Assembly: GCA_024654625.1 (NCBI GenBank) | Contig: JANLHB010000021.1 | Location: 1 to 52,845 of the forward strand | Source: Patescibacteria group bacterium | GTDB lineage: Bacteria > Patescibacteriota > Minisyncoccia > GCA-002772825 | DNA length: 52,845 nucleotides | Direction of reading: 5' to 3' | Shown: one piece after another, positions 1 through 52,845 of the stretch | Numbering within the stretch: position 1 is the stretch's first letter | Layout: the number at the start of each line of letters is the position of its first letter | Made by a program: the position numbers and the translations under genes | The notes under the pieces: model-generated | What the model was told of the DNA's origin: nothing | Databases searched by the model: none | Seen by the model: only the letters and a program-made list of their open reading frames with translations

Positions 1-140
1 TCCCACATTGTTATGAATCCTTTTGTTCCGCGAAAGATATTAAATTGACGCATATTAAAGACTTAATTAAAGTCTCATATGTATCTGAACTTATTCATAA
101 CATTTTAAAAGTCCTATTGAAGCGCTCCGTTATGAATAAC

Positions 141-177
141 TTAAATCACTTGGCGGTTGAACCGCCAAGTGATTTAA
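141..177. repeat. GC-core hairpin in an AT-rich spacer (16-bp perfect stem, 5-nt loop)
   Basis: TTAAATCACTTGGCGG-TTGAA-CCGCCAAGTGATTTAA read directly. Confidence 0.8.
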
Positions 178-365
178 TTCCTGAGAAAAGTATTAAGGAG
201 AGTTAAAAAAGTGCTGAAAAAGCCAGTGATAAGAGCTATCAGCGTTGGCCTATCTTTGTACCATTTGTATGTTCTGTTACCGCTCATATCGCATTTATTA
301 TACCAATTTAAAATGAAATTAAAAACCCCTTTCTACCTCAACTCAACCTTATGCTCGGATTAAAT

Positions 366-2375
366 TTATATCTCCCGTCTACGCAAAAGCATAGCATTAA
401 TAGCCACGATAACCGTACTTGCCGACATAAACACCGCCGCAAGCGCAGGCTGGAGCAAAATACCTTTAAATGCGAGCACTCCGGCCGCCAAGGGCAACGC
501 TACTATATTGTACCCGGTCGCCCACCAAAGATTCTGGATCATTTTTGCATAGGTCATCTGCGAGAGTGTGATAATCTTTACAATATCTCGCGGGTCATTG
601 CGAACAAGAATAATCCCCGCCGATTCAATGGCGACATTCGTACCGGCGCCAATCGCGATACCAAGATCGGCTTGCATAAGAGCGGGAGCATCATTAATAC
701 CGTCACCGACCATTGCCACTTTCAAATTACGCTTTTGAAGTTCTTTAACCTTCTCGGATTTTTGATCAGGCAGCACTCGGGCAAAATATTCATCAATGCC
801 AAGTTCCTTGCTGATCCACTGCGCCGCATCATCTGAGTCTCCGGTAATCATCACAGGGCGGATCCCTTTCTCTTTCAACGCTTTTATAGCTTCTCGCGAT
901 TCTTCTCTAATAATGTCAGCTAAAGCGATTGATCCCAAAAGCGCGCCCTCTTCTATGACAAAAATAATAGTTTGTCCTTTCTTGCCCGCCTCTTCTATTT
1001 GACCTGAAAGTTCTTTCGGGACAATAATCCCAATACTCTCAAGAAGCGCCGGTCCGCCAACCATCACTTCTTTTTCCTCAACAAACGCCCTCACTCCTCT
1101 ACCTTTCAGTGCCTCAAATTTTTTCGGCTCTTTCAGTGAAAGACCCTTTTCTCTCGCTTTAGCAGTAACCGCTTTTGCTATAGGGTGTTCTGACAAGGCA
1201 TCCAGAGAAGCGGCTAATTCTAATACCTCATCTTGCGTTTTACCGCCAATACTCCATATCGTTATAACGCCAAATTCGCCCTTAGTGAGCGTTCCTGTCT
1301 TATCAAACAACACTGCATCAATCTTTCGCGCGGTTTCCAACGCGAGTCTCTGCTTTACAAGAAAACCGTTTTGCGCCGCTTTTGTCGTAGAGATGGAAGC
1401 AACGAGTGGTACGGCAAGCCCCAATGAATGCGGACAGGCAATGACAAACACGGCAACAAGTCGAGCAACAGCAAAAGTAACCCCGGCGCCGGCAAAAATC
1501 CAAACAACCATGGTTATACTGCCTCCAAAAACGGCGACGATGGTCAAATATAATGCCGCCCTATCTGACAATATTTGAAGGCGTGATTTGGAAGCTTGCG
1601 CCTCAGCAACCAAACGCATAACACCGGCGAGAAATGTTTTTTCTCCAATTTGAGCAACTTTCACCCTCAGCGCGCCATCACCGTTTATCGTGCCGGCAAT
1701 AACCGCATCATTTTCTTTCTTGGAAACCGGTTTTGACTCTCCGGTAACCATTGACTCATTTACATGAGATTCGCCGTCAATAATTTTTCCGTCAGCGGGG
1801 ATTTTTATACCGGGCTTTACCAAGACTATATCATTTTCCCTAAGTTCTGAAAGATTAACTATCTCTGTTCCATCATCTCTGATTACTTCCGCTGTATCCG
1901 GAAGCAGTTTTGACAGTTCTTTCAACGCCCCTTGCGAACTAGACACCGCCCGCATTTCAAGCCAATGACCGAGAAGCATAACGGTAATTAAAGTGGCTAA
2001 TTCCCAAAAAAGAGATTTCTCACCGGCGAATGTCGCGTAAACACTCCAAAGATATGCCGTGGTAATAGCGAGAGAAATAAGCACCATCATGCCGGGCATG
2101 CGCGCTTTTACTTCTTTTATCGCCCCCATTAAAAATACCCATCCTCCATAAAAGAAAATCACGGAACCAAAAACAAGCATCAGATATTCAGACCCCGGAA
2201 ATTGCGGGGCTTCCAAGCCAAAAAATAGCTTAGGTAGTTCGGAATACGCAATAACGGGAACGGACAGAATCAAACTAACCAAAAATTTCCGGAAAAACAT
2301 TGCAGTGCTGTGGCCGGCATGTTTACCCTGAAGAGAACCGGAGGGTTTATTATGGTTATGTTCTTGATGGTTCAT
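366..2375 (-). CDS. copB: Copper-translocating P1B-type ATPase, CopB-like (CPH subtype)
   Basis: 669-aa ORF with the DKTGTLT phosphorylation site, TGES, the GDGINDAP hinge, the membrane motif IACPHSLGLAVP and a His-rich N-terminus (MNHQEHNHN..HAGHS). Confidence 0.9.
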   Translation of the reverse strand: MNHQEHNHNKPSGSLQGKHAGHSTAMFFRKFLVSLILSVPVIAYSELPKLFFGLEAPQFPGSEYLMLVFGSVIFFYGGWVFLMGAIKEVKARMPGMMVLISLAITTAYLWSVYATFAGEKSLFWELATLITVMLLGHWLEMRAVSSSQGALKELSKLLPDTAEVIRDDGTEIVNLSELRENDIVLVKPGIKIPADGKIIDGESHVNESMVTGESKPVSKKENDAVIAGTINGDGALRVKVAQIGEKTFLAGVMRLVAEAQASKSRLQILSDRAALYLTIVAVFGGSITMVVWIFAGAGVTFAVARLVAVFVIACPHSLGLAVPLVASISTTKAAQNGFLVKQRLALETARKIDAVLFDKTGTLTKGEFGVITIWSIGGKTQDEVLELAASLDALSEHPIAKAVTAKAREKGLSLKEPKKFEALKGRGVRAFVEEKEVMVGGPALLESIGIIVPKELSGQIEEAGKKGQTIIFVIEEGALLGSIALADIIREESREAIKALKEKGIRPVMITGDSDDAAQWISKELGIDEYFARVLPDQKSEKVKELQKRNLKVAMVGDGINDAPALMQADLGIAIGAGTNVAIESAGIILVRNDPRDIVKIITLSQMTYAKMIQNLWWATGYNIVALPLAAGVLAFKGILLQPALAAVFMSASTVIVAINAMLLRRREI

Positions 2376-2425
2376 TTCGCTATAGACAATTTGCGATTAA
2401 TTGCAAACTGCAAAAGTTATTTTAT

Positions 2426-3118
2426 TTAATTTTTTATTTTTTCTAATTCTTCTTCAATTATAGATTCGTAGACGCTAAAAGAATTTATCCCGGAAACAAT
2501 TGTGCCGTTTATAAATACCGTCGGCGTGCCGTCGGCGCCGGCTTTTATGGCATCTTCGGTGTCTTTCTTAACTTCTTCCACATATCTTCCCGAAGAGAGG
2601 CATTCTTTAAAAGATTTTTCTTCAAGCCCTAAAGACAAAGCTATTTTTAACAGCGATGCCTCCGTATATGTCGTATCATGACCTCCGCCGCCGCTATGCA
2701 TATAATCGGCAAAATCCCAATATTTGCCTTGCTCGCCGGCGCAATTAGCCCCACCGGCAGCCAAGATTGAATTGTCACTCATCGTTATAAGGTCGCGATA
2801 AACATATTTCACCTTGCCGGTTTTCACATATTTTTCTATAATCAACGGCTTAATCTCCTTCTGGAACTGAGCGCAAAATTGGCATCTGAAATCTCCGAAA
2901 TTAATAAAAACAACAGGCGCTTCGGGATTGCCGAGAGCAGGATCGTCGTCCGCGTCTATTTCGAATACCTCAATATTGCCTGAAGCCCCGTCATTATTTG
3001 AAGACCCATTTTTACCATTATTGTTTCCATCTGTGGCAAAAAATGACCCGCCGATTATCAAGCCGGCGATAATAACGGCGATTGGTATAGCGTAAGATTT
3101 TTTATTTTGGATTTCCAT
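2426..3118 (-). CDS. Membrane-anchored DsbA-family thiol:disulfide oxidoreductase
   Basis: 230-aa ORF with an N-terminal TM helix, a thioredoxin-fold CxxC (FRCQFCAQF) and a C-terminal GTPTVFING-type segment. Confidence 0.8.
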   Translation of the reverse strand: MEIQNKKSYAIPIAVIIAGLIIGGSFFATDGNNNGKNGSSNNDGASGNIEVFEIDADDDPALGNPEAPVVFINFGDFRCQFCAQFQKEIKPLIIEKYVKTGKVKYVYRDLITMSDNSILAAGGANCAGEQGKYWDFADYMHSGGGGHDTTYTEASLLKIALSLGLEEKSFKECLSSGRYVEEVKKDTEDAIKAGADGTPTVFINGTIVSGINSFSVYESIIEEELEKIKN

Positions 3119-3124
3119 GTTTAA

Positions 3125-3280
3125 TTATATCCATATTACAAGATTTATGCTCACTGCACCACTTCTGACATTTCCCTGCCTGCCGGCAGGCAGGTCCGCC
3201 CATTCTTTGTCTTCATATTCATAACCGCACTGCTCGCACTGATATAATTCTTTATCATCTTTTTTTATTATTTTTACCAT
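3125..3280 (-). pseudogene. Small Cys-rich (zinc-ribbon-like) ORF interrupted by the 20-bp palindrome
   Basis: The ATG is at 3280. As found it reads MVKIIKKDDKELYQCEQCGYEYEDKEWAD-LPAGRQ-GNVRSGAVSINLVIWI*. Removing 3175-3194 restores ...KEWAEKCQKWCSEHKSCNMDIIKHGNPK*, ending at 3102 and overlapping the dsbA-like start. Confidence 0.5.
3175..3194. repeat. 20-bp perfect palindrome CCTGCCTGCCGGCAGGCAGG (copy in the small Cys ORF)
   Basis: Exact self-complementary 20-mer read directly. Confidence 0.95.
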
Positions 3281-3337
3281 AATAATTATTATTTACTAAT
3301 TAATCTGATAAATAACTACAAACTAAATATTGTTACT

Positions 3338-4252
3338 TTACACTCCGCAACTGCCACCGCCTTGGATCTTTACAGGCTCAACATCAGATAGGACTTGCCT
3401 ATACCCCGCTCCGCTTGAGTAAAGTTCGCCCAAGACTTCCTTTGCGTCAACCTGAGACCAAGCCACTCCCCGCTTCTTAAAATATTTGGCGATAGTTAAG
3501 TATGTCTCCGGAAACCAATAAGAATTCACTACGAGCGCCGTCTGATACATCTCTTCTTCCGTGGCTCCATTTGAGGCCATAAGCTCCAAGAGGCCAAGCA
3601 TCGCCATACCATGATTGCAGTCAGGAAAATAAGTTGAATTCCCGCAACACGGACGATAGATATTCTTTGACACGCGCTCTACAAGAGCCTGCTCTCGTGC
3701 GTCCAACACCACAAACTTATATTTACTATAATGATCCATCGCATCGCCTTGCGCGATACTCCACCCGCCCGTTGAAGCAAAACCGCCTGCCCCGCCATAA
3801 CGATGGTCCATCATAGGACCTTCTTCAAGAATCGGGTTCTTATTTGAGAGACCGAAAGCCCAAGTAAGATTTAGTATCACACTGGCATTCTCCGGAGTGA
3901 TTTTAATATTGCCGTTATTCTCTCCGTAAAGAAGCACTTTCTCATCGTCGCTCAATCCGCCTCTGTTGGCATATAAAGATTCGAATTTCTCGGCATCTAT
4001 TACGCCACTTTCCATCATCTCTTTCCCTATTGAACCCCAAGCAATTGGTAAGACAACCCCGTCCTGAGGTAAGACTTCTGCCACTGGAACAGCTGACAAA
4101 TCAGAAGAGATATCTATATCTTGTTGTTCTTTCTTTTTATCTGCGCCATTTACCTGGCCCACAACAATAAAGACCAAAAATGCCAACACTAATATATTCC
4201 AGATTGGTCCTTTAAACTTTTCTTCTGACTGCTCTTCTTTTTTGTTTGTCAT
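3338..4252 (-). CDS. Hypothetical membrane-anchored exported protein with a Cys cluster
   Basis: 304-aa ORF with an N-terminal TM helix and the motif RPCCGNSTYFPDCNHG. No family recognised. Confidence 0.6.
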   Translation of the reverse strand: MTNKKEEQSEEKFKGPIWNILVLAFLVFIVVGQVNGADKKKEQQDIDISSDLSAVPVAEVLPQDGVVLPIAWGSIGKEMMESGVIDAEKFESLYANRGGLSDDEKVLLYGENNGNIKITPENASVILNLTWAFGLSNKNPILEEGPMMDHRYGGAGGFASTGGWSIAQGDAMDHYSKYKFVVLDAREQALVERVSKNIYRPCCGNSTYFPDCNHGMAMLGLLELMASNGATEEEMYQTALVVNSYWFPETYLTIAKYFKKRGVAWSQVDAKEVLGELYSSGAGYRQVLSDVEPVKIQGGGSCGV

Positions 4253-4260
4253 TTTATTTT

Positions 4261-4353
4261 AGCCAGTAGTTTTTAGTCGTTAGCCACTAGTGATAACACT
4301 AGTGATAATATAATTTAATCCTATTGGCTAGTGACTAATGGCTAGTCGCTAAT
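4261..4353. repeat. CTAG-rich, stop-rich intergenic repeat block
   Basis: Perfect tandem CACTAGTGATAA x2 (4285-4308). CTATTGGCTAG (4321-4331) is the reverse complement of 36256-36266. CTAATGGCTAGTCGCTAA (4335-4352) is 17/18 identical to 16494-16511. Confidence 0.8.
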
Positions 4354-4359
4354 TTATTA

Positions 4360-4914
4360 TTAATTTTTAATCTCTACAAAGATCTTGAACTCCATCTCGC
4401 TATTGTCCGGATCATTTGTCGGGACAAAAATTGAACGGAAGAAACGGCCTTGCGGCTCCTCATGAAAATTCGGGTCAAAAAACACAGTCAACGTTACGCT
4501 TTCGCCTGTAGGTATTTCCTCTTTATCTACTTTAGCTGTGGTACAACCACAAGAAGTGGTAATATCACCCGCCTTAATCTTGAGCACACCTTCCCCTTCA
4601 TTTTTGATCATAAAATCAGTGTTTACTATTCCATTCTTCTTTTCTATAACTCCAAAATCAAACTCCCCCTCGCCGACCTCGACGATTGGCAAAAGTCCGG
4701 AAAGATTATCACTAGTCGCCGATCCGCTATTCCTCTTTAATAATCTTTTTACTCCGGCGTTTGCTTCATCTACCTCATCATCCAAGTGCGCGATCATATT
4801 TTCAGTTTTTATCAAACGTGACTGTATATCATATATGACAAAGCCGAAGGCAACGATAGCCACGATCACTACAACCGGCATATATACATGAATTTTTGCT
4901 ATATAATTTTTCAT
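4360..4914 (-). CDS. DUF1573 domain-containing membrane-anchored protein
   Basis: 184 aa with a TM helix, then FDFGVI...F.IKNEGEGVL.I......CGCTTAKV, typical of DUF1573. Confidence 0.75.
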   Translation of the reverse strand: MKNYIAKIHVYMPVVVIVAIVAFGFVIYDIQSRLIKTENMIAHLDDEVDEANAGVKRLLKRNSGSATSDNLSGLLPIVEVGEGEFDFGVIEKKNGIVNTDFMIKNEGEGVLKIKAGDITTSCGCTTAKVDKEEIPTGESVTLTVFFDPNFHEEPQGRFFRSIFVPTNDPDNSEMEFKIFVEIKN

Positions 4915-4919
4915 ATTTT

Positions 4920-5432
4920 TTACTTTATTACGTCCGCCTCAAAGACGACCTCTAACTTTGGTTTTGCCTGAGAATTAGTCTCAAGATAGACAACCCTCTT
5001 CACTTTGCCTGTTCCATCCGGACCATGAGCCGCCGGATCAAACACTGCTTCAAGCGCCACAGACCCACCCGGAAGAATCTCTATATTAGCTTCTTCTATT
5101 GGTCCGTGACCTTGCATGCCATACTCGCCGTGCCTCTTTCCACCTTCTTCTATGACAGAAGCAGTGGTACACATGCAAGAAGTATAAACCTTGCTTATCA
5201 TTACAGGCTCATTGCTTTCATTTTTAACTTCAAAATTGTGTGAGACATTGCCGTCTGCCATAGAGATAGTGCCGAAGTCATAATTTTCCTCCAAGATATT
5301 TAAGACGCCTGCCGAATAAGCCAAAGGATTGCTATTATTCACAGTTTTACCGCCGGATAACAACGCCATTGCAACCACAAGGCCGATAACAACTGCCACC
5401 CCCGCTACATAAGTCACTAAATTTTTATTCAT
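4920..5432 (-). CDS. DUF1573 domain-containing membrane-anchored protein (paralog)
   Basis: 170 aa with a TM helix, then YDFGTISM..VSHNFEVKNESNEPVMISKVYTSCMCTTASV. Confidence 0.75.
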   Translation of the reverse strand: MNKNLVTYVAGVAVVIGLVVAMALLSGGKTVNNSNPLAYSAGVLNILEENYDFGTISMADGNVSHNFEVKNESNEPVMISKVYTSCMCTTASVIEEGGKRHGEYGMQGHGPIEEANIEILPGGSVALEAVFDPAAHGPDGTGKVKRVVYLETNSQAKPKLEVVFEADVIK

Positions 5433-5517
5433 ATTTTTATTTTAAATTAAAAGACCGAGTAATAAATTAAACCGGCAATCTTCAAAAATAGGCTAAATTA
5501 AACTATCCTTAAAGATA

Positions 5518-5916
5518 TTATGCCAGCAAAGACAAAAGATAATCTCCTTTATTTAGAAGAGCAAGCCATGAAATAAAATCCTCAAGAGGATTAAACTTAA
5601 TATATTTATCAGGCCTGAAATTAAAACAATATTTATCCGTTAAAAAAACAGTAGAGACCGCAAGGAGGACAGCTAAAAACAATACCGAAAGTAACGCTGA
5701 AAAACTTACTGTAATAAATGACGCGGATATCATCTTGAATCCCGCTAGATGATGCGCTAGTAGGACTATGGCATTTGTGTCAGGAGAGCAACTTCCACCA
5801 AGCATCTGAAATAACGGACACTCAGCATGAATGATTTCGCTCATATACAAAAACCCAAAAACACCTGAAGTGATCAGAAAAATTATAATAAGAAATGGCA
5901 GAAGTTTAGATTTCAT
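5518..5916 (-). CDS. Hypothetical polytopic membrane protein (Cys/His-containing)
   Basis: 132-aa ORF with 3 predicted hydrophobic helices plus ECPLF..GGSC and AHH motifs. Confidence 0.55.
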   Translation of the reverse strand: MKSKLLPFLIIIFLITSGVFGFLYMSEIIHAECPLFQMLGGSCSPDTNAIVLLAHHLAGFKMISASFITVSFSALLSVLFLAVLLAVSTVFLTDKYCFNFRPDKYIKFNPLEDFISWLALLNKGDYLLSLLA

Positions 5917-5944
5917 ATTAAATCCATTGTATCAGTAAAATCGA

Positions 5945-6151
5945 TTAATAAATACCCTCCAAAGTCGCGCTGTAGTTTGAAAGAAATGACGGCACGATAA
6001 ACAGCAAGGCAACAAGTGGCAAGATAAACACCGCAAGAGTTATAATAAGCGTCCAAAGAAAGTATTTTCTCGTCTTTTCTACAGACTTATATATTTCATT
6101 TATCTTCTGGTCGCTTTCTTCCAACTTCTTTAGAATCTCATTTTCCATCAA
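5945..6151 (-). CDS. Small hypothetical membrane protein
   Basis: 68-aa ORF with a single long hydrophobic helix, on the same strand as its neighbours. Confidence 0.45.
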   Translation of the reverse strand: MMENEILKKLEESDQKINEIYKSVEKTRKYFLWTLIITLAVFILPLVALLFIVPSFLSNYSATLEGIY

Positions 6152-6189
6152 CTTATTATACTAGATACTCTCTTGTCATTCAACCAACA

Positions 6190-7173
6190 TTATTCGTCTG
6201 TCTCATCTTCTATCTCCCCCATGATCTGTTCCAAAATATCTTCCATAGTCACTAATCCTATAATCTCACTCGGGTCTCCGTCTTTATGTGCAAGATACAT
6301 ATGGACTTGATTTTTGTTCATAAGCCTGAAGAGTCTTTCAATCTTCATAGTCTCAGACACTGCATCCACAGGAGAGATAAAATCCTTAACAGCCCTGTCT
6401 CTCTCGTCTGAATTAAGCGCCTTCATTATCTGATTTACGTGTATATATCCTATTATTTTATCTTCATCATTGTCTTCATAAACAGGGAAACGAGAAAAGC
6501 CTGAATGAGACACAAAATAAGCAACCTGCTCCACCGGCGCCTCGCCATTTAACATATCCATCTTATACTTCGATGTCATTATCTCACCCACAGATACATC
6601 ATCAAATTTAAACACATTTTCTATCATCTCATGCTCACTGTAATCTATCGCTCCATTCTCTACTCCAAGTCTTGCCATCGTTCTAATCTCTTCTTCAGTA
6701 ATGCCGACAGGCGGTTTTATTTTAAAAATTTTATTTAATAATTTATTAAGCCTTAAAAGAATAAAAGCTATCGGGAAAAATACTATATACAATAAATAAA
6801 CAGGCCATGCAAACAAAAGAGCTATTCTTTCATTATGACTGTAGGCAAAAGATTTCGGCACAATCTCGCCGAAAATAAGAATTAGGATAGTCACTCCGCC
6901 CGTTGCCACGCCTAAGGCCGCGGAGCCGAAAAATCTTGTAGCCACTATTGTGGCATAAGCGGCAGTAAAGAGATTTACCACATTATTCCCTATAAGTACG
7001 GTTATAAGGAGACGTTGGGGCTTTGATTTAAGTTTTTCTATAATAGAAGCATTCTTTCTCTTTTTCTCCTGCATCATTCTAACCCTGCTCTGATGAAGGC
7101 TGAAAAAAGCAGTTTCAGACGCAGAAAAAAAAGCCGATAGGGCAATCAAAAGGATAAATAAGGCGATTTCCAT
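6190..7173 (-). CDS. CNNM/DUF21 plus CBS-pair transporter-like protein (TlyC/CorC family, short form)
   Basis: 327 aa. The N-terminus FSASETAFFSL is typical of DUF21 and is followed by a CBS pair. No obvious C-terminal CorC_HlyC domain. Confidence 0.8.
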   Translation of the reverse strand: MEIALFILLIALSAFFSASETAFFSLHQSRVRMMQEKKRKNASIIEKLKSKPQRLLITVLIGNNVVNLFTAAYATIVATRFFGSAALGVATGGVTILILIFGEIVPKSFAYSHNERIALLFAWPVYLLYIVFFPIAFILLRLNKLLNKIFKIKPPVGITEEEIRTMARLGVENGAIDYSEHEMIENVFKFDDVSVGEIMTSKYKMDMLNGEAPVEQVAYFVSHSGFSRFPVYEDNDEDKIIGYIHVNQIMKALNSDERDRAVKDFISPVDAVSETMKIERLFRLMNKNQVHMYLAHKDGDPSEIIGLVTMEDILEQIMGEIEDETDE

Positions 7174-7312
7174 TTATTAACTATAATATCATATTTTAGG
7201 AAAATAGACATAAATACTAAAGTAAATACTAATTTATATGTAAACTATAGATATAGTATATTGGCTATAAAAAACTGGATTTTAGGCTAAATTTATGTTA
7301 AAAATTAAACAT

Positions 7313-7386
7313 TGCGGGATCATCTAATGGTAGGATGCGACCCTCTGGAGGTTGTCATCTAGGTTCGAGTCCTAGTCCCGCAGCCA
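7313..7386 (+). tRNA. tRNA-Gln (anticodon CUG)
   Basis: Hand fold: acceptor TGCGGGA/TCCCGCA (U1-A72), discriminator G, encoded CCA, anticodon loop CTCTGGA, T arm CTAGG-TTCGAGT-CCTAG. Confidence 0.9.
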
Positions 7387-7431
7387 CCATATGCTAAATC
7401 AGGTGACTGACACGCATCAGGTTCTATTGGG

Positions 7432-7460
7432 GATTGTTAAACACCGAGTGTTTAACAATC
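7432..7460. repeat. TTGTTARACAC palindrome family, copy a (13-bp perfect stem)
   Basis: GATTGTTAAACAC-CGA-GTGTTTAACAATC. Confidence 0.9.
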
Positions 7461-7514
7461 TGACATAATAGTCACTAGACGCTTCGATGAAACAATATAA
7501 ATTAAATCTAATCC

Positions 7515-8528
7515 ATGAAAAAAATTAAATTATCTTACATTACAGGATTAAGGGATATCGTCTTAAAGGAGATAGGTAAAAATAAAGATTTCCATGTATT
7601 CAAAGAGTGCCCTGATTCTGTCTATCTGGATAATATAGAAGACCTCGATAATATTAGAAAGTTAAGAAGTGTCGCTCGCGCGTATATTGTATTGCAAGAC
7701 ACTAGATACAACCCTCGTCATATTTCCAATCATAAATCTGTTCTAGGTAGTCTTATAGATGTAATTATTTCTAACGATGAGAGCGAGTTTAAAACTTTCA
7801 AAATTACTTGCGCCGGATCATACTCCCCGGAAGCTCGCTCTATTGCTAAATACATACAGGATACATATCAAATTATAGAAAAAGAAAAGGCTGACTTAAA
7901 GATACATATTATAAAACAAGACGATGTATGGGAAATTGGTATCCAAATTACTCCGCGCCCGCTCTCTCTACGAGAATATAAGGTGAGAAATATGAGCGGG
8001 GCTATGGATCCCACTGCCTCTTATGCCGTGAATTCATTTTGTGCGTTAGATAAAGCAAAAACTTATCTAAATGTTTTTTCCGGTAGCGCCACACTGCTTA
8101 TTGAAGCGGGTCAGTCTTACCCAAACTTGGAAGATCTGGTCGGCTTTGATAACAATAAAAAACATCTTTCTCTAGCGATACAAAATATCAAGAAAGCCGG
8201 ATTGATTAAAAAGATTAAGGTTAAAGAAGCAGATATTTATGACAAGCCCGACTTTGGAAAGTTCGATGCGATAACATCTGACCTGCCGTTTGGTATGTCT
8301 ATATCTAAAGATGAAGATCTAGAGAAGTTGTATAGAAGTTTTATCAAGTATTGCCAAGAGGCGTTAAACCCAAACGGGAGATTGGTGGTCTATACAAGCG
8401 AATATGAGACACTAGAGAAAGTTCTTCAAAAATCGAGATTTAAAATAACGAAAAGTCTGGAACTAAAATTCATGACATCAGTAGATGCTTATCTTCGACC
8501 AAAGATTTTTGTATGTAGATTAAAATAA
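7515..8528 (+). CDS. Class I SAM-dependent RNA methyltransferase, THUMP/Trm14-RlmL-like
   Basis: 337 aa. FSGSATLLIEAG resembles the SAM motif (cf. GSGTLLIEA), and SDLPFG sits at the DPPY/DPPFG-type catalytic motif. Confidence 0.55.
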   Translation: MKKIKLSYITGLRDIVLKEIGKNKDFHVFKECPDSVYLDNIEDLDNIRKLRSVARAYIVLQDTRYNPRHISNHKSVLGSLIDVIISNDESEFKTFKITCAGSYSPEARSIAKYIQDTYQIIEKEKADLKIHIIKQDDVWEIGIQITPRPLSLREYKVRNMSGAMDPTASYAVNSFCALDKAKTYLNVFSGSATLLIEAGQSYPNLEDLVGFDNNKKHLSLAIQNIKKAGLIKKIKVKEADIYDKPDFGKFDAITSDLPFGMSISKDEDLEKLYRSFIKYCQEALNPNGRLVVYTSEYETLEKVLQKSRFKITKSLELKFMTSVDAYLRPKIFVCRLK

Positions 8529-8531
8529 TTT

Positions 8532-8606
8532 ATGAAAACAATGATTAAAATCTACTTAGCGCGACATGGCCAAAATATAGATAATATTGAAGAAAACAGT
8601 TGTTAG
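8532..8606 (+). pseudogene. 24-codon remnant of a histidine phosphatase (phosphoglycerate mutase family) gene
   Basis: MKTMIKIYLARHGQNIDNIEENSC* carries the N-terminal RHG catalytic motif. The stop lies inside the palindrome at 8600-8624. Confidence 0.4.
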
Positions 8607-8624
8607 ACACCCGGTGTCTAACAA
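8600..8624. repeat. TTGTTARACAC palindrome family, copy b (11-bp perfect stem)
   Basis: TTGTTAGACAC-CCG-GTGTCTAACAA. Confidence 0.9.
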
Positions 8625-8681
8625 AAACGGTATTTTCGCCATCTCATCATACTTGGTTTTTTATGTGTTACAATACTCTTT

Positions 8682-10352
8682 ATGAAACAGAAAACTGCGC
8701 TTGATATATTAAAAGCCGGGAAAAATGTGTATCTGACGGGTCCGGCCGGCAGTGGTAAAACCCACGTGATAAACGAATATATCACTTACTTAAAACACCG
8801 CGAAGTACCGGTGGGAGTAACAGCTTCCACAGGTATCGCGGCTACTCATATCGGTGGTGTGACCATCCACTCTTGGTCCGGCGCAGGCATAAAAGACACT
8901 CTATCAGGTAAAGAGATTGAAGCCCTTACAGAGAAAGAATACTTATATAAACGGCTATCAAAGACAAAAGTCCTGATAATAGACGAGGTGTCGATGCTCT
9001 CCCCTTCTTTATTTGATACGGTAGAACACATCTGTCGCGCGATGAAAAGAAACGATGAACCTTTTGGCGGGATGCAGATAGTCCTATCTGGAGATTTCTT
9101 TCAATTACCGCCTATCGGACAAAGAGGTATGGATGTAGAATTTGTCACCGCCTCAAATGCGTGGAAGTCTATGGATGTCCGTGTGTGCTACTTAGACGAA
9201 CAATTTCGCCACAACGATAATACGCTAGAAAGTATATTGAAAGAGATGCGAAGTGGAGAGATATCTTCCACTACACGAGAAAAGCTCTCTAAAATGTGCG
9301 ACAATGCCACAAAACAGACTGTCACGCCGACACGACTATATACCCATAATATTGATGTCGACGCAGAGAATGAAAAGGAGCTTCGGAAATTACCCGGTGG
9401 CGAACACCTCTTTGAAATGAGCGCTAAAGGACGCAAAGCCATCGTTGACTCACTTAAGAAAAGCGTCCTTGCTCCCGAGACACTAAGACTTAAAAAAGAT
9501 GCCGTAGTGATGTTTGTAAAAAATAATTTTGAAGAAGGTTATGTAAACGGCACACTTGGCGTGGTAAAAGATTTTGACCAAGGAGTCCCAGTAGTTGAAA
9601 CTCTTTCCGGTAAGACTATCTATGTAGGACAAGCAGAATGGGCTATTGAAGAAGACGGGAAAATACACGCGAAAGTTGAGCAGTTACCCATACGCCTGGC
9701 TTGGGCTATCACAGTGCACAAAAGCCAAGGGATGAGCTTGGACTCTGCACAGATTGATCTTTCAAAATCATTTGTTCCCGGGCAGGGATATGTGGCGCTC
9801 TCGCGGCTAAGAACACTTGAAGGACTTTCTCTGTCCGGTATCAATGATATGGCGTTTGCCGTGCATCCGCGAGCTCTTGAGATAGACCGGTACCTTCTTT
9901 CTGAATCATCGAAATGGGAACAAGTACTGCAGAGATTCAAACCGGAAAATCTATGTGAAATGCACGATGAATTTATAAAGAAATGCGGTGGCACCACTGA
10001 TAAAAAGCAGGTAGAAAAAAATGTTAAAAAAGGAGAAGAGAAAAAGGAAAAAGAAGAACGTACCCCCACTCACGAGAAAACACTTACCCTCATAAACAAA
10101 GGACTTTCTCTAAATGAGATAGCGGACAAAAGAGGAATGACAAAAGGGACTATTATCTCACATTTAGAGAAGATCAAAGAGCTTAAACCTGACTCTGATA
10201 TCAGTCGTTTCAAACCAAAAGAGCAGGATATCAAAAGGATAAAAGAAGCGTTTAAGAAGACGGGCGACACCAAGCTCTCCCCCGTCCATAAAAAACTCAG
10301 CGGAATGTACACTTATGACGAACTCCGGTTAGCTAGGTTGTTTTTGGAATAA
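8682..10352 (+). CDS. Pif1/RecD-family AAA helicase with a C-terminal helix-turn-helix domain
   Basis: 556 aa with Walker A GPAGSGKTH, LIIDEVSML, QLPPI, TVHKSQGMSLD and a C-terminal LSLNEIADKRGMTKGTIISHLEKI. Confidence 0.8.
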   Translation: MKQKTALDILKAGKNVYLTGPAGSGKTHVINEYITYLKHREVPVGVTASTGIAATHIGGVTIHSWSGAGIKDTLSGKEIEALTEKEYLYKRLSKTKVLIIDEVSMLSPSLFDTVEHICRAMKRNDEPFGGMQIVLSGDFFQLPPIGQRGMDVEFVTASNAWKSMDVRVCYLDEQFRHNDNTLESILKEMRSGEISSTTREKLSKMCDNATKQTVTPTRLYTHNIDVDAENEKELRKLPGGEHLFEMSAKGRKAIVDSLKKSVLAPETLRLKKDAVVMFVKNNFEEGYVNGTLGVVKDFDQGVPVVETLSGKTIYVGQAEWAIEEDGKIHAKVEQLPIRLAWAITVHKSQGMSLDSAQIDLSKSFVPGQGYVALSRLRTLEGLSLSGINDMAFAVHPRALEIDRYLLSESSKWEQVLQRFKPENLCEMHDEFIKKCGGTTDKKQVEKNVKKGEEKKEKEERTPTHEKTLTLINKGLSLNEIADKRGMTKGTIISHLEKIKELKPDSDISRFKPKEQDIKRIKEAFKKTGDTKLSPVHKKLSGMYTYDELRLARLFLE

Positions 10353-10551
10353 ACCGGAAAAGGATTCCTCAAGGTCTCACCTTTAAGAAATATCTTATCC
10401 ACAGAAAGACTATTTTTACAGTTTTTTTTACTAAATTTAAGTTAAAATATAAGAAAGGGGCATATACCCTAAAAGCTTTTAAAAAAAGATTATTTAAAAA
10501 GTAAAAAGGTCGAGTCAATCTTATAAATCTTATAACTTAAAATATATTTTT

Positions 10552-10767
10552 ATGAAAATAGTAAATTATGTAGCTGATATATTAGTAATCGTAGGAGGTA
10601 TAAATTGGGGTCTTGTTGGACTACTAAACTTCAATCTAGTAGCAAAAATCTTTGGAAGTGTCCCTGTATTGGAAAAGATTATTTATATCTTAGTGGGAAT
10701 AAGCGCTATCTACTCTATAACTCTTCTAAGGAAATTGGGCGGTGCATGCGAACACCAGACAATGTAA
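10552..10767 (+). CDS. DUF378 family small membrane protein
   Basis: 71 aa; GGINWGLVGLLNFNLVAKIFG is characteristic of DUF378. Confidence 0.8.
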   Translation: MKIVNYVADILVIVGGINWGLVGLLNFNLVAKIFGSVPVLEKIIYILVGISAIYSITLLRKLGGACEHQTM

Positions 10768-10795
10768 TCTAGATTACATTGATACGCAAAAAAAT

Positions 10796-10828
10796 AAAAG
10801 CGCATTTATAGCGCTTTTATTTTTTTTG
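10796..10828. terminator. Bidirectional intrinsic terminator
   Basis: AAAAGCGC-ATTTATA-GCGCTTTT followed by a T-run and preceded by an A-run, between convergent genes. Confidence 0.7.
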
Positions 10829-10839
10829 CTCAATTTATT

Positions 10840-10900
10840 AATTTGTTAGACACCAAGTTGTTAGACACCGGGTGTTTAACAACTTGGTGTCTAACAAATT
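10840..10900. repeat. TTGTTARACAC palindrome family, copy c (double unit, about 30-nt arms, 1 mismatch)
   Basis: AATTTGTTAGACACCAAGTTGTTAGACACC-G-GGTGTTTAACAACTTGGTGTCTAACAAATT. Confidence 0.9.
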
Positions 10901-10919
10901 GTATTATTGTATGTATGAG

Positions 10920-11630
10920 TTAGAACTTTTTCTCCGCATAGACAGAGATACTTCTTCGTTTAAATGCCTTACCCTTCAAGATATGACGGTGGGACTTTGA
11001 GATCTTATGTATCGTAAAATAAGGATCGAGTATTTTTTCAATCTCTTCTTCAGTAAAGACATGTTCAGGCGTGCCACTCTTTGGGTGGATATATGTCCCC
11101 TCTTCACAGCTCGGACTCTCACGAAGAAGACGTTCGGCGTGTCTGTCTTCGTCTAGTAGAAACGTCTTAAAGAAAAACCAGCCTCCGGGTTTAAGCACTC
11201 TTACCACCTCTTTAAGGAGGCGTTCTCTCGCCTCCTCTTTCAAAACATGCGACGCCATCATATCAAGCGCGAGAGAACAAGACTCGTCTTCAAGAAGAAA
11301 CGGGTCAGCGATTGACTGACATCGGTATTCCAAAGGAAGCCCCTTACTCATGTCTTTAGCTTGAGCTATCGCCTCTTTAGAGATATCAATACCTACTCCA
11401 CTCGCGCCGAAAGTCTTTGACAGATAGACCAAGTTCCTGCCATTACCGCAACCAACGTCAATAATATTATCAGCATTATCAAATTGCACGGGTGGACGCT
11501 TGCGACCAAGCCATCTAATAAACTTAAGAAGGTCCTCACTTGGATTACTCGAAAGAGAGAGGTGTTTTACCTCTTTATATTCTTTATTCCAAAATTTACG
11601 ATCATCGCGTCCTCTTTTCCTCTTATTCAT
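10920..11630 (-). CDS. Class I SAM-dependent methyltransferase
   Basis: 236 aa with motif I IIDVGCGNGRN and VLKPGGWFF. Confidence 0.75.
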   Translation of the reverse strand: MNKRKRGRDDRKFWNKEYKEVKHLSLSSNPSEDLLKFIRWLGRKRPPVQFDNADNIIDVGCGNGRNLVYLSKTFGASGVGIDISKEAIAQAKDMSKGLPLEYRCQSIADPFLLEDESCSLALDMMASHVLKEEARERLLKEVVRVLKPGGWFFFKTFLLDEDRHAERLLRESPSCEEGTYIHPKSGTPEHVFTEEEIEKILDPYFTIHKISKSHRHILKGKAFKRRSISVYAEKKF

Positions 11631-11696
11631 AGTTGGTATTACATCATAATATTATACTAATGACAATATATCGTTTTTTATATATACTTTAAAATT

Positions 11697-12482
11697 ATGC
11701 CCAAAGTGAACCAAAAGACTTATGTTTACGGCAAGCACGCGCTCAAAGAGGCGCTTCTTCACGCTCCTGAAACAATCAAGAAAGTATTCCTTGCGCCAAA
11801 TATCAATGCTCCGGATCTAATCGCCCTTATAAAGAAAACGGGTGTCCAAACAGCGGAACTATCCAAGACAAAGACATCTGAGAAAAACCTTGAGTCGGCC
11901 GTGCATCAAGGTGTAGTCGCTCTTGTTTCAATAGAGAAACTAGTCAAACCATACCATGAATTCATAAACTCACTTCAGATAACAAACGACACCGTGCTTG
12001 TGCTCTTAGACGAACTCCAAGACCCGCAGAATATAGGAGCTGTGATACGTTCGGCTGCCGCCTTTGGCGCATCGGGCGTGCTTATACCCGAACATCATCA
12101 AGGGCAGGTGACTGGGGCCGTCCTTAAGGTCTCTGCCGGTATGGCCTTCCGTATACCTCTTGTCTTGATAGGCAATGTAAACAACACATTAGGCGATCTT
12201 AAGAGGCGCGGTTTCTGGACATACGGACTGATCGGAGAAGGTAAAGAAAATATCAATAATGAATCGTTTAGCTCCCCTACTGTAATAATCCTTGGCAATG
12301 AGTCTAAAGGGATCCGCGAGAAGACACGGGAACTTTGCGATATACAACTCTCCATACCGATAAACTCAAAATGCGAATCATTAAACGCCGCCACTTCTTT
12401 AGCAATAGCTCTCTATGCCTGGAGCTCTAAGCACCCAAAAGCACTGAATGAAGACCAAAGACCAGCTGACCAATCTAAATAA
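11697..12482 (+). CDS. rlmB: SpoU/TrmH-family 23S rRNA 2'-O-methyltransferase (RlmB-like)
   Basis: 261 aa with an N-terminal YGKHALKEAL, LDELQDPQNIGAVIRSAAAFG, ILGNESKGI and IPI....ESLNAATSLAIALY. Confidence 0.8.
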   Translation: MPKVNQKTYVYGKHALKEALLHAPETIKKVFLAPNINAPDLIALIKKTGVQTAELSKTKTSEKNLESAVHQGVVALVSIEKLVKPYHEFINSLQITNDTVLVLLDELQDPQNIGAVIRSAAAFGASGVLIPEHHQGQVTGAVLKVSAGMAFRIPLVLIGNVNNTLGDLKRRGFWTYGLIGEGKENINNESFSSPTVIILGNESKGIREKTRELCDIQLSIPINSKCESLNAATSLAIALYAWSSKHPKALNEDQRPADQSK

Positions 12483-12527
12483 ATTTAATATAATACTAAA
12501 ACAATCTATTATAAATAACGAAAATAT

Positions 12528-13430
12528 ATGAAATTAAAAATAGCATACATAGGACTGGGGAAAATGGGTCTCAATATGGTGGAACGCCTGATTAAGAAAG
12601 GTTATGAGATCTCAGCCTTTGATATAAATGAGGAAGCTAGAAGAAAAGCCGACGAAGCCGGAGCGTTAACATTTGACTCTATTGAAAAGCTTGTCAGGCG
12701 GGAAGAAAGCCCGAGGTTGATTTGGATAATGGTCCCTTATAAATTTGTCGATGATGTGCTTGAGAAAGTTAAACCAATACTTCAAAAAGGCGATACTGTT
12801 ATAGACGGAGGCAATTCTCCTTACAAAGAATCCATAAGGCGAGCTAAAAAGCTTAAAGAAATGGGCATAAACTTCCTGGATGTCGGCGTATCAGGCGGTC
12901 CGAGCGGGGCCAGAAACGGCGCATCACTCATGATTGGTGGAGAAAAAAAAGATTATGAAAAATATGAGGAACTGTTTAAAGACTTATCAGCACCGGAAGG
13001 TTATGGCTATATGGGCGACCATGGCGCCGGTCATTTTGTGAAGATGGTACACAATGGAATAGAATACGGCATGATGCAGGCGATCGCCGAGGGTTTTGCA
13101 ATAATGAAAAAATCACCACTCAACTTAAACCTTACAAAGATAGCCGAAGTGTATAACAACGGCACTGTTATAGAATCGCGCCTTATAAGTTGGCTTGGCA
13201 AGGCTTTCAAGGAAGAAGGAGAAGGCCTTAAAGAAATCTCTGGAAAGATCTCTCACAGCGGAGAAGGCCTTTGGACAGTAGAAGCGTCTAAAGAACTTGA
13301 AGTGCCTGCGCCTGTTATTGAAGATTCTTTAAACTTTCGAATTAACTCTCAAGAGAATCCTAGCTACACCGGACAGATTGTCTCTGCTTTAAGAAACCAA
13401 TTCGGTGGCCACGAAGTGAAGGAAAAGTAG
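12528..13430 (+). CDS. gnd: 6-phosphogluconate dehydrogenase (decarboxylating), short Gnd/YqeC-like form
   Basis: 300 aa with the Rossmann motif IGLGKMGLNM, plus DGGNS, GVSGG and GAGHFVKMVHNGIEYG. Confidence 0.8.
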   Translation: MKLKIAYIGLGKMGLNMVERLIKKGYEISAFDINEEARRKADEAGALTFDSIEKLVRREESPRLIWIMVPYKFVDDVLEKVKPILQKGDTVIDGGNSPYKESIRRAKKLKEMGINFLDVGVSGGPSGARNGASLMIGGEKKDYEKYEELFKDLSAPEGYGYMGDHGAGHFVKMVHNGIEYGMMQAIAEGFAIMKKSPLNLNLTKIAEVYNNGTVIESRLISWLGKAFKEEGEGLKEISGKISHSGEGLWTVEASKELEVPAPVIEDSLNFRINSQENPSYTGQIVSALRNQFGGHEVKEK

Positions 13431-13431
13431 A

Positions 13432-13476
13432 AATTTGTGCACCTTCCGGAATTTGTGCACCTTCCGGTGGTGCACA
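13432..13476. repeat. Perfect tandem 18-mer x2 ending in a GC hairpin
   Basis: AATTTGTGCACCTTCCGG occurs at 13432-13449 and 13450-13467. The hairpin TGTGCACC-TTCCGGT-GGTGCACA is at 13454-13476. Confidence 0.85.
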
Positions 13477-13489
13477 TTACCGCGGCGGA

Positions 13490-13518
13490 TTGACAAACTA
13501 ATGTTATTGATATATTAT
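13490..13518 (+). promoter_or_regulatory. Sigma-70-like promoter candidate for the DEAD-box helicase
   Basis: TTGACA-N17-TATTAT, about 100 nt upstream of the ATG at 13616. The leader contains the hairpin GTAGCGAGCC..GGCCCGCTAC. Confidence 0.4.
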
Positions 13519-13615
13519 TCTAGGACAAGCTAAAGTCTCACTAATAACAGTAGCGAGCCGAAAAATTGGCCCGCTACTTTTAGATTATAAGATAAGGCTA
13601 TGGCTTATATAAAAT

Positions 13616-14824
13616 ATGTATAAACAAAATTTCAAAAGAGATTTAAAAAGAAGACCGTTTCATAAAGGACTGCCATCTCGTAATGGCCGTCGTTTTCATG
13701 CCGGACACAGGATAAAAAGCAAAGGCATTGATATTTCTAAATTTGTTAATAAGGCAGTAGAAGCTGAAGCATCAGCGCCTTTTACCCCCGAGCACCTATT
13801 TAAAGATTTTAATATTAAAGAAGATATTAAGAAAAATATCCTTGCGAAAGGATATGAATCTCCTACTCCTATCCAAGACAAGATCATTCCTCATATCCTT
13901 AATGGATCTGATGTTGTAGGTATTGCAAACACCGGCACTGGCAAGACGGGTGCGTTCCTGATCCCTCTTATAAACAAAGTGCTTATGGATCATAAAGAAA
14001 ATGTGCTTATCGTCGCTCCTACTCGAGAACTCGCTATCCAGATCAACCAAGAGTTTAAAGATTTCAGCAGATATCTTAAGATATTTTCCGTATGCTGTGT
14101 CGGAGGGGCGCATATCGGCCGGCAAATCTCTGAGCTTAAAAGACCTCATCGTTTCATTATTGGCACTCCGGGAAGGATTAAGGACTTAAACAAAAGAAAA
14201 TTGATCGACTTCTCAAGATTCAACACTGTTGTCCTTGACGAAGCGGACAGGATGCTTGATATGGGCTTTATAGAAGATATGCGATTTATGATGTCTCGAC
14301 TGCCAAAAGAGCGTCAGACATTATTTTTCTCAGCCACACTGTCAAAAGAGATTGAGAAACTTATTGCCGAATTTCTTAATAATCCTATCACTGTTTCTGT
14401 AAAGACGCGCGACACTGCAAGCAATGTGGAACAAGACATAATAAAAATAAAACACGGTGAAGATAAGATAGAAGTGCTTTATAATCTGCTCTCTAAACCG
14501 GAATTTAATAAGGTGATTATTTTCGGCAAGACAAAACACGGAGTAGAGAAATTATATGCTACTCTCGCTAAAAAAGGACTGCGTGTTGAATCAATCCACG
14601 GAGACAAAAATCATTCCAAAAGGCAAAGAGCGCTAGGACTCTTCAAAGACAATCGCGCTAAAATCCTTGTGGCTACAGATGTTGCGGCTCGAGGTCTTGA
14701 TATTGATAATGTAAGCCATGTAATAAACTTTGATATCCCGGCAACATATGAAGATTATGTTCATCGTATCGGCAGGACAGGAAGAGGCAATAAAAAAGGA
14801 AAGGCGCTTACTTTCGTCAACTAA
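13616..14824 (+). CDS. DEAD-box ATP-dependent RNA helicase
   Basis: 402 aa with the Q motif (PTPIQ), ANTGTGKT, DEAD, SAT and HRIGRTGR. Confidence 0.9.
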   Translation: MYKQNFKRDLKRRPFHKGLPSRNGRRFHAGHRIKSKGIDISKFVNKAVEAEASAPFTPEHLFKDFNIKEDIKKNILAKGYESPTPIQDKIIPHILNGSDVVGIANTGTGKTGAFLIPLINKVLMDHKENVLIVAPTRELAIQINQEFKDFSRYLKIFSVCCVGGAHIGRQISELKRPHRFIIGTPGRIKDLNKRKLIDFSRFNTVVLDEADRMLDMGFIEDMRFMMSRLPKERQTLFFSATLSKEIEKLIAEFLNNPITVSVKTRDTASNVEQDIIKIKHGEDKIEVLYNLLSKPEFNKVIIFGKTKHGVEKLYATLAKKGLRVESIHGDKNHSKRQRALGLFKDNRAKILVATDVAARGLDIDNVSHVINFDIPATYEDYVHRIGRTGRGNKKGKALTFVN

Positions 14825-14863
14825 AAAAGAAAAAAATCAGATTATATCTATGGATGAAAATAC

Positions 14864-15784
14864 TTAGACTTTCAAGTATTTTCTTACTGCAACATAACTT
14901 GAAACAGTGCCCAGAAATATTCCTATGACAAAAAGAATGGCAAAAATCTGGAGAAAATTGTTGAGATAATATCCAAAAATATCAATACCCAAGAAGGCGC
15001 TCCTTGCAATCGGACTTACCCAGACAAGAAACGGGTAAAAAAGCGCTATGGTTATAATACTCGCAAAAGCCCCGGACATCGCCCCCTCAATAACAAATGG
15101 ACCCCTTACATAACTGTTAGTCGCGCCTACAAGTCTCATAATAGAAATCTCTTCTCTTGAAAAATAAATAGAGATGCGTATTGTATTGAAAATAACAATA
15201 ACGGCGATTATGATGAGGACAAGGCTCACTCCAAATCCAAGCGCTCTAAACGAGTTTATAATTTTACTCAATTTTTCTATCACAATTTTATTTTGAAAAT
15301 AATTTATTTTATCTATCGTGTCGGACTTGTCTTGAGAATTTTTCAAAAAATTAGCTATCCCCTCATATTGGCTTGGATCTTTGGCTTTTATATTTATCTC
15401 TGCGCCTAACGGATTATTCTCCAATTCATCTAAAGACTGAGTAATAAGAGAATTATTTTCATGCCTTTGTTTAAATCTGCTGAGAGATTCTTCCTGAGAA
15501 ACATATGTAGCTTCTTTTACCTCGCCTTCCAGCGTAAGAAGAGATTTTCTTATATTTAAAATATCGTCCTCGGGAACACCCGGTTTAAAGTAAACGGTAA
15601 TATCAACCTTGTCTTCAATCTGCGCGAGCGTTGAATCAAGAGACGCTTTTGCAAAAATTATAGAACCTATGACAAAAAGTGTCGTTACCATCACAAGGAC
15701 AGTCGCGGCTGAAACAACCCCCTCTCTCCAGAAGTTAACAAAACCTATTTTTATTATTCTTTTCGTATCAATAAAAAAACTCAT
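14864..15784 (-). CDS. ftsX: Cell-division ABC transporter permease FtsX
   Basis: 306 aa with FtsX topology and a 4-nt overlap with ftsE upstream. Confidence 0.8.
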   Translation of the reverse strand: MSFFIDTKRIIKIGFVNFWREGVVSAATVLVMVTTLFVIGSIIFAKASLDSTLAQIEDKVDITVYFKPGVPEDDILNIRKSLLTLEGEVKEATYVSQEESLSRFKQRHENNSLITQSLDELENNPLGAEINIKAKDPSQYEGIANFLKNSQDKSDTIDKINYFQNKIVIEKLSKIINSFRALGFGVSLVLIIIAVIVIFNTIRISIYFSREEISIMRLVGATNSYVRGPFVIEGAMSGAFASIITIALFYPFLVWVSPIARSAFLGIDIFGYYLNNFLQIFAILFVIGIFLGTVSSYVAVRKYLKV

Positions 15785-16461
15785 AATATATATCTGCCCT
15801 CTTTATCATCACGCGTTATTCTTCCTCCCTCAAGTGTGATAACTCTCTTATTTAGAGAATCTATTATCCCTTTATTGTGTGTAGCAAGGACGACTGTCGT
15901 GCCAAGCTCATTTACTTTCTTAAGTATATTAATTATTTCCCAAGTATTCAACGGATCAAGGTTGCCTGTCGGCTCGTCGGCTATTATAAGATCAGGTTGA
16001 TTCACAATAGCTCTGGCAATAGCCACTCTCTGTCTCTCGCCTCCGGAAAGTTCGTTCGGGAAACGCCAGCCTTTATCTTCAAGACCGACTAAATCCATAA
16101 CTTGAGGAACATCATTTCTAATATCTTCATCTTTCTTGCCGGCGGCCTCCATGGCAAAAGCGATATTCTCAAAAACAGTCTTATTAGGTAAAAGACGAAA
16201 ATCTTGAAAAACTACTCCTATTTTACGGCGAACTTCAGTCAACATTACTTTTGGGACAGAATGTACATTTATAGATTCAAAGAAAACCTTGCCGTCAGTA
16301 GGAGATTCTTCAGCTAAAAGAAGTTTCAAAAGGGTTGTCTTACCGGCCCCTGATTGACCCACTAGAGAAACAAATTCTTGCGGTTCAACCGTAAAGCTTA
16401 TCTCCTCAATAGCGACAGAATTCTTAGCATATATTTTTGAAACTTTATCAAAATAAATCAT
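15781..16461 (-). CDS. ftsE: Cell-division ABC transporter ATP-binding protein FtsE
   Basis: 226 aa with GQSGAGKTT, the LSGGERQRVAIARA signature and IIADEPTGNLD. Confidence 0.85.
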   Translation of the reverse strand: MIYFDKVSKIYAKNSVAIEEISFTVEPQEFVSLVGQSGAGKTTLLKLLLAEESPTDGKVFFESINVHSVPKVMLTEVRRKIGVVFQDFRLLPNKTVFENIAFAMEAAGKKDEDIRNDVPQVMDLVGLEDKGWRFPNELSGGERQRVAIARAIVNQPDLIIADEPTGNLDPLNTWEIINILKKVNELGTTVVLATHNKGIIDSLNKRVITLEGGRITRDDKEGRYIL

Positions 16462-16493
16462 GTATTATTTTTTATTATAGCATTTATTAACAG

Positions 16494-16513
16494 CTAATGG
16501 CTAGTGGCTAAAT
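16494..16513. repeat. CTAG-rich motif copy forming the last codons and stop of prfB
   Basis: CTAATGGCTAGTGGCTAAAT. Its reverse complement encodes ..LATSH*. 17/18 identical to 4335-4352. Confidence 0.8.
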
Positions 16514-17396
16514 CTTGCTCCGCCTCTATGAATTCATCTAATCCTCCGTCTAAAACCTTTTCTACATCACGTTCCTCTACTCCCGTACGATGATCTTTTA
16601 CAAGCTTATATGGGTGAAAGACATAAGACCTGATCTGGCTTCCCCATTCAGGAGAAACTTCTTTGCTTATTTTCATCAAAGCCATCTCTTTATCCTTCTC
16701 ATCTTCTATCAATTTATATATCTTAGCCCTTAACATATTGAGAGCTCTTTCTTTGTTCTGCGCCTGAGAACGTTCCGTCTCACAGTGTACTGCGAGTTTC
16801 GTCGGTATATGCACGACCCTTACCGCCGTCTCTCTCTTATTAACATTTTGCCCTCCGGCGCCTGAACTTCTGGCAAATTCATATCTGATATCCTTCTCTG
16901 GAATATCCATATCGCCCTTATCAACAATAACAGGCACAACCTCAAGCAAAGCAAAAGAAGTATGCCTGAGCTTCTTAGCTGAAAATGGCGATATTCTCAC
17001 AAGCCGATGAACTCCTTGTTCTTTTTTTAATTTACCATAAGCGCCACTGCCCGTAACTTCAAAAGTAATATTTTTATAACCCTGCCTGCCGGCAGGCAGG
17101 CGCCTCTCAGCACCTTCGTGCTTGTGAATTATTTTAAGCGACCAACCTTTCTTCTCAATATATTTAGAATACATATCAAAAAGGATCCTTGTCCAATCTT
17201 CCGCATCGTCTCCACCGGCGCCGGAAAATAAGGTGAGTAAAGCGCCCCCTTTATCGTATTTGCCAAGTCCGGAAAGTTTATCCTTAAGCTCGTTTAATTC
17301 TTTGATTATGTCTTGCGCTTTCGCTTTATCGTCCCAGAAATTAGGCTCCTGCATACTCCTCTCAATATTTTCTATTCTTTCTTTAATTTCGCTCAT
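16494..17396 (-). CDS. prfB: Peptide chain release factor 2, short form, no programmed frameshift
   Basis: 300 aa with the SPF tripeptide (RISPFSA) and GGQ (SGAGGQNVNK). It is a single uninterrupted ORF and carries an in-frame LPAGRQ palindrome. Confidence 0.9.
   Translation of the reverse strand: MSEIKERIENIERSMQEPNFWDDKAKAQDIIKELNELKDKLSGLGKYDKGGALLTLFSGAGGDDAEDWTRILFDMYSKYIEKKGWSLKIIHKHEGAERRLPAGRQGYKNITFEVTGSGAYGKLKKEQGVHRLVRISPFSAKKLRHTSFALLEVVPVIVDKGDMDIPEKDIRYEFARSSGAGGQNVNKRETAVRVVHIPTKLAVHCETERSQAQNKERALNMLRAKIYKLIEDEKDKEMALMKISKEVSPEWGSQIRSYVFHPYKLVKDHRTGVEERDVEKVLDGGLDEFIEAEQDLATSH
17081..17100. repeat. 20-bp perfect palindrome CCTGCCTGCCGGCAGGCAGG (copy inside prfB)
   Basis: Exact 20-mer, read on the minus strand as R-LPAGRQ-G. 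Confidence 0.95.
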
Positions 17397-17490
17397 TGAT
17401 CTATTTTAATAGAATAAATTTTAACTTGCAATCTTAGTCAAATTAAATATTATTAGAGGAGCTTGTCCCGCCGTGGCGGGGTGAATAGAT

Positions 17491-17566
17491 GCCAAGATAG
17501 CTCAGTCGGCAGAGCACACCCATGGTAAGGGTGAGGTCCCGGGTTCGATTCCCGGTCTTGGCTCCA
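17491..17566 (+). tRNA. tRNA-Thr (anticodon GGU)
   Basis: Acceptor GCCAAGA/TCTTGGC, D arm GCTC-AGTCGGCA-GAGC, anticodon loop ATGGTAA, T arm CCGGG-TTCGATT-CCCGG, encoded CCA. Confidence 0.9.
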
Positions 17567-17582
17567 GATAGTTCAACTTGCC

Positions 17583-17700
17583 CCGCTTGGCGGTGGCTTT
17601 CCCCGTCAGGGCGGGGTCCGTCGTGTACTACTTAAGGAGTACAAGAAGCCCTGTACCCTTTAGCGGTACACGGGCGGCGCCATGCACCCTTTAGTGGTGC
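17583..17700. repeat. Cluster of five GC-rich hairpins downstream of tRNA-Thr
   Basis: The five hairpins are CCGC-TTG-GCGG (17583-93), CCCCG-N6-CGGGG (17601-16), TGTACT-N8-AGTACA (17624-43), TGTACC-CTTTAGC-GGTACA (17652-70) and GCACC-CTTTAGT-GGTGC (17684-700). Confidence 0.8.
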
Positions 17701-17843
17701 TTAGCGATTCTCCCCCTTAACTTACATACAAACATACGAATAAAATTTTAAACATTTTCCCGCTTTCTCTACCCTTACTATCCTTAATAAATGAGCCGAC
17801 CGGCAGAAATACTAAGAATGGATTCATCTAGTTTAGTTTAGTT

Positions 17844-18506
17844 CTAACTTCTTATTACAACTGATTTTATTAAATCTTTAAAATGATACATAGCCTTGCC
17901 ATCAGTCATATCTTCTACTAAAAATAATTTTACAAAAGGTTTTATCCGAAGAATATTTTTTAGAAATTCTATCTCTTCTAGACAAGGGAACGGATGCACC
18001 CATGCACTTTTTTGACACTGGTAAAACCCTAGATCAACCAACTTCTTACGCAGCGCGACCCTATCTTTTCGGCGTGACTCTGGAACATCAAAAATCACTA
18101 AGCGCCATTTTTTATCCCACACTTGTGGCTTTTTAATCTGAAATTCATCAAAGATAAACTTTTTAATTTTATCTTTACCTTTTTTGGAGAGACTATACAC
18201 TAAATACCCATCTTTTTCTTTTATAAATTGTAACTCTCTCCGTTTTTTCAAAGTGTTAAAACTATTCCAGATTTTTTGATAATCTTCATAAGATTTTTTC
18301 TTTCGGCTGGTCTGCATTCTATTTAAACCACCAGCTAAACCTGGGGCTACCGCCCCTATTGTTAAAACTCCACCAACCGCAATAATAGCCAAAGTAGCAT
18401 GTAATATAGTCCTAGCCTTTGGATTTTCTTTAATAATTTTTTCAACCTCTTTTCTCAAGGTCGGCTCAAGTGTGTTCTCAAATTTTATCGGTCTATGTTT
18501 TGGCAT
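17844..18506 (-). CDS. Hypothetical membrane-anchored protein with a PaaX-like / Cas2-fold-like C-terminal region
   Basis: 220 aa with one TM helix, a winged-helix-like segment (DGYLVYSLSKKGKDKI), then WRLVIFDVPESRRKDRVALRKKLVDLGFYQCQKSAWVHP. Confidence 0.4.
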   Translation of the reverse strand: MPKHRPIKFENTLEPTLRKEVEKIIKENPKARTILHATLAIIAVGGVLTIGAVAPGLAGGLNRMQTSRKKKSYEDYQKIWNSFNTLKKRRELQFIKEKDGYLVYSLSKKGKDKIKKFIFDEFQIKKPQVWDKKWRLVIFDVPESRRKDRVALRKKLVDLGFYQCQKSAWVHPFPCLEEIEFLKNILRIKPFVKLFLVEDMTDGKAMYHFKDLIKSVVIRS

Positions 18507-18562
18507 GTTTCTATTCTAACTAAATTGGCCGATCGGTTAATAAAGTGAGGATAGGATATAGG

Positions 18563-18586
18563 ATGAAGATATGAAGATATGAAGAT
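18563..18586. repeat. Perfect tandem 8-mer x3 (ATGAAGAT)
   Basis: Read directly. Confidence 0.85.
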
Positions 18587-18672
18587 TAGGTATTCTTTCC
18601 ATTATTATATAATAACAGAACCAAAATATTTTAAAAGAGAATAATAAATGCCCGCCGAGGCGATTTCATTAT

Positions 18673-19860
18673 CTATTCCCTAAGCCTCAAACTCCACAAA
18701 CTGGAGTCTTTTTTATTAGTGAAAAAGAGGTAACCTTCGTTTGAACTTAAGAAAAGATTAGTCGCGTCAAAGTTATCTGAGATACCGGCTATAAGCTCGG
18801 TATTACCATCGCTTAGATTGATCTTCCAGATAAGATCAGTGAAAGATACGAGCCCTTGATACCAGTCATCAGGGTAAAGAGCAGAAAGCACTATACCAGG
18901 AACACCGCAATACACATATACGCTGTCATAAGAAAAGACGCACTTCTCGGCAAGGGTTGATAGAGGAAATTCAGAAGCCTCACCAGTCTCTATATTGTAA
19001 ACTCTTGTTCTGATGGTGTTCTGCCCGCTTTCATTATATAAGACGTTTTCCCCGCTACTATCCAGTATTGCGTCAAGGCCCTTTATATTACCAAGTATCT
19101 TGGTAAATTTACCTGTCTTTGCGTCAAGAGAGTAGAAGAATCCGTCTGCTGTGCCAGAAGGTTTCGTCAATAAAGTAATGATATTTTTTGACGGCCAAGA
19201 AAGATTCCATTGCCCAAACGATGATGAGAATATCTGCTTTTTATTTTTATTTTCAAAATCAGATGTAACACCTATCGTCTGTTCTCCTTGCCTATAAGTG
19301 TAGAAGATTTTATTTTCTTCAGGAGAAATTACAGCCGAAGAAATATCAGCAGGAAGGAATACTCCTTCTACAGAGGGGGTTGTGCTTGCTCTATCTTCAC
19401 TACTTAAACCTGCTAAGAAATTTCTCACGGATTCTACTCCGTCATCAACAGTCAAATATCTAAAAAGAAAATTATCCCCAGTGGAAGAAAAATCAGCTTC
19501 AAAAATTTTCGGTATGGTTGTGTTTGAGGTACGGTTTCTTTCTGTGCCGTCAGGATTTATCTCATAAATATTACCGGTTGCCCTATCAACATATATAACC
19601 TTACCTCTGGCATAAGTAGCGCCTGAAACCGAAGCTAAAGAAAGTTTTATTAATACGAAATTTTTCCCACTGGTAAGACCATTTCCATCAAACGACCCTG
19701 AAGACAAGGGGTTGATATTACCACTACCACTATCAGGGAAAAAACCTTTAGGCGCGCTGTCGGAAGGAGCTTTATCTTCATTGTTTCTACCCATAAAAAC
19801 AAAAGCACCGAGTCCGATGACTGCTAATACTACGACTGCAATTATTATTTTTCTATTCAT
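18673..19860 (-). CDS. Hypothetical exported protein (last gene of the T4SS-like operon)
   Basis: 395 aa with an N-terminal signal anchor and a beta-rich sequence; 4-nt overlap with the upstream gene. Confidence 0.6.
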   Translation of the reverse strand: MNRKIIIAVVVLAVIGLGAFVFMGRNNEDKAPSDSAPKGFFPDSGSGNINPLSSGSFDGNGLTSGKNFVLIKLSLASVSGATYARGKVIYVDRATGNIYEINPDGTERNRTSNTTIPKIFEADFSSTGDNFLFRYLTVDDGVESVRNFLAGLSSEDRASTTPSVEGVFLPADISSAVISPEENKIFYTYRQGEQTIGVTSDFENKNKKQIFSSSFGQWNLSWPSKNIITLLTKPSGTADGFFYSLDAKTGKFTKILGNIKGLDAILDSSGENVLYNESGQNTIRTRVYNIETGEASEFPLSTLAEKCVFSYDSVYVYCGVPGIVLSALYPDDWYQGLVSFTDLIWKINLSDGNTELIAGISDNFDATNLFLSSNEGYLFFTNKKDSSLWSLRLRE

Positions 19861-20444
19861 TTTTTCAAATTTAATTCATGGAAATAACAATCCATAGTTA
19901 TATTATAACTATCACCTGCTTTAATAGCATCAGAAGCACTCTTACACTTATCCATGTCATCATAAGGACCTATAGCTCTACTGCCATTAGAACTTTGATA
20001 AGAAAAATAATAACCACTGGCAGGAGGAATAATAGGTGCTGATATATCCACAGGATCTTCCTTCTTTGTAATCGGATCAATACCTAAACTCATATTAACC
20101 AAATTCGGATTTATGGTATATAAGATCAAGTAAGCTGACACGGCAAGGAGCAACCCATAGATAGCGCTTTCAATCCTTTTCTTCCCGGCTGTTTTAAGCC
20201 CCTCGCTTCCCCCGCCGGCAAGTTGTAAACCGCCGATCACTATCATAACTACAGCAAGCACGGCCGTCACAGTAAGGGCGAAAGGGAAAAGCCAGCTAAG
20301 ATAACTAGACAAAGTAACATCTGTCTCATTAAGGCCAGGCAACGGCTCAAGCAGTTCATAGGCAAAGGCTGACACGGGCGACATTAAGATCACGCCAAGC
20401 GCTATGACTGCTAATCCTTTGATTTTTAATATTTTTTTCATCAT
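19857..20444 (-). CDS. Hypothetical membrane protein, possible VirB2/TrbC-like pilin
   Basis: 195 aa with a signal peptide (..SPVSAFA) followed by two hydrophobic helices. The assignment rests on topology only. Confidence 0.35.
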   Translation of the reverse strand: MMKKILKIKGLAVIALGVILMSPVSAFAYELLEPLPGLNETDVTLSSYLSWLFPFALTVTAVLAVVMIVIGGLQLAGGGSEGLKTAGKKRIESAIYGLLLAVSAYLILYTINPNLVNMSLGIDPITKKEDPVDISAPIIPPASGYYFSYQSSNGSRAIGPYDDMDKCKSASDAIKAGDSYNITMDCYFHELNLKK

Positions 20445-20447
20445 TTC

Positions 20448-21422
20448 TTAATTATTACCGAAAATAATCTTTAAAGCGGTGTTTGCAAATTGCAAAACAT
20501 TAAAATTATTTTTAACATTTAACGCTATAGACGACTCACCCCTCTCACCTTCCGGCACCTTCAACTTCAATATATTAGGCGCTTCATCAGGCAAGATGCT
20601 ATTCCTATTCATCTTCCAGTCAAAAGAAATGTTATTCCTAGAAAAGAAGAATGGCTCTGCTCGCAGACTTATCTCACTATCAACTTCAACTGACCCTTTT
20701 AAAGCCTCTTCATATCTTGGACCTTCAAGAGGGTGGTCTTTATATAAAAGGATTCTGGGTTTCATGCTTCCCAAAGGCAATATTATCCCTTTCTCAAAGA
20801 CGATATCATTTGTCCTGCTTGATACCTTAAGACTGATAGTATAATCATCTTGATCTTTTGTCTGAAAGATAAAATAATCCTTACCGGCACCAGAAGCGCT
20901 CTTATCTTTCTTAAAGTTTAAAGACCATTCATATATAAGGTCGGAAGATTTGAGCATTGAACCATTTTTAAACAGATAAGGAATCGCCGTCACCTTTACT
21001 TGCGATTGCAATGAGGGTAGTGACCTCCCCTTATAAGAAAAAGGGGTTGTGGTAATAGCCTCCCAAAGAAGGTCTAAGTCGTTACCCACAAGGACAACTG
21101 AATCCGAACCAAAGTCCCCTTCAACGGTTGTTACCGAAGCGGAAACAGTACTCTTTTTCCCGAAAGCTGGAGCACTAAAATTAATCACATCTTTACCTAT
21201 CCCCTTAGATAAAACCTTACCGTCAACACTCCATGTTATGGAAGCGCGGTCAACGTCAAAGTGAAGACTCTTCAATTTAGCCGTTACCGTGCTCCCTGGA
21301 GTCGGGTTCTGCGGTATAAGGGTGACAGAAAAATCAGCCCCTGCTGACTCTGAAGTATTAGGCAAACCTAAAAAGACTATAAAGATCAGTGTGATTAAAA
21401 ATTTGAATATAAAATCTCTCAT
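20448..21422 (-). CDS. Hypothetical secreted protein
   Basis: 324 aa with an N-terminal signal sequence, inside the operon. Confidence 0.6.
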   Translation of the reverse strand: MRDFIFKFLITLIFIVFLGLPNTSESAGADFSVTLIPQNPTPGSTVTAKLKSLHFDVDRASITWSVDGKVLSKGIGKDVINFSAPAFGKKSTVSASVTTVEGDFGSDSVVLVGNDLDLLWEAITTTPFSYKGRSLPSLQSQVKVTAIPYLFKNGSMLKSSDLIYEWSLNFKKDKSASGAGKDYFIFQTKDQDDYTISLKVSSRTNDIVFEKGIILPLGSMKPRILLYKDHPLEGPRYEEALKGSVEVDSEISLRAEPFFFSRNNISFDWKMNRNSILPDEAPNILKLKVPEGERGESSIALNVKNNFNVLQFANTALKIIFGNN

Positions 21423-21757
21423 AAAATTTTTTCTATTTTCTTTACCGCTCGCTCTTTTGCTATTATAGCAATAATTCCGCCAGTGAACACTGGTAGAGCG
21501 CTTAAAAATGGTATAGGCAATATTTCAATTATAAAACTTCCTCCGGATATCCATTTACTGGCGCCACTAACACCCTTTAAAGTAAGCCAGAGCCAGAAAG
21601 TCAGACCTGCGAAAATACTTATAAACTTGTTCAGAATAAAACCGATTATAGGTATAAACTCAAAAACAAATTGAATCGCATCAAAAAATATAGCTACTGC
21701 AAGCATTAAAGAGGCCGTTGTTTTATCTATCTTATTTTGATATTTTTCTTCATCCAT
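21419..21757 (-). CDS. Small polytopic membrane protein
   Basis: 112 aa with about 3 TM helices; 4-nt overlap with the downstream gene. Confidence 0.55.
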   Translation of the reverse strand: MDEEKYQNKIDKTTASLMLAVAIFFDAIQFVFEFIPIIGFILNKFISIFAGLTFWLWLTLKGVSGASKWISGGSFIIEILPIPFLSALPVFTGGIIAIIAKERAVKKIEKIL

Positions 21758-21767
21758 AAGGTCAAGC

Positions 21768-23576
21768 TTAATTTTGATTAAAGTCTTCCTTAGCTTTCTT
21801 TATCGCCATTAGCTGTGCCGGGTCTGAAGTGATAATCTGATCTTCCGTATAAGAAGCCAATACTTTTATCGCCACATGCTTCATACCGGCAAAAAATATC
21901 CCCTCCCCGACATCTGACTCAAGCAATAGAAATTTCTCTTCATCTGTAAGGTTGAAAGTCTTCTGGACGATATCTATAGAGGCCGGAGACTGCTTCAAGA
22001 GGAGCTGTATAGAAGAGTTAGTGATGATAGGCAACCCGTAAGGAGACTTGAGAAAATCGTTTACATCTTGGGTGATAGTGGCAAGTCCAAGATAATATTT
22101 CCTGCACCTCTTAGCGATACCGAAAAGGAAAGAAGCCGTATCTTCATGCTTCATCATCCACCACGCCTCGTCTATTACAAGGAGTCTTTTCTTAATATTC
22201 TTTCTAATGGCATTCCAAATAAAGTGAGTTATCAAATACATAGCAACCGGCCTTAATTCATCTTCCATATCTCTTATAGAAAAAACTACGAAATTCCTAT
22301 TTATATCCACATTAGTCGGCTGATTTATAAAGCCCGACCATGTCCCCTTAGTATATTTACTCAAACGTTCCGCTAAAGATTCTGCGCCCTCCATACTCGC
22401 AAGCACCATTTCAAGCTCTGAGAGGATTGGTGGCACCGCTTTAGAAAAATCTGACTCTGGCGTAATATCTCGCGAAGCATAAGTCTCTGTAATGGCTCTG
22501 TCTAAGATAGCATCCTCCTCCGGAGTAAGCCCTCCGAGCATTATCCTGAAGAGCCCTACCAAGCTGATGATGTTTGAGCGCAAGACATCTTCCGGAGATT
22601 CTCCTTCTGCCGGCACCGGAAGGTCAAATGGGTTGATATGATGCTTTGAAGAAAGAGAGATATTGAAATATCTTCCGTCAACAGCCTCGGCTAAATATTC
22701 ATATTCTCTTTCCGGGTCAATAACAATAACCTCTGTGCCAAACATTAAGCTCCTCAAAACTTCAAGTTTTGTAGTATAAGACTTACCGGAACCGGCCTTG
22801 GCAAAAACTACGGAATTATAATTCTCCAGTGAAAATCTATCAAAAAGGACTAATGAACTGTTATGCCTGTTTATACCGTATAAAATTCCCTTATCTGAAG
22901 TAAGGTCAAAAGAAACAAAAGGAAAAATACTTGAAAGCGGGGATGAATTTAACCTTGAAGAAACTTCAAGCTTGTCTGTGCCTAAAGGAAGCACGCTCTC
23001 AAGACCCTCCTTTTGCTGGAATAATGCCGGCTTCACATATACCAACTTTGATTCAAGGATAGTGCGCACCTCTGACTCAATTTTATTTAATTCGTCTAGA
23101 TCATCGGCAAAGACAGTAAGATATAAACCGATATTAAAAAGTTTTTCTGTCGCTTGCTGGAGCTGGTCGCGCAAATTCTCAAGATCTTGATAAGCGGTAT
23201 CAAGGACGGGGTCTCGGACTAGCCCTTTCTCTTCTCTTATATGTATCTGAGACTGCACTTCGGCAACCTTCTTCTGAAGCTGTCTTAAAACGACTGACGT
23301 TTCTACTGGATGGATAAATATTGAAATATTAAAAACTTTATCCAAGTTAATAATCGGCGAGAACCAATTTGAAGCAAGAAAACGCGGATAAGAAACCACA
23401 AAAAAAGTCCTTGCGACTTTCTCCCCTATCCTTACATTGCTTGAATTTATCTCTAAGGCTGACGGAGCGATAATGTCTTGCAGCTCCATTACGCCCGTCT
23501 CATAAACCTGCTCAGGGAAAACAGGCATTATCTCCGTATCCTTATTTTTCTTATCTGTGTTAAATAAATTAATCAT
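21768..23576 (-). CDS. virB4: VirB4/TrbE/TraC-family type IV secretion ATPase
   Basis: 602 aa with Walker A AKAGSGKSYT, Walker B RLLVIDEAWWM and an N-terminal R.G...ARTFFVVSYPRFL-type segment. Confidence 0.85.
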   Translation of the reverse strand: MINLFNTDKKNKDTEIMPVFPEQVYETGVMELQDIIAPSALEINSSNVRIGEKVARTFFVVSYPRFLASNWFSPIINLDKVFNISIFIHPVETSVVLRQLQKKVAEVQSQIHIREEKGLVRDPVLDTAYQDLENLRDQLQQATEKLFNIGLYLTVFADDLDELNKIESEVRTILESKLVYVKPALFQQKEGLESVLPLGTDKLEVSSRLNSSPLSSIFPFVSFDLTSDKGILYGINRHNSSLVLFDRFSLENYNSVVFAKAGSGKSYTTKLEVLRSLMFGTEVIVIDPEREYEYLAEAVDGRYFNISLSSKHHINPFDLPVPAEGESPEDVLRSNIISLVGLFRIMLGGLTPEEDAILDRAITETYASRDITPESDFSKAVPPILSELEMVLASMEGAESLAERLSKYTKGTWSGFINQPTNVDINRNFVVFSIRDMEDELRPVAMYLITHFIWNAIRKNIKKRLLVIDEAWWMMKHEDTASFLFGIAKRCRKYYLGLATITQDVNDFLKSPYGLPIITNSSIQLLLKQSPASIDIVQKTFNLTDEEKFLLLESDVGEGIFFAGMKHVAIKVLASYTEDQIITSDPAQLMAIKKAKEDFNQN

Positions 23577-23600
23577 AATAAATCAAAAATTGAAATCTCA

Positions 23601-23616
23601 ATTCGCCAGCTGGCGA
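23601..23616. repeat. 16-nt perfect GC palindrome
   Basis: TTCGCCAGCTGGCGAA. Confidence 0.9.
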
Positions 23617-23654
23617 AGCACAATTACAAATTAAAGTCATAAAATTTTTTAATC

Positions 23655-23744
23655 TCAAAATCATTTTTAAATTTTGTCCCGATGGCTTTGCCATCGGGGA
23701 TCCTCGATAAAATCGGGACATTGTCATTTTTCATTTTGATATTT
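23655..23744. repeat. Inverted-repeat arm A, an AT-rich 48-nt module split by a 42-nt GC-rich hairpin insert (23676-23717)
   Basis: 23655-23675 and 23718-23744 match the reverse complement of 24824-24871 with 3 mismatches. The insert is GTCCCGATGGCTTTGCCATCGGGGATCCTCGATAAAATCGGG. Confidence 0.85.
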
Positions 23745-24398
23745 TCAGTTTACATTTTGTTTGGTTACACTCTTATCAAGCTCGCCCGGGTTAAATAATT
23801 TAAAATATAGTTCTATAAGTTCTTCGGTGTTGAGCGGGACAGACCTTATCCCCATACTGGAAAGTCCTCCTGAGACGACGTCTGCTCTCTGCTGAAGCTG
23901 AACTTTATTTTCAATAAATAATTCGTCTTCCGACTTTATCTTTTTAACATCTTTCTTCTTGCCGAAAATACCCATAACGCTATCTAAGACTCCGCTAGCT
24001 GAAGCAAATCCTGACGGAGAATAAGGCACTACCAAGTAGAAAGACTTAGAAACAATATCTGTAGTAGAGACAAAATTCTTGATAAACTCGGAATACTCTC
24101 TTGTCTGGACTTTCAAGAGTTCATTAGGCTGTTCCTTCTCAATATCTGACAGCATATTAAGATACGGCCCGATATCAAGCTTGCTTGATTCAATAAAAAT
24201 CTGCACCGGAAAATCAAGAGAGTTTAAGAAGTTCTGATACTGCATAATGATAGCCGTCTGCTCGTCCTCAGATCTTAAAGCGAAATTTAAACTGGAAGCC
24301 ATCACCACCATACGCATGGAATTATCACGGAGGATAACCACTCCGTCTCTGACTTCCTTTATGGGAACAAATTGTTGTGTAGGTTTAGAGTTAATCAT
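23745..24398 (-). CDS. Hypothetical protein of the T4SS-like operon
   Basis: 217 aa with no TM helix. The segment VVMASSLNFALRSEDEQTAIIMQYQNFLNSL is reminiscent of N-terminal regions of Gram-positive VirB4-type proteins, from memory only. Confidence 0.55.
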   Translation of the reverse strand: MINSKPTQQFVPIKEVRDGVVILRDNSMRMVVMASSLNFALRSEDEQTAIIMQYQNFLNSLDFPVQIFIESSKLDIGPYLNMLSDIEKEQPNELLKVQTREYSEFIKNFVSTTDIVSKSFYLVVPYSPSGFASASGVLDSVMGIFGKKKDVKKIKSEDELFIENKVQLQQRADVVSGGLSSMGIRSVPLNTEELIELYFKLFNPGELDKSVTKQNVN

Positions 24399-24400
24399 TT

Positions 24401-24805
24401 TTATTTTTTAATGTCCAAGCTCCAGGCCAGATCTTTCAGTTTGCTATTCGTTAACTTTGGCGCATATACACCCGCGCCAGACGATTTATTTATTGAACCT
24501 GTAGTCTTAACTGTAACATTTTTAGGTTTGTCTTTCTTCCATAGATAAAGCCTTGAAGAAGAATTATAATTAATGGCGTTTTCAACCACTTTTATAAACG
24601 GCTGATTATTAATCTTATAAAAAGCAAGCGCTAATACAAAGACTACAACAGGAGTCGCAAATATAATTGTAAGCCAAAACGGAAAAATAACATAAAATAG
24701 AAAACTTATACCGCCACCGCCGGCAAGATAAATAAACTGCTTCAAAGTAAGCGGTCCGAAGATCTTATCTTCTACTTCTGTGAATTGTGGGACTTGGAAT
24801 CTCAT
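24401..24805 (-). CDS. PrgI-family (VirB3-like) membrane protein
   Basis: 134 aa; the N-terminus MRFQVPQFTEVEDKIFGPLTLKQFIYL followed by 2 TM helices is typical of the PrgI family. Confidence 0.7.
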   Translation of the reverse strand: MRFQVPQFTEVEDKIFGPLTLKQFIYLAGGGGISFLFYVIFPFWLTIIFATPVVVFVLALAFYKINNQPFIKVVENAINYNSSSRLYLWKKDKPKNVTVKTTGSINKSSGAGVYAPKLTNSKLKDLAWSLDIKK

Positions 24806-24823
24806 AGTAAAAATTTAAAATTT

Positions 24824-24871
24824 AAAAATCAAAATGGAAAATGACAATGTAAAATTTAAAAATAATTTTGA
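24824..24871. repeat. Inverted-repeat arm B (uninterrupted 48-nt module)
   Basis: AAAAATCAAAATGGAAAATGACAATGTAAAATTTAAAAATAATTTTGA is the reverse complement of arm A without the GC insert. Confidence 0.85.
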
Positions 24872-24894
24872 TTTTTGATTTTTGCAATTTACAT

Positions 24895-25692
24895 TTATTT
24901 CACTGGCTCTCTATATGGATCGCCTTCAGGATATTTGTCTCCACCTGGGCCCAACGGCTTATCGCCATCATGCTCTGAAACCTCCGGCGGTCTTCTTGAT
25001 ATCTGCGGTTTTGGCGGGAAAGGAACTCCGCCGCTTTTTACATATTCTTTAGGTAAATCTTCTTTCGCTACAACTATTGATTCCTCTTTTTCTTCCATAA
25101 CAACAGGCAGTGTGGATGGCATAGAAGGAATAGGTATCTCTTTTCCCTCTCCTTCAACAGAAACAGTTTCTTGCTTTAGTGTTTGAGCATTACTAGTGCT
25201 TTCATTTACTTTAGCGTCACTAAAGACTTGTGGCATAGGAATAGATTCAGGTGACTCTATCTCTTTCAATATATCTTCCTTGCTTAATGTTTTAGCAGGT
25301 TCTGGCTCTCTTACGGTTTCCTGTTTTAGCGATTCTGCAGTATCTTTCTCACTATCTTCTTCGTCTTTTATATTGTGAATCCTTTTGAGTGACTCTCTAA
25401 TCTTAGAAAATATCCTATCGTTAACTTCAGCAGTGATATCATGAGCGGTCTTTTTATCCACACCCAAGCGCCGACTAATGTTTGGCATAAAATCTTTCGG
25501 CTCAGTAACGCCGATCATCAAAAGACCAATCTCATCAGCCAGTTCGCTCATCTTATCAATAGTCAAATTATTCTTCTTAGATATATCTTGGATAATTTCA
25601 GTAGAATCGACAGAAAAAATCGCTTCTCTAACATCACCGGGAAGATCTTTATACTTATCCATTAATTTACTATTATATTGATTATTACTCAT
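24895..25692 (-). CDS. Hypothetical acidic/Pro-rich protein
   Basis: 265 aa with a structured N-terminal roughly 100 aa, then a low-complexity E/K/P-rich tail with a repeated LKQETV. Confidence 0.6.
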   Translation of the reverse strand: MSNNQYNSKLMDKYKDLPGDVREAIFSVDSTEIIQDISKKNNLTIDKMSELADEIGLLMIGVTEPKDFMPNISRRLGVDKKTAHDITAEVNDRIFSKIRESLKRIHNIKDEEDSEKDTAESLKQETVREPEPAKTLSKEDILKEIESPESIPMPQVFSDAKVNESTSNAQTLKQETVSVEGEGKEIPIPSMPSTLPVVMEEKEESIVVAKEDLPKEYVKSGGVPFPPKPQISRRPPEVSEHDGDKPLGPGGDKYPEGDPYREPVK

Positions 25693-25709
25693 ATTATTAT
25701 CTTAATCTT

Positions 25710-27770
25710 TTAACCTTCATACTCTTCTTTATTTTTATCTATTTTATCTCCTATTGTTTGTGATTTATCCTCAAGCTCTTCTTTAGCACCATACTCTTTC
25801 ATTATGGATTTGGCAGCCGGACCACTTGTAAGCCAAGCGGCAATTGATTTATTATTTATTCCTTTCTTATCACTAAGTTTCTCGATAATCTCATTGATAT
25901 CTTTTGTATCACTAAGCCCGGCAATTTGTTCAAAGAAAGCATCTGCGACATCTCCACCCATATCAGCCAATTTCTTAACATCCGCAGCGCTAAAATTCTT
26001 TATCATCAAGTCTATGTTCTCCTTGTTACCAAAAATTTTATCCCTAACTTTCTTATTAATATTTTCAAGATGTGCCATTGATAAATTCTCCAGAGCGACT
26101 ACCTTCATCTTTTCATCTGTGAAAATCTTCTCGACGACTGAGTCATCCATCTTCTCCAAATCAGCCGGTTTAATAGCTTTTATAGACTTAACAACACCTT
26201 CATCAACCTCCTTGTATTTTTCATCCATATTGCCAGTTGTAGCCAGATCAGGTCTTACTTTATTAACCTCTTTAGTAGACATACCATACTTATTCATAAT
26301 CTTCTTGCCTTGCTCAATTCTTTCTTGAGTGAAGTTTGTATCCTTTTTATCTCCTTTTTCATCTTTATCTTCAACTTTAAGATTTCCTCGTTTAGCAAGT
26401 TCATTTAAAACAGCTGTCCTGTTAAATGGCATCAATCGAGGAGTCATTTCTTTTAATTCCTTGTCAGTAAATTTCTCATATTTCTTTTGTATCTCTTGAA
26501 TCTTTGCTCTATTAGCGGCAACTATACTTGCCGAGCCATAAGCAACACCTGGTATTTTATTTAAAGTTTGACTAATTTTTCCTTTACCAGTTGCAATATT
26601 TTCTGCGATACCACCTGTAGCGCGTCTTGCAGAACTTAAAGCAATCTTTCCAGCTTTACCTTGTCCCCATTTGCGAGCAGTGGTGCCCCATTTCATCATA
26701 GTGCTTGAGCCGACGGCGCCCATCTTGCTTGCCACAATGAGTGATCCGATCATCAAACCGATAAGAATTATAAAATAAACCAATGTATTTATAGACCCCT
26801 TAAACATAAAGTCCATAACACCAGCGCCTTCTTTCATGCCAATCGCTGTCGCCAGATTGTTTTCACTTATCATCTTGACCACTATATATATCATAAACAT
26901 ATAAGCCGGAGCAAAAAACGATTGAGAGAAAAGAGTTGACCACCATTTTTTTGAATGAGAGCTTGTGGCAGGCAAAATCATACCCGCAAAAGCAAGTGGC
27001 GCCAGTATTATTAAAAATAAAAGAGTAATAGTCCTGATTGAGAAAAGTATTCCGGCGGCAAACAAGACAAAAGAAGTAACTAACATAAGAAGCGTTCCTC
27101 CAAGCGCGCCTATTATTACTCCACCCATGGACATTTGCTCGCCTCCGGGGACACCCAAAGCGGTGGGGTCTGCGGCTATATCAGGCTTGTCATAAGATTT
27201 ATATACTGTTTGAAGCTTAAGCCCCTGCATCAAAACAGAAGAAATACCCGCTTCCGCAGTAATCTTGCTGTAAAATTCAACAGCGACAACATTAGAAGCA
27301 TCTATAACCACCTTTGTAACGACACCGCTAAAATTAACAAGAAGAGCTATGATTATAACTTTCACTAAAAGATCCTTTATACCATAGCCTGCAATCTGTA
27401 AAATTGTAGCTATAGCTATATAAAGAAGAATGAAAATGAAAAATATATTAATGGTATCACGAGCTATAGTCCACCCTGTCGTTATGCCTGCCATATTCGC
27501 ATAACTGTGAAAATCAATGATTGATATCTTCAAAGTTAAATCAAAAAATAATCCGGCAACCCATACAACCAAGCTTGCCATCCACATAATTATATTTGCT
27601 ATATTAACAAGCAACTCCATGAGTTTACCGCCAATCCACTCACCAGGCGATGTTATTGGATTAGCAGCTTCAGCATTATACGCTCCTAAAGGAGAAAAAA
27701 ATACAACAGCAAAAAACACTAAAACTAAAGCCAGTGGCAAAAATTTTCTGATTTTTACTTTAATTGACAT
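25710..27770 (-). CDS. VirB6/TrbL-like polytopic membrane protein with a long K/E-rich cytoplasmic tail
   Basis: 686 aa with a signal peptide, about 7-8 TM helices in the first roughly 370 aa, then a hydrophilic tail. Assigned from topology and operon context. Confidence 0.5.
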   Translation of the reverse strand: MSIKVKIRKFLPLALVLVFFAVVFFSPLGAYNAEAANPITSPGEWIGGKLMELLVNIANIIMWMASLVVWVAGLFFDLTLKISIIDFHSYANMAGITTGWTIARDTINIFFIFILLYIAIATILQIAGYGIKDLLVKVIIIALLVNFSGVVTKVVIDASNVVAVEFYSKITAEAGISSVLMQGLKLQTVYKSYDKPDIAADPTALGVPGGEQMSMGGVIIGALGGTLLMLVTSFVLFAAGILFSIRTITLLFLIILAPLAFAGMILPATSSHSKKWWSTLFSQSFFAPAYMFMIYIVVKMISENNLATAIGMKEGAGVMDFMFKGSINTLVYFIILIGLMIGSLIVASKMGAVGSSTMMKWGTTARKWGQGKAGKIALSSARRATGGIAENIATGKGKISQTLNKIPGVAYGSASIVAANRAKIQEIQKKYEKFTDKELKEMTPRLMPFNRTAVLNELAKRGNLKVEDKDEKGDKKDTNFTQERIEQGKKIMNKYGMSTKEVNKVRPDLATTGNMDEKYKEVDEGVVKSIKAIKPADLEKMDDSVVEKIFTDEKMKVVALENLSMAHLENINKKVRDKIFGNKENIDLMIKNFSAADVKKLADMGGDVADAFFEQIAGLSDTKDINEIIEKLSDKKGINNKSIAAWLTSGPAAKSIMKEYGAKEELEDKSQTIGDKIDKNKEEYEG

Positions 27771-29706
27771 TTATCGTAACACTCGTCTTAGCTTGTAAAC
27801 CTTCATTATCAGTAACTCTTAAACTAATAGTCTTCTGACCGGAGGAATAGCTGACACTTACCGTCCCCGGTGTCGCACCAGAAGAAGCGCTCATACCCCT
27901 AAAACCATTTCCTATTCCTGTCTCTGATCCATCTATGACAATAGACAAACCGGTGCTGCAATTTATGCCCATTCGGCAACCTTGTTCGTCAAATATACCG
28001 TCTCTGTTGTAATCAACAGTCTTCCAGTCATACACGCCGTCGTTATCAAAATCCCATTCATACATAGCAATCTGAGGAGTGCGGTCTATGTCTGCCGAAG
28101 AAGAAGGGTCTAGCGTAAACTGACTGTTGATCGAAGCTGAAGCCGGGGCGTTTATAGCCGGAGTCGGAGTGACTAAATCTACGATATAAGGCAATTCATT
28201 GTTTGGAAACAACGGCTGAGTAGAGAGAGTATGGGTCGCTTCCCTATTGCCGCCCTGATCAACCGCAAACCATCTAATAGTAGTAGATTCATTTGTATTA
28301 AGATCAATCTGTTTTATAAATTTCTGCGAGAAAGTATCCGGTTCAGTGCCGTCTATCGTATAGTAAATTATCGCCGGCTCATTAGAAAGAAGTGTTACAC
28401 TTGTAGGATTGACTGCCACCTCAACAGTAGATGGAACGTATCTGCCGGGGACACTGAAGGGAGACGAGACTTCAAGCGTCCTTATATTTTCTTCATTGAA
28501 AGCCTTATCAATAGCAAACCATTTAAGCGGACTTAGAGGCGCGTTTAAGTTAGTTGAGCTTACAATACTGATAGGACTGCTGTATTTCGTAGAAAATGTC
28601 GTCGGATCAGAACCGTCAAGAGTATAGTAGATACCCGTGAGCGCTTCATTGGCCTTTAGACTGATATGCCATGGATCAAAAACTGAAGCAGTGGACACAG
28701 GAGGAGTAATGTCCATATAACTATTAACGTCAGGTTGACCAGGACCGCCTGAAACTTTATCCCCGGACTTTAAAGCCATAACTCCTTCTTTGGTTAGTCT
28801 ATTTATAGCTGCATCCGTTACTGCCACGACAATATTCTGCCACTCATCACTACTGATAAGCCAATCAATGTCCTTGAAAGCGCCGTAATTCATTGCATCT
28901 GAAACCATCTTACCAGGAGTGCGCACTTCCACCTTAGAGCAGGATGCGTACGATGGGACATCTTCCATTTTCCAGTTACCCGGAGACTTAACGCCATTAA
29001 CAGTTATTTCCTTACATACTTTATCACTTAAAAATCCATAACCTGTTTTTACCTCAGTCTCCAGTGCTAATTTTGCTTTAGCTTCAGCCTCAAGCTTTTC
29101 ATTCAAAGTCATCGTATAAAGACCATAAGGATTATTTTGGGATTCCGAGACACTGAGCCAACCCTTCCATCCTCCATTATTGAAATTATCCATAAAATCG
29201 TTAAAATTCACTCCTATATCGCTTAAGGTGCATCTTGCTTTAGTGCTAAACTTTTTAGGCTTCTGAAGCCCTATCCTTATCCTAATAGCCCAGTCCGGCT
29301 GACAAAGACCCCTCATAAACTCTTCGTTTGTCATTTCTTCTAATATCTGCCCGCCGGCTTCATCTGCTACCTCAGCTAAAAATCCATTAAAATCTGTCAC
29401 AAACTTAGGATTTCCTCCTCCTTGCACCCATTTTACAAGCTCGTCCGTCATATAATCAATCATCTTTTTTCTAAAAATCGCCCAAACGGTTTTTGTAATA
29501 TTATCTTTGACAATCGTTACATAATAATTAATATCTGTAGCATTACTGATAAAATCATTCCAGAGCTGTGAGCAATTACCACATACAAAAGCTTCAGCCG
29601 GACGCGGTCGAATTACATAAGCTGAAGACGATATGACAGTCAGTGCCAATAAAAAACCTGTTATATATTTTTTTATTATTAAATTTTTATCCTTGGAGAA
29701 TCTCAT
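27760..29706 (-). CDS. Large secreted multidomain protein (two CHB_HEX_C-like repeats plus a PKD-like domain)
   Basis: 648 aa with a signal peptide, GIYYTLDGSDPTTFSTKYSSPI and IIYYTIDGTEPDTFSQKF repeats, and C-terminal YEWDFDNDGVYD (PKD-like). Confidence 0.6.
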   Translation of the reverse strand: MRFSKDKNLIIKKYITGFLLALTVISSSAYVIRPRPAEAFVCGNCSQLWNDFISNATDINYYVTIVKDNITKTVWAIFRKKMIDYMTDELVKWVQGGGNPKFVTDFNGFLAEVADEAGGQILEEMTNEEFMRGLCQPDWAIRIRIGLQKPKKFSTKARCTLSDIGVNFNDFMDNFNNGGWKGWLSVSESQNNPYGLYTMTLNEKLEAEAKAKLALETEVKTGYGFLSDKVCKEITVNGVKSPGNWKMEDVPSYASCSKVEVRTPGKMVSDAMNYGAFKDIDWLISSDEWQNIVVAVTDAAINRLTKEGVMALKSGDKVSGGPGQPDVNSYMDITPPVSTASVFDPWHISLKANEALTGIYYTLDGSDPTTFSTKYSSPISIVSSTNLNAPLSPLKWFAIDKAFNEENIRTLEVSSPFSVPGRYVPSTVEVAVNPTSVTLLSNEPAIIYYTIDGTEPDTFSQKFIKQIDLNTNESTTIRWFAVDQGGNREATHTLSTQPLFPNNELPYIVDLVTPTPAINAPASASINSQFTLDPSSSADIDRTPQIAMYEWDFDNDGVYDWKTVDYNRDGIFDEQGCRMGINCSTGLSIVIDGSETGIGNGFRGMSASSGATPGTVSVSYSSGQKTISLRVTDNEGLQAKTSVTINVN

Positions 29707-29715
29707 TTGATAATA

Positions 29716-30681
29716 TTATTTGATTAAATCACTTATTCTATTTCCAAATCCGGCAATAAAGACAGCGAACTCATTTTTAATCCTTTCATTCTCCTGTATA
29801 GCAATTATTGTCTTAAGGGGATCCCTCTTAACCTCTTTCATATTTTCACTTACACGCAAAGATGCCACCGAATACTCCACCCAGCGCTTATGATCTTCTA
29901 CAAAACTTGAAGGGACTGTAATCCGCTTCATTCTTATAATCATTTTTTTATAATAATCTATGTATGGATCAACTAAAGAAATATTATTAGTCTTTGCCAC
30001 CTCTATAAAAACTTCCCCTTCTGTCTTTTTAGGATACGGGATGTCATAAAAAATCTGCTCTAATTCTTTATTATACTTTTCAATCGCTGTTTTACTATTA
30101 TCGCTAGATACATTAAACTCATTTTCGGACAACACGGGACTAAAGCTTGCGATAAAATCTTTCAACAACGCTTCCGTACTGCTATTTGCCTTATCCAGAA
30201 TATCCTGATTATCGGCGCTTAATGGACTAATCCCATTCCCCGCTTGAAGACTTAGATTCTTTGAAAGTAAATCTGTAAGATTCACAGAAGAACTAGTGGG
30301 GTTACTAACCACCCCCACTCCACCCTGACTCAGAGAAGTGCTAATCTTCTCTTCCAGCTTATCGTCTGGTCCGGGCTTGAGTGGGTCCCGACCCTGATTT
30401 ACTTCATCACCATCTAAAGCCCCATCTCCGTCAGTATCAGGATTATCAATATCTGTTTTCCAAAGAGCCTCTTCCCAGTCCTTAAGCCCGTCGTTGTCAG
30501 AATCTTTGTTTAGAGAGTCCATCGCTTGGTTCACCATGCTGATACTATCGTCTTCTTTAGGCAGGTTGTCTTTATATAAATACTTATCACCATACCCTAA
30601 AGCAAAAAACCCTATTGTTAAAACCAACAAGGCAAAAATGGCTAATATAACATTTTTTTTATTTGGTAATACACTTTTCAA
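29716..30681 (-). CDS. Membrane-anchored protein with thrombospondin type 3-like Ca-binding repeats
   Basis: 321 aa with a TM anchor plus DSDNDGLKDWEE and DTDGDGALDGDE; first gene of the operon. Confidence 0.6.
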   Translation of the reverse strand: MKSVLPNKKNVILAIFALLVLTIGFFALGYGDKYLYKDNLPKEDDSISMVNQAMDSLNKDSDNDGLKDWEEALWKTDIDNPDTDGDGALDGDEVNQGRDPLKPGPDDKLEEKISTSLSQGGVGVVSNPTSSSVNLTDLLSKNLSLQAGNGISPLSADNQDILDKANSSTEALLKDFIASFSPVLSENEFNVSSDNSKTAIEKYNKELEQIFYDIPYPKKTEGEVFIEVAKTNNISLVDPYIDYYKKMIIRMKRITVPSSFVEDHKRWVEYSVASLRVSENMKEVKRDPLKTIIAIQENERIKNEFAVFIAGFGNRISDLIK

Positions 30682-30774
30682 TCTGCTTTTATTATAACAC
30701 CTTAAAGCCTAAGAATATAATAAATTACTATAGTTTTGTGGATAAAAAACACAGACTAAGATATATTACATATA

Positions 30775-32436
30775 ATGATAAAAAACCTCATACAAAAAAT
30801 CGAAAATATGCCGATGTCCTTCTGGCAAGGCATTATTACTTTATATATAATCTTCATCTTAAGGACCATTATAGAAACTTTCACTAATATTGCCCTTGAT
30901 GGATCAATTGCAAGCTTATTTGCGATCTTATTTGTCCAGCCATTTTGGTTTTATTGCGCCTTCCTAACGCTTTTTATCATATTAAAACTGATAACAAAAG
31001 AAAAAATTGAAAAAATAAGCAAATTCGGAATAATAATATCACCTCTTATCTTTATACCGCCAATTATTGATTTTGCCATAAAAGGTCCGTTGTCATCTTA
31101 CTATGTATTTGTCCAGGGGACTTTTACCGAACTTCTATATTTTTATACCACCTTCTTCTCAAGAACAGGCCTGATGATAAGCACTGGAATGAAAGTTGCT
31201 ATTTTAGTTTTATTTATACTTTCGGGGAGTTACATCCTGTCAAAAACAATGAGCTGGAAAAAAACATTTTTGGGAATCATTCTGATCTACACTATCTTTT
31301 CATTTTATGGAGCAATACCGACTTACATCTTTGCGGGGTATAATTTAATTTTTAAAGATTACACCGAAGTCAATCGGTCAAATGAAACAGATTTTTATTT
31401 TGCTCGTGATATATTAAAGTCCAATACAAAAAATAAAACTATCATTTTAAGTGATAATTTAGAGAAAACTGAAGCAAGCCAAAGAATAAACATCCATTTC
31501 TACTTAATACTCGCTCCAATACTTTGGATAATAAACTTATTTTTATTATCCATCTGGGTTATCTTATATGACAGAGAAAAGGCCGAAGCAATTTTTAAAA
31601 ATTTTAGATACTTAAGATTAATATTATACTTCTCGCTCGTCTTAATCGGCATACTTTTAGGAAACATATATAACAGGGGAAATCCTATCAATTCCCTGTT
31701 TGATATTACCGCCCTCTTTTCAATGTATCTTGCCATACTTTTTGCCGGTTTATTCTCCATATGGGAAAATGATGAAATTGATATAGAAATTGATAAAATT
31801 TCAAATAAAGAAAGACCGTTACCTAAAGAAAAATTCTCCATAAAAGAATGGCGCGATATAAAATATCTTTTTTTAATACTGTCATTATGTTTCAGTATAC
31901 TATCAAGCTATTATACATTTATCTTTATACTAGCATTCATATTTATCTATCATATCTATTCTGCCCCGCCACTCAGGTTAAAAAAAATACCGATATTATC
32001 ATCATTCTTAATAGGCTTGCTTACCTTGATTTCCGTATGGATCGGTTTCTTCTTCAGCTCAGGCACGGAAAAATTATTGGATTTCCCGCTGAAATACTCT
32101 TTTAGTATTTTTGGGTTTTTCTTACTGCTTGAAAATTTCAAAAATATAAAAGATATAAAAGGAGATCGTGAAGCAAAAATAAATACTCTGCCGGTATTGA
32201 TTGGAGAAAATAGAGGAAAATTTATAGTAGGTTTATTGGCATGGATTTCACCTTTTTTAATTATCTTTGGATTCCTATTTAATCTATATACATTATTAAC
32301 TGCTTTTATCTTTGGATTTATCATATTTTTACTCATAAACAAAAAAAACTATAAAGAAAAATATATATTCTTTGCCATATATTTATTTATAATATCTTTT
32401 GCTGTGGAATTTTATTTATTTTCTCAAAGGATCTGA
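30775..32436 (+). CDS. Polytopic membrane protein with a C-terminal UbiA-family prenyltransferase domain
   Basis: 553 aa with NDEIDIEID..ERPLP (NDxxDxxxD) and a later DIKGD motif, preceded by about 320 extra TM-rich residues. Very AT-rich codon content. Confidence 0.65.
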   Translation: MIKNLIQKIENMPMSFWQGIITLYIIFILRTIIETFTNIALDGSIASLFAILFVQPFWFYCAFLTLFIILKLITKEKIEKISKFGIIISPLIFIPPIIDFAIKGPLSSYYVFVQGTFTELLYFYTTFFSRTGLMISTGMKVAILVLFILSGSYILSKTMSWKKTFLGIILIYTIFSFYGAIPTYIFAGYNLIFKDYTEVNRSNETDFYFARDILKSNTKNKTIILSDNLEKTEASQRINIHFYLILAPILWIINLFLLSIWVILYDREKAEAIFKNFRYLRLILYFSLVLIGILLGNIYNRGNPINSLFDITALFSMYLAILFAGLFSIWENDEIDIEIDKISNKERPLPKEKFSIKEWRDIKYLFLILSLCFSILSSYYTFIFILAFIFIYHIYSAPPLRLKKIPILSSFLIGLLTLISVWIGFFFSSGTEKLLDFPLKYSFSIFGFFLLLENFKNIKDIKGDREAKINTLPVLIGENRGKFIVGLLAWISPFLIIFGFLFNLYTLLTAFIFGFIIFLLINKKNYKEKYIFFAIYLFIISFAVEFYLFSQRI

Positions 32437-32483
32437 TCTGTCAAATGCATGCGGACTAAACATTTATACATTTCCTAATTAAA

Positions 32484-32516
32484 AATCCCCCGTAAGGTAA
32501 AACCTTACGGGGGATT
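32484..32516. terminator. Bidirectional hairpin terminator (14-bp stem)
   Basis: AATCCCCCGTAAGG-TAAAA-CCTTACGGGGGATT, flanked by A/T runs, between convergent genes. Confidence 0.7.
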
Positions 32517-32531
32517 ATGACTGTTTCTTTA

Positions 32532-32966
32532 TTACTGCTTTTTCGTCGTTACTAAAACGACATCGGGGGTTCTCTCTTTTAATGCTTTTATGAAATTCCC
32601 GATATAATCAATCTTCCCGAGCGACATCGACGGAGAGATAAATGAAACCTCTACTTCAATACTGCCGGAGGAAGAACGATTCACGAAAATATTGAAGCGA
32701 TAGACCCCCATGCCGACAGCGAAAGCGGATCTTTCCGCAATGATTACCCCTCCGTTGCTATCGCTTGATATCACAGAAAAGCCGATATCATTTAACGCCT
32801 GCATTGAAGCCTGGAATACTTTGGCGCGGTCATTGTTCTCGTAGCGCAAGAAATTGCGCTCGGTCGTCGTTGTTGTCGTGACGCACCCTGTGGCCACGAT
32901 TAATATTGAGAATATTAATACTGCCATTGCTGCCAATGAGACGATCCCATTTTTTGTGTTCTTCAT
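32532..32966 (-). CDS. Hypothetical lipoprotein
   Basis: 144 aa with the lipobox LIVATGC followed by a poly-Thr linker. Confidence 0.65.
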   Translation of the reverse strand: MKNTKNGIVSLAAMAVLIFSILIVATGCVTTTTTTERNFLRYENNDRAKVFQASMQALNDIGFSVISSDSNGGVIIAERSAFAVGMGVYRFNIFVNRSSSGSIEVEVSFISPSMSLGKIDYIGNFIKALKERTPDVVLVTTKKQ

Positions 32967-33078
32967 CTTCGCTTGCCCCCCTTTATTTTAGCGGTTTGAG
33001 GTGTATGTATCTCTTAAAAAATTTTAAATCTATATTAGATACTAAAGTATATTTAGTTATTGTCAAGCCCGCGTGATA

Positions 33079-33106
33079 TTGACTTTTTTGATAAATAGAG
33101 TATAAT
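33079..33106 (+). promoter_or_regulatory. Near-consensus sigma-70 promoter
   Basis: TTGACT-N16-TATAAT, about 75 nt upstream of the ATG at 33181, which has an AGGAGG Shine-Dalgarno. Confidence 0.6.
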
Positions 33107-33180
33107 TTATATAGACATCTAAGACATATAAAACTGCTCTCTAACAATTATTCAAATCCTATCAATAACAGGAGGACACA

Positions 33181-33957
33181 ATGAGAAGAACAGCGGCTGA
33201 AAAAATCAACAACAGCGTTGCTGTTGGATTAATACTCATCTTAGAGGGAGTATTAGGGATTTTTTTTATAATACTCGCCCTCTCCGGTTGCTCTGCTATA
33301 GAAGCGACTGGCGGACGAACCGAGCTCTCGGCGACTGGCGGGCCCGGATCGGTCTTAAGCACACTGGCAGACCTCCATATGAACGGATCACTCCAGACTA
33401 CACCCGGAGGCTTCACCATCAGGAACGATGACCCCGGTATAGGAGCAATATCCAACGAGGATCGCGGGGTAAGCAAGGACGTAGATATCTATGTTCGCTC
33501 CATTTCCTCTTCCGGAGGAAATGGATATATCCTCTACCGCGGTCCGGCAGAAGTGCAAACCCCGGGTTGGGTAAAAATATGGAACGAAGAGACCGGCAAG
33601 TGGGACGAGATCAAAACTCCGCGGTGGATCACCGTGGACGGATTGGAGTCAATCCACTTTGAGAGCCCCTTTGTCCAGAGCGTAACTTTACGCTTAAGAC
33701 TCTCTCACGGCAAGATCCAGGAGGTGAAGTTTGACACCTACGGCCGTAAAGACAGAGGGAGTGCTTATGAGAGGATTAACATTCTCTTCATAAAACTCCC
33801 AAGGGCTTCTTACCGACTTGAAGTCTTTTCCTACACAGGAAAAAGCATTTTCAAGTCAGCGAGAGGCTACCCGACAAGCCGTCATATCTATATGGACGAC
33901 GACCCGGTGGATACGCGGGTCGGCAATACGTGGATCGGCTGGAAGGAGCGGTTGTAA
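33181..33957 (+). CDS. Hypothetical lipoprotein
   Basis: 258 aa with the lipobox LALSGCSA, a strong SD and G+C-rich codons relative to its neighbours. Confidence 0.7.
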   Translation: MRRTAAEKINNSVAVGLILILEGVLGIFFIILALSGCSAIEATGGRTELSATGGPGSVLSTLADLHMNGSLQTTPGGFTIRNDDPGIGAISNEDRGVSKDVDIYVRSISSSGGNGYILYRGPAEVQTPGWVKIWNEETGKWDEIKTPRWITVDGLESIHFESPFVQSVTLRLRLSHGKIQEVKFDTYGRKDRGSAYERINILFIKLPRASYRLEVFSYTGKSIFKSARGYPTSRHIYMDDDPVDTRVGNTWIGWKERL

Positions 33958-33962
33958 AACAC

Positions 33963-34000
33963 AGCAGTGTGCAATCCGCCGTGGCGGATTGCACACTGCT
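33963..34000. repeat. 18-bp perfect-stem GC hairpin (AATCCGCC core) immediately after the stop codon
   Basis: AGCAGTGTGCAATCCGCC-GT-GGCGGATTGCACACTGCT. Confidence 0.9.
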
Positions 34001-34019
34001 CTCTACGAAGGAGGACTAT

Positions 34020-34340
34020 ATGAAAAATATAATCTTCGCGTTCGCAGTAGGCCTCCTTTTAGTCCTTGAGGGATGCGCTGAAATCAAAACTCCGGAAGAG
34101 TATAATCCTCCGGAAACACCCTACAAGGATTGGTATTATGGCGACAAGTGGATGGGTTATTATAAATGCAGCCCATATCCTACCTGTCCAAATGCCTACC
34201 TGTATTTGTGGATAACCCCGCCTGAGCCAAAGATGACCGAAGAAAAAAGACGCAGCAAATACAAAATGGGTCGGGATATCCACAAGTGGGGTCTCTTTAC
34301 CAAAGACCCACCTAGTGAGGAAAGAGAGTTTAAAGACTAA
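34020..34340 (+). CDS. Hypothetical small lipoprotein
   Basis: 106 aa from the ATG at 34020 (AGGAGG 6 nt upstream) with the lipobox LVLEGCA. The 33930 start in the track is a GTG extension overlapping the upstream gene. Confidence 0.65.
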   Translation: MKNIIFAFAVGLLLVLEGCAEIKTPEEYNPPETPYKDWYYGDKWMGYYKCSPYPTCPNAYLYLWITPPEPKMTEEKRRSKYKMGRDIHKWGLFTKDPPSEEREFKD

Positions 34341-34344
34341 ACCC

Positions 34345-34385
34345 AATGCCTCGTTTTGCTGAAAGCAAAACGAGGCATTTTTTTA
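34345..34385 (+). terminator. Intrinsic terminator
   Basis: AATGCCTCGTTTTGCT-GAA-AGCAAAACGAGGCATT followed by a T-run. Confidence 0.8.
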
Positions 34386-34420
34386 GCTCACTGGAAATCC
34401 CTCGCAAAATAAGTAATTGT

Positions 34421-34453
34421 CTACGGATGTCTACGGATGTCGCACTTCCGTAG
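34421..34453 (-). repeat. REP copy (1 mismatch) with a 10-nt partial duplication
   Basis: CTACGGATGT + CTACGGATGTCGCACTTCCGTAG. It is the reverse orientation of the 23-nt REP found at 43478 and 43970. Confidence 0.85.
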
Positions 34454-34505
34454 CTTTACGCAGGCAATCTCGCAAAAGAAGAAAAATAATGATAATATCT
34501 AACTA

Positions 34506-34793
34506 ATGATAAAGATAGAAGAAGTAGAAAAATTAGCCAAATTGGCAAGGATAGAAATCACTGATAGAGAAAAAGAACAGTTTCAAAAAGAGATTGGGTC
34601 TATTCTTGACTATGTTTCTGAACTAAAAGAAGCTCCTAGTGCAGAGAAAGAAATCATAAAAAAATTAGAGAATGTGAATAAGCTGAGGGAAGATATAAAT
34701 CCGCACGAAACAGGAATTTACAGCAGAGAGCTATTGGAAGGAGCGCCAAGGAGTGAAAAAGGATTTGTGAAGGTTAAGAAAATATTTGAATAA
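34506..34793 (+). CDS. gatC: Asp/Glu-tRNA amidotransferase subunit C
   Basis: 95 aa; VEKLAKLARIEITDREKEQFQKEIGSILDYV is typical of GatC. Confidence 0.85.
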   Translation: MIKIEEVEKLAKLARIEITDREKEQFQKEIGSILDYVSELKEAPSAEKEIIKKLENVNKLREDINPHETGIYSRELLEGAPRSEKGFVKVKKIFE

Positions 34794-34812
34794 CCTCCTA
34801 AGACTAAAGATT

Positions 34813-36273
34813 ATGGATAAAGAATTTTTTAAAAATCTGACAATCAAAAAAGCGACTGAAGCTATAAAAAATGGCGACATCACGGCGCTAGAGCTAACTC
34901 AGTATTACTTAAACAATATCAAAGAAAAAAATGGTGAGATAAACGCTTACCTTAGAGTTTTTGCTGACGCAGAAGATCAAGCTAGGAAAATTGACGAAGA
35001 TATAAAGAGCGGGAAAGAGATGGGCCCTTTGGCCGGAGTTCCTCTTGCTATCAAGGACAATATGCTCATCAAAGGGAAAGTGGCTTCCGCTTCTTCGAAG
35101 ATTCTTGAAGATTATAAAGCGACTTATGATGCCACCGTCATAACGAAACTTCGCGAAGCAGGCGCCGTCTTCCTCGGCACCGTAAATATGGATGAGTTTG
35201 CCATGGGGAGCTCTACGGAGAATTCCGCCTTCGGTCCGACGAAAAATCCTCATGACCCGACTCGCGTCCCCGGCGGTTCATCCGGCGGTTCAGCGGCGGC
35301 GGTAGCCGCCGATATGGCACTCGCCTCTCTTGGGTCTGATACCGGAGGATCTATCCGCCAGCCGGCAAGCTTCTGCGGAGGGGTGGGGCTCAAGCCGACA
35401 TACGGCAGAGTCTCAAGGAGCGGGCTCATCGCCATGGCCTCTTCCTTAGACCAGATAGGACCTATCGCAAAGACAACAGAAGACGCAGAAATAATTTTTA
35501 ATATAATAAAAGGAGAAGACACACTTGATGCCACCACTTCACTTGGACACGCCGTGTCCAAGTCGGAGGCAGGCGGTAAGAAGTTAAAGATTGGAGTCCT
35601 GGGTTATGACAAAAACGGCGTCGCTCCGGAGATAAATACTATGATAGAGAGTTCTATAGAAGTTTTCAAAAAAAATGGCCATGAAATAACAGAAGTGACC
35701 CTGCCCTACCTTAAATATTCCCTCCCTTGTTACTATATTATTATGCCGGCAGAAGTCTCTTCAAATTTAGCCAGACTTGATGGGGTAAAATACGGCCTAC
35801 TAGAAGAAGGCGATAATCTGCTAGACGATTATCTAAAGACGCGAGGTGCTGGCTTCGGCAAAGAAACAAAACGCCGAATAATGATCGGCACATATGTGCT
35901 CTCTTCAGGATACTACGACGCCTATTACTCAAAAGCTCAAGAGGTCCGCAATCTGATTAGAAAAGATTTTGAAAATGCTTTTGACCCATCGCAAGACGGC
36001 GTTGACGCTATAATACTGCCGACAACCACCGAACCAGCTTTTAAGCTTGGAGAGAAAACCGACGACCCGATGAAAATGTATCTGGAAGATATTTTTACAG
36101 TATCGGCTAATTTAGCCGGAGTGCCGGCTATATCTATTCCCGCCGGACATGCAGAGAGAGATAGTGTCAGACTCCCGCTTGGCCTTCAGATAATAGCCCC
36201 TCACTTCAGAGAAGATATATTGTTTACACTTGGAAAACAAGTTGAAAATGCAAATCTAGCCAATAGGGATTAA
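34813..36273 (+). CDS. gatA: Asp/Glu-tRNA amidotransferase subunit A
   Basis: Amidase signature GGSSGGSAAAVAA and SDTGGSIRQPA. The ATG at 34813 is preferred over the TTG at 34786 used in the ORF track. Confidence 0.9.
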   Translation: MDKEFFKNLTIKKATEAIKNGDITALELTQYYLNNIKEKNGEINAYLRVFADAEDQARKIDEDIKSGKEMGPLAGVPLAIKDNMLIKGKVASASSKILEDYKATYDATVITKLREAGAVFLGTVNMDEFAMGSSTENSAFGPTKNPHDPTRVPGGSSGGSAAAVAADMALASLGSDTGGSIRQPASFCGGVGLKPTYGRVSRSGLIAMASSLDQIGPIAKTTEDAEIIFNIIKGEDTLDATTSLGHAVSKSEAGGKKLKIGVLGYDKNGVAPEINTMIESSIEVFKKNGHEITEVTLPYLKYSLPCYYIIMPAEVSSNLARLDGVKYGLLEEGDNLLDDYLKTRGAGFGKETKRRIMIGTYVLSSGYYDAYYSKAQEVRNLIRKDFENAFDPSQDGVDAIILPTTTEPAFKLGEKTDDPMKMYLEDIFTVSANLAGVPAISIPAGHAERDSVRLPLGLQIIAPHFREDILFTLGKQVENANLANRD

Positions 36274-36287
36274 CCACTAGCCACTAG
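36256..36287. repeat. CTAG-rich motif copy spanning the gatA stop
   Basis: CTAGCCAATAG (36256-66, supplies the last gatA codons) and the tandem CCACTAG x2 (36274-87). Confidence 0.75.
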
Positions 36288-36323
36288 ATGATACTCATCA
36301 TATAATTAAATAAATTACAAATC

Positions 36324-36884
36324 ATGAAGCCTTGGATAAATATTGAATACTTCTACAAAAAAATAATAGAACTTTTATATAAAATATATGAATTGCTGGC
36401 CGCTTTTTTTGAGACATTCAATTTCCCTTCCATAAAAAGAATGTCAATTATACTATCTATTATTGCAGGTATTGGCATAATATATACCTTAATAAGAATC
36501 ATCCAGCTCAAAAGAAAAGAAGTGGAAGAAATCAAGGATATAATACCTAAAGAGGTTTCCCCTGAAGAACGGCACAATAGATGGAGCGCTATACTCAAGC
36601 ACTTGGGAAGCTCAAATGAAGTTGAATGGAGGATGGCTATAATGGAAGCTGACAATATATTAGACGAGATTATAAAAGCGATTGGCGTCACTGGAGAAAA
36701 CTTAGGCGAACGGCTTAAAAATATTGAACCGTCTGATTTTAATAATCTCCAAAACGCCTGGGAAGCTCATAAGATAAGAAACAGAATAGCTCACGAGGGG
36801 ATGAAATTCCATATCACAAGAGAGGAGACGACGAGAGTGATAAACCTCTATGAAAAGATATTTAAAGAATTTAAATTTATATAA
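36324..36884 (+). CDS. Hypothetical membrane-anchored protein (possible HEPN-like Rx4H motif)
   Basis: 186 aa with one TM helix and C-terminal AWEAHKIRNRIAHEG. Confidence 0.5.
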   Translation: MKPWINIEYFYKKIIELLYKIYELLAAFFETFNFPSIKRMSIILSIIAGIGIIYTLIRIIQLKRKEVEEIKDIIPKEVSPEERHNRWSAILKHLGSSNEVEWRMAIMEADNILDEIIKAIGVTGENLGERLKNIEPSDFNNLQNAWEAHKIRNRIAHEGMKFHITREETTRVINLYEKIFKEFKFI

Positions 36885-36886
36885 CA

Positions 36887-36915
36887 AAATGTGAAGCACT
36901 CGGTGCTTCACATTT
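36887..36915 (+). terminator. Hairpin terminator
   Basis: AAATGTGAAGCAC-TCG-GTGCTTCACATTT followed by GTTT. A second hairpin, AAATCGCC-TGAA-GGCGATTT, is at 36937-36956. Confidence 0.65.
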
Positions 36916-36960
36916 GTTTAGCTTCTATTTACACAAAAATCGCCTGAAGGCGATTTGTTT

Positions 36961-37086
36961 GCGCAGTCGACGGGACTCGGCTATTACATAGCCAGGTGAT
37001 TTTTCATCTCATAGCCTCCGGCTCTTCGATAAGAAAAATCCTTTCTCGTCCCGACATAAGCAAAGCAGTTTGCTTATTTCGACTGC
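36961..37086 (-). pseudogene. tRNA-Asp-derived tRNA-like element (126 nt)
   Basis: The 5' end GCAGTCG and the 3' end CGAGTCCCGTCGACTGCGCA (20/20 identical to the tRNA-Asp 3' end plus trailer) enclose about 100 nt with unrelated hairpins. There is no D, anticodon or T arm. Confidence 0.5.
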
Positions 37087-37105
37087 TTGTTCACTTCGTT
37101 CACTG

Positions 37106-37179
37106 CGCAGTCGACGGGACTCGAACCCGCAACCTCCCGCGTGACAGGCGGGTGCTCTAACCAGTTGAGCTACGACTGC
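37106..37179 (-). tRNA. tRNA-Asp (anticodon GUC)
   Basis: GCAGTCG-TA-GCTC..GAGC-A-CCCGC-CTGTCAC-GCGGG-AGGTT-GCGGG-TTCGAGT-CCCGT-CGACTGC-G; CCA is not encoded. Confidence 0.9.
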
Positions 37180-37214
37180 ATAATATTCATAATTATTGAA
37201 CACCTTGTTCAATA

Positions 37215-37288
37215 TGTCGGCGGGGGGGATCGAACCTCCGACCTCAGCTTTATGAGTGCTGTGCTCTAACCAACTGAGCTACGCCGAC
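37215..37288 (-). tRNA. tRNA with CAU anticodon, elongator Met or Ile2 (lysidine)
   Basis: GTCGGCG acceptor with a G1-C72 pair, anticodon loop CTCATAA, T loop TTCGATC, one A-C mismatch in the T stem. Met versus Ile2 identity cannot be resolved by eye. Confidence 0.8.
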
Positions 37289-37301
37289 GTTACTTACCTT
37301 G

Positions 37302-37372
37302 TTGCGGGGGACGGAATTGCACCGTCGGCTGGAGGTTATGAGCCTCCCGAGATACTACTTCTCCACCCCGCG
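37302..37372 (-). tRNA. Initiator-type tRNA-fMet (CAU) with non-canonical D and T loops
   Basis: The 5' CGCGGGG / 3' CCCCGCA-A gives a C1xA72 mismatch as in bacterial initiators. Anticodon arm is GGAGG-CTCATAA-CCTCC, the D loop AGTAGTA lacks GG, and the T loop is TGCAATT rather than TTCRANY. Confidence 0.7.
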
Positions 37373-37410
37373 ATATATATACAAACTAACTATGTTGTTC
37401 ATCTTTTACA

Positions 37411-37470
37411 TAACCTCCAAGGTTATGAGTCTGATAATCCATCCGCGAGATACTACTTCTCCACCCCGCG
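37411..37470 (-). pseudogene. Degenerate duplicate of the tRNA-fMet 5' half
   Basis: 37446-37475 is 30/30 identical to 37348-37377 (acceptor, D arm and upstream ATATA). An anticodon-loop-like CTCATAA is retained, there is an 11-nt insertion, and no T arm. Confidence 0.7.
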
Positions 37471-37550
37471 ATATACACAAATAAAACAGAAAAAACCAAA
37501 ATATCATTGATTTTTCTACATTAAGCAGTATAAACAACTTTAGATATTTA

Positions 37551-38054
37551 TCAAGCCACGAAGTACTTAATCATCACTTCCTTCACTATACTGTTCACAA
37601 GATTACCGTCAGCCTTCCCTTTAACCTTAGGCATCAAAACTTTCATTATCTTACCCATATCTTGCGGACCGGTAGCGCCCGAGTCCCTCACAGACTCTTC
37701 CACTATCTTTCTAATCTCATCTTCCGAAAGTTGTTCCGGCAAATAACTAACCAAGACAGCAAGTTCGCTTTCTTCCCTCTCAAATAATTCATTTCGTCCT
37801 TCTTTCTTATATATCTCCATCGCATCCTTGCGCTTCTTAGCCTCTTTGCTTATCACTTGCACAACCTCTTCGTCATCTAATTGGCTCTTTGAATCAATAT
37901 CTTCCGTCACTCCTTCTTTTGCCATTTTTGTCTTTTTTGCTATCTCGGCGTTTCTTATTTCAGACTGGAGAATTTTAAAAGTAGAAATCTTTACATCTTC
38001 TTTATTTTTAAAAGCTTCTTTGAAATCTTGCTGTATTTTTTCTTTTAGTATCAT
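37551..38054 (-). CDS. yqeY: GatB/YqeY domain-containing protein
   Basis: 167 aa; LKEKIQQDFKEAFKNKEDVKISTFKILQSEIRNAEI is typical of YqeY. Confidence 0.8.
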   Translation of the reverse strand: MILKEKIQQDFKEAFKNKEDVKISTFKILQSEIRNAEIAKKTKMAKEGVTEDIDSKSQLDDEEVVQVISKEAKKRKDAMEIYKKEGRNELFEREESELAVLVSYLPEQLSEDEIRKIVEESVRDSGATGPQDMGKIMKVLMPKVKGKADGNLVNSIVKEVMIKYFVA

Positions 38055-38071
38055 AACTAAATATTAACATA

Positions 38072-40129
38072 TTATCCTAAAATTTCCAGAAATTCCTCTT
38101 CATTTATAGTCTTCACGCCAATCTTCTTAGCCTTGTCATATTTTGAGCCAGGGTCGCTACCATAGACGACAAAATCGGTATTCTTAGAGACTGACTCTGA
38201 CACTTCTCCCCCCAGCTGTTTAATCATCTTCTTCGCTTCATCCCGACTCATCTTACTAAGAGAGCCCGTCAACACAAACTTAAGCTTTTTAAGTTTGGCT
38301 CCTTTTACTTGAGTCTGTTTTTTGATCATCACTCGAGGGAGGAGCTTCTTTAAAAATCTTTTATTATCATTATCTCTAAACCAATCATATATGCTTCTTG
38401 CCACAATAGGCCCAACATCAGAAACTTTTTCCAATTCTTGAATAGAAGCCTTTTCTAAATTTTCAATAGTATGAAAACTCTCGGCTAAATCTTCGGCAGT
38501 GCTTTCTCCCACATTCTCTATTCCTAGAGAAATTATAAATCTTGAGAAATCTATTTCCCTGCGGGAATTTATCGCTTTAATGAGGTTCTTTGCCGACTTT
38601 TCAGCAAAGCGTTCTAATGGCGTTATATCTCCCTCTTTTAGATCAAAAAAATCAGCCGCATCCTGTACCAAATTATTATCTAAAAGGGCATCTATTATCT
38701 TAGGACCAAGTCCCTCTATATCAAACGCCTTCTTAGAAGCAAAATAATAAAGGCCCCTTCTGTGGCGCGTAGCGCATTTCTTGTTATGGCATTTTGCGAT
38801 AGGGCTATCTTTTAAAAATACTACTTTCGACTTGCAGATAGGACAGACATTTGGCATTTTAAATAGCTTCTCTTTCCCTGTCCTCATCTCTTTTATAACG
38901 CTCACTATATCAGGGATAATGTCTCCCGCCTTCTGCAAAATAACAGTATCACCAATACGAACATCAAGTCTTTTTATCTCATCCTCATTATGAAGCGTGG
39001 CTCTTGATACTACAGAACCGGCAATAGTCACCGGCCTTAAGTGGGCAACCGGAGTCAAGGCGCCAGTCCTCCCAACTTGCACATCAATATCTTCTACAAC
39101 TGTCGTTGCCTGCTCAGCCGGAAACTTCAAAGCGACGGCAAAACGAGGGGCCTTACCTGTATAACCCAGTCGTTCCTGCCACTCTGAATTGTTTAATTTA
39201 ACAACAACGCCGTCAATCCAATACTTTGTCTTATCTTTTTTCTTTTGCCAAACACGCCAAAAATCTACAACCTCTTCAATATTTTTACATAATTTAAAAT
39301 GCGGATTTACTTTAAATCCTAACTCTTTAAGAAAGCTAAGCTCTTCAATCTGAGTCTCTGGAACCTCAATCCCTACGGACGTCGCATGTCCGTAGTCTAA
39401 CCAAGCCAGATCGTATATAAAGCTATCAAGTTTGCGCGAAGAAGCAATCTTCGGGTCAAGCTGGCGAATAGAGCCGGCGGCGGCATTTCGCGGGTTGGCA
39501 AACAACTGTTCCCCCTTCCTTCCCCTTTCCTTATTAAGATTTTCAAATTCATCTTTTCCCATCCAGATCTCGCCTTCCACAATGCAATCAACATCTTTAT
39601 TTAGATGAAGAGGAATCGACTCTATGGTCTTAACGTTAGCTGTCACATCCTCGCCCACCTTTCCATCACCACGCGTTGCCGCAGTTTTTAATATCCCTCT
39701 CTCATAAGTAAGGATAATTTTAAAACCGTCAATCTTAAGCTCCGAGACATATTCAAGTCCTTTGGCTATCGGGTAACCAAATTCTTTATCAAGCAGGCGC
39801 TTAACTCGATTATCAAATTCCCTTATTTCGTCTTCATTAAACACGTCATTAAAAGACCATTGTGTCACCTTATGATGAATTTTCTTAAATTTTTCAAGCG
39901 GTTTTCCTCCCACTCTCTGTGTCGGAGAGTCGGTAGTTATGAGATCAGGGAAAGACTGCTCCAGCTCATAAAGCTCGTGCTTTAGAGAATCAAGCGCCGC
40001 TTCAGTTATCTCTTGCTTATCAAGCACATGATAAAGATACCTGTGATGGTTTATTAATTTTTTAAGCTTCTCTATCCGCTCTTTTGCTTTAGAGTATCTT
40101 TCTTCCGCGTCAATTTTTTTCTCAAACAT
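38072..40129 (-). CDS. ligA: NAD-dependent DNA ligase
   Basis: 685 aa with the adenylation motif ELKIDG, a 4-Cys zinc finger (CPICKS..CHNKKC), HhH and a C-terminal BRCT. Confidence 0.95.
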   Translation of the reverse strand: MFEKKIDAEERYSKAKERIEKLKKLINHHRYLYHVLDKQEITEAALDSLKHELYELEQSFPDLITTDSPTQRVGGKPLEKFKKIHHKVTQWSFNDVFNEDEIREFDNRVKRLLDKEFGYPIAKGLEYVSELKIDGFKIILTYERGILKTAATRGDGKVGEDVTANVKTIESIPLHLNKDVDCIVEGEIWMGKDEFENLNKERGRKGEQLFANPRNAAAGSIRQLDPKIASSRKLDSFIYDLAWLDYGHATSVGIEVPETQIEELSFLKELGFKVNPHFKLCKNIEEVVDFWRVWQKKKDKTKYWIDGVVVKLNNSEWQERLGYTGKAPRFAVALKFPAEQATTVVEDIDVQVGRTGALTPVAHLRPVTIAGSVVSRATLHNEDEIKRLDVRIGDTVILQKAGDIIPDIVSVIKEMRTGKEKLFKMPNVCPICKSKVVFLKDSPIAKCHNKKCATRHRRGLYYFASKKAFDIEGLGPKIIDALLDNNLVQDAADFFDLKEGDITPLERFAEKSAKNLIKAINSRREIDFSRFIISLGIENVGESTAEDLAESFHTIENLEKASIQELEKVSDVGPIVARSIYDWFRDNDNKRFLKKLLPRVMIKKQTQVKGAKLKKLKFVLTGSLSKMSRDEAKKMIKQLGGEVSESVSKNTDFVVYGSDPGSKYDKAKKIGVKTINEEEFLEILG

Positions 40130-40136
40130 TTTAAAA

Positions 40137-40634
40137 TTAATAACTAGCTTGCAATACGCGTTCTACCTGTAATTTGCCTGGGTCAGCTGTACAACTTGAA
40201 CCGACATTTCCGATATTATAACCGTAAGATATCAGCTTTGTATTCGGCGGGGAATCTTTATATACCTCAATTTGAGCGCAAGATCCATTACTAAAACCTA
40301 AATAAAAAGTGGTGGTGGAAGCTACCATAGACCCGCTTATAGGCGACCCGAGACAATTAATATCATAATTTGGCTTATCAAATTCTTTCTTTTTTATATC
40401 CCAATACAGAGCGCATTCTATACCGGCATCAGAAGCGGTAAAAGCCCTGCTTGACTCTCGGCTGATCTGGGATATTTTAAACTGTCTAACCACTATATTA
40501 TATATACCCAAAGAAGCTGACAAGATTATAGTCAAAATAAGAAGAGAAAAAAGAAGAGTAAACCCCTGCCTGCCGGTAAGCAGGCGCTTTAAATTAATCT
40601 TTGATAAATTTTTTAATTTATTATTCATAATCAT
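40137..40634 (-). CDS. Prepilin-like minor pilin lacking Glu5
   Basis: 165 aa with leader ..RLLTGRQG/FTLLFSLLIL and a degenerate palindrome at 40565-40584. Confidence 0.6.
   Translation of the reverse strand: MIMNNKLKNLSKINLKRLLTGRQGFTLLFSLLILTIILSASLGIYNIVVRQFKISQISRESSRAFTASDAGIECALYWDIKKKEFDKPNYDINCLGSPISGSMVASTTTFYLGFSNGSCAQIEVYKDSPPNTKLISYGYNIGNVGSSCTADPGKLQVERVLQASY
40565..40584. repeat. Degenerate copy of the 20-bp palindrome
   Basis: CCTGCCTGCCGGTAAGCAGG. Confidence 0.8.
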
Positions 40635-40637
40635 TTA

Positions 40638-41195
40638 TTATGGATGCCAATCAAAGATATGATCCTCCCATATAAAAGAGCGATTGCCAAACTTATCCTC
40701 CCACGATACAGTTATTGAAATTCTAGCTTCTCGATCAGAAACATCTTTTTCTAGAGTAAATTTTCGCATAAAAATAGTATTAATACCGGTTGAATGATTA
40801 TATTTTTTTAATGTATCATCATATTTAAGAAGTGGGCATGATCCGGCGCAATTTGTTATTGCCGCACCGGAAACATCCCAAGGGATAGTAGTATCAAGAT
40901 AACAATCAGAATTGTTACAACTATTAAGTTTAAAAAGCCAATTTTCACTATTTAAATAATTATTATCCCTCCAATTCTTAATATATTCCATAGCATCCTG
41001 AGCTAAAAAAGACGCAATTACATTATTCTTAGACAAAGTAGACATCTTAATACTATAAGTAGCTAAAGATATCGGCCCCAGTATGGCAAAAGTAATGATA
41101 GTAAGCGCAACCATTGTTTCAATCAAAGTAAACCCTTGCCCGCCAGCGGGCAAGCGCACTTTTACTCTATTTGTTTTTTTTAATTTATTATTCAT
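40638..41195 (-). CDS. Type IV minor pilin (prepilin-type N-terminal cleavage/methylation domain)
   Basis: 185 aa with leader ..RLPAGGQG/FTLIETMVAL. Confidence 0.75.
   Translation of the reverse strand: MNNKLKKTNRVKVRLPAGGQGFTLIETMVALTIITFAILGPISLATYSIKMSTLSKNNVIASFLAQDAMEYIKNWRDNNYLNSENWLFKLNSCNNSDCYLDTTIPWDVSGAAITNCAGSCPLLKYDDTLKKYNHSTGINTIFMRKFTLEKDVSDREARISITVSWEDKFGNRSFIWEDHIFDWHP
41135..41154. repeat. Sequence-divergent but still self-complementary version of the palindrome
   Basis: CTTGCCCGC-CA-GCGGGCAAG, at the same position in the pilin leader (LPAGGQ). Confidence 0.8.
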
Positions 41196-41211
41196 AATAT
41201 TTAATTCTTAA

Positions 41212-41742
41212 TTAGGAATCCGGCGCAAGTTGAGATACAGAAGCTTGCAACTCAATCTTTGATTGTTCTTTCTCTTTTACACCGGAAGAAGCGGAAAGAT
41301 TAATCCTCACTATAGGCTGAAAATTATCGCCTGAAGATTCGCCTCTTAAATCAAAGGCGAGAGAATCTATGCTAATTTTAGAATCTGTCAGAGGAAATTC
41401 ATTTACCCCATCCGACCTTATTAACTGATTACCAGATAATTGATAAGTAATATTCTCAAGCCTCGCATTTATAAATGAGAATGTATCTCCTGTGGAAGAA
41501 TAATTATCCCCTGTCCTGATCTCTCTTGACATTGCATCCAGGGCGAAATTTAAATTATCCGAAACAGATCTAAATGATTCAATCTTTTTTTGCGCGTCAT
41601 TTATATTTAAAATGGACTCCATCGCCATCGTCATAACAACAGTAAAGACAGCTATTGCGACTATCATCTCAAGTATCGTGAATCCCTGCCTGCCGGCAGG
41701 CAGGCTTTTACTATTATTTATTTTTTTAAATTTATTATTCAT
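41212..41742 (-). CDS. Type IV minor pilin
   Basis: 176 aa with leader ..SLPAGRQG/FTILEMIVAI. Confidence 0.75.
   Translation of the reverse strand: MNNKFKKINNSKSLPAGRQGFTILEMIVAIAVFTVVMTMAMESILNINDAQKKIESFRSVSDNLNFALDAMSREIRTGDNYSSTGDTFSFINARLENITYQLSGNQLIRSDGVNEFPLTDSKISIDSLAFDLRGESSGDNFQPIVRINLSASSGVKEKEQSKIELQASVSQLAPDS
41685..41704. repeat. 20-bp perfect palindrome CCTGCCTGCCGGCAGGCAGG (pilin leader)
   Basis: Exact 20-mer. Confidence 0.95.
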
Positions 41743-41745
41743 ATT

Positions 41746-42375
41746 TTACTCAGCTTCAACGCTAACCTGCCCGCTTTTCCAGACAATAACCTTCACACCG
41801 TTTGCAGTCTCTCCCGCCGACCTAAACAATATCATCGTATCAGAAATAGCATCGTCATCATTTATATTCGCATATATACTGGAACGCTTATAAATAACAT
41901 CTGCCGTATTCACGCTTCCGGCGCCTGGACAGGCAAACGGTGAGGTTATTTTCTGATTTATGCATATCTGCTTTATTCTGTCGGAAGATTGAACTTTAAA
42001 AATCTCCTCTTCTTCTCCTACTGTATAATTATTGTCAGCATTACTATCTGAAAAAATAATAACAGTATCAGGAAGCGCCATATCAAAATGAACACCATAA
42101 GCCACCGACGATCCCGGTCCTGAAATAATCTTGTTGCTTATTCCATAAGCCTGAGCCTCTCTTATAATTGAAACTATTTCTTGAGTGACTCCTTCAAGCT
42201 TTATCTTTTTATTGAAAGTCGTATAATTTGCCAAAATTACAGTTGTTACCATGACCATAATACCGACAGAAACGATAAGCTCAATAAGGGTAAACCCCTG
42301 CCTGCCGATAGGCATGGTCTGCCTGCCTTGCGATTTCAATCTTTTTTTTAATAAATTAAGGAGATGAGAAACCAT
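41746..42375 (-). CDS. Type IV minor pilin
   Basis: 209 aa with leader ..SQGRQTMPIGRQG/FTLIELIVSV. Confidence 0.75.
   Translation of the reverse strand: MVSHLLNLLKKRLKSQGRQTMPIGRQGFTLIELIVSVGIMVMVTTVILANYTTFNKKIKLEGVTQEIVSIIREAQAYGISNKIISGPGSSVAYGVHFDMALPDTVIIFSDSNADNNYTVGEEEEIFKVQSSDRIKQICINQKITSPFACPGAGSVNTADVIYKRSSIYANINDDDAISDTMILFRSAGETANGVKVIVWKSGQVSVEAE
42297..42327. repeat. Degenerate palindrome with an extra half-copy
   Basis: CCTGCCTGCC-GATAGGCATGGT-CTGCCTGCC. Confidence 0.7.
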
Positions 42376-42395
42376 ATCTATTATCTAATTTTACA

Positions 42396-43172
42396 TTAAA
42401 AGAACACAAACTCCAACAACCTTTCTCCGAACAAAAACCCTATAAATGTCCCCGCAATGAGCAATGGTCCAAAAGCAATCTTGCTCTTAAGCCCGAGTCT
42501 TTTACTGAAGATAAAAAATAATCCGACAACAGCCCCGATCCAGAAAGAAAGTATTATTGATGCCAACCCAACCCAAAAACCTAAGAGCCACCCTATACCA
42601 AGTGAAAGCTTGGCATCGCCAAGCCCCATCCATTTACCTTTTGAGAAAAACCAGAACAAAGCAAAAAATAAGAAAAAGATAATCCCACCTATAAAATCCC
42701 AAAGGACGGTCCTTTGTGAAATAAATAAGCTTAAAAAAGATAAAATAATAAAAGCATAAACTAAGCCGTCAGGGATTATCTGATGATAAAAATCATAAAC
42801 AGCGATCACTATCAATAAGCTGAAAATTCCCCAGAAATATATAGCGAAGAATGCCATCTGACCCTCAAATTGGAAACCGAGTCTCCAAGTAATGGTATAC
42901 CAAGTAAGAGCAAAGACGACCCCTGTTAAAACTTCAACGATAGGATACTGAGCAGAAATTTTTGAACCGCATTTCCTGCACTTTCCATTCTGCGCGATAA
43001 AACTAAATACAGGGATAAGCTCGTACCACAAAAGAGTTTTACCACAAGAAAAACATTTTGACCTTCCCTTAAACATTGATTCGCCAGTATTGTAACGGGC
43101 AATCACCACATTTAGGAAACTCCCTATAATAGTGCCGAAAATAAAAACAAAAAAATAAATTAAAGTTTCCAT
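42396..43172 (-). CDS. pilD: Prepilin peptidase / N-methyltransferase (A24 family)
   Basis: N-terminal GSFLNVVIARY, a Cys pair (CFSCGK..CRKCGS), the Asp motifs VYDFYHQIIPD and GLGDAKL. Start METLIYFF (43172) is preferred to the track start at 43241. Confidence 0.85.
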   Translation of the reverse strand: METLIYFFVFIFGTIIGSFLNVVIARYNTGESMFKGRSKCFSCGKTLLWYELIPVFSFIAQNGKCRKCGSKISAQYPIVEVLTGVVFALTWYTITWRLGFQFEGQMAFFAIYFWGIFSLLIVIAVYDFYHQIIPDGLVYAFIILSFLSLFISQRTVLWDFIGGIIFFLFFALFWFFSKGKWMGLGDAKLSLGIGWLLGFWVGLASIILSFWIGAVVGLFFIFSKRLGLKSKIAFGPLLIAGTFIGFLFGERLLEFVFF

Positions 43173-43290
43173 AAAATATATTTTAACATAAAATCCCGCC
43201 AAAAGCGGAATAAAATTTCTACTTATCAATTTTACGGGCACCTATCAACTTTGTGACCTTATGACTTTGTGACTTTACGTACGGTGTGCT

Positions 43291-43313
43291 TTACGGACGT
43301 CGCACTTCCGTAG
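43291..43313 (-). repeat. REP copy upstream of the RAYT gene (inverted orientation)
   Basis: TTACGGACGTCGCACTTCCGTAG, preceded by the partial duplication CTTTACGTACGG. Confidence 0.9.
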
Positions 43314-43325
43314 TAGAATAAAGAT

Positions 43326-43967
43326 ATGGAAAATAATATATTTCATGTCATAAATAGAGGTGTAGAAAAAAGAAAAATCTTCCTTCATGATAAAGACTAT
43401 CTTCGTTTTAGTCACAACATCAAAGACTTTAATACTATTAAAAATGTTCCCTCTTACTTCAACCGCCGTATTCATAACTACGGAAGTGCGACGTCCGTAG
43501 AAGAAGAGTTAGTTGATGTTCTCTGTTGGTGCTTAATGCCTAATCATTCTCACATGATAACTATCAATAAAATTGATATGGGTACAAGCTTTTTTTCTAA
43601 AAAAATATTTGGAGGATATACGAAATATTTTAATAAAGAAAATAAAAGAAGCGGTGTTTTATTTCAAGGAAGATCTAAAATAATCCCAATAGAAAAGGAT
43701 GAGCACTTACTACATCTGCCTTTTTATATTCATTCAAATCCTCTTAATTTACTTCAACCAAACTGGAAAGAGACCGGTATTAAAGACATTAAAAAGGCGC
43801 TTAAATTTTTAGAAAAATATCGTTGGTCAAGCTATTTAGATATAATAGGAAAAGAAAATTTTCCTGATACAACTAACAAAAAACTTTTTTATGAAATATT
43901 TGACACTAATGAAAAGAGATATAAAAAAGACTTTGAAGACTGGCTATCTAGTTTTAATTTTAATTAA
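43326..43967 (+). mobile_element. IS200/IS605-like Y1 (HUH) transposase of the REP-associated tyrosine transposase (RAYT) type
   Basis: 213 aa with HVINRGVEKRKIF, the HUH motif CLMPNHSHMI and a Tyr motif FYIHSNP. It is flanked by inverted REP copies. Confidence 0.8.
43478..43500 (+). repeat. REP copy inside the RAYT coding sequence (in frame)
   Basis: CTACGGAAGTGCGACGTCCGTAG is 23/23 identical to 43970-43992 and encodes ..N-YGSATSV-E.. between the N-terminal motif and the HUH motif. Confidence 0.95.
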
Positions 43968-43969
43968 GT

Positions 43970-43992
43970 CTACGGAAGTGCGACGTCCGTAG
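43970..43992 (+). repeat. REP copy 2 nt after the RAYT stop
   Basis: CTACGGAAGTGCGACGTCCGTAG (stem CTACGGA/TCCGTAG). Confidence 0.95.
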
Positions 43993-44007
43993 AATTAATA
44001 TATACAT

Positions 44008-44044
44008 ACAACATAAATCCCGCTTTTGGCGGGATTTATGTTGT
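44008..44044. terminator. Bidirectional hairpin terminator (16-bp stem, AATCCCGC core)
   Basis: ACAACATAAATCCCGC-TTTTG-GCGGGATTTATGTTGT, between the convergent RAYT and pilA genes. Confidence 0.75.
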
Positions 44045-44062
44045 AAAACTAAATTATTTAGT

Positions 44063-44611
44063 TTATGGTGTCACATCATAACATCCATCGTCTGTGCCCG
44101 CTGCAGAACAGTCAGCTCCTTGTCCATTAAATGTATATGTACTATCAGCATCACTACCAAGGACAGAATGTCCGCCAGTGCCAACAAGACCTGTTCCATC
44201 TTGCTCTAGATTAGCGCCTAAATGATAAAAATTACAAACACCGGTTGCTATAGCACAGACAGCTCCGGCAGAAGTCACATTGTCATAAGAATATATAGCT
44301 CCAGTACTTGGATCCTTAGGTTCAGCAGGAATAAAGCCGTCAGTAACAAGTTGAGCTACAGTATCTGGATACTCTGAACCATTACTATCAGCAAAAAGTT
44401 CAAGAGCTAATTGGACCTGCTTTATATCAGAAACTCTTTTAGCATCACGAGATTTCTGCCTTGCGCTGTTTAGTGAGGCAAGTACCACTGATGAAAGAAT
44501 ACCGATGATCGCAATAACGACCAGAAGTTCAATCAAAGTAAAACCCTGCCTACCGGCAGGCAGGCTCTTTGAACTGATTTTAAATTTATTTTTTAACATA
44601 TTATTTTTCAT
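44063..44611 (-). CDS. pilA: Type IV major pilin (PilA-like)
   Basis: 182 aa with leader MKNNMLKNKFKISSKSLPAGRQG/FTLIELLVVIAIIGILSSVVLASL; it is monocistronic behind a long structured leader. Confidence 0.8.
   Translation of the reverse strand: MKNNMLKNKFKISSKSLPAGRQGFTLIELLVVIAIIGILSSVVLASLNSARQKSRDAKRVSDIKQVQLALELFADSNGSEYPDTVAQLVTDGFIPAEPKDPSTGAIYSYDNVTSAGAVCAIATGVCNFYHLGANLEQDGTGLVGTGGHSVLGSDADSTYTFNGQGADCSAAGTDDGCYDVTP
44545..44564. repeat. 20-bp palindrome, 1 mismatch (pilA leader)
   Basis: CCTGCCTACCGGCAGGCAGG. Confidence 0.9.
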
Positions 44612-44726
44612 TATTTATTAATTTTTTAATACGATTTATCGACCGGTTAAATTATTATTTATATAAAGTATTATAATATATAAAGCTTACAAATACGCGA
44701 AAAGCGGTGTGGATAACTAAACCCAC

Positions 44727-44777
44727 CCTTTGCCTTGGCAAAGGACACACTAATCCGCCATATGCGGTTTAGTGTGT
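44727..44777. repeat. Two adjacent GC hairpins between pilC and pilA
   Basis: CCTTTGCC-TT-GGCAAAGG (44727-44) and ACACACTAATCCGCC..TGCGGTTTAGTGTGT (44745-77, 13 bp with 1 mismatch). Confidence 0.75.
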
Positions 44778-44790
44778 GGGTAAATCCTCT

Positions 44791-45999
44791 CTATATACCA
44801 GAAGAAATGTTATAGATAGGCCCTATAACAGCGATTAAAAGAAACCCGACAAAAATGGCAAGGACGATAATCATTACCGGCTCAATAAGACCGATCAGGT
44901 TCTCAATAGTATTATCAACTTCTCTCTTATAGAATCTAGCCATTGTTTCCAAGATAAAATCAAGCCTTCCGCCTTCTTCTCCCACGCGAAGCATTTGCGG
45001 CACAAGAGCGGGAATTTCTTCATATCGCCTTAACGATTCTGACAATGAACCTCCTCCCTTAATGGATTCCGCCACATCAAGAAGAATAGATTGATAAACT
45101 TTATTACCCACAACATCAGCCGTTATTTCAACGGCCTTTATCATCGGCACGCCGCCCGAGAGAAGCGTTTGCAAATTGTCAGTCAGGCGCGCAACATAAA
45201 TTTTTTTATTAATTAAACCTAAAAGAGGTAATGTTATCATCATTTTAGCGACAAAATATTGGCCATTCTCCGTCTTAATATACCGCCAAGCTATAATGGC
45301 GCCGATTATAACAAGAATAAGCATATATAAAATATATTCCTGAAAGAAATTCCCTATTCCCATAATAATCCTTGTATACAAAGGGACTTCTTTACCAACC
45401 TCATCCAAGAGTACGCCTATTTTAGGGATAACAACCGTGAACATCAGAATCATCACTCCAAAAAAAGCAAATACGACAAAAGCCGGATAAAAAAGCGCCC
45501 TTTTCGCCTTTGAAGCCAATTCATAAGAACGCTCCATATAATCAGCTAAATAAGTGAAGATTTCATCCAGTTTACCAGACTCTTCTCCAGATTTAACCAT
45601 ATTTACAAAAAATTTTGAAAAAACTTTCGGATGCTTGGAAAGAGCCGCAGACATTGGCGCACCGCCTTGAATATCAGCCACAATCTCTTCAAGTTTTTCT
45701 TTCATTAAAGGGCTTGCGCTCTCGCTTGCCAAGAGTCTGAAAGAATCAATAATAGGAACTTTCGCCTCAAAAAGAGTGGAAATCTGTCTTGAAAAAATAA
45801 CGACATCTTTAGTCTTTATTCTTTCAAAAATATTTAAATTACGATTTAAAAAAGGCACCGCCTCTGCTTCAGGCTTTATAGCTAAAATAATAAGCCCTCT
45901 TCTTTGGAGAGAATTAATTGCAATCTCAATAGACGGAGCATCTACACTCCCTGAACTCTTTTTCCCTTCTTTATCAGTAGTCTCATAAATGTAAAGCAT
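44791..45999 (-). CDS. pilC: Type IV pilus platform protein (GspF/PilC family)
   Basis: 402 aa with two T2SS-F repeats and 3 TM segments. Confidence 0.85.
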   Translation of the reverse strand: MLYIYETTDKEGKKSSGSVDAPSIEIAINSLQRRGLIILAIKPEAEAVPFLNRNLNIFERIKTKDVVIFSRQISTLFEAKVPIIDSFRLLASESASPLMKEKLEEIVADIQGGAPMSAALSKHPKVFSKFFVNMVKSGEESGKLDEIFTYLADYMERSYELASKAKRALFYPAFVVFAFFGVMILMFTVVIPKIGVLLDEVGKEVPLYTRIIMGIGNFFQEYILYMLILVIIGAIIAWRYIKTENGQYFVAKMMITLPLLGLINKKIYVARLTDNLQTLLSGGVPMIKAVEITADVVGNKVYQSILLDVAESIKGGGSLSESLRRYEEIPALVPQMLRVGEEGGRLDFILETMARFYKREVDNTIENLIGLIEPVMIIVLAIFVGFLLIAVIGPIYNISSGI

Positions 46000-46009
46000 A
46001 CAAGTATAA

Positions 46010-47074
46010 TTACATTAACCCCTCAAGCCCGTTTGGATTTAACGAATAAGCGTAAGCGCTTTCTGTCGTTATCTCGCCCTGCCTTAAGAGCGAAGCGAGT
46101 GACCTGTTTAAACTCATCATCCCTTCTTCAAATCCGGTTTCTATCACTAAATCAATTTCATGCGTCCTGTTCTCTCGAATGAGATTTCTAACGGCGTTGT
46201 TTGAAATTAAAAGCTCATAAGCCGGGATAAGCCCTCCTGAAACTCTGGGTATAAGCCTTTGAGAAAATATTCCCAAAAGAGCCCCTGAAAGCTGCAATGA
46301 AATCTGCCCCTGCTGATCAGCTGGAAATGAATCTATAATACGATCAATTGTCTGAGAAGCATTATTAGTATGAAGAGATGAAAAGATAAGATGCCCTGTC
46401 TCAGCGGCAGTAACTGCCGTACTTATAGTCTCACGGTCGCGCATCTCGCCTATCATCCCCACATTAATATCCTGACGAAACATGGAACGAAGAGCTGTTT
46501 TAAAATCATGAGTATCACTCCTGACTTCCCTTTGATCTATGATTGATTTATCTTGAGTAAAAATATACTCTATCGGGTCTTCAACCGTAATAATATGTTC
46601 TGCCCTCTCGTGATTTATAGAATCAATCATTGCCGCAAGTGTAGTTGACTTGCCGTGTCCGACCGGACCGACAATAAGAAAGAATCCTTGCTCTTTCTTT
46701 GTAAAATCAATAAGAGACTCCGGCAAACTAAGCTCGGCAAAAGTTTTTATCTTTGCAGGAATAAGCCTTAAAGCAGCTCCTATAAACCCTCTCTGAAAAA
46801 ACGCGTTTCCTCTAAACCGAACTTTGTCTTCAAAAGAAAAAGAAAAATCAACCTCTTTCTCTTTCATTAAAATCTCTTCGTCTTCAGGAGAAATCATACT
46901 TAAGACAAGCCCTTTGACGTCATCAGGCGTAAGGATAGGTTTCTTAATAAGCGGAATTAACGCTCCGGAAATACGAACAGTAGGATGACGGCCGACAGCA
47001 AGATGCAAGTCTGAAGCGCCTTCTTTGGCAACTATTAAAACTAAATCGCTTAATTCTTTTTTATAATCAGTCAT
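46010..47074 (-). CDS. pilT: Twitching-motility retraction ATPase PilT
   Basis: 354 aa with Walker A GPVGHGKST, GEMRD and the HLIFSSLHTN His box. Confidence 0.85.
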   Translation of the reverse strand: MTDYKKELSDLVLIVAKEGASDLHLAVGRHPTVRISGALIPLIKKPILTPDDVKGLVLSMISPEDEEILMKEKEVDFSFSFEDKVRFRGNAFFQRGFIGAALRLIPAKIKTFAELSLPESLIDFTKKEQGFFLIVGPVGHGKSTTLAAMIDSINHERAEHIITVEDPIEYIFTQDKSIIDQREVRSDTHDFKTALRSMFRQDINVGMIGEMRDRETISTAVTAAETGHLIFSSLHTNNASQTIDRIIDSFPADQQGQISLQLSGALLGIFSQRLIPRVSGGLIPAYELLISNNAVRNLIRENRTHEIDLVIETGFEEGMMSLNRSLASLLRQGEITTESAYAYSLNPNGLEGLM

Positions 47075-47076
47075 TT

Positions 47077-47517
47077 TTATTTTTCGCTTTCCCGGGCAGA
47101 GTCTGTATTATCACTGCCTGTTGGATTATTTTTCTTTTTTAATAATAAATCTTCCACCTTCTTGGCTATTTCACTTGGCGTAAAATATGCCTTTACAACA
47201 TAATCATCAACCTTCAAATCAAGTCCTTTTTTAATGTCTTCTTTCTGCCCAAGATTAGTAAGAATTACAATAACAGTGCCAGCAAGAAGATTCTCTTCTC
47301 TTATTCTTTTTAGAAGCTCAAATCCGTCCATCTTCGGCATTACAATATCAAGAAGCATTATGTCAGGAGAAAATCCTTGCTTTATCTTTTCCAAAGCTTC
47401 TTGACCGCTCATCGCTATTTCAACTTTATATCCTTTCTCCCTGAATTTAACAGAATACACATCCAAGATAAACTCGTCGTCATCTACTATAAAAACTGAT
47501 GGTTGTTTTTCTGCCAT
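47077..47517 (-). CDS. Receiver-only response regulator (CheY/PilH-like)
   Basis: VDDDEFIL..PDIMLLDIVMPKMDGFELL with no output domain. The ATG at 47517 avoids overlap with pilB. Confidence 0.8.
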   Translation of the reverse strand: MAEKQPSVFIVDDDEFILDVYSVKFREKGYKVEIAMSGQEALEKIKQGFSPDIMLLDIVMPKMDGFELLKRIREENLLAGTVIVILTNLGQKEDIKKGLDLKVDDYVVKAYFTPSEIAKKVEDLLLKKKNNPTGSDNTDSARESEK

Positions 47518-47524
47518 ATAAAAA

Positions 47525-49222
47525 TTATACCTTATATATCTCTTCAAATCCAATAGTTCCGTCGAAAACTTTAAGAACCGCGTCTTCTCTCATCGTAAGC
47601 ATGCCATTCTTTCTCGCTTTTGCCATAATCTCATTCTCAACAGGATTATTCACAATAGCTTCCTCTATATCTTTGGTTTTTTCAAACATTTCAAAAACAG
47701 CGGCTCTTCCTCTTGTCCCCCTCGGGCAAGAAGATGACGGCATAGCCTGATAAATTTTATCAGGTATCTTTATCGCGCTTCTTATATCAGGGTGAACTCC
47801 TTCTAATTCTTTCTCCAGCTTCGCTCTTAAAGAATCTGTCATTGGCATTTCTTTCTTAGACTCGGGGCAAAGTGTCTGGACGAGTCTTTGTCCGATAGCA
47901 AGCACTAATGTTGGAGCAAGAAGATACGGGTCTACGCCCATATCAACAAGACGAGGGATAACTCCCACCGCGCTATTGGTATGAAGAGTAGACAATACAA
48001 GATGCCCCGTTAGAGCGGCTTGAATAGCAAGTTGCGCTGTCTCTTTATCTCTGATTTCGCCAACCATTATTATGTCCGGGTCTTGCCTTAACACAGACCG
48101 AAGTCCATTGGCAAAAGTATAGCCAATCTCAGGCCTCACTTGAGACTGGCTTACCCCTTCAACGTTATACTCAACAGGATCCTCAAGAGAAATTATATTA
48201 TTTTTTTCCCTATCTAAAGACTGAAGCATTGCATATAGTGTCGTTGTTTTACCGGAACCCGTCGGACCTGTTAAAAGAATCATACCATACGGACTTTTAA
48301 TCGCCCTTTTAACTGCCTCAAGATTTCTTCCGGACAACCCCACCTCTTCAAGCGACTTAACCCCTTTATCACGATCAAGAATACGAATCACTACTTTCTC
48401 TCCAAAAAAAGAAGGGAAAGTGGAAACACGAAAATCAACTTGTCTGCCTTCCATCTTCACAGAAAAACGCCCATCTTGCGGTTTTCTCTTTTCGTCAATC
48501 TTAAGATTTGATAGAATTTTTATCCTGGCAACTATAGAGTCGTGCACATTGGAAGGAAGTAAAAGACTTGTATACAAAACTCCGTCCTCGCGAAATCTAA
48601 CTTTTAATTTGTCCGCCCATGGCTCAATATGAATATCTGAAGCATTCCCTTCTGTAGCGTGGCGCAATATAACAGCCACCATTTTAGTAATAGGCGCATC
48701 CTCAACAGCCTCCGCTTGGGACATATTGCCGGAATCATTAACACTCCCAAGCAACGGATCCACTTCTATCTCACCAAGTACTTTTGTAACTTCGCCTCTC
48801 AAGCCCTTATAAGCATCAAGGACCATATCAAAATCAGACTGAGACACGAGAAAAACTTTAAATGACAAGTTAAGCTTTGAGACGATAAACTGCAAGGCTT
48901 CGCGCGCATTAATATCTTGAGGGTCAAGCATTCCCACTTCTAAAATACTGTCATTTACTTCAATCGGCACCATCTTATATTGTCGCGCAATCTCTTCAGG
49001 GATAATTTTTAAAATATCAAAAGAAAGCAGAGTTTTATCCACCTCTTTTATGGGGACTCCGATATCCTGTCCTTTAGCGGAGACAATATCCTCTTCTCTT
49101 ACGCCTTTAACAATAAGAGCTTGCTCCAAACTAAGCCCGCTTTTATCCATCTCTTTATAAATGACAGGAAGATCTTCTTGGGTTATGAAATTATTTTTAA
49201 TTAACACATCAACAAAGCTCAT
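47525..49222 (-). CDS. pilB: Type IV pilus assembly ATPase (GspE/PilB family)
   Basis: 565 aa with an N-terminal T2SSE_N-like domain, Walker A GPTGSGKTTT, GEIRD and HLVLSTLHTN. Confidence 0.9.
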   Translation of the reverse strand: MSFVDVLIKNNFITQEDLPVIYKEMDKSGLSLEQALIVKGVREEDIVSAKGQDIGVPIKEVDKTLLSFDILKIIPEEIARQYKMVPIEVNDSILEVGMLDPQDINAREALQFIVSKLNLSFKVFLVSQSDFDMVLDAYKGLRGEVTKVLGEIEVDPLLGSVNDSGNMSQAEAVEDAPITKMVAVILRHATEGNASDIHIEPWADKLKVRFREDGVLYTSLLLPSNVHDSIVARIKILSNLKIDEKRKPQDGRFSVKMEGRQVDFRVSTFPSFFGEKVVIRILDRDKGVKSLEEVGLSGRNLEAVKRAIKSPYGMILLTGPTGSGKTTTLYAMLQSLDREKNNIISLEDPVEYNVEGVSQSQVRPEIGYTFANGLRSVLRQDPDIIMVGEIRDKETAQLAIQAALTGHLVLSTLHTNSAVGVIPRLVDMGVDPYLLAPTLVLAIGQRLVQTLCPESKKEMPMTDSLRAKLEKELEGVHPDIRSAIKIPDKIYQAMPSSSCPRGTRGRAAVFEMFEKTKDIEEAIVNNPVENEIMAKARKNGMLTMREDAVLKVFDGTIGFEEIYKV

Positions 49223-49269
49223 ATTTACAAATAGATCAAAAAAATAAATAAAATCCTTTAAACAACACT

Positions 49270-49602
49270 TTATATGCCAATAGGCCTAAAAGGATTTAAA
49301 CGTCCTTTTTCTTCAAATGGAAGTTCTTGAGAATGATCAATCAATCCGCGAAACACTTCTTGTTTAAAAAATTCCGTATCAAGCTTCACATCCTCAAGAA
49401 TTTTAAGAGTTTTTAAAAGATCTTTGCCGGATTCAGGGATATTAAGATTCACAGCCAAAGTGTCGTCGTTTATGCCGGAGACGAGCATTTGGTTATTAAT
49501 AGGCTTCTTTCCAAGAAAATTAAAATAGGCCAAAATACTGACAATAACTGCAATTATTATAAGTATCAAAGATAGCGTTTTTTTCTGATTTTTTATAATC
49601 AT
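49270..49602 (-). CDS. Hypothetical single-pass membrane protein (PilP position in the operon)
   Basis: 110 aa with an N-terminal TM helix, downstream of the pilMNO-like genes. Confidence 0.45.
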   Translation of the reverse strand: MIIKNQKKTLSLILIIIAVIVSILAYFNFLGKKPINNQMLVSGINDDTLAVNLNIPESGKDLLKTLKILEDVKLDTEFFKQEVFRGLIDHSQELPFEEKGRLNPFRPIGI

Positions 49603-49620
49603 AATTTAAATTATTTACAT

Positions 49621-50166
49621 TTATTTTTTAGCATAAGTTTTTATTCTCATTGTATACTCATACCAATCGCTTTCATCTGCATCAAATAAAAGACTTTCTA
49701 TCTCCATAATTCTCAAATCATTTTCAAGCTCGCTGATAAAGGACAGCAATGGCTTATACGGACCATTAAAAGAAAGATTTATATAAACAGCGTCAAAGAT
49801 GTCATTATTTATTTCATTTGCTTTAGACTTTTTATCTTCCACTTTTGCAATATCAACCTGAATATCTTTAAGCGCAAAACCGTATTTTTTTACAAGACTC
49901 TCTGTCTCCACGACGAGATCCATCTTTTTAATACCGGACGGAATAAGTTTTTCAAGTCTTGCCAAATCACTCTCCGGAATCTCGTTATATTTTCTTATAA
50001 GATTATCCCTAAGATCAATAAGTTCTCTTGAGTTGGAAAGAACAGTGTTAAAATCTTTCTTCTCAACTGCAAGCAAGTTTATATCTTCCCAATTTTTCTT
50101 TACAGGCCCTAAAAAGATGCCTATGGCTGTCCCTAAAAAAAGTATTGAAAAAATGATTTTTATCAT
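49621..50166 (-). CDS. pilO: PilO-like pilus assembly protein
   Basis: 181 aa with an N-terminal TM helix plus coiled-coil; assigned from operon position. Confidence 0.5.
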   Translation of the reverse strand: MIKIIFSILFLGTAIGIFLGPVKKNWEDINLLAVEKKDFNTVLSNSRELIDLRDNLIRKYNEIPESDLARLEKLIPSGIKKMDLVVETESLVKKYGFALKDIQVDIAKVEDKKSKANEINNDIFDAVYINLSFNGPYKPLLSFISELENDLRIMEIESLLFDADESDWYEYTMRIKTYAKK

Positions 50167-50167
50167 A

Positions 50168-50728
50168 TTATTTATTGTCTGATGAAAGATAAGAAAAAAA
50201 TGAAGGAATAAATTCTATTTTAGCTTCAAAATTAACAATACCGCCTTCTCCCAAAGAAAGACTGGTAATGTCCACAGACTGAACACTTGAATCATCTTTA
50301 AATGCTTCCACTTGATTGGCGACAGAAGTATAATTTTTAGCTACTCCGCCTAAAATTACTTCATTTGACCCGGTATAGCCGAAAGAAACAAGCGATACAT
50401 TCTTTAAAGTATTATTCCCTAAAAACGCAAAAAGTCCGCTTAGATAACCATGCTCGTTAAGAAGCTTTTTGCCGAGCTCAATCTTAGTAGATACCTTGTC
50501 AAGCTCATAAATAAAAGAGTTGTCAAAAGATTCTTTTGTCCTATTTAAAGATTCTTCCAATACGCTAATCTGTTTTGCAATTAAATTTTTATACAAAAAA
50601 GTCCCGCCAAAAGCCAGCAACGAGATAGCAAGCATTATCCCAGAGAAGACGATTAACACTCCGGGTCCCTGACCCTGATAAACTATTTTTTTATTTTCTT
50701 TTTGAGGAATAAAAGATATCTTTTCCAT
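50168..50728 (-). CDS. pilN: PilN-like pilus assembly protein
   Basis: 186 aa with a short cytoplasmic N-terminus and one TM helix, immediately after pilM. Confidence 0.5.
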   Translation of the reverse strand: MEKISFIPQKENKKIVYQGQGPGVLIVFSGIMLAISLLAFGGTFLYKNLIAKQISVLEESLNRTKESFDNSFIYELDKVSTKIELGKKLLNEHGYLSGLFAFLGNNTLKNVSLVSFGYTGSNEVILGGVAKNYTSVANQVEAFKDDSSVQSVDITSLSLGEGGIVNFEAKIEFIPSFFSYLSSDNK

Positions 50729-50745
50729 ACTATCTATATTTTATA

Positions 50746-51867
50746 TTATTCTTCAAATCCACGCAAAGCAAGACCGACGGAAACACCGAAACTTGGACCT
50801 GTTTTTGTAAGAGCCGATTCCAAGAAAGCCGGAAATTCAGTCTTAGCAAAGGGATTAGCGTTGCTTGTCTCTATCCCAAAGTTATTAACAACCTCATCTG
50901 TCAATCCATCAAGTAGCGCTCCTCCGCCGGATAACACTATTCTGCTCACTACTCTTTTATATTTTTTCTGATAGTCAAGTATCGCTCTATTAGCTTCAGA
51001 AAAAATATATTGCAATATCGGCTTCATTACATCTACAAATTCCTTATGTTCAGGCTTTGAAGAAAGACCTATCTCCTTCTTCATATCTTCGGCTCTGTCA
51101 AATTCAATATTAAGCGAATGAGAGATAGCTAAAGTCAAATCCTGGGATCCCTTATTTATAGTATGCACCATGCGGACAATCCCATGATCCACTATGGCTA
51201 TTTTAGTTGTTGAGGCGCCGAAATCAACAACCAGAATAGGCGATATCTCTCGCCCTAATGAAGAATGAACGGCGCTAAAAATTTCAATCTCAAAACTCTC
51301 AAGTTCAATACCCAGCTTGGCTATCATCCTTTTATACTGATCTACTGTGTCTTTATGAATAGCCACGAGCAAAACACTCATCGTCTGATTCTTTTTTATA
51401 TTACTGTCACTCGTGTCATCCGCTTCTTCATTATTATCAGGAAGAAGCTTCCAATCAAAGACCGTCTCAGATATAGGCACTGGAATATATCTTCTAGCTT
51501 CAAGTTTAACCACTTCTTCTATCTTACTGTCTGAAACAACCGGCAAAGTTATAGTCGTAACAAAACTCGCCTTAAGAGGAATTGCCACCGCCGCTCTTTT
51601 TGTCTTGACATTAGATTCTTTAAGCAAATCCCCTACTGCCTCAATCATTTTTTCTTCAGACAATACTACCGACTGCCCCACCTTCTTATCAGCGTAAGGA
51701 CCTACAGATAATTCGCCGTAAGTTTGAAGTATCGCTCGTTCTTTATCTTTCTTTATTTGGACAACTTTAAAAGAGGCTGACCCAAGGTCAAGACCTAACA
51801 CGCCTTGGTCTTTACCGACAAACTGTCCTAAAATTGACGATAAACTGTTACTTAAAGAAAATGCCAT
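50746..51867 (-). CDS. pilM: Type IV pilus assembly protein PilM (actin-like ATPase fold)
   Basis: 373 aa with GLDLGSASFKVV, VVDFGASTTKIAIV and LSGGGALLDGL. Confidence 0.8.
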   Translation of the reverse strand: MAFSLSNSLSSILGQFVGKDQGVLGLDLGSASFKVVQIKKDKERAILQTYGELSVGPYADKKVGQSVVLSEEKMIEAVGDLLKESNVKTKRAAVAIPLKASFVTTITLPVVSDSKIEEVVKLEARRYIPVPISETVFDWKLLPDNNEEADDTSDSNIKKNQTMSVLLVAIHKDTVDQYKRMIAKLGIELESFEIEIFSAVHSSLGREISPILVVDFGASTTKIAIVDHGIVRMVHTINKGSQDLTLAISHSLNIEFDRAEDMKKEIGLSSKPEHKEFVDVMKPILQYIFSEANRAILDYQKKYKRVVSRIVLSGGGALLDGLTDEVVNNFGIETSNANPFAKTEFPAFLESALTKTGPSFGVSVGLALRGFEE

Positions 51868-51912
51868 CAGGTTTTATAAATTTAATTTATATTATACCAT
51901 ATAAAGATATCT

Positions 51913-52650
51913 ATGAAGCGACTTATCCCCAGTTATATACGAAAAATAAATAACAAATTGCCAATACGCCAAACATTAAAAATATTATTGGACTTGCTTT
52001 TCCCTCAAAATTGCCTCGGGTGCGGAAAGAATGACGCGATTATATGTAAAAATTGCCGAGAATCAATACCCGAAGCCGAAGACAGCGCCAACAGTGAGAA
52101 TAATCCTTCTTCCATACCAACCATAGCGGCAGCTTGTTATAAAAATGAAATATTAAAGAAAGCGATCTGGCTCTTAAAATACAAAAAAATAAAAACGGTT
52201 GCAGAGCCCCTTTCCGAACTAATTAGCGATAGATGTGTTGAAGACTTATCAGAAATAAATACTTTCTACTCTATAAGAAATTGCCTGATTATCCCCATAC
52301 CAATATCAAAAAGAAGATTAAGAGAAAGGGGGTTCAACCAAGCAGGACTTATTGCGTTTAATCTTACGAAAAAGATGACAATAAATATGCCAACAATAAA
52401 TTTCTTATTTGAACAAAATATCCTTAAAAAGACAAGGGAAACTTCTTCTCAAGTCTTGATGAAAGACAGGACCAAGCGACTCAAAAATTTAAAAGGCTCT
52501 TTTAGAGTTGAGTCGCCTGAAAAAGTAAAAGATAAAAATATAATCTTAGTAGACGACGTCTCAACAACCGGCGCCACTCTCCACGAGGCAACTTCTGTCC
52601 TCAAAAAAGCCGGCGCCAGGATAATAATCCCGATTGTCGTAGCAAAATAA
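51913..52650 (+). CDS. comFC: ComF-family phosphoribosyltransferase-like competence protein
   Basis: 245 aa with an N-terminal 4-Cys motif (CLGCG..CKNC) and the PRTase motif IILVDDVSTTGATL. Confidence 0.85.
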   Translation: MKRLIPSYIRKINNKLPIRQTLKILLDLLFPQNCLGCGKNDAIICKNCRESIPEAEDSANSENNPSSIPTIAAACYKNEILKKAIWLLKYKKIKTVAEPLSELISDRCVEDLSEINTFYSIRNCLIIPIPISKRRLRERGFNQAGLIAFNLTKKMTINMPTINFLFEQNILKKTRETSSQVLMKDRTKRLKNLKGSFRVESPEKVKDKNIILVDDVSTTGATLHEATSVLKKAGARIIIPIVVAK

Positions 52651-52701
52651 AAATCTGGAAAAATATCAATAAATGTGATACTCTTTTTTAAATAAGGCTA
52701 A

Positions 52702-52750
52702 GTCAATCCCACTAGGATTGACCGCCCAATCCCGCCCGCAAGGCGGGATT
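52702..52750. repeat. Two adjacent GC hairpins upstream of tRNA-Ser
   Basis: GTCAATCC-CACTA-GGATTGAC (52702-22) and AATCCCGCC-CGCAA-GGCGGGATT (52728-50). Confidence 0.85.
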
Positions 52751-52753
52751 AAG

Positions 52754-52845
<92 letters not shown>

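What the first reader, a model, noticed from the sequence alone, without database searches (positions are those of the whole stretch)
3175..44564. A stop-free 20-bp perfect palindrome (CCTGCCTGCCGGCAGGCAGG) recurs inside seven ORFs and is always read as LPAGRQ
Copies:
- Perfect: 3175-3194, 17081-17100, 41685-41704.
- One mismatch: 44545-44564.
- Degenerate: 40565-40584 and 42297-42327.
- A variant with a different sequence that is still perfectly self-complementary: 41135-41154.

Every copy lies inside a minus-strand ORF: five prepilin-like genes, prfB and a small Cys-rich ORF. Every copy is translated in the same frame (L-P-A-G-R/G-Q). The 20-mer has no stop codon in any of its frames. Being its own reverse complement, it encodes the same peptide whichever way it is inserted.

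A GC-only-core 20-mer recurring in an AT-rich genome cannot be chance. It behaves like an intragenic palindromic element that coding regions tolerate. It could instead be a DNA or RNA signal under selection. Its centre is GCCGGC/CCGG. A protein-binding or uptake-signal-like role in an organism with T4P plus ComFC is pure speculation.
Basis: partly seen in the sequence, partly recalled or inferred. Interest (0 to 1): 0.8.

Follow-up and report, generated by a model that had tools for sequence, protein, structure and literature searches.

The report
Tiny mobile 20-base palindrome in genes
The repeated 20-base palindrome is a miniature piece of selfish DNA that inserts itself precisely into genomes of many unrelated bacterial phyla, is a regular part of a small nuclease gene cassette that sits in tRNA genes, and in this window has landed in seven genes, breaking one of them.

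Summary
CCTGCCTGCCGGCAGGCAGG occurs three times exactly and four times in decayed form; none are expected by chance. It is not a conserved peptide or an uptake signal. It is a discrete 20-nt insertion.

- **Small ORF:** deleting exactly the 20-mer restores a conserved 52-aa zinc-ribbon protein, so this copy frameshifts the gene.
- **prfB and pilins:** the closest orthologues lack the insert. The in-frame LPAGRQ reading comes from a 20-nt insertion inside a Gly codon plus a +1 compensation just upstream.
- **Distribution:** the identical 20-mer is found in Patescibacteria, Bacteroidota, Omnitrophota, Planctomycetota and other phyla, in cultured isolates, and in IMG/VR contigs. Two control palindromes gave zero hits. 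The flanks are unrelated and there is no target duplication.
- **Cassette link:** of 75 metagenomic loci retrieved only by similarity to a small SLX1/UPF0213-like GIY-YIG nuclease, 28 carry the exact 20-mer and 11 a near copy. It sits 13-51 nt upstream of the nuclease gene, interrupting a duplicated 5' tRNA fragment.

Which enzyme mobilises the element is inferred, not shown. I found no prior description. The window also holds a separate REP/RAYT system with in-frame copies inside genes.

The parts
3175..3194 (.). Exact 20-mer. A precise 20-nt insertion that frameshifts a DUF7128-like zinc-ribbon gene.
   Evidence: One search gives the exact match. Deleting exactly these 20 nt restores a 52-aa protein that is 87% identical over 100% of its length to P0121 and aligns through EWAEKCQKWCSEHKSCN with 10 homologues. 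The DUF7128 match lengthens from profile positions 1-28 to 1-37.
3102..3280 (-). Disrupted small zinc-ribbon gene. As it stands, the ORF at 3125-3280 reads ...EWA-DLPAGRQ-GNVRSGAVSINLVIWI*, whose tail is out of frame.
   Evidence: The end coordinate of the restored gene is computed from 52 codons plus the stop codon plus the 20-nt insert.
17081..17100 (.). Exact 20-mer inside prfB (16494-17396, minus strand), read as R-LPAGRQ-G in a variable loop of RF2.
   Evidence: The 14 nearest RF2 homologues (84-94% identity) lack 7 residues here. DNA comparison with L299 shows the insertion inside a Gly codon (G|GT) plus one extra base 10-20 nt upstream. In the alignment to solved RF2 structures the extra residues fall in a gap.
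40565..40584 (.). Decayed copy (2 mismatches) in the leader of pilin-like ORF 40137-40634, read as LLTGRQ-G|FTLLF.
   Evidence: The orthologue in L166 carries a different decayed copy; the orthologue in L167 has none.
41135..41154 (.). Old variant copy CTTGCCCGCTGGCGGGCAAG in the leader of pilin-like ORF 40638-41195 (LPAGGQ-G|FTLIE). It has five changes, two of them compensated pairs.
   Evidence: DNA hairpin -8.4 kcal/mol. The orthologues in L164 and L167 lack it; L166 has a 2-mismatch copy.
41685..41704 (.). Exact 20-mer in the leader of pilin-like ORF 41212-41742 (SLPAGRQ-G|FTILE).
   Evidence: The closest orthologue P0133/L164 (89% identity) is exactly 7 residues shorter and lacks it. The insertion is at G|GG of the Gly(-1) codon, with a +1 base upstream.
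42297..42327 (.). Decayed copy (3 mismatches, 42297-42316) plus a right-arm half copy (42319-42327) in the leader of pilin-like ORF 41746-42375.
   Evidence: The L164 orthologue has a different decayed copy (TTACCTGCTGGTAGGCATG). L166 and L167 have none.
44545..44564 (.). Copy with 1 mismatch in the leader of the major pilin-like ORF 44063-44611 (SLPAGRQ-G|FTLIE).
   Evidence: The orthologues in L166 and L167 lack it.

Best explanation
**What it is.** The 20-mer is a miniature, non-autonomous mobile DNA element: a perfect palindrome that is inserted as an exact 20-nt unit with no target-site duplication.

**Shown.**
- The insertions are precise.
- Presence and absence vary between close relatives at every site in the window.
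- Copies in many bacterial phyla and in viral contigs are nearly identical, which suggests they are young.
- One palindrome can be nested inside another.
- The element is a regular component of a small cassette. The cassette's order is: a 5' tRNA fragment interrupted by the palindrome, then an SLX1/UPF0213-like GIY-YIG nuclease gene of about 80 aa, then the intact tRNA.

**The seven copies in the window.**
- They are solo copies of different ages.
- One knocked out a small zinc-ribbon gene by frameshift.
- The others persist where extra residues are harmless: pilin leader peptides, which the prepilin peptidase removes, and a variable loop of RF2.
- Each of these was inserted inside a Gly codon (G|GN) and rescued by a +1 change a few bases upstream. 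That combination forces the LPAGRQ-G reading.

**Inferred.**
- The cassette is the autonomous partner.
- Its structure-specific nuclease cuts the extruded hairpin at its base and releases a 20-nt hairpin oligonucleotide. Host ligase then seals this oligonucleotide into a nick, where it bulges out of the duplex and needs no template.
- This would explain the exact length, the lack of duplication, the weak target preference and the need for a perfect palindrome.
- tRNA homology would let the cassette cross phylum boundaries.
For: **More than chance.** 0 of 100 shuffles reached any match.

**Breadth.**
- IMG/VR held 35 stretches, against 0 for a scrambled palindrome and 0 for the inside-out palindrome.
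- Across 164 unique copies the flanks are unrelated, with only a weak preference for A before and T after the element. A few apparent 7-8-nt flank repeats lie in heptamer tandem-repeat tracts.

**Precise insertion.**
- The small ORF is restored by deleting exactly 20 nt.
- In 22 of 30 cassette-linked copies, the 12+8 nt that flank the palindrome are contiguous in the intact tRNA downstream. None of the 30 fitted a duplication or deletion model.

**Presence/absence.**
- RF2 pairs that are 99% and 98% identical outside the site differ by the insert.
- The five pilin orthologue sets show scattered presence.

**Youth and sequence definition.** In IMG/VR the centre is CCGG in 40 copies, with 6 single-base variants. 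No compensatory variants were seen at pairs 5-6/15-16.

**Nesting.** Seen in L018 and L042.

**Cassette link, tested in both directions.**
- The GIY-YIG gene is the most widely shared protein neighbour within 1.5 kb of copies (5 loci) and the only one at a fixed close distance.
- Of 75 loci retrieved by GIY-YIG protein similarity alone, 28 have the exact 20-mer and 11 a near copy, 13-51 nt upstream of the match.
- Tandem arrays of the unit occur.
- The nuclease matches PF01541. Its closest solved relatives are UPF0213 proteins, then SLX1.

**Frame logic.**. In reliable long ORFs the frames are LPAGRQ 10, PACRQAG 2 and CLPAGR 1.
Against: - No GIY-YIG gene lies in the 52.8-kb window. None lies on the IMG/VR contig that has 6 copies in 29.5 kb.
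- Genome-level co-occurrence of solo copies and cassettes could not be tested.
- GIY-YIG nucleases are not known to catalyse strand transfer. The cut-and-ligate step is therefore conjecture.
- The link could be indirect. The palindrome might prefer tRNA-like DNA and survive only in the dead tRNA fragments that cassettes create.
- In RF2 the insert is accompanied by a 10-15-nt stretch of changed sequence that is similar between lineages (GGN GCN NNN GGN CGC). This fits spread of an already-compensated allele by recombination better than five independent insertions.
- A frameshifting insertion in an essential gene needs a simultaneous rescue. I cannot explain that step.
Confidence: 0.72

Rival explanations
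1. The 20-mer is a REP-like element mobilised by an HUH Y1 transposase (a RAYT or an IS200/IS605-type TnpA). These enzymes recognise DNA hairpins on single strands and insert without target duplication. The GIY-YIG link would then be incidental.
For: The element forms a hairpin and inserts precisely without duplication. The window encodes a RAYT-like protein at 43326-43967, and its orthologous locus L167 carries a Y1_Tnp gene. A second palindrome family in the window shows that such a system is active here and can sit in frame inside genes.
Against: The window's RAYT gene is flanked by inverted copies of a different palindrome, CTACGGAAGTGCGACGTCCGTA. Only 1 of about 160 loci with the 20-mer has even a weak RAYT homologue nearby. 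REP sequences differ between lineages and co-evolve with their RAYT (my own knowledge of the REP/RAYT literature), whereas this 20-mer is identical across phyla. It also lacks the GTAG-type motif.
Confidence: 0.15
2. The palindrome is mobile by an unknown route and preferentially hits tRNA-like DNA. It is seen next to GIY-YIG genes only because those cassettes create non-essential tRNA fragments. There an insertion is harmless, and by splitting the direct repeats it also stabilises the cassette.
For: Other GC-rich palindromes occupy the same D-loop position in some cassettes (L039, L245/L246). Insertions occur in the D-loop, the anticodon loop or the T-loop. Cassettes that lie downstream of complete tRNAs carry no palindrome.
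Against: Occupancy is 52%, mostly by exact and therefore apparently young copies. That would require a very high and very specific insertion rate into tRNA DNA, which would be harmful to working tRNA genes. Hairpin-loop targeting in general is weak: 14.8% against 9.3% for controls. Presence of the palindrome follows GIY-YIG clades.
Confidence: 0.2
3. The sequence is kept by selection for a function of its own, either as the peptide LPAGRQ or as a DNA/RNA signal (uptake sequence, operator, mRNA hairpin).
For: All five pilin leaders carry it at the same position. The inserted residues recreate an R-Q-G motif before the cleavage site. The 41135 variant keeps the hairpin through two compensated changes.
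Against: The nearest orthologues of every host gene lack it. One copy destroys a gene. In other genomes most copies lie in short ORFs, apparently between genes, with unrelated flanks. No compensatory variants were found among IMG/VR copies. Compensated changes in a palindrome can also arise without selection, by templated quasi-palindrome correction (established knowledge, not tested here).
Confidence: 0.05
4. The sequence is a sequencing adapter or an assembly artefact.
For: It is a perfect palindrome seen in many metagenome assemblies.
Against: It is present in cultured isolates sequenced by different groups. Decayed copies carry synonymous changes. Compensated in-frame copies sit in conserved genes. 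It holds a consistent position within a gene cassette.
Confidence: 0.01

Closest known systems
Small dispersed repeats (SDR) of cyanobacteria (Elhai and colleagues, Genome Research 2008). Recalled from memory; the paper was not held in the library.
   Same: Very short (21-27 nt) hairpin-forming repeats. They appear mobile, are found nested within one another, and have no known transposase.
   Different: SDRs were described in cyanobacteria. Here one exact 20-mer is shared by many phyla and is tied to a GIY-YIG/tRNA cassette. I could not compare the sequences.
REP/REPIN elements with their RAYT transposases
   Same: Short palindromes that are dispersed through the genome and insert without target duplication. 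The window itself holds a genuine REP/RAYT pair.
   Different: The 20-mer is a perfect palindrome without the GTAG-type motif. It does not flank the RAYT gene. It is not lineage-specific.
Rickettsia palindromic elements (RPE)
   Same: Palindromic selfish DNA that is found inside protein-coding genes and is translated, usually in tolerant surface regions.
   Different: RPEs are about 100-150 bp and restricted to Rickettsia (my own knowledge). This unit is 20 nt, so it shifts the frame and needs compensation.
Mobile GC clusters and 'byp' elements of yeast mitochondria
   Same: GC-rich palindromes that spread in AT-rich genomes, including into coding regions. The mobilising enzyme is unknown.
   Different: Those are organellar and of variable sequence, and some are skipped by translational bypassing. 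Here prfB and the pilins are read straight through.
Free-standing GIY-YIG homing endonuclease genes (for example T4 SegB in a tRNA gene cluster; background from PMC2988022 and my own knowledge)
   Same: A GIY-YIG nuclease gene that behaves as selfish DNA next to tRNA genes.
   Different: The cassette nuclease is the catalytic domain only (about 80 aa), of the UPF0213/SLX1 type, with no DNA-binding domain. It comes with a duplicated tRNA fragment and a fixed palindrome.

Membership tests
REP/RAYT (REPIN) system | The cognate RAYT gene is flanked by inverted copies of the repeat. | tested here: not met
   The RAYT-like gene at 43326-43967 is flanked by CTACGGAAGTGCGACGTCCGTA and its reverse complement, not by the 20-mer.
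REP/RAYT (REPIN) system | An imperfect palindrome with a conserved GTAG-type motif at its foot, and a sequence specific to the lineage. | tested here: not met
   The 20-mer is a perfect palindrome without that motif, and it is identical in many phyla.
MITE (miniature inverted-repeat transposable element) | Terminal inverted repeats flanked by a target-site duplication. | tested here: not met
   No consistent duplication in 164 copies; the few 7-8-nt flank repeats lie in tandem-repeat tracts. 22 of 22 resolvable insertions are exact, with no duplication or deletion.
Rickettsia palindromic elements | Elements of about 100-150 bp inserted in frame in ORFs of Rickettsia. | tested here: not met
   The unit is 20 nt and shifts the frame. 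The host is a Patescibacteria-like genome (names of homologues).
DNA uptake sequences (DUS/USS) | Very high genomic density (about one per kb) and a sequence specific to one lineage. | tested here: not met
   There are 7 copies in 52.8 kb. The same sequence occurs in many phyla. Close relatives lack it at the same sites.
Cyanobacterial small dispersed repeats | Hairpin repeats of 21-27 nt that are found nested within each other. | tested here: inconclusive
   The size is similar and nesting is seen (L018, L042). The sequences could not be compared because the paper is not held. The taxa differ.
Free-standing GIY-YIG homing endonuclease cassette | Encodes a GIY-YIG catalytic domain. | tested here: met
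   PF01541 at E = 3e-15 for the cassette proteins in L156 and L037. This applies to loci elsewhere. No such gene lies in the window.
Free-standing GIY-YIG homing endonuclease cassette | Site-specific cleavage of the empty target, followed by gene conversion. | not testable with these tools
   Needs enzyme assays.
Translational bypass ('byp') elements | The insert is skipped by the ribosome, so the frame is kept without the insert. | tested here: inconclusive
   prfB and the pilins are in frame through the insert, so no bypass is needed. For the small ORF, skipping exactly 20 nt would restore the protein. This cannot be excluded from sequence alone.

The most novel reading that the evidence does not exclude
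A new kind of mobile element with two parts.
1. A tRNA-embedded cassette encodes only a minimal SLX1-like GIY-YIG nuclease.
2. A 20-nt perfect palindrome is cut out by that nuclease as a hairpin and pasted by host ligase into nicks anywhere in the genome.

The cassette would move between phyla by recombination with conserved tRNA sequence. This would be transposition without a transposase.
Probability: 0.2. Interest if true: 0.95.

Novelty: new variant of a known kind. Interest (0 to 1): 0.8.

Why it matters
Very short mobile palindromes are known from a few lineages and from organelles, but how they move has never been settled.

- **A tractable case.** One exact 20-mer is active in many phyla. 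Insertion is precise. There is a single candidate partner protein of about 80 residues, which can be expressed and assayed.
- **A new route of mobility, if the link holds.** Movement would be driven by a structure-specific nuclease rather than by a transposase. It would also show a route by which selfish DNA crosses phylum boundaries through tRNA genes.
- **Practical value for annotation.**
  - The 20-mer explains recurrent LPAGRQ, PACRQAG and CLPAGR peptides in predicted proteins.
  - It creates frameshifts and pseudogenes.
  - It marks recent insertions that can serve as strain-level markers in metagenomes.

Tried and rejected
- **Peptide conservation.** Rejected, because orthologues lack the residues.
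- **Simple paralogy of pilin leaders.** Rejected. Orthologous pilin genes in L164, L166 and L167 differ in presence and absence, and copies also lie in prfB, in the small ORF and in unrelated genomes.
- **RAYT as the mobiliser.** Its flanking repeat is a different palindrome, and RAYT genes do not recur near copies.
- **A shared neighbouring gene.** All-against-all comparison of 2,949 ORFs within 1.5 kb of copies found only the GIY-YIG gene at a fixed close distance, in 5 loci. A four-helix-bundle gene also occurred in 5 loci and a ParB-like gene in 4, neither at a fixed distance.
- **Targeting of hairpin loops.** Only a weak enrichment: 14.8% against 9.3%.
- **Selection on structure.** No compensatory variants were found among IMG/VR copies.
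- **Longer conserved element around the 20-mer.** None found; the flanks are unrelated.
- **tRNA genes that work despite the insert.** The tRNA-like hosts are duplicated 5' fragments, not working genes.
- **Known RNA families.** Rfam matched nothing at any copy.
- **Literature.** No paper in the library holds the 20-mer, its 12-nt core or the peptides, and none describes a GIY-YIG/tRNA/palindrome cassette.
- **RF2 sites as five clean independent insertions.** Not sustained, because the adjacent stretch of changed sequence points to recombination.

Full report
**1. The observation**

CCTGCCTGCCGGCAGGCAGG occurs exactly at 3175, 17081 and 41685. It occurs with 1, 2 and 3 mismatches at 44545, 40565 and 42297. 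None of 100 dinucleotide-preserving shuffles gave a single match. A seventh, older copy lies at 41135 (CTTGCCCGCTGGCGGGCAAG). A right-arm half copy lies at 42319-42327.

All copies sit in minus-strand ORFs and read L-P-A-G-R/G-Q. The hosts are:
- a 51-aa Cys-containing ORF;
- prfB;
- five prepilin-like genes, in which the insert lies directly before the G|FTLIE cleavage motif.

Three qualifications apply. 76% of coding bases in the window are on the minus strand, so the strand is uninformative. The 41135 variant has a non-palindromic centre. It keeps 9 of 10 pairs through two compensated changes, and the chance of that among five random substitutions is 0.005. As single-stranded DNA the 20-mer folds into an 8-bp hairpin with a CCGG loop at -8 kcal/mol.

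**2. It is an insertion, not a conserved feature**

*Small ORF.* Removing exactly the 20 bases turns the ORF into MVKIIKKDDKELYQCEQCGYEYEDKEWAEKCQKWCSEHKSCNMDIIKHGNPK. This is 87% identical over its full length to a 52-aa protein from other assemblies. It aligns with ten homologues straight through the junction. The element is therefore a 20-nt unit that frameshifted this gene. The LPAGRQ reading there begins an out-of-frame tail.

*prfB.*
- The 14 closest RF2 homologues (84-94% identity) lack seven residues at the site.
- Compared with the closest one (L299), the homologous bases GAGAGG(C/A)GGTTAT are read in different frames upstream of the element.
- This shows a 20-nt insertion inside a Gly codon (G|GT) together with one extra base 10-20 nt upstream.
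- In the alignment to solved RF2 structures the extra residues fall in a gap.
- Four other RF2 lineages carry R-LPAGRQ-G at the same position. Two of them have relatives that are 99% and 98% identical elsewhere but lack it.
- In these pairs the 10-15 nt upstream are also replaced. The carriers share GGN GCN NNN GGN CGC. I read this as spread of an already-compensated allele by recombination rather than five separate hits. This is an inference.
- One lineage (L123) has a second copy elsewhere in RF2.

*Pilins.*
- The closest orthologue of the pilin with the exact copy is 89% identical and exactly seven residues shorter.
- Across the five orthologous pilin genes in L164, L166 and L167, presence is scattered. 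The copies that exist are decayed in different ways.
- The DNA shows insertion at G|GG of the Gly(-1) codon, with a +1 base upstream.
- Leader peptides are cut off by the prepilin peptidase (established knowledge), so they should tolerate extra residues.
- The same position in all five genes may reflect a target preference or gene conversion between paralogues. I could not separate the two.

**3. The same 20-mer is everywhere**

These came from Patescibacteria lineages, Bacteroidota, Omnitrophota, Planctomycetota, Bdellovibrionota, Thermodesulfovibrionales, Elusimicrobia, Verrucomicrobia and others.
- The Bacteroidota included cultured Winogradskyella, Flagellimonas, Longitalea, Flavivirga, Aquiflexum, Agriterribacter and Aestuariivivens.
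- IMG/VR holds 35 stretches. One 29.5-kb contig has six copies.
- A palindrome of the same composition and the inside-out version each gave zero hits.
- The flanks of 164 unique copies share nothing except a weak preference for A before and T after the element. There is no consistent target duplication; the few 7-8-nt flank repeats lie in heptamer tandem-repeat tracts.
- Some copies are nested inside another copy (L018, L042).
- Copies are almost all identical. In IMG/VR the centre is CCGG 40 times against six single-base variants, and no compensated variants occur at pairs 5-6/15-16. I estimate a mean decay of about 3% per site. This suggests the copies are young and are defined by sequence, not merely by structure.
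- In other genomes most copies lie in short ORFs, apparently between genes.
- In reliable long ORFs the frame is LPAGRQ 10 times, PACRQAG twice and CLPAGR once. I attribute it to selection against the Cys-containing frames and to the insertion-plus-compensation logic above (inference).

**4. The link to a tRNA/GIY-YIG cassette**

Several copies seemed to lie in tRNA genes. ARAGORN and inspection showed they lie in duplicated 5' tRNA fragments. The recurrent architecture is:
1. a 5' tRNA fragment interrupted by the 20-mer;
2. a GIY-YIG ORF of about 80 aa that begins 16-37 nt after the palindrome;
3. the intact tRNA, which starts within a few bases of the stop codon.

This appears in a WWE3 genome, a Chitinophagales MAG, a Saccharibacteria MAG (where only the first codons of the GIY-YIG ORF remain), a MAG labelled Gammaproteobacteria and a viral contig. 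In a Thermodesulfobacteriota MAG the palindrome and nuclease domain sit in frame inside an HsdS-like ORF, with no tRNA involved.

The GIY-YIG gene is the neighbour shared most widely across loci, and the only one at a fixed close distance.

I then ran the test in the other direction.
- 75 non-redundant metagenome loci were retrieved purely by similarity to the nuclease.
- 28 carry the exact 20-mer and 11 a copy with 1-3 mismatches, 13-51 nt upstream of the protein match.
- Nearly all of these have an intact tRNA 221-311 nt downstream of the match start.
- The palindrome lies mostly in the D-loop (GGTA|GAGC). In one clade it lies in the T-loop (GGTTC|GATTCC). Occasionally it lies in the anticodon loop.
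- In 22 of 30 cases the flanking 12+8 nt are contiguous in the intact copy. None fitted a duplication or deletion model.
- Some cassettes carry other GC-rich palindromes at the same place. Cassettes downstream of complete tRNAs carry none.
- Presence of the palindrome follows nuclease clades.
- The unit can be tandemly repeated.
- The nuclease is PF01541. Its closest solved relatives are UPF0213 proteins (1ywl, 1zg2), then SLX1, a structure-specific nuclease.
- No such gene lies in this window.

**5. Mechanism**

*Shown:* precise 20-nt insertion without duplication; near-identical copies in many phyla; regular membership of the cassette.

*Inferred:*
- The cassette is the autonomous partner.
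- Its nuclease cuts the extruded hairpin at its base.
- The released 20-nt hairpin is sealed by host ligase into a nick, where it needs no template.
- The cassette crosses phyla by recombination with conserved tRNA sequence.

*Rivals:*
- An HUH/RAYT-type transposase. The window's RAYT gene (43326-43967) is flanked by a different palindrome.
- An incidental association, in which the palindrome survives only in dead tRNA fragments and stabilises the cassette by splitting its direct repeats.

*Unexplained:* how an essential gene such as prfB survives a frameshifting insertion until it is compensated. Import of an already-compensated allele is the simplest answer.

**6. Comparison and novelty**

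The closest known kinds are cyanobacterial small dispersed repeats, REP/RAYT elements, Rickettsia palindromic elements and mitochondrial GC clusters. This element differs in three ways:
- it is one exact 20-mer shared across phyla;
- it inserts with no duplication;
- it is tied to a minimal GIY-YIG/tRNA cassette.

Rfam has nothing at these sites. Eight literature searches found no description of the sequence, the peptides or the cassette. The library lacks many subscription papers, so prior description cannot be excluded.

**7. Verdict**

I file it as a new variant of a known kind (miniature mobile palindromes). There is a one-in-five chance that it represents a new, nuclease-driven mode of mobility.

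Noticed in passing
window 43326-43967 (+), with repeats at 34432-34453, 39374-39395, 43292-43313, 43478-43499 and 43970-43991: A second, unrelated palindrome system. A RAYT-like Y1 transposase gene is flanked by inverted copies of CTACGGAAGTGCGACGTCCGTA. Further copies lie in frame inside ligA (read YGHATSV) and inside the RAYT ORF itself (read YGSATSV). One more copy is intergenic.
   Followed up: partly
L060:3861-4200 (Thermodesulfobacteriota MAG): The 20-mer and a GIY-YIG domain lie in frame inside a 714-aa ORF that looks like a type I restriction specificity subunit. It appears that the palindrome and nuclease domain have been inserted into a protein-coding gene.
   Followed up: partly
L227:1050-1800, L254:540-1091, L272:1380-1789: Tandem arrays of the unit (tRNA fragment, palindrome, GIY-YIG gene) lie upstream of the intact tRNA. 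In L272 both copies share the same single mismatch, so the palindrome was duplicated together with the unit.
   Followed up: partly
L039:861-1028, L245 and L246 (upstream of 246 and 1501): A different GC-rich palindrome, CCCGCCCG...CGGGCGGG of about 32 nt, interrupts the tRNA fragment at the same D-loop position in other GIY-YIG cassettes. This suggests a family of such palindromes.
   Followed up: partly
L015:4017-4225 (Patescibacteria MAG): A 5' tRNA part carrying the 20-mer in its D-loop is followed by a complete tRNA-Met. After that comes what looks like the 3' part of the first tRNA, whose acceptor ends match. No GIY-YIG gene is present. The arrangement is unexplained.
   Followed up: no
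L145, L152, L153 (IMGVR_UViG_3300037242_000417): A 29.5-kb contig classed as viral, about 60-66% GC, carries six exact copies and no GIY-YIG gene in the parts fetched.
   Followed up: no
L123:1771-1790 and 1828-1847: One RF2 gene carries two exact copies 57 nt apart, both read as LPAGRQ.
   Followed up: partly
window 16494-17396 (-): This RF2 and its Patescibacteria homologues are only about 290-300 aa. They align to solved RF2 from about residue 70 onward, so they appear to lack much of domain 1. A tRNA-Thr gene lies 95 nt upstream of the start codon.
   Followed up: no
L121:1266-1637, and L050, L102, L108, L129, L151: Small four-helix-bundle genes (23S_rRNA_IVP family) recur within 1.5 kb of copies of the 20-mer in five loci, and one lies near prfB in a sister genome. 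They are not at a fixed distance.
   Followed up: no

What the first reader, a model, noticed from the sequence alone, without database searches (positions are those of the whole stretch)
18673..30681. Eleven-gene T4SS-like operon without relaxase or coupling protein, rich in orphan secreted proteins: a candidate cell-contact apparatus
All eleven genes are on the minus strand and several overlap by 4-11 nt. Only three have recognisable T4SS signatures:
- VirB4 ATPase (21768..23576).
- PrgI/VirB3-like protein (24401..24805).
- VirB6/TrbL-like polytopic protein with a 300-aa K/E-rich tail (25710..27770).

I see no VirD4, relaxase, VirB11, VirB1-type lysin or oriT in the window. The remaining eight genes are signal-peptide or TM proteins without recognisable families. 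One is a possible VirB2-like two-helix protein, and two are large surface proteins.

This minimal Gram-positive-like architecture, in a putative episymbiont, is more consistent with a host-interaction, uptake or secretion machine than with classical conjugation. Most of its components are undescribed.
Basis: partly seen in the sequence, partly recalled or inferred. Interest (0 to 1): 0.7.

Follow-up and report, generated by a model that had tools for sequence, protein, structure and literature searches.

The report
Parcubacteria chromosomal type IV secretion operon
This is the type IV secretion gene cluster already described across the ultra-small Patescibacteria (CPR) bacteria, here in its Parcubacteria form: real, intact and conserved, but not a new kind of system.

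Summary
The eleven co-directional genes at 18673-30681 exist as described. They are the Paceibacteria (Parcubacteria) version of the Patescibacteria-clade type IV secretion system (T4SS), published in Wang 2023 (PMC10633639), Quinonero-Coronel 2025 (PMC12102498) and a 2025 review (PMC12857230).

Five genes, not three, are canonical:
- VirB6-like protein.
- PrgI/VirB3.
- A TrsD-like gene that is the separately encoded N-terminal domain of VirB4.
- The VirB4 ATPase, with Walker A and B motifs intact.
- A VirB2-type pilin (PF18895).

The other six are not random orphans. All eleven genes keep the same order and strand in dozens of the 80 related species-level genomes fetched, whatever flanks them.

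I could give partial descriptions of the six:
- A TolB-like propeller on a membrane anchor.
- A secreted protein with three Ig-like domains.
- A calcium-repeat plus helical-bundle protein.
- A large unannotated extracellular domain with swappable lectin/Ig tails.
- A small polytopic membrane protein.
- A cytoplasmic protein ending in an invariant DPYRE motif.

No coupling protein, relaxase, VirB11 or VirB1 lies in the window or within 10 kb in the relatives. The system is ordinary for this phylum; the novelty lies only in the accessory details.

The parts
29716..30681 (-). g01: N-terminal membrane anchor, calcium-binding TSP3 repeats (D60-E93 invariant acidic motif), C-terminal helical bundle of unknown family. 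First gene of the block; the TTG start is supported by the conserved MxxLPxKK N-terminus.
   Evidence: PF18884 E 6e-9. Same position in 38-50 related loci. AF2 model pLDDT 78. No PDB fold match except the TSP3 segment of 7c7u. One predicted TM at 11-29.
27760..29706 (-). g02: signal peptide/anchor, conserved ~300-aa cysteine-containing extracellular N-domain without a Pfam or PDB relative, then two Fn3_assoc/CHB_HEX_C_1 modules and a PKD-like domain. Overlaps virB6 by 11 nt. Candidate surface or tip adhesin.
   Evidence: Only the N-domain is conserved among relatives. C-terminal modules vary (F5/8 type C, Big_7, surface Ig). The family has 3,730 clusters at E<=1e-3. The AF2 model is unusable (pLDDT 49).
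25710..27770 (-). VirB6/TrbL-like polytopic membrane protein (7 predicted TM segments) with a 291-aa charged, non-conserved C-terminal tail.
   Evidence: PF04610 E 3.7e-4, below the gathering score. TM count and tail composition. Conserved over residues ~60-400 in 62 loci.
24895..25692 (-). g04: cytoplasmic protein with a conserved ~110-aa helical N-domain, a variable E/P/K-rich disordered linker, and an invariant C-terminal DPYRE motif (DPYREPVK-stop here).
   Evidence: No TM. No Pfam or PDB match. Alignment A5. The motif occurs 60 times among 3,378 ORFs of the 80 loci, always at the C-terminus of this gene, and once in the window's six frames.
24401..24805 (-). PrgI/VirB3-like small membrane protein (2 TM).
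   Evidence: PF12666 48 bits against a cut-off of 27. Present in 79/80 loci at ~51% median identity.
23745..24398 (-). TrsD-like protein: the separately encoded N-terminal domain of VirB4.
   Evidence: NF045971 profile positions 1-138 and NF045975 positions 101-233. PF26593 TraC-like in the collection's annotation. A separate gene directly upstream of virB4 in 79/79 loci. TrsD is the commonest T4SS component reported in Patescibacteria (PMC12102498).
23577..23744 (.). 168-nt non-coding spacer between trsD and virB4. It is an AT-rich inverted copy of the g04-prgI intergenic region, with two small GC-rich palindromes inserted.
   Evidence: It is absent in L001 (3-nt gap). L002 has a 92-nt spacer without the GC palindromes. 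No Rfam match.
21768..23576 (-). VirB4-type ATPase (C-terminal three quarters: middle and P-loop domains), Walker A and B intact.
   Evidence: More than 8,000 homologues; the top 120 are 77-97% identical, all ~600 aa, and the named ones are Parcubacteria/Patescibacteria.
21419..21757 (-). g08: small polytopic membrane protein (about 4 TM) of unknown family.
   Evidence: Recognisable in 17-24 loci. The slot between virB4 and g09 holds an ORF of >=70 aa in 50/75 loci, 43 of them with >=2 TM.
20448..21422 (-). g09: secreted protein made of about three Ig-like domains.
   Evidence: Signal peptide. The profile matches T4 Hoc (3shs, E 1.5e-4). Homologues match BiPBP_C (9/41), PKD_3 and Ig_3. Present in 75/80 loci.
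19857..20444 (-). VirB2-type T4SS pilin: Sec signal peptide (..SAFA|YE..), two hydrophobic helices, and a variable ~85-aa C-terminal extension with two cysteines.
   Evidence: PF18895 30.5 bits against a cut-off of 26.6. TM segments at 52-70 and 91-109. Residues 30-120 are conserved in 58 loci.
18673..19860 (-). g11: N-terminal membrane anchor plus TolB/PD40-like beta-propeller with an invariant cysteine pair (C307, C318). Last gene of the block.
   Evidence: The profile matches designed and TolB propellers (E 3e-8 to 1e-3). PD40 and DPPIV_N appear in homologues. Alignment A1. Present in 57 loci.

Best explanation
The block is the vertically inherited, chromosomal type IV secretion system (T4SS) of Patescibacteria in its Paceibacteria (Parcubacteria) layout. 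It descends from the monoderm (MPF_FATA) conjugation machinery and has gained a VirB2-type pilin.

Shown here: an eleven-gene co-directional module.
- Membrane core: VirB6-like protein, PrgI/VirB3, and a two-piece VirB4 ATPase (TrsD plus VirB4) with intact catalytic motifs.
- One Sec-exported pilin.
- Five further exported or membrane proteins and one cytoplasmic protein.
All are kept in the same order across many species.

Inferred mechanism:
- TrsD/VirB4 docks on PrgI and VirB6 at the membrane and powers assembly of a pilin-based filament or conduit through the cell wall.
- The exported accessory proteins form the wall-spanning and host-contact part. These are the calcium-repeat protein g01, the g02 domain with exchangeable lectin/Ig tails, the triple-Ig g09 and the TolB-like propeller g11.
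- The cytoplasmic g04 uses its C-terminal DPYRE peptide to dock on a partner at the channel base.

The machine most likely mediates contact-dependent exchange with the host bacterium on which these cells live: export of proteins or signals, or import of host molecules. Plasmid conjugation is unlikely. The substrate and its direction of travel are unknown.
For: Identity of the core genes:
- Family matches above curated cut-offs for VirB4, PrgI and the pilin.
- TrsD and VirB4 together tile a full VirB4 profile.
- Walker A and B are intact.

Conservation:
- The top 120 VirB4 homologues are 77-97% identical, and the named ones are Parcubacteria or Patescibacteria.
- All 80 loci fetched from species-representative genomes show the same gene order on one strand.
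- The block keeps its boundaries in two different chromosomal contexts. It sits next to the origin (ksgA ... yidC-rnpA, dnaA-dnaN) in at least 40 loci. In the window it lies between a UbiA-family gene and a PaaX-like gene, tRNA-Thr and a release factor.

Against a mobile element:
- G+C content matches the flanks and the neighbours are housekeeping genes.
- No integrase, relaxase or T4CP lies in the window or within 10 kb in the relatives.

Host interaction:
- Compared with the closest relative L001, the ATPase is 94% identical and the flanking FtsE and release factor 86-90%. g01, g02, VirB6 and g04 are only 37-43% identical.
- g02 homologues swap C-terminal lectin/Ig modules.

Literature:
- The homologous Saccharibacteria T4SS and its pilins are essential for epibiotic growth, independently of ComEC (PMC10633639, PMC12857230).
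- Most Patescibacteria T4SS clusters lack a relaxase (PMC12102498).
Against: - No experiment exists for any Paceibacteria T4SS. Function is extrapolated from one Saccharibacteria species whose cluster differs: it has a pilin array and peptidase/lysozyme genes.
- Only one 53-kb window of this genome was available, so a distant T4CP or relaxase cannot be excluded. T4CP homologues far from virB4 are frequent in the phylum (PMC12102498).
- No VirB8-like or VirB1-like component was detected.
- The roles assigned to g01, g02, g04, g08, g09 and g11 rest on conserved position and domain type alone.
- The VirB6 match is below Pfam's gathering score.
Confidence: 0.8

Rival explanations
1. It is the mating-pair-formation half of an ordinary conjugative system. 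The relaxase, coupling protein and oriT are encoded elsewhere in the genome, and the machine transfers DNA between CPR cells or to hosts.
For: VirB4's best family is a conjugal-transfer family (CD1110). T4CP genes are often far from virB4 and are common in Patescibacteria. 103 genomes carry relaxases (PMC12102498). A tRNA-Thr gene lies 1.1 kb downstream of the block.
Against: No integrase, relaxase, T4CP or repeats bounding an element in the window. No such gene is conserved within 10 kb in 80 relatives. The block is found in housekeeping contexts, often beside dnaA, and its G+C matches the flanks. According to PMC12102498, VirB4 phylogeny follows class taxonomy and only 15 relaxases lie near virB4 among 2,474 VirB4 genes.
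Confidence: 0.07
2. It is a DNA-uptake machine, analogous to Helicobacter ComB or the archaeal Ced system, that feeds nucleotides or DNA to a cell unable to make them.
For: Such cells lack nucleotide synthesis. In the ABY1 class, T4SS loci co-localise with comF, recG and radA (PMC12102498). There are weak partial matches of VirB4 to CedB and CedD models. A type IV pilus cluster is nearby.
Against: The CedB/CedD matches are 24-34 bits against cut-offs of 600-700 and cover only the P-loop region. No competence genes lie in or beside the block here or in the relatives. In Southlakia, ComEC accounts for transformation and is dispensable, while the T4SS is essential (PMC12857230).
Confidence: 0.1
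3. It is a decaying remnant of an ancient integrated element with no present function. The split VirB4 and the 168-nt spacer would be signs of decay.
For: VirB4 is in two pieces. The spacer carries small palindromic insertions.
Against: The split is universal (79/79 loci) and both halves are conserved: TrsD ~54% and VirB4 ~75% median identity across species. All eleven ORFs are intact and the catalytic motifs are present.
Confidence: 0.02

Closest known systems
Patescibacteria-clade T4SS (Quinonero-Coronel et al. 2025, PMC12102498; Southlakia epibionticum SEML1_0006-0019, Wang et al. 2023, PMC10633639)
   Same: Chromosomal location. VirB4 of MPF_FATA ancestry. A separate TrsD gene next to virB4. 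PrgI/VirB3, VirB6 and a VirB2-like pilin close by. No relaxase or T4CP in the cluster. No outer-membrane core components.
   Different: This Paceibacteria layout has a single pilin gene rather than the 6-gene array of Southlakia, and no peptidase or lysozyme genes downstream of virB4. It has its own conserved accessory set (g01, g02, g04, g08, g09, g11). Unlike most Paceibacteria relatives, the block here is not next to dnaA/dnaN.
Monoderm conjugative T4SS, MPF_FATA class (pCF10 Prg/Pcf, C. difficile CTn2 CD1110 family, pGO1 Trs)
   Same: VirB4 matches the CD1110 family above its cut-off. PrgI and VirB6-like membrane proteins are present. A TrsD-type VirB4 N-terminal paralogue exists as in pGO1. 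VirB7, VirB9 and VirB10 are absent.
   Different: No relaxase, T4CP (PcfC), VirB1-like hydrolase (PrgK), VirB8-like protein (PrgL) or PrgB-type adhesin was detected. A VirB2-type pilin is present, which those systems lack. The block is not on a plasmid or ICE.
Diderm MPF_T systems (Agrobacterium VirB, R388 Trw)
   Same: A VirB2-type pilin with a signal peptide and two hydrophobic helices. A secreted protein gene immediately upstream of virB6, the position of virB5/trwJ.
   Different: No sequence similarity to R388 VirB1, 2, 3, 5, 6, 8, 9, 10 or 11 by tblastn. The g02 profile against a nine-member VirB5 profile gives hhalign probability 0.2%. There are no outer-membrane parts.
DNA-uptake T4SS relatives (H. 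pylori ComB, archaeal Ced)
   Same: A VirB4-family ATPase used without a relaxase.
   Different: CedB/CedD model scores are far below their cut-offs. There is no ComEC-type or Ced-type partner in the block.

Membership tests
Patescibacteria-clade T4SS (PMC12102498) | VirB4 belongs to the Patescibacteria VirB4 clade nested in MPF_FATA | tested here: met
   The best curated family is the MPF_FATA-type CD1110 (375.6 bits, cut-off 325). The nearest 120 homologues are 77-97% identical, and where named they are Parcubacteria/Patescibacteria. All 80 loci are CPR MAGs. No formal tree with reference VirB4s was built.
Patescibacteria-clade T4SS (PMC12102498) | TrsD-like gene (VirB4 N-terminal homologue) associated with virB4 | tested here: met
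   23745-24398 matches the N-terminal 138 positions of the VirB4 model. It is adjacent to virB4 in 79/79 loci.
Patescibacteria-clade T4SS (PMC12102498) | PrgI/VirB3 and VirB6 membrane components near virB4 | tested here: met
   PrgI is above its cut-off. VirB6/TrbL is at E 3.7e-4, below the gathering score, but has 7 TM segments and is syntenic in 62 loci.
Patescibacteria-clade T4SS (PMC12102498) | VirB2-like pilin gene near virB4 | tested here: met
   PF18895 30.5 bits against a cut-off of 26.6. Same position in 58 loci.
Patescibacteria-clade T4SS (PMC12102498) | Chromosomal, with no relaxase in the cluster | tested here: met
   The flanks are housekeeping genes. No relaxase was found by Pfam in the window or by tblastn in 80 loci.
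Conjugative MPF_FATA T4SS / ICE | Relaxase and oriT linked to the T4SS | tested here: not met
   None in the 52.8-kb window or within 10 kb in the relatives. The rest of the genome could not be searched.
Conjugative MPF_FATA T4SS / ICE | Type IV coupling protein (VirD4/TcpA family) | tested here: not met
   No such domain in any window ORF of 300 aa or more. No tblastn hit to TrwB. The genome-wide state is not testable here.
Conjugative MPF_FATA T4SS / ICE | VirB1-like cell-wall hydrolase and VirB8-like (NTF2-fold) protein | tested here: inconclusive
   No Pfam, NCBIfam or PDB-profile match in any of the eleven proteins. The g02 N-domain model was too poor for a fold search.
Conjugative MPF_FATA T4SS / ICE | Integrase and element boundaries | tested here: not met
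   There is no integrase. G+C is like the flanks. The block is found in two different housekeeping contexts.
VirB5/TrbJ family (considered for g02) | Profile-level sequence similarity to VirB5 | tested here: not met
   hhalign of the g02 alignment against TrwJ gives probability 0.3%, and against a nine-member VirB5 alignment 0.2%. There is no PDB hit to VirB5/TraC.
VirB5/TrbJ family (considered for g02) | Secreted protein encoded next to virB6, with a mature N-terminus of the type x-P-V-x-D followed by a helix | tested here: inconclusive
   The gene overlaps virB6 by 11 nt. The motif occurs just after the signal peptide in 9/51 (strict pattern) or 17/51 (loose pattern) family members, against 7/1164 and 24/1164 background ORFs. 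It is absent from the window's own copy. DUF4141 matches weakly in 2 homologues, at 25 and 15 bits against a cut-off of 30.
DNA-import T4SS-like systems (Ced, ComB) | CedB/CedD-type ATPase at model cut-off, and partner Ced/Com proteins | tested here: not met
   CedB scores 34 bits (cut-off 700) and CedD 24 bits (cut-off 600), both P-loop only. No partners are present.

The most novel reading that the evidence does not exclude
The six non-canonical genes may be a Paceibacteria-specific functional module that replaces the missing canonical parts.
- g02, a family of thousands with no Pfam or PDB relative, would act as a VirB5-like stalk or tip protein that presents exchangeable lectin/Ig domains to the host surface.
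- g01, g09 and g11 would form the wall-spanning scaffold in place of VirB8 and VirB1.
- The cytoplasmic g04 would dock through its invariant C-terminal DPYRE peptide on TrsD/VirB4 and serve as the substrate receptor in place of a coupling protein.

This would make the machine a dedicated host-exchange conduit rather than a DNA transporter.
Probability: 0.15. Interest if true: 0.65.

Novelty: new member of a known kind. Interest (0 to 1): 0.3.

Why it matters
T4SSs are among the few large machines kept in the tiny genomes of Patescibacteria. In the one genetically tractable species the system is essential for growth on the host, yet what it moves is unknown.

This locus adds no new kind of system. 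The comparison across 80 species does give three useful results:
- It delimits an eleven-gene module for the largest CPR class.
- It shows that the 'hypothetical' genes are fixed parts of that module.
- It gives concrete handles for experiments: the DPYRE tail, the large g02 domain family with swapping lectin modules, and the fast-evolving surface parts next to an almost frozen ATPase.

Tried and rejected
1. g02 N-domain structure. The AlphaFold2 model built on a 14-sequence alignment had pLDDT 49, too poor to search. My first homologue search for this domain used too strict an E-value and returned only 2 proteins.

2. g01 fold. The model was usable (pLDDT 78), but Foldseek against the PDB gave nothing below E 0.3 apart from the TSP3 segment.

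3. g02 as VirB5. Tested by hhalign against R388 TrwJ and a nine-member VirB5 alignment, both negative. Only an N-terminal motif in a minority of homologues and two sub-threshold DUF4141 hits remain.

4. g08 as a second pilin. hhalign against the pilin alignment gave probability 1.4%. The Pfam hits of its homologues are scattered noise.

5. Apparent fusions, both rejected.
- The g04-PrgI 'fusions' in L020 and L049 were artefacts of masked N runs and an out-of-frame ORF.
- The TrsD-VirB4 'fusion' in L080 was an error of my ORF caller. A stop codon separates the two.

6. A deeper g02 profile of 54 representatives, searched against the PDB, hit only coiled-coil noise downstream of the domain.

7. 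Promoter and terminator consensus scans were uninformative. There is no Rfam family in the block.

8. The whole genome could not be searched for a T4CP or relaxase.
Full report
**Observation**

The region 18673-30681 holds eleven minus-strand ORFs at exactly the coordinates given. Three junctions overlap, by 4, 4 and 11 nt. Most other gaps are 2-17 nt. The exceptions are 89 nt between g04 and prgI and 168 nt between trsD and virB4.

The block's G+C (0.36-0.41) does not differ from its flanks. The surrounding genes are housekeeping genes of a small-genome bacterium:
- a release factor, ftsE/ftsX and a DEAD-box helicase;
- gatA and an NAD-dependent DNA ligase;
- several tRNA genes.

A complete type IV pilus cluster lies at 40137-51867.

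**Canonical components**

Pfam and NCBIfam identify five canonical genes, not three.
- The 602-aa ATPase (21768-23576) matches the VirB4-like CD1110 family above its curated cut-off (375.6 against 325 bits). It has Walker A (AKAGSGKS, residue 259) and Walker B (LLVIDE, residue 465).
- The 217-aa gene upstream (23745-24398), taken for an orphan, matches positions 1-138 of the same VirB4 model. The ATPase matches positions 185-733. Together they make one VirB4 encoded in two genes. This is the 'TrsD' component that PMC12102498 reports as the most abundant T4SS part in Patescibacteria. The collection's own annotation lists PF26593 TraC-like for it.
- PrgI/VirB3 (24401-24805) and the T4SS pilin PF18895 (19857-20444) are above their cut-offs.
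- The TrbL/VirB6 match (25710-27770) is below the gathering score. Seven predicted TM segments and its position support the call.

**Absences**

No ORF of 300 aa or more in the window carries a T4CP, relaxase, VirB11, VirB1 or integrase domain. tblastn with the R388 proteins finds only VirB4, plus the T4P ATPase PilB with the VirB11 query.

**Relatives and synteny**

VirB4 has more than 8,000 homologues. The best 120 are 77-97% identical and all about 600 aa. Those with names are Parcubacteria, Paceibacteria or Patescibacteria.

A scan of one genome per species returned 80 loci, all CPR MAGs. tblastn of the eleven window proteins shows the same genes in the same order on the same strand wherever the contig reaches far enough.

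| Gene | Loci with a match |
|---|---|
| PrgI, TrsD | 79 |
| VirB4 | 80 |
| g09 | 75 |
| VirB6 | 62 |
| Pilin | 58 |
| g04, g11 | 57 |
| g01 | 38 |
| g02 | 37 |

All-against-all clustering raises g01 and g02 to 50 loci each. By its C-terminal motif, g04 is present in 60 loci.

The small g08 is recognisable in only 17-24 loci. An ORF occupies its slot in 50 of 75 loci, and 43 of those have at least two TM segments.

**Block boundaries**

Outside the block, synteny with the window ends at once, except in the closest relative L001. In at least 40 loci the block lies between ksgA/uvrD on one side and jag-yidC-rnpA and dnaA-dnaN on the other. That is the origin-proximal position reported in PMC12102498.

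The same eleven genes therefore travel together in two different chromosomal contexts. This fixes the block's boundaries at g01 and g11.

**The split VirB4**

TrsD and VirB4 are separate genes in all 79 loci where both are seen. One apparent fusion was my own ORF-calling error. The gap is usually 1-20 nt.

In several loci the gap holds a small inserted gene (family names read from the sequences by eye, not scanned):
- L017, L020, L031, L046 and L073 carry a ~120-aa protein resembling the four-helix-bundle '23S rRNA intervening sequence' proteins.
- L042 carries a GIY-YIG-like ORF.
- L035 carries a ribbon-helix-helix-like ORF.

In the window the gap is a 168-nt non-coding spacer. It is an inverted copy of the g04-prgI intergenic sequence, with two small GC-rich palindromes inserted. 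L001 has no spacer. L002 has a 92-nt version without the palindromes. I could not explain this element.

**The six non-canonical genes**
- **g11** (18673-19860): a membrane anchor plus a TolB/PD40-like beta-propeller with an invariant cysteine pair.
- **g09** (20448-21422): a secreted protein of about three Ig-like domains.
- **g01** (29716-30681): a membrane anchor, calcium-binding TSP3 repeats and a helical bundle. The bundle was modelled with pLDDT 78 and has no PDB fold relative.
- **g02** (27760-29706): a conserved ~300-aa cysteine-containing N-domain followed by variable lectin/Ig modules. Here these are Fn3_assoc, CHB_HEX_C_1 and a PKD-like domain. In relatives they include F5/8 type C, Big_7 and surface Ig-like domains.
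  - The N-domain family is large: 3,730 clusters at 50% identity with E<=1e-3.
  - It has no Pfam or PDB match.
  - Its model was too poor to use.
- **g04** (24895-25692): a cytoplasmic protein with a conserved helical N-domain, a variable disordered linker and an invariant C-terminal DPYRE motif. The motif occurs 60 times among 3,378 ORFs of the loci, always at the end of this gene.
- **g08** (21419-21757): a roughly four-TM protein with no detectable family.

**Is g02 a VirB5?**

For:
- The gene sits directly upstream of virB6 and overlaps it, as virB5 does in MPF_T operons.
- A third of its homologues start their mature chain with a P-V-x-D-type motif like VirB5. The loose pattern fits 17/51 family members against 24/1164 background ORFs.
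- Two homologues give sub-threshold hits to DUF4141. DUF4141 marks the protein encoded next to traJ (VirB6) in Bacteroides conjugative transposons (PMC10434189).

Against:
- Profile-profile comparison with VirB5 is negative, with probability 0.2-0.3%.
- The window's own copy lacks the motif.

I therefore treat 'VirB5-like adhesin' as a positional analogy only.

**Evolutionary rates**

Compared with L001, identities fall into three groups.

| Group | Proteins and identity |
|---|---|
| Core T4SS proteins | VirB4 94%, TrsD 86%, g08 75%, PrgI 73% |
| Flanking housekeeping proteins | FtsE 90%, release factor 86% |
| Fast-evolving block proteins | g02 43%, g04 43%, VirB6 40%, g01 37% |

A frozen motor beside fast-changing exposed or adaptor parts fits a machine that engages a variable partner.

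**Comparison with the literature**

This class of system is described.
- Wang et al. 2023 found the Saccharibacteria T4SS and its pilins essential for epibiotic growth. They noted the missing coupling and relaxase proteins.
- Quinonero-Coronel et al. 2025 surveyed 3,035 genomes and defined the Patescibacteria VirB4 clade within MPF_FATA. They catalogued TrsD, PrgI, VirB6 and VirB2 near virB4, the scarcity of relaxases and the chromosomal, often origin-proximal location.
- A 2025 review lists these systems as essential, pilin-bearing monoderm T4SSs of unknown substrate. It notes that ComEC-dependent competence does not explain their essentiality.

The claim of an undescribed apparatus does not hold.

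**Verdict**

The locus is a real, intact, strongly conserved member of a known kind. What this analysis adds is limited to three points:
- the delimitation of the eleven-gene Paceibacteria module;
- partial annotation of its accessory proteins;
- the DPYRE motif and the size of the g02 domain family.

The function (contact-dependent exchange with a host cell rather than conjugation) is inferred, not shown. A T4CP or relaxase elsewhere in the genome could not be excluded with the data at hand.

Noticed in passing
window 40137-51867 (minus strand): Complete type IV pilus cluster. It comprises PilM (50746-51867), three small unassigned ORFs (49270-50728), PilB (47525-49222), a response regulator (47077-47553) and a PilT-like ATPase (46010-47074). 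It continues with PilC (44791-45999), a pilin (44063-44611), a prepilin peptidase (42396-43241) and three N-methyl minor pilins (40638-42375). It lies only about 9.5 kb from the T4SS block. Both machines are essential in Southlakia according to PMC10633639.
   Followed up: partly
window 23577-23744 and 24810-24871: The trsD-virB4 spacer is an inverted copy of the g04-prgI intergenic region, so prgI+trsD are flanked by inverted repeats. The arms are 23718-23758/24810-24850 (41 nt, 85%) and 23655-23675/24851-24871 (21 nt, 95%). The spacer copy is interrupted by a 42-nt GC-rich hairpin and carries a second 20-nt GC palindrome. Relative L001 has no spacer, and L002 has a 92-nt spacer without the palindromes. 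There is no Rfam match, and the purpose is unknown.
   Followed up: partly
L017:2190-2576, L020:2999-3382, L031:9600-9962, L046:9592-9963, L073:9551-9934, L042:9529-9822, L035:7657-7914: In eight relatives the gap between trsD and virB4 is 400-590 nt, and seven of them hold a clear small inserted gene there. Five carry a ~120-aa protein that looks like the four-helix-bundle '23S rRNA intervening sequence' family. One carries a GIY-YIG-like ORF and one a ribbon-helix-helix-like ORF. These family names were read from the sequences, not scanned. The split point of VirB4 seems to be a recurrent insertion site.
   Followed up: partly
L001-L080, flanks of the T4SS block: In at least 40 of 80 related genomes the same block lies between ksgA/uvrD on one side and jag-yidC-rnpA and dnaA-dnaN on the other, next to the replication origin. 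In the window and L001 it lies elsewhere, between a UbiA-family gene and a PaaX_M/Cas2-like gene, tRNA-Thr and a release factor. The block has therefore been relocated in this lineage.
   Followed up: yes
window 17844-18506 (minus strand): A 220-aa protein with a PaaX central Cas2-like domain sits 166 nt downstream of the last T4SS gene on the same strand. It is shared only with L001 and one other locus, so it is not part of the conserved block. A possible local regulator.
   Followed up: no
window 16494-17396 (minus strand): The peptide chain release factor gene is short (300 aa). The PCRF domain match starts at profile position 86. I did not check whether an upstream frameshifted segment exists, as in prfB.
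   Followed up: no
window 8682-10352 (plus strand): A PIF1-like helicase with a C-terminal HTH_40 domain. The helicase starts at residue 3, so there is no relaxase domain. It is not evidence for a conjugative function.
   Followed up: partly
window 3338-4252, 5518-5916, 32532-32966, 33181-33957, 36324-36884, 40137-40634, 43326-43967, 49270-50728: Several ORFs of 110-304 aa gave no Pfam match at E<=0.001 to 0.01 (the limit differed between scans).
   Followed up: no
L001, L007, L011 and many other loci (record titles): Many species-representative MAG records titled 'uncultured Candidatus Saccharibacteria bacterium' carry a VirB4 that is 73-94% identical to this Parcubacteria-type protein, in the Paceibacteria gene order. 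Those titles look like generic labels rather than true Saccharibacteria assignments.
   Followed up: no

What the first reader, a model, noticed from the sequence alone, without database searches (positions are those of the whole stretch)
23655..24871. 48-nt inverted repeats exactly bracket the prgI-like plus orf217 gene pair, and one arm shows a filled-versus-empty 42-nt GC hairpin insertion
Arm B (24824-24871) is the reverse complement of arm A (23655-23675 plus 23718-23744), with 3 mismatches over 48 nt. Arm A ends at the base before the stop codon of orf217. Arm B begins 18 nt upstream of the prgI-like start. The repeats therefore delimit a 1.1-kb two-gene cassette inside the operon.

Three readings are possible:
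- An invertible or mobile cassette. No recombinase is nearby.
- A long-range RNA stem in the polycistronic mRNA, for processing or differential stability.
- Remnants of recombination.

Arm A is additionally split by GTCCCGATGGCTTTGCCATCGGGGATCCTCGATAAAATCGGG, with 8-bp termini GTCCCGAT/ATCGGGAC. This insert can form two mutually exclusive hairpins. Arm B serves as its own empty-site control, so small GC-rich hairpins do insert into AT-rich spacers in this genome.
Basis: seen in the sequence. Interest (0 to 1): 0.65.

Follow-up and report, generated by a model that had tools for sequence, protein, structure and literature searches.

The report
Two decayed hairpin-cassette remnants, not a switch
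The 48-base inverted repeats are the matching ends of two separate decayed copies of a small AT-rich hairpin element that is scattered through this genome and through ultra-small (CPR) bacteria, and one copy later received a genuine 42-base GC-rich double-hairpin insertion.

Summary
Arm A and arm B are inverted repeats (45/48), and arm A is split by a 42-nt GC-rich insert.

The "two-gene cassette" reading is not supported.
- Each arm is the gene-start end of a small hairpin cassette: a heptamer array, an ATG and about 14 codons.
- In a same-genus relative this cassette carries an intact PF05635 four-helix-bundle gene, the family known from 23S rRNA intervening sequences.
- The window holds two gene-less remnants in opposite orientation, at two different gene junctions of a T4SS-like operon.
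- The same module sits at four more junctions in this genome.
- Its 22-nt core occurs exactly at 120 or more places across Patescibacteria genomes.
- Close relatives have 2-3 nt at these junctions or different occupants. None shows the arm pair or an inverted prgI-orf217.

The 42-nt insert is a true insertion.
- Two orthologous loci carry the same element without it.
- It belongs to a class-wide family of GC double hairpins (16 of 301 genomes, 0 in the control).
- A second GC palindrome, from a family with 10 or more copies, was also inserted.

A long-range RNA duplex between the arms is thermodynamically predicted, but the pairing is not conserved.

No run holds this strain, so inversion could not be tested with reads.

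The parts
24806..24894 (+). igB: an 89-nt gene-less miniature hairpin element filling the junction between the 265-aa gene and prgI. It lies on the + strand, antisense to the operon. It consists of a heptamer array, an ATG, 14 codons and an inverted heptamer array.
   Evidence: It is a local imperfect palindrome (I2). TRF finds period-7 arrays at 24810-24861 and 24866-24884. Lag-7 autocorrelation is 0.67 against 0.38 in shuffles. The nhmmer module hit has E 6e-11. It aligns to the cassette of L002.
24824..24871 (+). Arm B: the gene-start end of the igB remnant. ATG 24834-24836 opens the pseudo-ORF MENDNVKFKNNFDF*.
   Evidence: The intact relative gene starts MENDNEKFKNEF. Arm B scores better against the cassette's left end than against its right end (37 vs 31).
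24819..24847 (-). Sigma-70-like site TTGTCA-17-TAAATT inside arm B, facing the prgI start.
   Evidence: 9/12 matches; the number of sites in the region is not above shuffles. The same geometry recurs at 16-27 nt from a gene ATG in 30 of the 77 modules scanned; 35 of 77 have a gene start within 40 nt.
24401..24805 (-). prgI-like (VirB3-like) gene, 134 aa.
   Evidence: PF12666, E 1.8e-12.
23745..24398 (-). orf217: TraC-like N-terminal domain of VirB4, encoded as a separate ORF.
   Evidence: PF26593 is precomputed for its cluster, and there are 4554 homologues, the 120 listed being about 210-240 aa. There is a weak PF11130 match. Its last codons overlap the end of the element.
23577..23744 (-). 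igA: a 168-nt junction element on the operon strand. It is 113 nt in relative L008 and of similar length in G001. It consists of a left heptamer arm, an ATG, a 22-codon remnant and a right arm, plus two later GC insertions.
   Evidence: Alignment with L008 and G001. The left 57 nt align to the L002 cassette, including the first codons of the four-helix-bundle gene. Remnant ORFs appear. Relatives L004 and L006 have 3 nt here, and in L002 the two genes overlap.
23655..23675 (+). Arm A, distal part (codons 7-13 of the remnant, read on the minus strand).
23677..23718 (.). 42-nt GC-rich double-hairpin insertion (TCCCGATGGCTTTGCCATCGGGGATCCTCGATAAAATCGGGA). The boundary is ambiguous by 1 nt.
   Evidence: It is a clean 42-column gap in L008 and G001. 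It folds at z about -4 on either strand. The family occurs in 16 of 301 genomes of the class and 0 in the reversed-pattern control. The architecture is shared: GTCCCGA, mini-hairpin, TCGAGGATCCTCGA, mini-hairpin, TCGGGAC.
23718..23744 (+). Arm A, proximal part (heptamer array, ATG 23734-23732 and the first codons of the remnant, on the minus strand).
   Evidence: TRF finds period 7 at 23724-23758. The nhmmer hit covers 23718-23757.
23602..23617 (.). Second GC palindrome, TTCGCCAGCTGGCGAA, inserted into the right arm of igA (net +13 nt).
   Evidence: It is a 13-column gap in L008 and G001. It belongs to the CGCCAGCTGGCG core family, which has 10 or more copies in the genome, several forming the tips of hairpins flanked by an A-run and a T-run.
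21768..23576 (-). VirB4-type ATPase part, 602 aa.
   Evidence: PF19044, E 9e-26.

Best explanation
The two arms are homologous ends of two separate elements. They are not the borders of one unit.

What each arm is:
- Each arm is the gene-start end of a small hairpin cassette of the type known from 23S rRNA intervening sequences.
- That cassette is a four-helix-bundle gene (PF05635) lying between inverted arrays of 7-nt repeats.
- The left array contains the start codon and the first codons of the gene.

What the window holds:
- igB lies between the 265-aa gene and prgI, on the + strand.
- igA lies between the TraC-like ORF and the VirB4 ATPase ORF, on the - strand.
- Both have lost almost the whole gene. 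Because they lie in opposite orientation, their equivalent ends form a 48-nt inverted repeat.

How the family behaves:
- It fills tiny cistron junctions. Its outer ends abut or overlap the neighbouring stop and start codons.
- It is gained and lost among close relatives.

Later events at igA:
- It received a 42-nt GC-rich double-hairpin element.
- It also received a 16-nt GC palindrome from a second family.

What is shown:
- The homology of the arms to the cassette end.
- The copy distribution.
- The filled and empty sites.

What is inferred:
- The elements are transcribed with the operon.
- Their arms can pair. By analogy with rRNA intervening sequences they may be cut by RNase III, whose gene is present.
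- How the elements move is unknown.
For: - The arms match at 45/48.
- Arm B on the + strand reads MENDNVKFKNNFDF*.
- igA on the - strand reads MKNDNV-[14 codons of the insert]-KFKNDFEIKKFYDFNL*. The G001 and L008 versions read MENNNAKFQNNFEIKKFYDFNL* and MKNNNAKFKDDFEIKKFYDFNL*.
- The intact 123-aa PF05635 gene of relative L002/G002 starts MENDNEKFKNEFKK. It lies between the inverted repeats AAATATCAAAATGGAAAATGAC / GTCATTTTCCATTTTGATATTT, inserted between prgI and the TraC-like gene.
- Both arms score higher against the cassette's left end than against its right end.
- The arrays have period 7.
- The same module lies at four other junctions of this genome: rpsG/fusA, ruvB/yebC, C31 and C41. 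It always faces a gene boundary.
- The 22-nt core gives 120 or more exact hits in species-representative genomes across Patescibacteria. Of 83 hits, 71 have fewer than 40 codons after the ATG and 1 is an intact gene.
- An inverted partner lies on the inner side in 25 of 66 modules and on the outer side in 0 of 66.
- Metagenome contigs with unrelated flanks pile up on the arms, at up to 2000x word depth.
- Four junctions show filled/empty or occupant polymorphism within the genus.
- The cassette's protein is 82-94% identical across many named CPR lineages. The TraC-like protein is only 36-60% identical across families of the class.
- Other PF05635 genes in relatives also lie within 35-50-nt inverted arrays that overlap their start codon.
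- The published Coxiella IVS has the same layout: an S23p ORF, a 28-bp terminal stem, tandem heptamers before the ATG, and RNase III excision (PMC4990558).
- PF05635 ORFs and short ORF-less inserts are reported in CPR rRNA genes (PMC11270868).
Against: - No intact PF05635 gene lies in the window. The assignment rests on 14-22 remnant codons plus nucleotide homology.
- No transposition was observed, no target-site duplication was recognised, and no mobilising enzyme was identified.
- The two arms are slightly more alike (45/48) than either is to any of 83 copies elsewhere (maximum 44, median 38-39). This could reflect recent copying, gene conversion or selection for pairing.
- Folding predicts that the arms pair with each other rather than locally.
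- The local hairpins are weak as RNA: igB z +0.3, and igA without inserts z -1.3.
Confidence: 0.85

Rival explanations
1. The arms form a functional long-range RNA stem. In the polycistronic mRNA the arm B region pairs with the arm A region, with the GC double hairpin extruded as a side branch. This creates a roughly 48-bp duplex that RNase III cuts. The cut releases or destabilises the prgI-orf217 segment relative to the flanking cistrons.
For: - Cofolding igB with igA gives -81.5 kcal/mol, against -54.0 for the two folded separately.
- The MFE of the 1341-nt mRNA segment has 64 igB-igA base pairs.
- The duplex energy is -39.4, against a shuffle mean of -17.8 and a shuffle best of -28.0 (all).
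- An RNase III gene is present.
- The self-folding insert would not break the duplex.
- The arms are marginally more alike than unrelated copies are.
Against: - The arm pair exists only in this genome. L008 has igA but a different 44-nt sequence upstream of prgI.
- L004, L006 and L002 lack igA.
- A relative's contig in runs X1 and X2 lacks both elements.
- Any two oppositely oriented copies of this palindromic family are complementary by descent.
- The loop is 1.05 kb and is translated.
- No RNA data exist for this strain.
Confidence: 0.1
2. The segment is an invertible or excisable DNA cassette. Recombination between the inverted arms flips prgI-orf217 as a phase switch.
For: The only support is the geometry: inverted repeats that exactly bracket two genes.
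Against: - The eight ORFs scanned between 19857 and 27770 contain no recombinase.
- Arm A's homology is split by the insert into 21-nt and 27-nt blocks.
- Inversion would place two essential T4SS parts antisense to their operon.
- Every relative examined keeps prgI, the TraC-like gene and VirB4 collinear on one strand.
- No strand-changing joints appear in the runs laid. Those runs do not hold this strain, so this last point is weak.
Confidence: 0.03
3. The module is selected as a portable promoter or leader. This reading does not exclude the main explanation. The outward-facing end TTGTCA-N17-TAAATT, placed about 13 nt before the ATG, drives or re-starts expression of the downstream gene (here prgI). 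That would explain its sequence conservation across the phylum.
For: - A sigma-70-like site lies at 24847-24819.
- The module end lies 16-27 nt from a long ORF's start in 30 of the 77 copies scanned (35 of 77 within 40 nt), with conserved TTGTCA and TAcATT-like hexamers.
- The genes here have no Shine-Dalgarno sequence (read directly).
- An element that splits coupled cistrons must not be polar if it is to persist.
Against: - The number of promoter-like sites in the region is not above shuffles (6 vs 5.1).
- The fixed distance follows trivially from elements filling junctions of 2-3 nt.
- The other half of the copies face stop codons of convergently read sequence, as arm A does.
- The conserved spacer sequence points to common descent rather than promoter constraint.
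Confidence: 0.25

Closest known systems
ORF-bearing intervening sequences (IVS) of 23S rRNA genes (Leptospira; Coxiella burnetii S23p IVS, PMC4990558)
   Same: - A PF05635 / S23p four-helix-bundle gene lies in the loop of a terminal inverted repeat.
- Tandem heptamers lie next to and over the start codon.
- The ORF is prone to decay and deletion.
- The distribution suggests horizontal spread.
- PF05635 ORFs and short ORF-less inserts are reported in CPR rRNA genes (PMC11270868).
   Different: - Here the elements lie at cistron junctions of protein-coding operons, not in rRNA helices.
- The window copies have lost the gene.
- Many copies share the same arms within and between genomes, as a miniature-element family would.
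- RNase III excision is untested.
MITEs and other miniature palindromic elements that sit at gene ends (Correia elements, RPEs, ERICs)
   Same: - Short (about 90-130 nt), ORF-less and multi-copy.
- They have terminal inverted repeats.
- They are co-transcribed, and they abut or overlap stop and start codons.
- They show presence/absence polymorphism between close relatives.
   Different: - No target-site duplication was recognised.
- No transposase-bearing parent was found. The only gene-carrying form encodes a four-helix-bundle protein.
- The arms are arrays of 7-nt repeats.
Intergenic heptamer repeat arrays of Xanthomonas and Nostoc (Rehm et al. 2015, PMC4692102)
   Same: They are 7-nt repeat arrays concentrated between co-directional ORFs, within 50 bp of starts and stops, and they are transcribed.
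   Different: Those arrays are G-rich and were interpreted as quadruplex-forming. These are AT-rich, inverted in pairs, and linked here to a gene family.
REP / REPIN elements with RAYT transposases, and GC clusters or double-hairpin elements of fungal mitochondria (the latter from my own knowledge)
   Same: The 42-nt insert is a short GC-rich nested palindrome. It occurs in both orientations and in several copies in some genomes. It is inserted into AT-rich non-coding DNA without an obvious duplication. The genome encodes 5-6 RAYT-like Y1 enzymes.
   Different: Each RAYT gene examined is flanked by its own, different palindrome, and none by this element. The element has only one clear copy and one diverged copy in this genome.

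Membership tests
S23p/PF05635 intervening-sequence cassette | Encodes a PF05635 four-helix-bundle protein | tested here: not met
   The window copies keep only 14- and 22-codon remnants of the N-terminus. An intact 123-aa gene is present in the homologous cassette of relative L002/G002 (E 4e-19). The window copies are therefore filed as remnants or miniature derivatives, not as full members.
S23p/PF05635 intervening-sequence cassette | Terminal inverted repeats able to form a stem around the ORF | tested here: met
   The L002 cassette ends are complementary over about 46 nt. igB and igA each carry local inverted arms. As RNA the local stems are weak (z +0.3 and -1.3).
S23p/PF05635 intervening-sequence cassette | Tandem heptamer repeats at the start-codon end | tested here: met
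   TRF finds period-7 arrays in both arms. The lag-7 autocorrelation is significant. Compare the heptamers in Coxiella.
S23p/PF05635 intervening-sequence cassette | Located in a 23S (or 16S) rRNA helix | tested here: not met
   Both copies lie between protein-coding genes of a T4SS-like operon. Rfam finds nothing in 23400-25000.
S23p/PF05635 intervening-sequence cassette | Excised from the transcript by RNase III | not testable with these tools
   An RNase III gene is present. No RNA run holds this strain.
MITE-like non-autonomous element | Multi-copy, ORF-less, with shared terminal inverted repeats | tested here: met
   The module lies at six junctions in this genome. There are 120 or more exact core hits elsewhere, 71 of 83 of them ORF-less. 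An inner inverted partner is present in 25 of 66 modules against 0 of 66 in the control.
MITE-like non-autonomous element | Target-site duplication and a cognate transposase-bearing parent | tested here: inconclusive
   The filled/empty junctions show no clear duplication. The AT-rich flanks make 1-3-nt duplications undecidable. The only gene-bearing form carries PF05635, not a known transposase.
REP/REPIN-RAYT system (for the 42-nt insert) | GC-rich palindromic unit, repeated, extragenic, in both orientations | tested here: met
   The hairpin occurs in 16 of 301 genomes and 0 in the control. G223 has 7 matches. Both orientations occur.
REP/REPIN-RAYT system (for the 42-nt insert) | A RAYT gene flanked by the same palindrome | tested here: not met
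   Five of the six Y1_Tnp genes in G000 and the Y1_Tnp genes examined in G001 and G223 are flanked by other palindromes. No flanking palindrome was noted at the sixth G000 gene (C20:165823-166479).
Invertible DNA switch | Site-specific recombinase nearby, and both orientations observed | tested here: not met
   The eight ORFs scanned between 19857 and 27770 contain no recombinase. All relatives show a single orientation. Reads of this strain are not available.

The most novel reading that the evidence does not exclude
The AT-rich module is the arm of a phylum-wide mobile system with no known transposase.
- Its gene-carrying form encodes only the PF05635 four-helix-bundle protein.
- Its far more numerous miniature forms would be non-autonomous copies.
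- The system colonises transcribed junctions, both operon spacers and rRNA helices. It supplies stop and start contexts so that it is not polar.
- The four-helix-bundle protein would be the factor that recognises the heptamer arrays.
- GC double-hairpin elements would in turn target these arrays. They sit inside heptamer tracts here and in at least five other genomes, usually just 3' of TTTG.
Probability: 0.3. Interest if true: 0.8.

Novelty: new variant of a known kind. Interest (0 to 1): 0.5.

Why it matters
The function of the S23p / PF05635 protein, and the way rRNA intervening sequences spread, have been open questions since the 1990s. I state that from my own knowledge. The Coxiella paper still calls the protein functionless.

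This locus and its genus offer what has been missing:
- One junction shows an intact cassette (444 nt), a 96-nt miniature, 32-35-nt stubs and an empty 2-nt site in close relatives.
- Copies share identical arms within and across genomes.
- The cassette protein is much more conserved across lineages than the host proteins are.

Together these make gain, decay and horizontal spread directly countable, and they give defined DNA/RNA substrates for binding and cleavage tests.

The locus also shows that streamlined CPR genomes carry layered repeat families: heptamer elements, GC double hairpins, and several REP/RAYT sets. These families break assemblies and alter gene ends.

For the finding as posed the result is sobering. 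There is no evidence of a switch or of a two-gene mobile cassette.

Tried and rejected
- **virB4 split by an insertion.** I first thought igA might be an insertion that split a single virB4 gene, because orf217 and the 602-aa ORF are in the same frame. I rejected this. The TraC-like N-domain is a separate ORF in thousands of Patescibacteria.
- **Rfam.** A search of 23400-25000 at E up to 1 found nothing.
- **Read evidence for inversion.** No public run holds this strain (best word share 0.09). Laying four runs gave only relatives' contigs and hundreds of unrelated module copies. The 'goes back' joints there have 26-38-nt sides at under 95% likeness. They come from local palindromic elements elsewhere, not from this locus.
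- **A cognate RAYT for the 42-nt hairpin.** I searched G000, G001 and G223. Each RAYT examined has a different private palindrome, apart from one G000 gene where none was noted.
- **A copy of the 42-nt insert elsewhere in the genome.** BLAST found none. A regex search found one diverged 76-nt relative at C9:33773-33848.
- **Literature.** Searches for PF05635, TIGR02436 and the intervening-sequence protein found no paper linking the gene family to operon-junction elements.
- **Local RNA hairpins as strong structures.** Rejected for igB (z +0.3).
Full report
**Setting**

The window is contig C21 of an 831-kb, 47-contig genome with 38.9% GC. A same-genus relative is named Parcubacteria group bacterium CG10_big_fil_rev_8_21_14_0_10_38_31.

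All genes at the locus are on the minus strand:
- TrbL/VirB6-like gene (25710-27770).
- A 265-aa ORF (24895-25692).
- PrgI-like gene (24401-24805; PF12666, E 1.8e-12).
- orf217 (23745-24398; TraC-like N-domain of VirB4, PF26593).
- A 602-aa VirB4-type ATPase (21768-23576; PF19044).
- Two small ORFs and a T4SS pilin.

- Arm A, joined across the insert, matches the reverse complement of 24824-24871 with 3 mismatches in 48. None of 100 shuffles gave a match.
- The distances to the orf217 stop and the prgI start are as stated.
- The 42-nt insert folds into two adjacent GC hairpins: -21.3 kcal/mol, z about -4.

**The arms are not unique**

BLAST and nhmmer against the whole genome find the same module at four further gene junctions:
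- C37, between rpsG and fusA.
- C23, between ruvB and yebC.
- C31.
- C41.

At these sites the module usually occurs as a local inverted pair inside one spacer. The outer end of each copy lies 6-13 nt from, or overlaps, the neighbouring gene boundary.

igB itself (24806-24894) is such a local palindrome (I2). igA (23577-23744) has its own degenerate right arm next to the VirB4 start.

**What relatives show at the orf217/VirB4 junction**

Loci encoding orf217 homologues at 87-96% identity were fetched.
- The junction is 3 nt in L004 and L006. The two genes overlap in L002.
- It is 113 nt in L008 and of similar length in G001.
- The L008 and G001 spacers align base for base with igA, except for two clean gaps (alignment A1).
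  - One gap is 42 columns, exactly at the GC double hairpin.
  - The other is 13 columns, at the palindrome TTCGCCAGCTGGCGAA (23602-23617).
- These are orthologous empty sites for both GC insertions. They are much stronger evidence than the paralogous arm B.

**What relatives show at the prgI/orf217 junction**

The junction varies as follows:
- 2 nt in the window and in L004.
- 32-35 nt in G001 and L006.
- 96 nt in L008.
- 444 nt in L002 (and in L001 and L003).

In L002 the junction holds a 123-aa PF05635 (23S_rRNA_IVP, four-helix-bundle) gene. The gene is flanked by the perfect inverted repeat AAATATCAAAATGGAAAATGAC ... GTCATTTTCCATTTTGATATTT. The left repeat contains the gene's ATG.

**Identity of the arms**

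- The left part of igA aligns with the left end of the L002 cassette, through the start codon and the first codons. igB aligns with a cassette end as well.
- Read on the + strand, arm B is ATG-GAA-AAT-GAC..., which translates to MENDNVKFKNNFDF*.
- Read on the - strand, igA is MKNDNV, then 14 codons from the insert, then KFKNDFEIKKFYDFNL*.
- The G001 and L008 versions read MENNNAKFQNNFEIKKFYDFNL* and MKNNNAKFKDDFEIKKFYDFNL*.
- The intact gene starts MENDNEKFKNEFKKRLY.
- Both arms score better against the cassette's left end than against its right end (38 and 37, against 31).

The 48-nt inverted repeat is therefore the same end of two decayed cassettes that lie in opposite orientation. That end is a heptamer array, the ATG and about 12-14 codons. 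TRF and autocorrelation confirm the 7-nt periodicity.

I reached this reading, before consulting earlier notes of the scan.

**Breadth of the family**

The 80 that were listed come from many named Patescibacteria lineages.
- Of 83 hits, 71 have fewer than 40 codons after the ATG and one is an intact 123-aa gene.
- An inverted partner lies on the inner side within 6-84 nt in 25 of 66 modules, and on the outer side in 0 of 66.
- The outer end faces a long ORF's start within 40 nt in 35 of 77 copies, mostly at 16-27 nt.
- Four groundwater and aquatic metagenome runs pile hundreds of contigs with unrelated flanks on the two arms, at word depth up to about 2000. The genes between the arms stay at single-organism depth.
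- The cassette's protein has more than 120 clusters at 82-94% identity, almost all 123 aa. The named ones are in Doudna-, Terry-, Harrison-, Moran-, Portnoy- and Yanofskybacteria.
- By contrast, the TraC-like host protein is 36-60% identical across families of the class.
- Other PF05635 genes in relatives, and the one intact copy in this genome (C34:62269-62556), also lie within inverted AT-rich or lineage-specific heptamer arrays.

**Turnover within the genus**

- rpsG/fusA is 125 nt with this module in G000. It is 102 nt with a different, TAG-type inverted heptamer array in G001. It is 37 nt in G003 and about 33 nt in G002.
- ruvB/yebC is 198 nt in G000 and 143 nt in G001. From the BLAST coordinates it is about 50 nt in G002 and close to 0 nt in G003.
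- The 265aa/prgI junction, where igB sits, holds unrelated short sequences in L008, L006, L004 and L002.
- prgI, the TraC-like gene and VirB4 are collinear on one strand in every relative examined.

**The GC inserts**

- The hairpin CCCGATGGCTTTGCCATCGGG, allowing up to 2 mismatches, occurs in 16 of 301 genomes of the class. The reversed-pattern control gives no hits. G223 has seven matches.
- In context the copies share a nested-palindrome architecture: GTCCCGA, mini-hairpin, TCGAGGATCCTCGA, mini-hairpin, TCGGGAC. The mini-hairpins vary and both orientations occur.
- Several copies sit inside heptamer tracts, usually just after TTTG, for example GGAATTTGGAATTTG|T...A|GAATTTGG.
- The genome has one diverged 76-nt relative at C9:33773-33848.
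- The second insert shares its core CGCCAGCTGGCG with 10 or more copies in the genome. Several of these form the tips of hairpins flanked by an A-run and a T-run.
- A third family, CCTGCCTRCCGGYAGGCAGG, has at least 13 non-coding copies.
- The genome encodes six Y1_Tnp (RAYT-like) matches, five of them above the Pfam cut-off. Five of the six genes are flanked by their own palindrome, and none by the 42-nt element.

**RNA level**

- Folding predicts that igB and igA pair with each other. Cofolding gives -81.5 kcal/mol, against -8.8 and -45.2 for the two alone.
- The MFE of the 1341-nt segment has 64 cross pairs. The GC double hairpin branches off the duplex.
- Local hairpins are weak: igB z +0.3, and the L008 version of igA z -1.3.
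- RNase III is encoded.
- However, any two oppositely oriented copies of a palindromic family are complementary by descent, and the arrangement is not conserved.
- The arms are only marginally more alike (45/48) than the best unrelated copies (44/48).

**Comparison with what is known**

- The closest described system is the ORF-bearing intervening sequence of 23S rRNA. In Coxiella an S23p ORF lies in the loop of a 28-bp terminal stem. Tandem heptamers precede the ATG, RNase III excises the element, and the ORF is decaying (PMC4990558).
- PF05635 ORFs and many short ORF-less inserts occur in CPR rRNA genes (PMC11270868).
- Intergenic heptamer arrays near starts and stops are described for Xanthomonas and Nostoc, without a gene family attached (PMC4692102).
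- Earlier notes of this scan describe PF05635 genes between inverted heptamer arms in operons of many phyla. A later check on one of them recorded that copies in one genome rarely share arms, and that filled/empty sites were known from one genus only.
- Here the copies do share arms, ORF-less miniatures dominate, and a further genus shows filled and empty sites.

**Verdict**

- The repeat is real but ordinary in origin: two remnants of a dispersed element family.
- The invertible or mobile two-gene cassette is not supported.
- The GC-hairpin insertion claim is confirmed and extended.
- The element family itself is the more interesting object.

Noticed in passing
window 21768-24398: VirB4 is encoded as two ORFs in the same frame: a TraC-like N-domain of 217 aa and a 602-aa ATPase. 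The separate N-domain ORF recurs widely in Patescibacteria (4554 homologues; the 120 listed are about 210-240 aa), so the split is ancestral and was not caused by the junction element.
   Followed up: partly
L041 (G001:C38) 1065-1215: In the closest relative the orf217 homologue has lost its stop codon and reads 8 codons into the junction element. In the window and in L008 the element supplies the stop codon and the last residues (QNVN*, against QNI*/QKI* at empty sites).
   Followed up: partly
window 23624-23734 (minus strand): The 42-nt GC insert is in frame (14 codons, PILSRIPDGKAIGT) within the remnant ORF of igA. This is probably coincidence.
   Followed up: no
G000 C31:15578-16342, C20:49358-50023, C41:10626-11327, C9:9604-10257, C20:165823-166479, C4:20127-20855: An 831-kb genome carries six RAYT-like Y1 (HUH) transposase genes. 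Five are bracketed by their own private GC palindrome, the classical REP/RAYT layout.
   Followed up: partly
window 3175-3194 and 12 or more other sites in G000: The palindrome family CCTGCCTRCCGGYAGGCAGG has 13 or more non-coding copies. Two lie next to AT-rich modules (C23:19717, C41:22246).
   Followed up: no
G000 C9:33754-33930 (L221:355-530): About 150 nt upstream of the true 16S rRNA start lies a second copy of the 16S 5' end (TTTTTAAGAGTTTGATCCTAG ... CTCAGGAT). It is interrupted by a 76-nt relative of the GC double-hairpin element. A group II intron domain match lies just downstream of the 16S gene (L221:2224-2300).
   Followed up: partly
L120, L144, L158 (genome-contig hits): In some genomes the module's ATG is fused in frame to the downstream gene. 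For example, a formyltransferase-like protein starts MKNDNAKCKIIFIGTSDFG. The element can therefore donate a start codon and an N-terminal extension.
   Followed up: no
L209 (G001 rpsG/fusA junction); L008 2456-2499; L006 2513-2560: The same junctions in close relatives hold a different inverted heptamer array (TAG-type: TTAGCCA, ATAGCCA, CTAGTGG ...). This suggests turnover of different array families at one site.
   Followed up: no
G004:C22:14672-16213: In a different family of the class, a PF05635 gene again lies just upstream of the TraC-like gene. This is either a hot spot or an old occupant of that junction.
   Followed up: no
L155 (Pacearchaeota MAG), L114 (Spirochaetia MAG), several 'Gammaproteobacteria'/'Saccharibacteria' TPA bins: Exact 22-nt core hits occur in records labelled outside Parcubacteria. 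The cause could be mislabelled bins, contamination or real transfer. This was not examined.
   Followed up: no
G001:C38 start: The relative's contig begins at codon 2 of prgI, exactly where igB sits in the window. This is consistent with an assembly break at a repeat.
   Followed up: no

What the first reader, a model, noticed from the sequence alone, without database searches (positions are those of the whole stretch)
43291..43992. REP-RAYT module inserted between pilD and pilA, with one REP copy in frame inside the transposase gene itself
A 213-aa HUH/Y1 transposase (HVINRG.., LMPNHSHMI, YIHSNP) is flanked by a 23-nt hairpin repeat in inverted orientation (43291-43313 and 43970-43992). That is the classical REP/RAYT arrangement.

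A third, 23/23-identical copy sits within the ORF (43478-43500). It encodes YGSATSV between the N-terminal motif and the HUH motif. A fourth copy with one mismatch and a partial duplication lies 9 kb away at 34421-34453.

A REP embedded in its own RAYT coding region is unusual. It could mean self-targeting, autoregulation or a recent hit. REP/RAYT systems are mostly described in Proteobacteria, so a copy in a CPR-like genome is notable if the lineage call is right.
Basis: partly seen in the sequence, partly recalled or inferred. Interest (0 to 1): 0.65.

Follow-up and report, generated by a model that had tools for sequence, protein, structure and literature searches.

The report
Hairpin-cutting enzyme gene carrying its own hairpin
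A small transposase-like gene of an ultra-small (CPR/Patescibacteria) bacterium carries its own 23-base DNA hairpin in its promoter, in frame inside its coding sequence and just after its stop codon. This layout is shared by a large family of such genes rather than being a one-off accident.

Summary
The hairpin CTACGGAAGTGCGACGTCCGTAG lies at 43291-43313 (inverted, 1 mismatch), 43478-43500 (exact, in frame, NYGSATSV) and 43970-43992 (exact) around a 213-aa ORF. The ORF has intact HUH and Tyr motifs and a fold closest to E. coli TnpA-REP (4ER8).

The genome holds 12 copies, with others in frame in mnmA and tsaE.

The internal copy is not a recent hit:
- All seven paralogs in this genome have their own distinct flanking hairpin, and three also carry it at the same loop.
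- Of 72 cassettes, 45 have a loop segment matching their own flanks, against 2 of 72 for a control segment.
- All copies within a locus change together.

The 5' copy overlaps a likely leaderless promoter.

Two congeners have an empty pilA-pilD spacer. A third has a different family member (34% identical) at the same spot, so the cassette moves as a unit.

In-frame REPs inside RAYT genes were reported in 2018 for subclass 2.4, between HuH and Y. This CPR family places the copy before HuH, and I found no description of it.

Verdict: a real, new variant of a known kind. The role of the internal copy is still inferred.

The parts
43291..43313 (-). 5' cognate hairpin, inverted relative to the other two cassette copies, with 1 mismatch. 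It fills the -35/spacer region of the predicted promoter.
43290..43319 (+). Predicted sigma-70-like promoter TTTACG-18-TAGAAT. The -10 hexamer ends 6 nt before the ATG, so the mRNA is probably leaderless.
   Evidence: 9/12 match, not significant alone; a TANNNT hexamer ends 4-9 nt before the start codon, downstream of the 5' hairpin, in 27 of 42 loci. Shuffles give 9.5 +/- 2.5, and 0 of 1000 reach 27.
43326..43967 (+). RAYT-like class-2 Y1 HUH nuclease/transposase gene, 213 aa. HUH = H74-S-H76 (43545-43553). Catalytic Tyr Y134 lies in YIHSNP (43725-43727). Residues 140-208 form an extra C-terminal helical domain.
   Evidence: HMM hits below curated cut-offs. (H74, H76, Y134, N138 invariant; P139 at least 90%). 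(pLDDT 85). (top hit 4er8_A, E 6.6e-5, TM 0.60 on the target).
43478..43500 (+). Internal cognate hairpin, 23/23 identical to the 3' copy. It is translated as NYGSATSV (residues 51-58) in a low-confidence loop between helix 44-49 and strand 63-70.
   Evidence: The position is shared family-wide.
43970..43992 (+). 3' cognate hairpin. It starts 3 nt after the stop codon and shares 25 nt (to 43994) with the internal copy.
43214..44006 (.). Approximate extent of DNA absent from the pilA-pilD spacer of congeners. It comprises the cassette, about 77 nt of unique sequence on the 5' side of the RAYT (containing GTCACAAAGT repeats) and 14 nt on the 3' side.
   Evidence: empty sites in G001 and G002. 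(the extra sequence is unique in the genome).
44007..44045 (-). pilA terminator hairpin with a 17-bp stem. It forms one border of the insert.
43191..43213 (-). Truncated, loop-inverted second copy of the pilA terminator hairpin, next to the pilD -10/ATG. It forms the other border of the insert. Its right arm plus TAAAAT matches the empty-site sequence of congeners.
39373..39395 (-). Copy of the same hairpin family (ACAT subtype, 2 mismatches) in frame inside ligA, read as DYGHATSVG in a variable loop.
34421..34453 (-). Intergenic solo copy (1 mismatch) with a duplicated half-arm.

Best explanation
**What it is.** This is a REPtron-like cassette of a Patescibacteria-wide family of class-2 Y1 HUH (RAYT-like) single-strand-DNA nucleases.

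**Shown**
- The enzyme has intact HUH and Tyr motifs and the TnpA-REP/IS608 fold.
- Its gene carries one cognate 23-nt hairpin over its promoter, one in frame in a disordered loop just before the HUH strand, and one 3 nt after the stop.
- This three-site layout recurs across the family, with a different hairpin in each locus.
- All copies within a locus change together, including compensatory changes in both arms.
- Solo copies of the window's hairpin are scattered in the genome. They are read in all three frames: ligA and the RAYT itself share one, tsaE uses a second, mnmA the third.
- The whole cassette is present, absent or replaced at the pilA-pilD spacer among congeners.

**Inferred**
- By analogy with TnpA-REP and IS608 TnpA, the enzyme binds the hairpin when the DNA is single-stranded, cuts at its foot and rejoins.
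- That activity, acting preferentially in cis on its own gene, keeps the three cassette copies identical and seeds solo copies.
- The promoter copy gives the enzyme a handle on its own transcription (autoregulation).
- The internal copy is an old, repeatedly refreshed cis site in the one part of the protein that tolerates any peptide. It is not an accident of this locus.
- It is helpful or neutral rather than strictly required, because intact relatives without it exist.
For: **Enzyme**
- H74, H76, Y134 and N138 are invariant in 32 homologues, and P139 is conserved in at least 90%.
- The model has pLDDT 85, and residues 50-62 are low-confidence loop.
- The best structural match is 4er8_A, followed by IS608 and ISDra2 TnpA.

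**Layout**
- All seven paralogs in this genome are flanked by their own hairpin, and 3 of 7 carry an internal copy at the same loop.
- Among 72 cassettes, 64 have a flank pair of at least 12 nt. 45 have a loop segment matching a flank (40 match both). The control ORF segment matches in 2 of 72.
- Exact 13-mers shared with the flanks fall mostly at query residues 45-62. The rest lie near residue 143 or at the C-terminal end, where further hairpin copies sit.
- 12 of 16 further paralogs from related genomes repeat the layout.

**The constraint is on the nucleic acid, not the peptide**
- The loops read DVARP or GRATS, which are reverse complements of each other, or YGSATS, in different frames.

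**Concerted evolution**
- Within a clade that shares the outer stem ACTTGG, the inner core differs between loci but is the same in all copies of a locus. Examples are GGAAGTCCGACTTCC x3, GGAGGTCCGACCTCC x4, GGAGGTTCAACCTCC x3 and GGAAGCAAGGCTTCC x4.

**Promoter**
-.

**Hairpin mobility**
- tsaE has a clean +7-codon insert relative to three congeners.
- In mnmA the frame-3 TAG of the hairpin reads TAC instead.

**Cassette mobility**
- G001 and G002 have empty sites. G003 has a member of a different lineage at the same spacer and in the same orientation. That member is 34% identical to the window protein and 63% to this genome's C31 paralog.
- No ortholog above 45% identity exists in the genus, while the closest relative (61%) is in another family.
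Against: - No cleavage, binding or expression data exist, and no sequencing runs could be found. Every step involving enzyme action is by analogy.
- The protein misses the curated cut-offs of Pfam Y1_Tnp (17.4 against 23 bits) and NCBIfam REP_Tyr_transpos (27 against 80 bits).
- The copy number is low (12, in three subtypes, only 5 of the cassette's exact subtype). Classical REPs number in the hundreds.
- 20 cassettes with flank pairs but no recognisable internal copy still have intact HUH and Tyr. The tree needs at least 12 gains or losses of the internal copy. The internal copy is therefore dispensable, and a role for it is not demonstrated.
- The orientation of the copies relative to each other varies between loci.
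- The borders of the insert are a duplicated, partly inverted terminator hairpin, not the cassette hairpins. This does not look like clean Y1 cut-and-paste of the cassette.
Confidence: 0.7

Rival explanations
1. The internal copy is a tolerated passenger. The enzyme, or hairpin-driven replication slippage, repeatedly drops a copy of the hairpin into nearby DNA. The enzyme's own gene is the nearest target, and the loop before HUH is the only place where an in-frame insert survives. The recurrence would then reflect insertion bias plus purifying selection, and the internal copy would have no function.
For: - The same hairpin sits in frame in permissive loops of ligA, mnmA and tsaE.
- The loop is predicted to be disordered.
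- 20 intact cassettes lack the internal copy.
- At least 12 state changes are needed on the tree.
- The reading frame and orientation of the internal copy differ between clades.
- Some members have further copies after the Tyr motif, at about residue 140-143.
- Quentin et al. 2018 read the subclass 2.4 inserts in this way.
Against: - Loop length is the same with (median 35.5 aa) and without (34 aa) a recognisable hairpin. It is 12-21 aa in non-CPR outgroups. This fits one old acquisition followed by decay or refreshment better than simple presence/absence insertions.
- Several members scored as lacking the copy keep near-threshold relics, for example SAMRKP, GHAMS and FGSLTS.
- The position is much more constant than in the housekeeping genes.
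Confidence: 0.3
2. The hairpins work at the RNA level. The 3' copy would act as a terminator or mRNA stabiliser, as classical REPs do. The internal copy would act as a ribosome pause or an RNase site that limits expression. The similarity of the copies would be incidental to the enzyme.
For: - The 3' copy starts 3 nt after the stop in the window, and a few to about 20 nt after it in most relatives that have one.
- The stems are stable.
- REPs are known to stabilise upstream mRNA (stated in PMC3479197 and PMC3733652 abstracts).
Against: - The 5' copy lies upstream of the -10 hexamer, so it is probably not transcribed.
- No U-tract follows the internal or the 3' copy.
- Orientation varies, so the RNA loop sequence is not conserved.
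- RNA function does not explain why each enzyme lineage has its own hairpin, or why solo copies spread.
Confidence: 0.1
3. It is an autonomous IS200/IS605-type insertion sequence. The outer hairpins would be its left and right ends, and the internal hairpin an alternative end.
For: - The cassette is gained and lost as a unit.
- Two lineages occupy the same spacer next to a terminator hairpin.
- The distribution is patchy and looks like horizontal transfer.
- There are 0-8 copies per genome.
Against: - No two copies within a genome are near-identical. The maximum is 57% in this genome and 71% across the 16 copies fetched from five related genomes.
- The Tyr motif is Y---NP (class 2), not the Y----Q of class 1. 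The protein is 213 aa with a C-terminal domain (motif table of PMC6006769).
- Solo hairpins spread without the gene.
- The insert borders are not at the cassette hairpins.
- The one apparent duplicate (L021/L022) is a self-inverted contig.
Confidence: 0.1

Closest known systems
REPtron: E. coli-type RAYT / TnpA-REP gene flanked by its REPs (PDB 4ER8; Nunvar 2010, PMC2817692; Messing 2012, PMC3479197)
   Same: - Y1 HUH fold, with 4ER8 as the best structural match.
- Y---NP tyrosine motif.
- Gene flanked by its cognate palindrome in inverted orientation.
- One divergent gene per hairpin family.
- Solo hairpins elsewhere in the genome.
   Different: - A third copy lies in frame inside the gene.
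- The 5' copy lies inside the promoter.
- There are only about a dozen copies per genome, several of them inside genes.
- No GTAG foot conserved across the family lies outside the stem.
- The gene is not vertically stable. The cassette comes and goes between congeners.
- The protein is 213 aa with an extra C-terminal helical domain, and it falls below the curated HMM cut-offs.
TnpA-Y1 subclass 2.4 with in-frame REP insertions in the tnpA-REP gene (Quentin, Siguier, Chandler & Fichant 2018, PMC6006769)
   Same: The gene's own REP is inserted in the gene without breaking the frame, in a variable peripheral region. REPs also flank the gene.
   Different: [quoted passage not shown] Here the constant site is before HuH, between helix A and strand 2.
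- The motifs differ: NH[IFV]H / WQ / YIxNNP there, NHSH / FQ / YIHSNP here.
- The taxa differ: Cyanobacteria and Bacteroidetes there, Patescibacteria here.
- By motifs this family looks more like subclass 2.1, which was reported without REPs. This is an inference from the paper's table and was not tested with their profiles.
IS200/IS605 transposases (IS608, ISDra2 TnpA)
   Same: The same fold (ranks 2-15), hairpins at both gene ends, action on single-stranded DNA, and mobility of the unit.
   Different: These are class 1 (Y----Q), about 130-150 aa, and occur as multi-copy near-identical elements with defined left and right ends. None of this is seen here.
Rickettsia palindromic elements (in-frame palindromic inserts in protein-coding genes; recalled from Ogata et al. 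2000, not read here; mentioned in PMC1779305 and PMC10969869)
   Same: Palindromic repeats inserted in frame into housekeeping genes at permissive loops.
   Different: As recalled from memory and not checked here, those elements are roughly 100-150 bp and have no known cognate enzyme. Here the unit is 21-25 nt and each hairpin family has a cognate Y1 gene.

Membership tests
REP/RAYT (REPtron; class-2 TnpA-Y1) | HUH motif and catalytic Tyr in a Y---NP motif | tested here: met
   HSH at residues 74-76 and YIHSNP at 134-139. H74, H76, Y134 and N138 are invariant in 32 homologues, and P139 is conserved in at least 90%. The motifs are intact in 75 of 76 cassettes.
REP/RAYT (REPtron; class-2 TnpA-Y1) | Y1 HUH nuclease fold like TnpA-REP | tested here: met
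   The model has pLDDT 85. The top Foldseek hit is 4er8_A, with E 6.6e-5, probability 1.00 and TM 0.60 on the target.
REP/RAYT (REPtron; class-2 TnpA-Y1) | Score above the curated family HMM cut-offs | tested here: not met
   Pfam PF01797 scores 17.4 bits against a cut-off of 23. NCBIfam NF047646 scores 27.3 bits against 80. The PDB sequence-profile search found nothing.
REP/RAYT (REPtron; class-2 TnpA-Y1) | Gene flanked by its cognate palindromes, typically inverted | tested here: met
   64 of 72 cassettes have a flank pair.
REP/RAYT (REPtron; class-2 TnpA-Y1) | The cognate palindrome is dispersed at high copy number, mostly between genes | tested here: inconclusive
   There are 12 copies in 831 kb, in three subtypes. 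Four lie inside genes: the RAYT, ligA, mnmA and tsaE. The hairpin is dispersed but far below the hundreds of copies typical of REPs.
REP/RAYT (REPtron; class-2 TnpA-Y1) | One divergent gene per REP family, with no near-identical gene copies | tested here: met
   Seven paralogs are 30-57% identical, and each has its own hairpin. G003 and G020 show the same.
REP/RAYT (REPtron; class-2 TnpA-Y1) | Conserved GT[AG]G (or CGTC) foot next to the stem | tested here: inconclusive
   The window hairpin reads CTAC...GTAG, but as the base of the stem. Relatives have other stem ends, such as GTGGAC, TCGGAC, ACTTGG and TATGGA. No common tetranucleotide outside the palindrome was seen by eye.
REP/RAYT (REPtron; class-2 TnpA-Y1) | The gene is stable and mostly vertically inherited, and the REPtron does not move as a unit | tested here: not met
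   G001 and G002 have empty sites. A different lineage sits at the same site in G003. There is no ortholog above 45% in the genus, and the nearest (61%) is in another family.
REP/RAYT (REPtron; class-2 TnpA-Y1) | The enzyme cleaves and rejoins its REP in single-stranded DNA | not testable with these tools
   This needs biochemistry.
TnpA-Y1 subclass 2.4 (in-gene REPs) | The gene's own REP is inserted in frame inside the gene | tested here: met
TnpA-Y1 subclass 2.4 (in-gene REPs) | [quoted passage not shown] | tested here: not met
   The insert is at residues 51-58, before H74. The motifs are NHSH, FQG and YIHSNP (the paper's table).
IS200/IS605 (class-1 TnpA) | Y----Q tyrosine motif, about 130-150 aa, several near-identical copies per genome | tested here: not met
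   The motif is Y---NP, the protein is 213 aa, and paralogs are at most 57% identical.

The most novel reading that the evidence does not exclude
The internal hairpin would be a working part of a 'substrate-in-gene' replicator. The freshly made enzyme would act in cis on the hairpins written into its own promoter, coding loop and 3' end. It would nick them when the gene is single-stranded, during transcription or lagging-strand synthesis. This would set its own expression level. It would also use the three protected copies as master templates that overwrite each other and seed or refresh solo copies, including those in frame in ligA, mnmA and tsaE. Enzyme specificity and substrate would then be inherited and transferred horizontally as one self-contained unit.
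Probability: 0.22. Interest if true: 0.8.

Novelty: new variant of a known kind. Interest (0 to 1): 0.55.

Why it matters
RAYT/REP systems are usually described as single-copy, vertically inherited, domesticated transposases that serve hundreds of extragenic repeats, mostly in Proteobacteria. Four features set this case apart:
- A large family in the smallest known bacterial genomes writes the enzyme's own substrate into its promoter and its reading frame.
- All copies are kept identical while the sequence drifts between loci.
- The cassette moves as a unit between sites and genomes.
- 21-25-nt hairpins are inserted in frame into essential genes.

If the concerted change is driven by the enzyme, this is a compact system for studying how a Y1 nuclease and its DNA target co-evolve. 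It would also show how such nucleases rewrite short sequences in place.

There is a practical consequence for annotation. The odd 7-8-residue inserts in CPR housekeeping proteins and the 'hypothetical proteins' of this family have a common explanation.

Tried and rejected
- **Chance:** rejected. Zero matches are expected for the 23-mer, and the control ORF segment matches the flanks in 2 of 72 cassettes against 45 of 72 for the loop.
- **Recent one-off hit:** rejected by the family-wide pattern.
- **Peptide-level conservation of the loop:** rejected, because the same DNA is read in both orientations and in different frames.
- **Public sequencing runs** to look for excision junctions or hairpin flips: none listed.
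- **Sequence-profile search of the PDB:** no true hit, so a fold search was needed.
- **Rfam:** nothing near a gathering score.
- **Apparent duplicated cassette (L021/L022):** this is a self-inverted contig, 100% identical over 6645 nt including an inverted overlap. It is not evidence of transposition.
- **Apparent N-terminally truncated copies** starting at the hairpin position (hits from query residue 49-60): the one inspected (L109) is a full-length divergent member.
- **Donor site for the about 77 nt of extra DNA beside the cassette:** the sequence is unique in the genome.
- **Dependence of catalytic integrity on the internal copy:** none found. 20 of the 21 cassettes with a flank pair but no internal copy are intact.
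- **Literature searches** combining RAYT, TnpAREP or tyrosine transposase with Patescibacteria or CPR: nothing relevant.
- **Not attempted:** co-variation between protein residues and hairpin bases (too few independent contrasts), and replication-strand bias in the one complete related genome (only 6 cassettes).
Full report
**1. The observation**

The window holds five copies of the 23-nt imperfect palindrome CTACGGAAGTGCGACGTCCGTAG. None is expected by chance.

Three of the copies frame and interrupt ORF 43326..43967:
- 43291-43313, inverted, with one mismatch.
- 43478-43500, exact.
- 43970-43992, exact.

The internal copy is read in frame as NYGSATSV, residues 51-58. This lies upstream of HSH (H74, H76) and of Y134 in YIHSNP.

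The copy at 34431-34453, with a duplicated half-arm from 34421, is intergenic. It sits in frame inside the NAD-dependent DNA ligase gene.

As single-stranded DNA each copy folds into a 7-bp stem, an A.G mismatch, 2 bp and a GCG loop.

The whole 831-kb assembly (39% G+C) has 12 copies in three core subtypes:
- AAGT: the three cassette copies, tsaE and 34431.
- ACAT: ligA, mnmA and two intergenic copies.
- ACGT: three copies, two of them forming a REPIN-like doublet at C20:168727-168793.

**2. The protein**

HMM matches are weak and fall below the curated cut-offs. Pfam Y1_Tnp scores 17.4 bits against a cut-off of 23, and NCBIfam REP_Tyr_transpos scores 27 bits against 80. A sequence profile finds no solved structure.

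An AlphaFold model built on 32 homologues is confident (pLDDT 85, pTM 0.84). Its best structural match is the E. coli REP-associated tyrosine transposase bound to a REP hairpin (4er8_A, E 6.6e-5). IS608 and ISDra2 TnpA follow.

H74, H76, Y134 and N138 are invariant, and P139 is conserved in at least 90% of the sequences. The Y---NP motif is the class-2 (TnpA-REP-like) signature in the classification of Quentin et al. 2018 (PMC6006769).

The hairpin-encoded residues fall in the lowest-confidence stretch of the model. This is a loop between a short helix (44-49) and the strand that precedes the HUH strand.

**3. The internal copy is a family trait, not an accident**

This genome has seven paralogs, 30-57% identical. 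Each is flanked by its own, different hairpin. Three of them also carry that hairpin at the same loop: the window gene, C20:49394 and C4:20166.

I fetched 69 homologous loci, nearly all from Patescibacteria MAGs. Results from these and the seven paralogs:
- Exact 13-mers shared between ORF and flanks fall mostly at query residues 45-62. The remainder lie near residue 143 or at the C-terminal end, where further hairpin copies sit.
- In 45 of the 69 loci the best hairpin in the loop has copies in the locus's own flanks. These typically start 30-80 nt before the approximate start codon and a few to about 20 nt after the stop.
- Over 72 cassettes with adequate flanks, 64 have a flank pair of at least 12 nt.
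- In 45 of those 72 the loop matches a flank, and in 40 it matches both. A control ORF segment of equal length matches in only 2.
- Sixteen more paralogs from related genomes, including a same-genus genome and a complete one, repeat the layout in 12 cases.

The loop peptides read SDVRRP or TDVARP in some proteins and GRATS, GHAMS or YGSATS in others. These are the same DNA read in opposite orientations and in different frames. The constraint is therefore on the nucleic acid, not on the peptide.

The profile of the 32 close homologues finds 426 clusters (50% identity) at E<=1e-30 and 5585 at E<=1e-10. The family is large.

**4. Old or recurrent?**

On a maximum-likelihood tree the internal copy occurs in all three major clades. 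Well-supported branches force at least 12 gains or losses.

Loop length is the same with a recognisable hairpin (median 35.5 residues) and without one (34). The three non-CPR outgroups have only 12-21 residues there. Several loci scored as negative keep near-threshold relics.

This fits an old acquisition of an extended loop that is repeatedly refreshed or allowed to decay. Independent re-insertions cannot be excluded.

All 20 CPR-family cassettes that have a flank pair but no internal copy still have intact HUH and Tyr. The internal copy is therefore not indispensable.

**5. Concerted evolution**

One clade shares the outer stem ACTTGG...CCAAGT. Within it, the inner core differs between sister loci but is the same in every copy of a locus:
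- GGAAGTCCGACTTCC, three copies.
- GGAGGTCCGACCTCC, four copies.
- GGAGGTTCAACCTCC, three copies.
- GGAAGCAAGGCTTCC, four copies.

The changes are compensatory in both arms at three or four sites. Independent mutation is a poor explanation for this, and copying between sites is a good one.

Between nearly identical cassettes the central base flips between C and G, as in L059 against L064 and in L036, L037 and L039. Exchange with an inverted copy would produce exactly this.

In the window, all three cassette copies share the A.G mismatch. The internal and 3' copies share 25 nt.

**6. Promoter**

The 5' copy fills the -35/spacer region of a TTTACG-18-TAGAAT match. The -10 hexamer ends 6 nt before the ATG. 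That match alone is not significant.

Across 42 loci, however, a TANNNT hexamer lies downstream of the 5' hairpin and ends 4-9 nt before the start codon in 27. Shuffles give 9.5 +/- 2.5, and none of 1000 reaches 27.

The 5' copy is therefore probably promoter DNA of a leaderless gene and not part of the transcript. This favours a role at the DNA level.

**7. The hairpins move, and land in frame in essential genes**

- **tsaE:** the hairpin is a clean 7-codon insert relative to three same-genus orthologues.
- **ligA:** the hairpin occupies a loop that differs in all four congeners and is 9-10 residues shorter in other families.
- **mnmA:** a hairpin plus an overlapping inverted partial copy sits in a length-variable loop. 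The hairpin's frame-3 TAG reads TAC there, which keeps the frame open.

All three reading frames of the hairpin are in use in this genome.

**8. The cassette moves as a unit**

Two same-genus genomes have the order pilA, terminator hairpin, pilD, with no intervening gene.

A third congener has a family member in the same spacer and in the same antisense orientation, again just downstream of the pilA terminator hairpin. That member has its own three hairpins. It is only 34% identical to the window protein and 63% identical to this genome's C31 paralog. Two lineages have thus used the same spacer independently.

No ortholog above 45% identity exists in the genus, while the nearest relative (61%) lies in another family. 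17 of 31 related genomes have 0-8 copies.

In the window the insert (about 43214-44006) lies between a full copy of the pilA terminator hairpin and a truncated, loop-inverted copy. The borders are not at the cassette hairpins, and I cannot explain the insertion event itself.

**9. How it most likely works**

Shown:
- The fold and the catalytic motifs.
- The three-site layout and its recurrence.
- The concerted change of copies within a locus.
- The promoter position of the 5' copy.
- The in-frame solo copies.
- The gain and loss of the cassette.

Inferred by analogy with TnpA-REP and IS608 TnpA:
- The enzyme binds the hairpin in single-stranded DNA, cuts at its foot and rejoins.
- Acting mainly in cis, it homogenises its own three copies and seeds solo copies.
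- Binding at the promoter copy feeds back on transcription.

On this reading the internal copy is a cis site kept in the one loop that tolerates any peptide.

The main rival is that the internal copy is a tolerated passenger, renewed by the same activity and without a function of its own. My data do not separate the two readings. An RNA-level role and an IS200-type insertion sequence are less likely (see the rival explanations).

**10. Comparison with what is known**

The closest system is the REPtron (Nunvar 2010, PMC2817692; 4ER8, PMC3479197).

In-frame REPs inside tnpA-REP genes were reported for subclass 2.4 of Cyanobacteria and Bacteroidetes. [quoted passage not shown] Here the constant site is before HuH. 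The motifs (NHSH, FQ, YIHSNP, plus a Ser motif after the Tyr) resemble subclass 2.1, which was reported without REPs. This resemblance is an inference from the paper's table and was not tested with their profiles.

Full-text searches found no description of this family in Patescibacteria.

Earlier notes of this scan report the same layout in other CPR genomes. I treated those notes as leads and re-derived each point here.

**11. Verdict**

The feature is real. It is wrong that the internal copy is unusual for this family, and wrong that it is recent.

This is a new variant of a known kind. Interest is moderate, and would be higher if the enzyme is shown to act on its own gene.

Noticed in passing
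window 40565-40580, 41685-41704, 42301-42312, 44549-44564; also 3175-3194 and 17081-17100: A second palindrome, CCTGCCTGCCGGCAGGCAGG, is written in frame as (S)LPAGRQG just before the G/FTLIE cleavage site of the pilin-like genes. It also occurs at two other places in the window: 17 matches against 0.6 expected. It matches none of the seven RAYT-paralog hairpins of this genome.
   Followed up: partly
window 43191-43213 and 44007-44045: The pilA terminator hairpin (17-bp stem) is present twice, once complete and once truncated with its loop inverted. The two copies bracket the inserted cassette. Congeners have one copy. How this arose is unexplained.
   Followed up: partly
window 43236-43275: Short direct repeats (GTGAC/GTCACAAAGT-type) lie in the about 77 nt of unique DNA between the truncated terminator copy and the 5' hairpin. 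The segment has no other match in the genome.
   Followed up: partly
genome contig C20:168712-168793: Two copies of the hairpin family in opposite loop orientation, 21 nt apart, preceded by a half-arm. This is a REPIN-like doublet. Half-arm duplications also precede the copies at 34421, C20:56578 and C44:33577.
   Followed up: no
L097 (G003 mnmA), L095 (G002 mnmA): The loop of MnmA after GHYA(R) varies from 0 to about 40 extra residues among relatives. G003 carries a long G+C-rich insert there. The site looks like a hot spot for short insertions in this genus.
   Followed up: no
L021 / L022 (JAYEKG010000065.1): The contig is a self-inverted palindrome, 100% identical over 6645 nt with an inverted overlap. 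This is probably an assembly artefact. The two 'copies' of the cassette were counted once in the tree but as two rows in the 72-cassette tallies.
   Followed up: yes
L086 3150-3240 (G003 pilA-pilD spacer): The 3' hairpin of that cassette sits inside a 29-bp perfect extended palindrome (AAACATCCAATTACTGAATTACTGAACAC...), much longer than the internal and 5' copies.
   Followed up: no
one search list (e.g. P0195, P0266, P0144, P0227): Some family representatives begin at profile positions 59-61 or 74, just after the internal-hairpin site or near the HUH motif. They could be contig ends, or genes split by an out-of-frame hairpin. Not examined.
   Followed up: no
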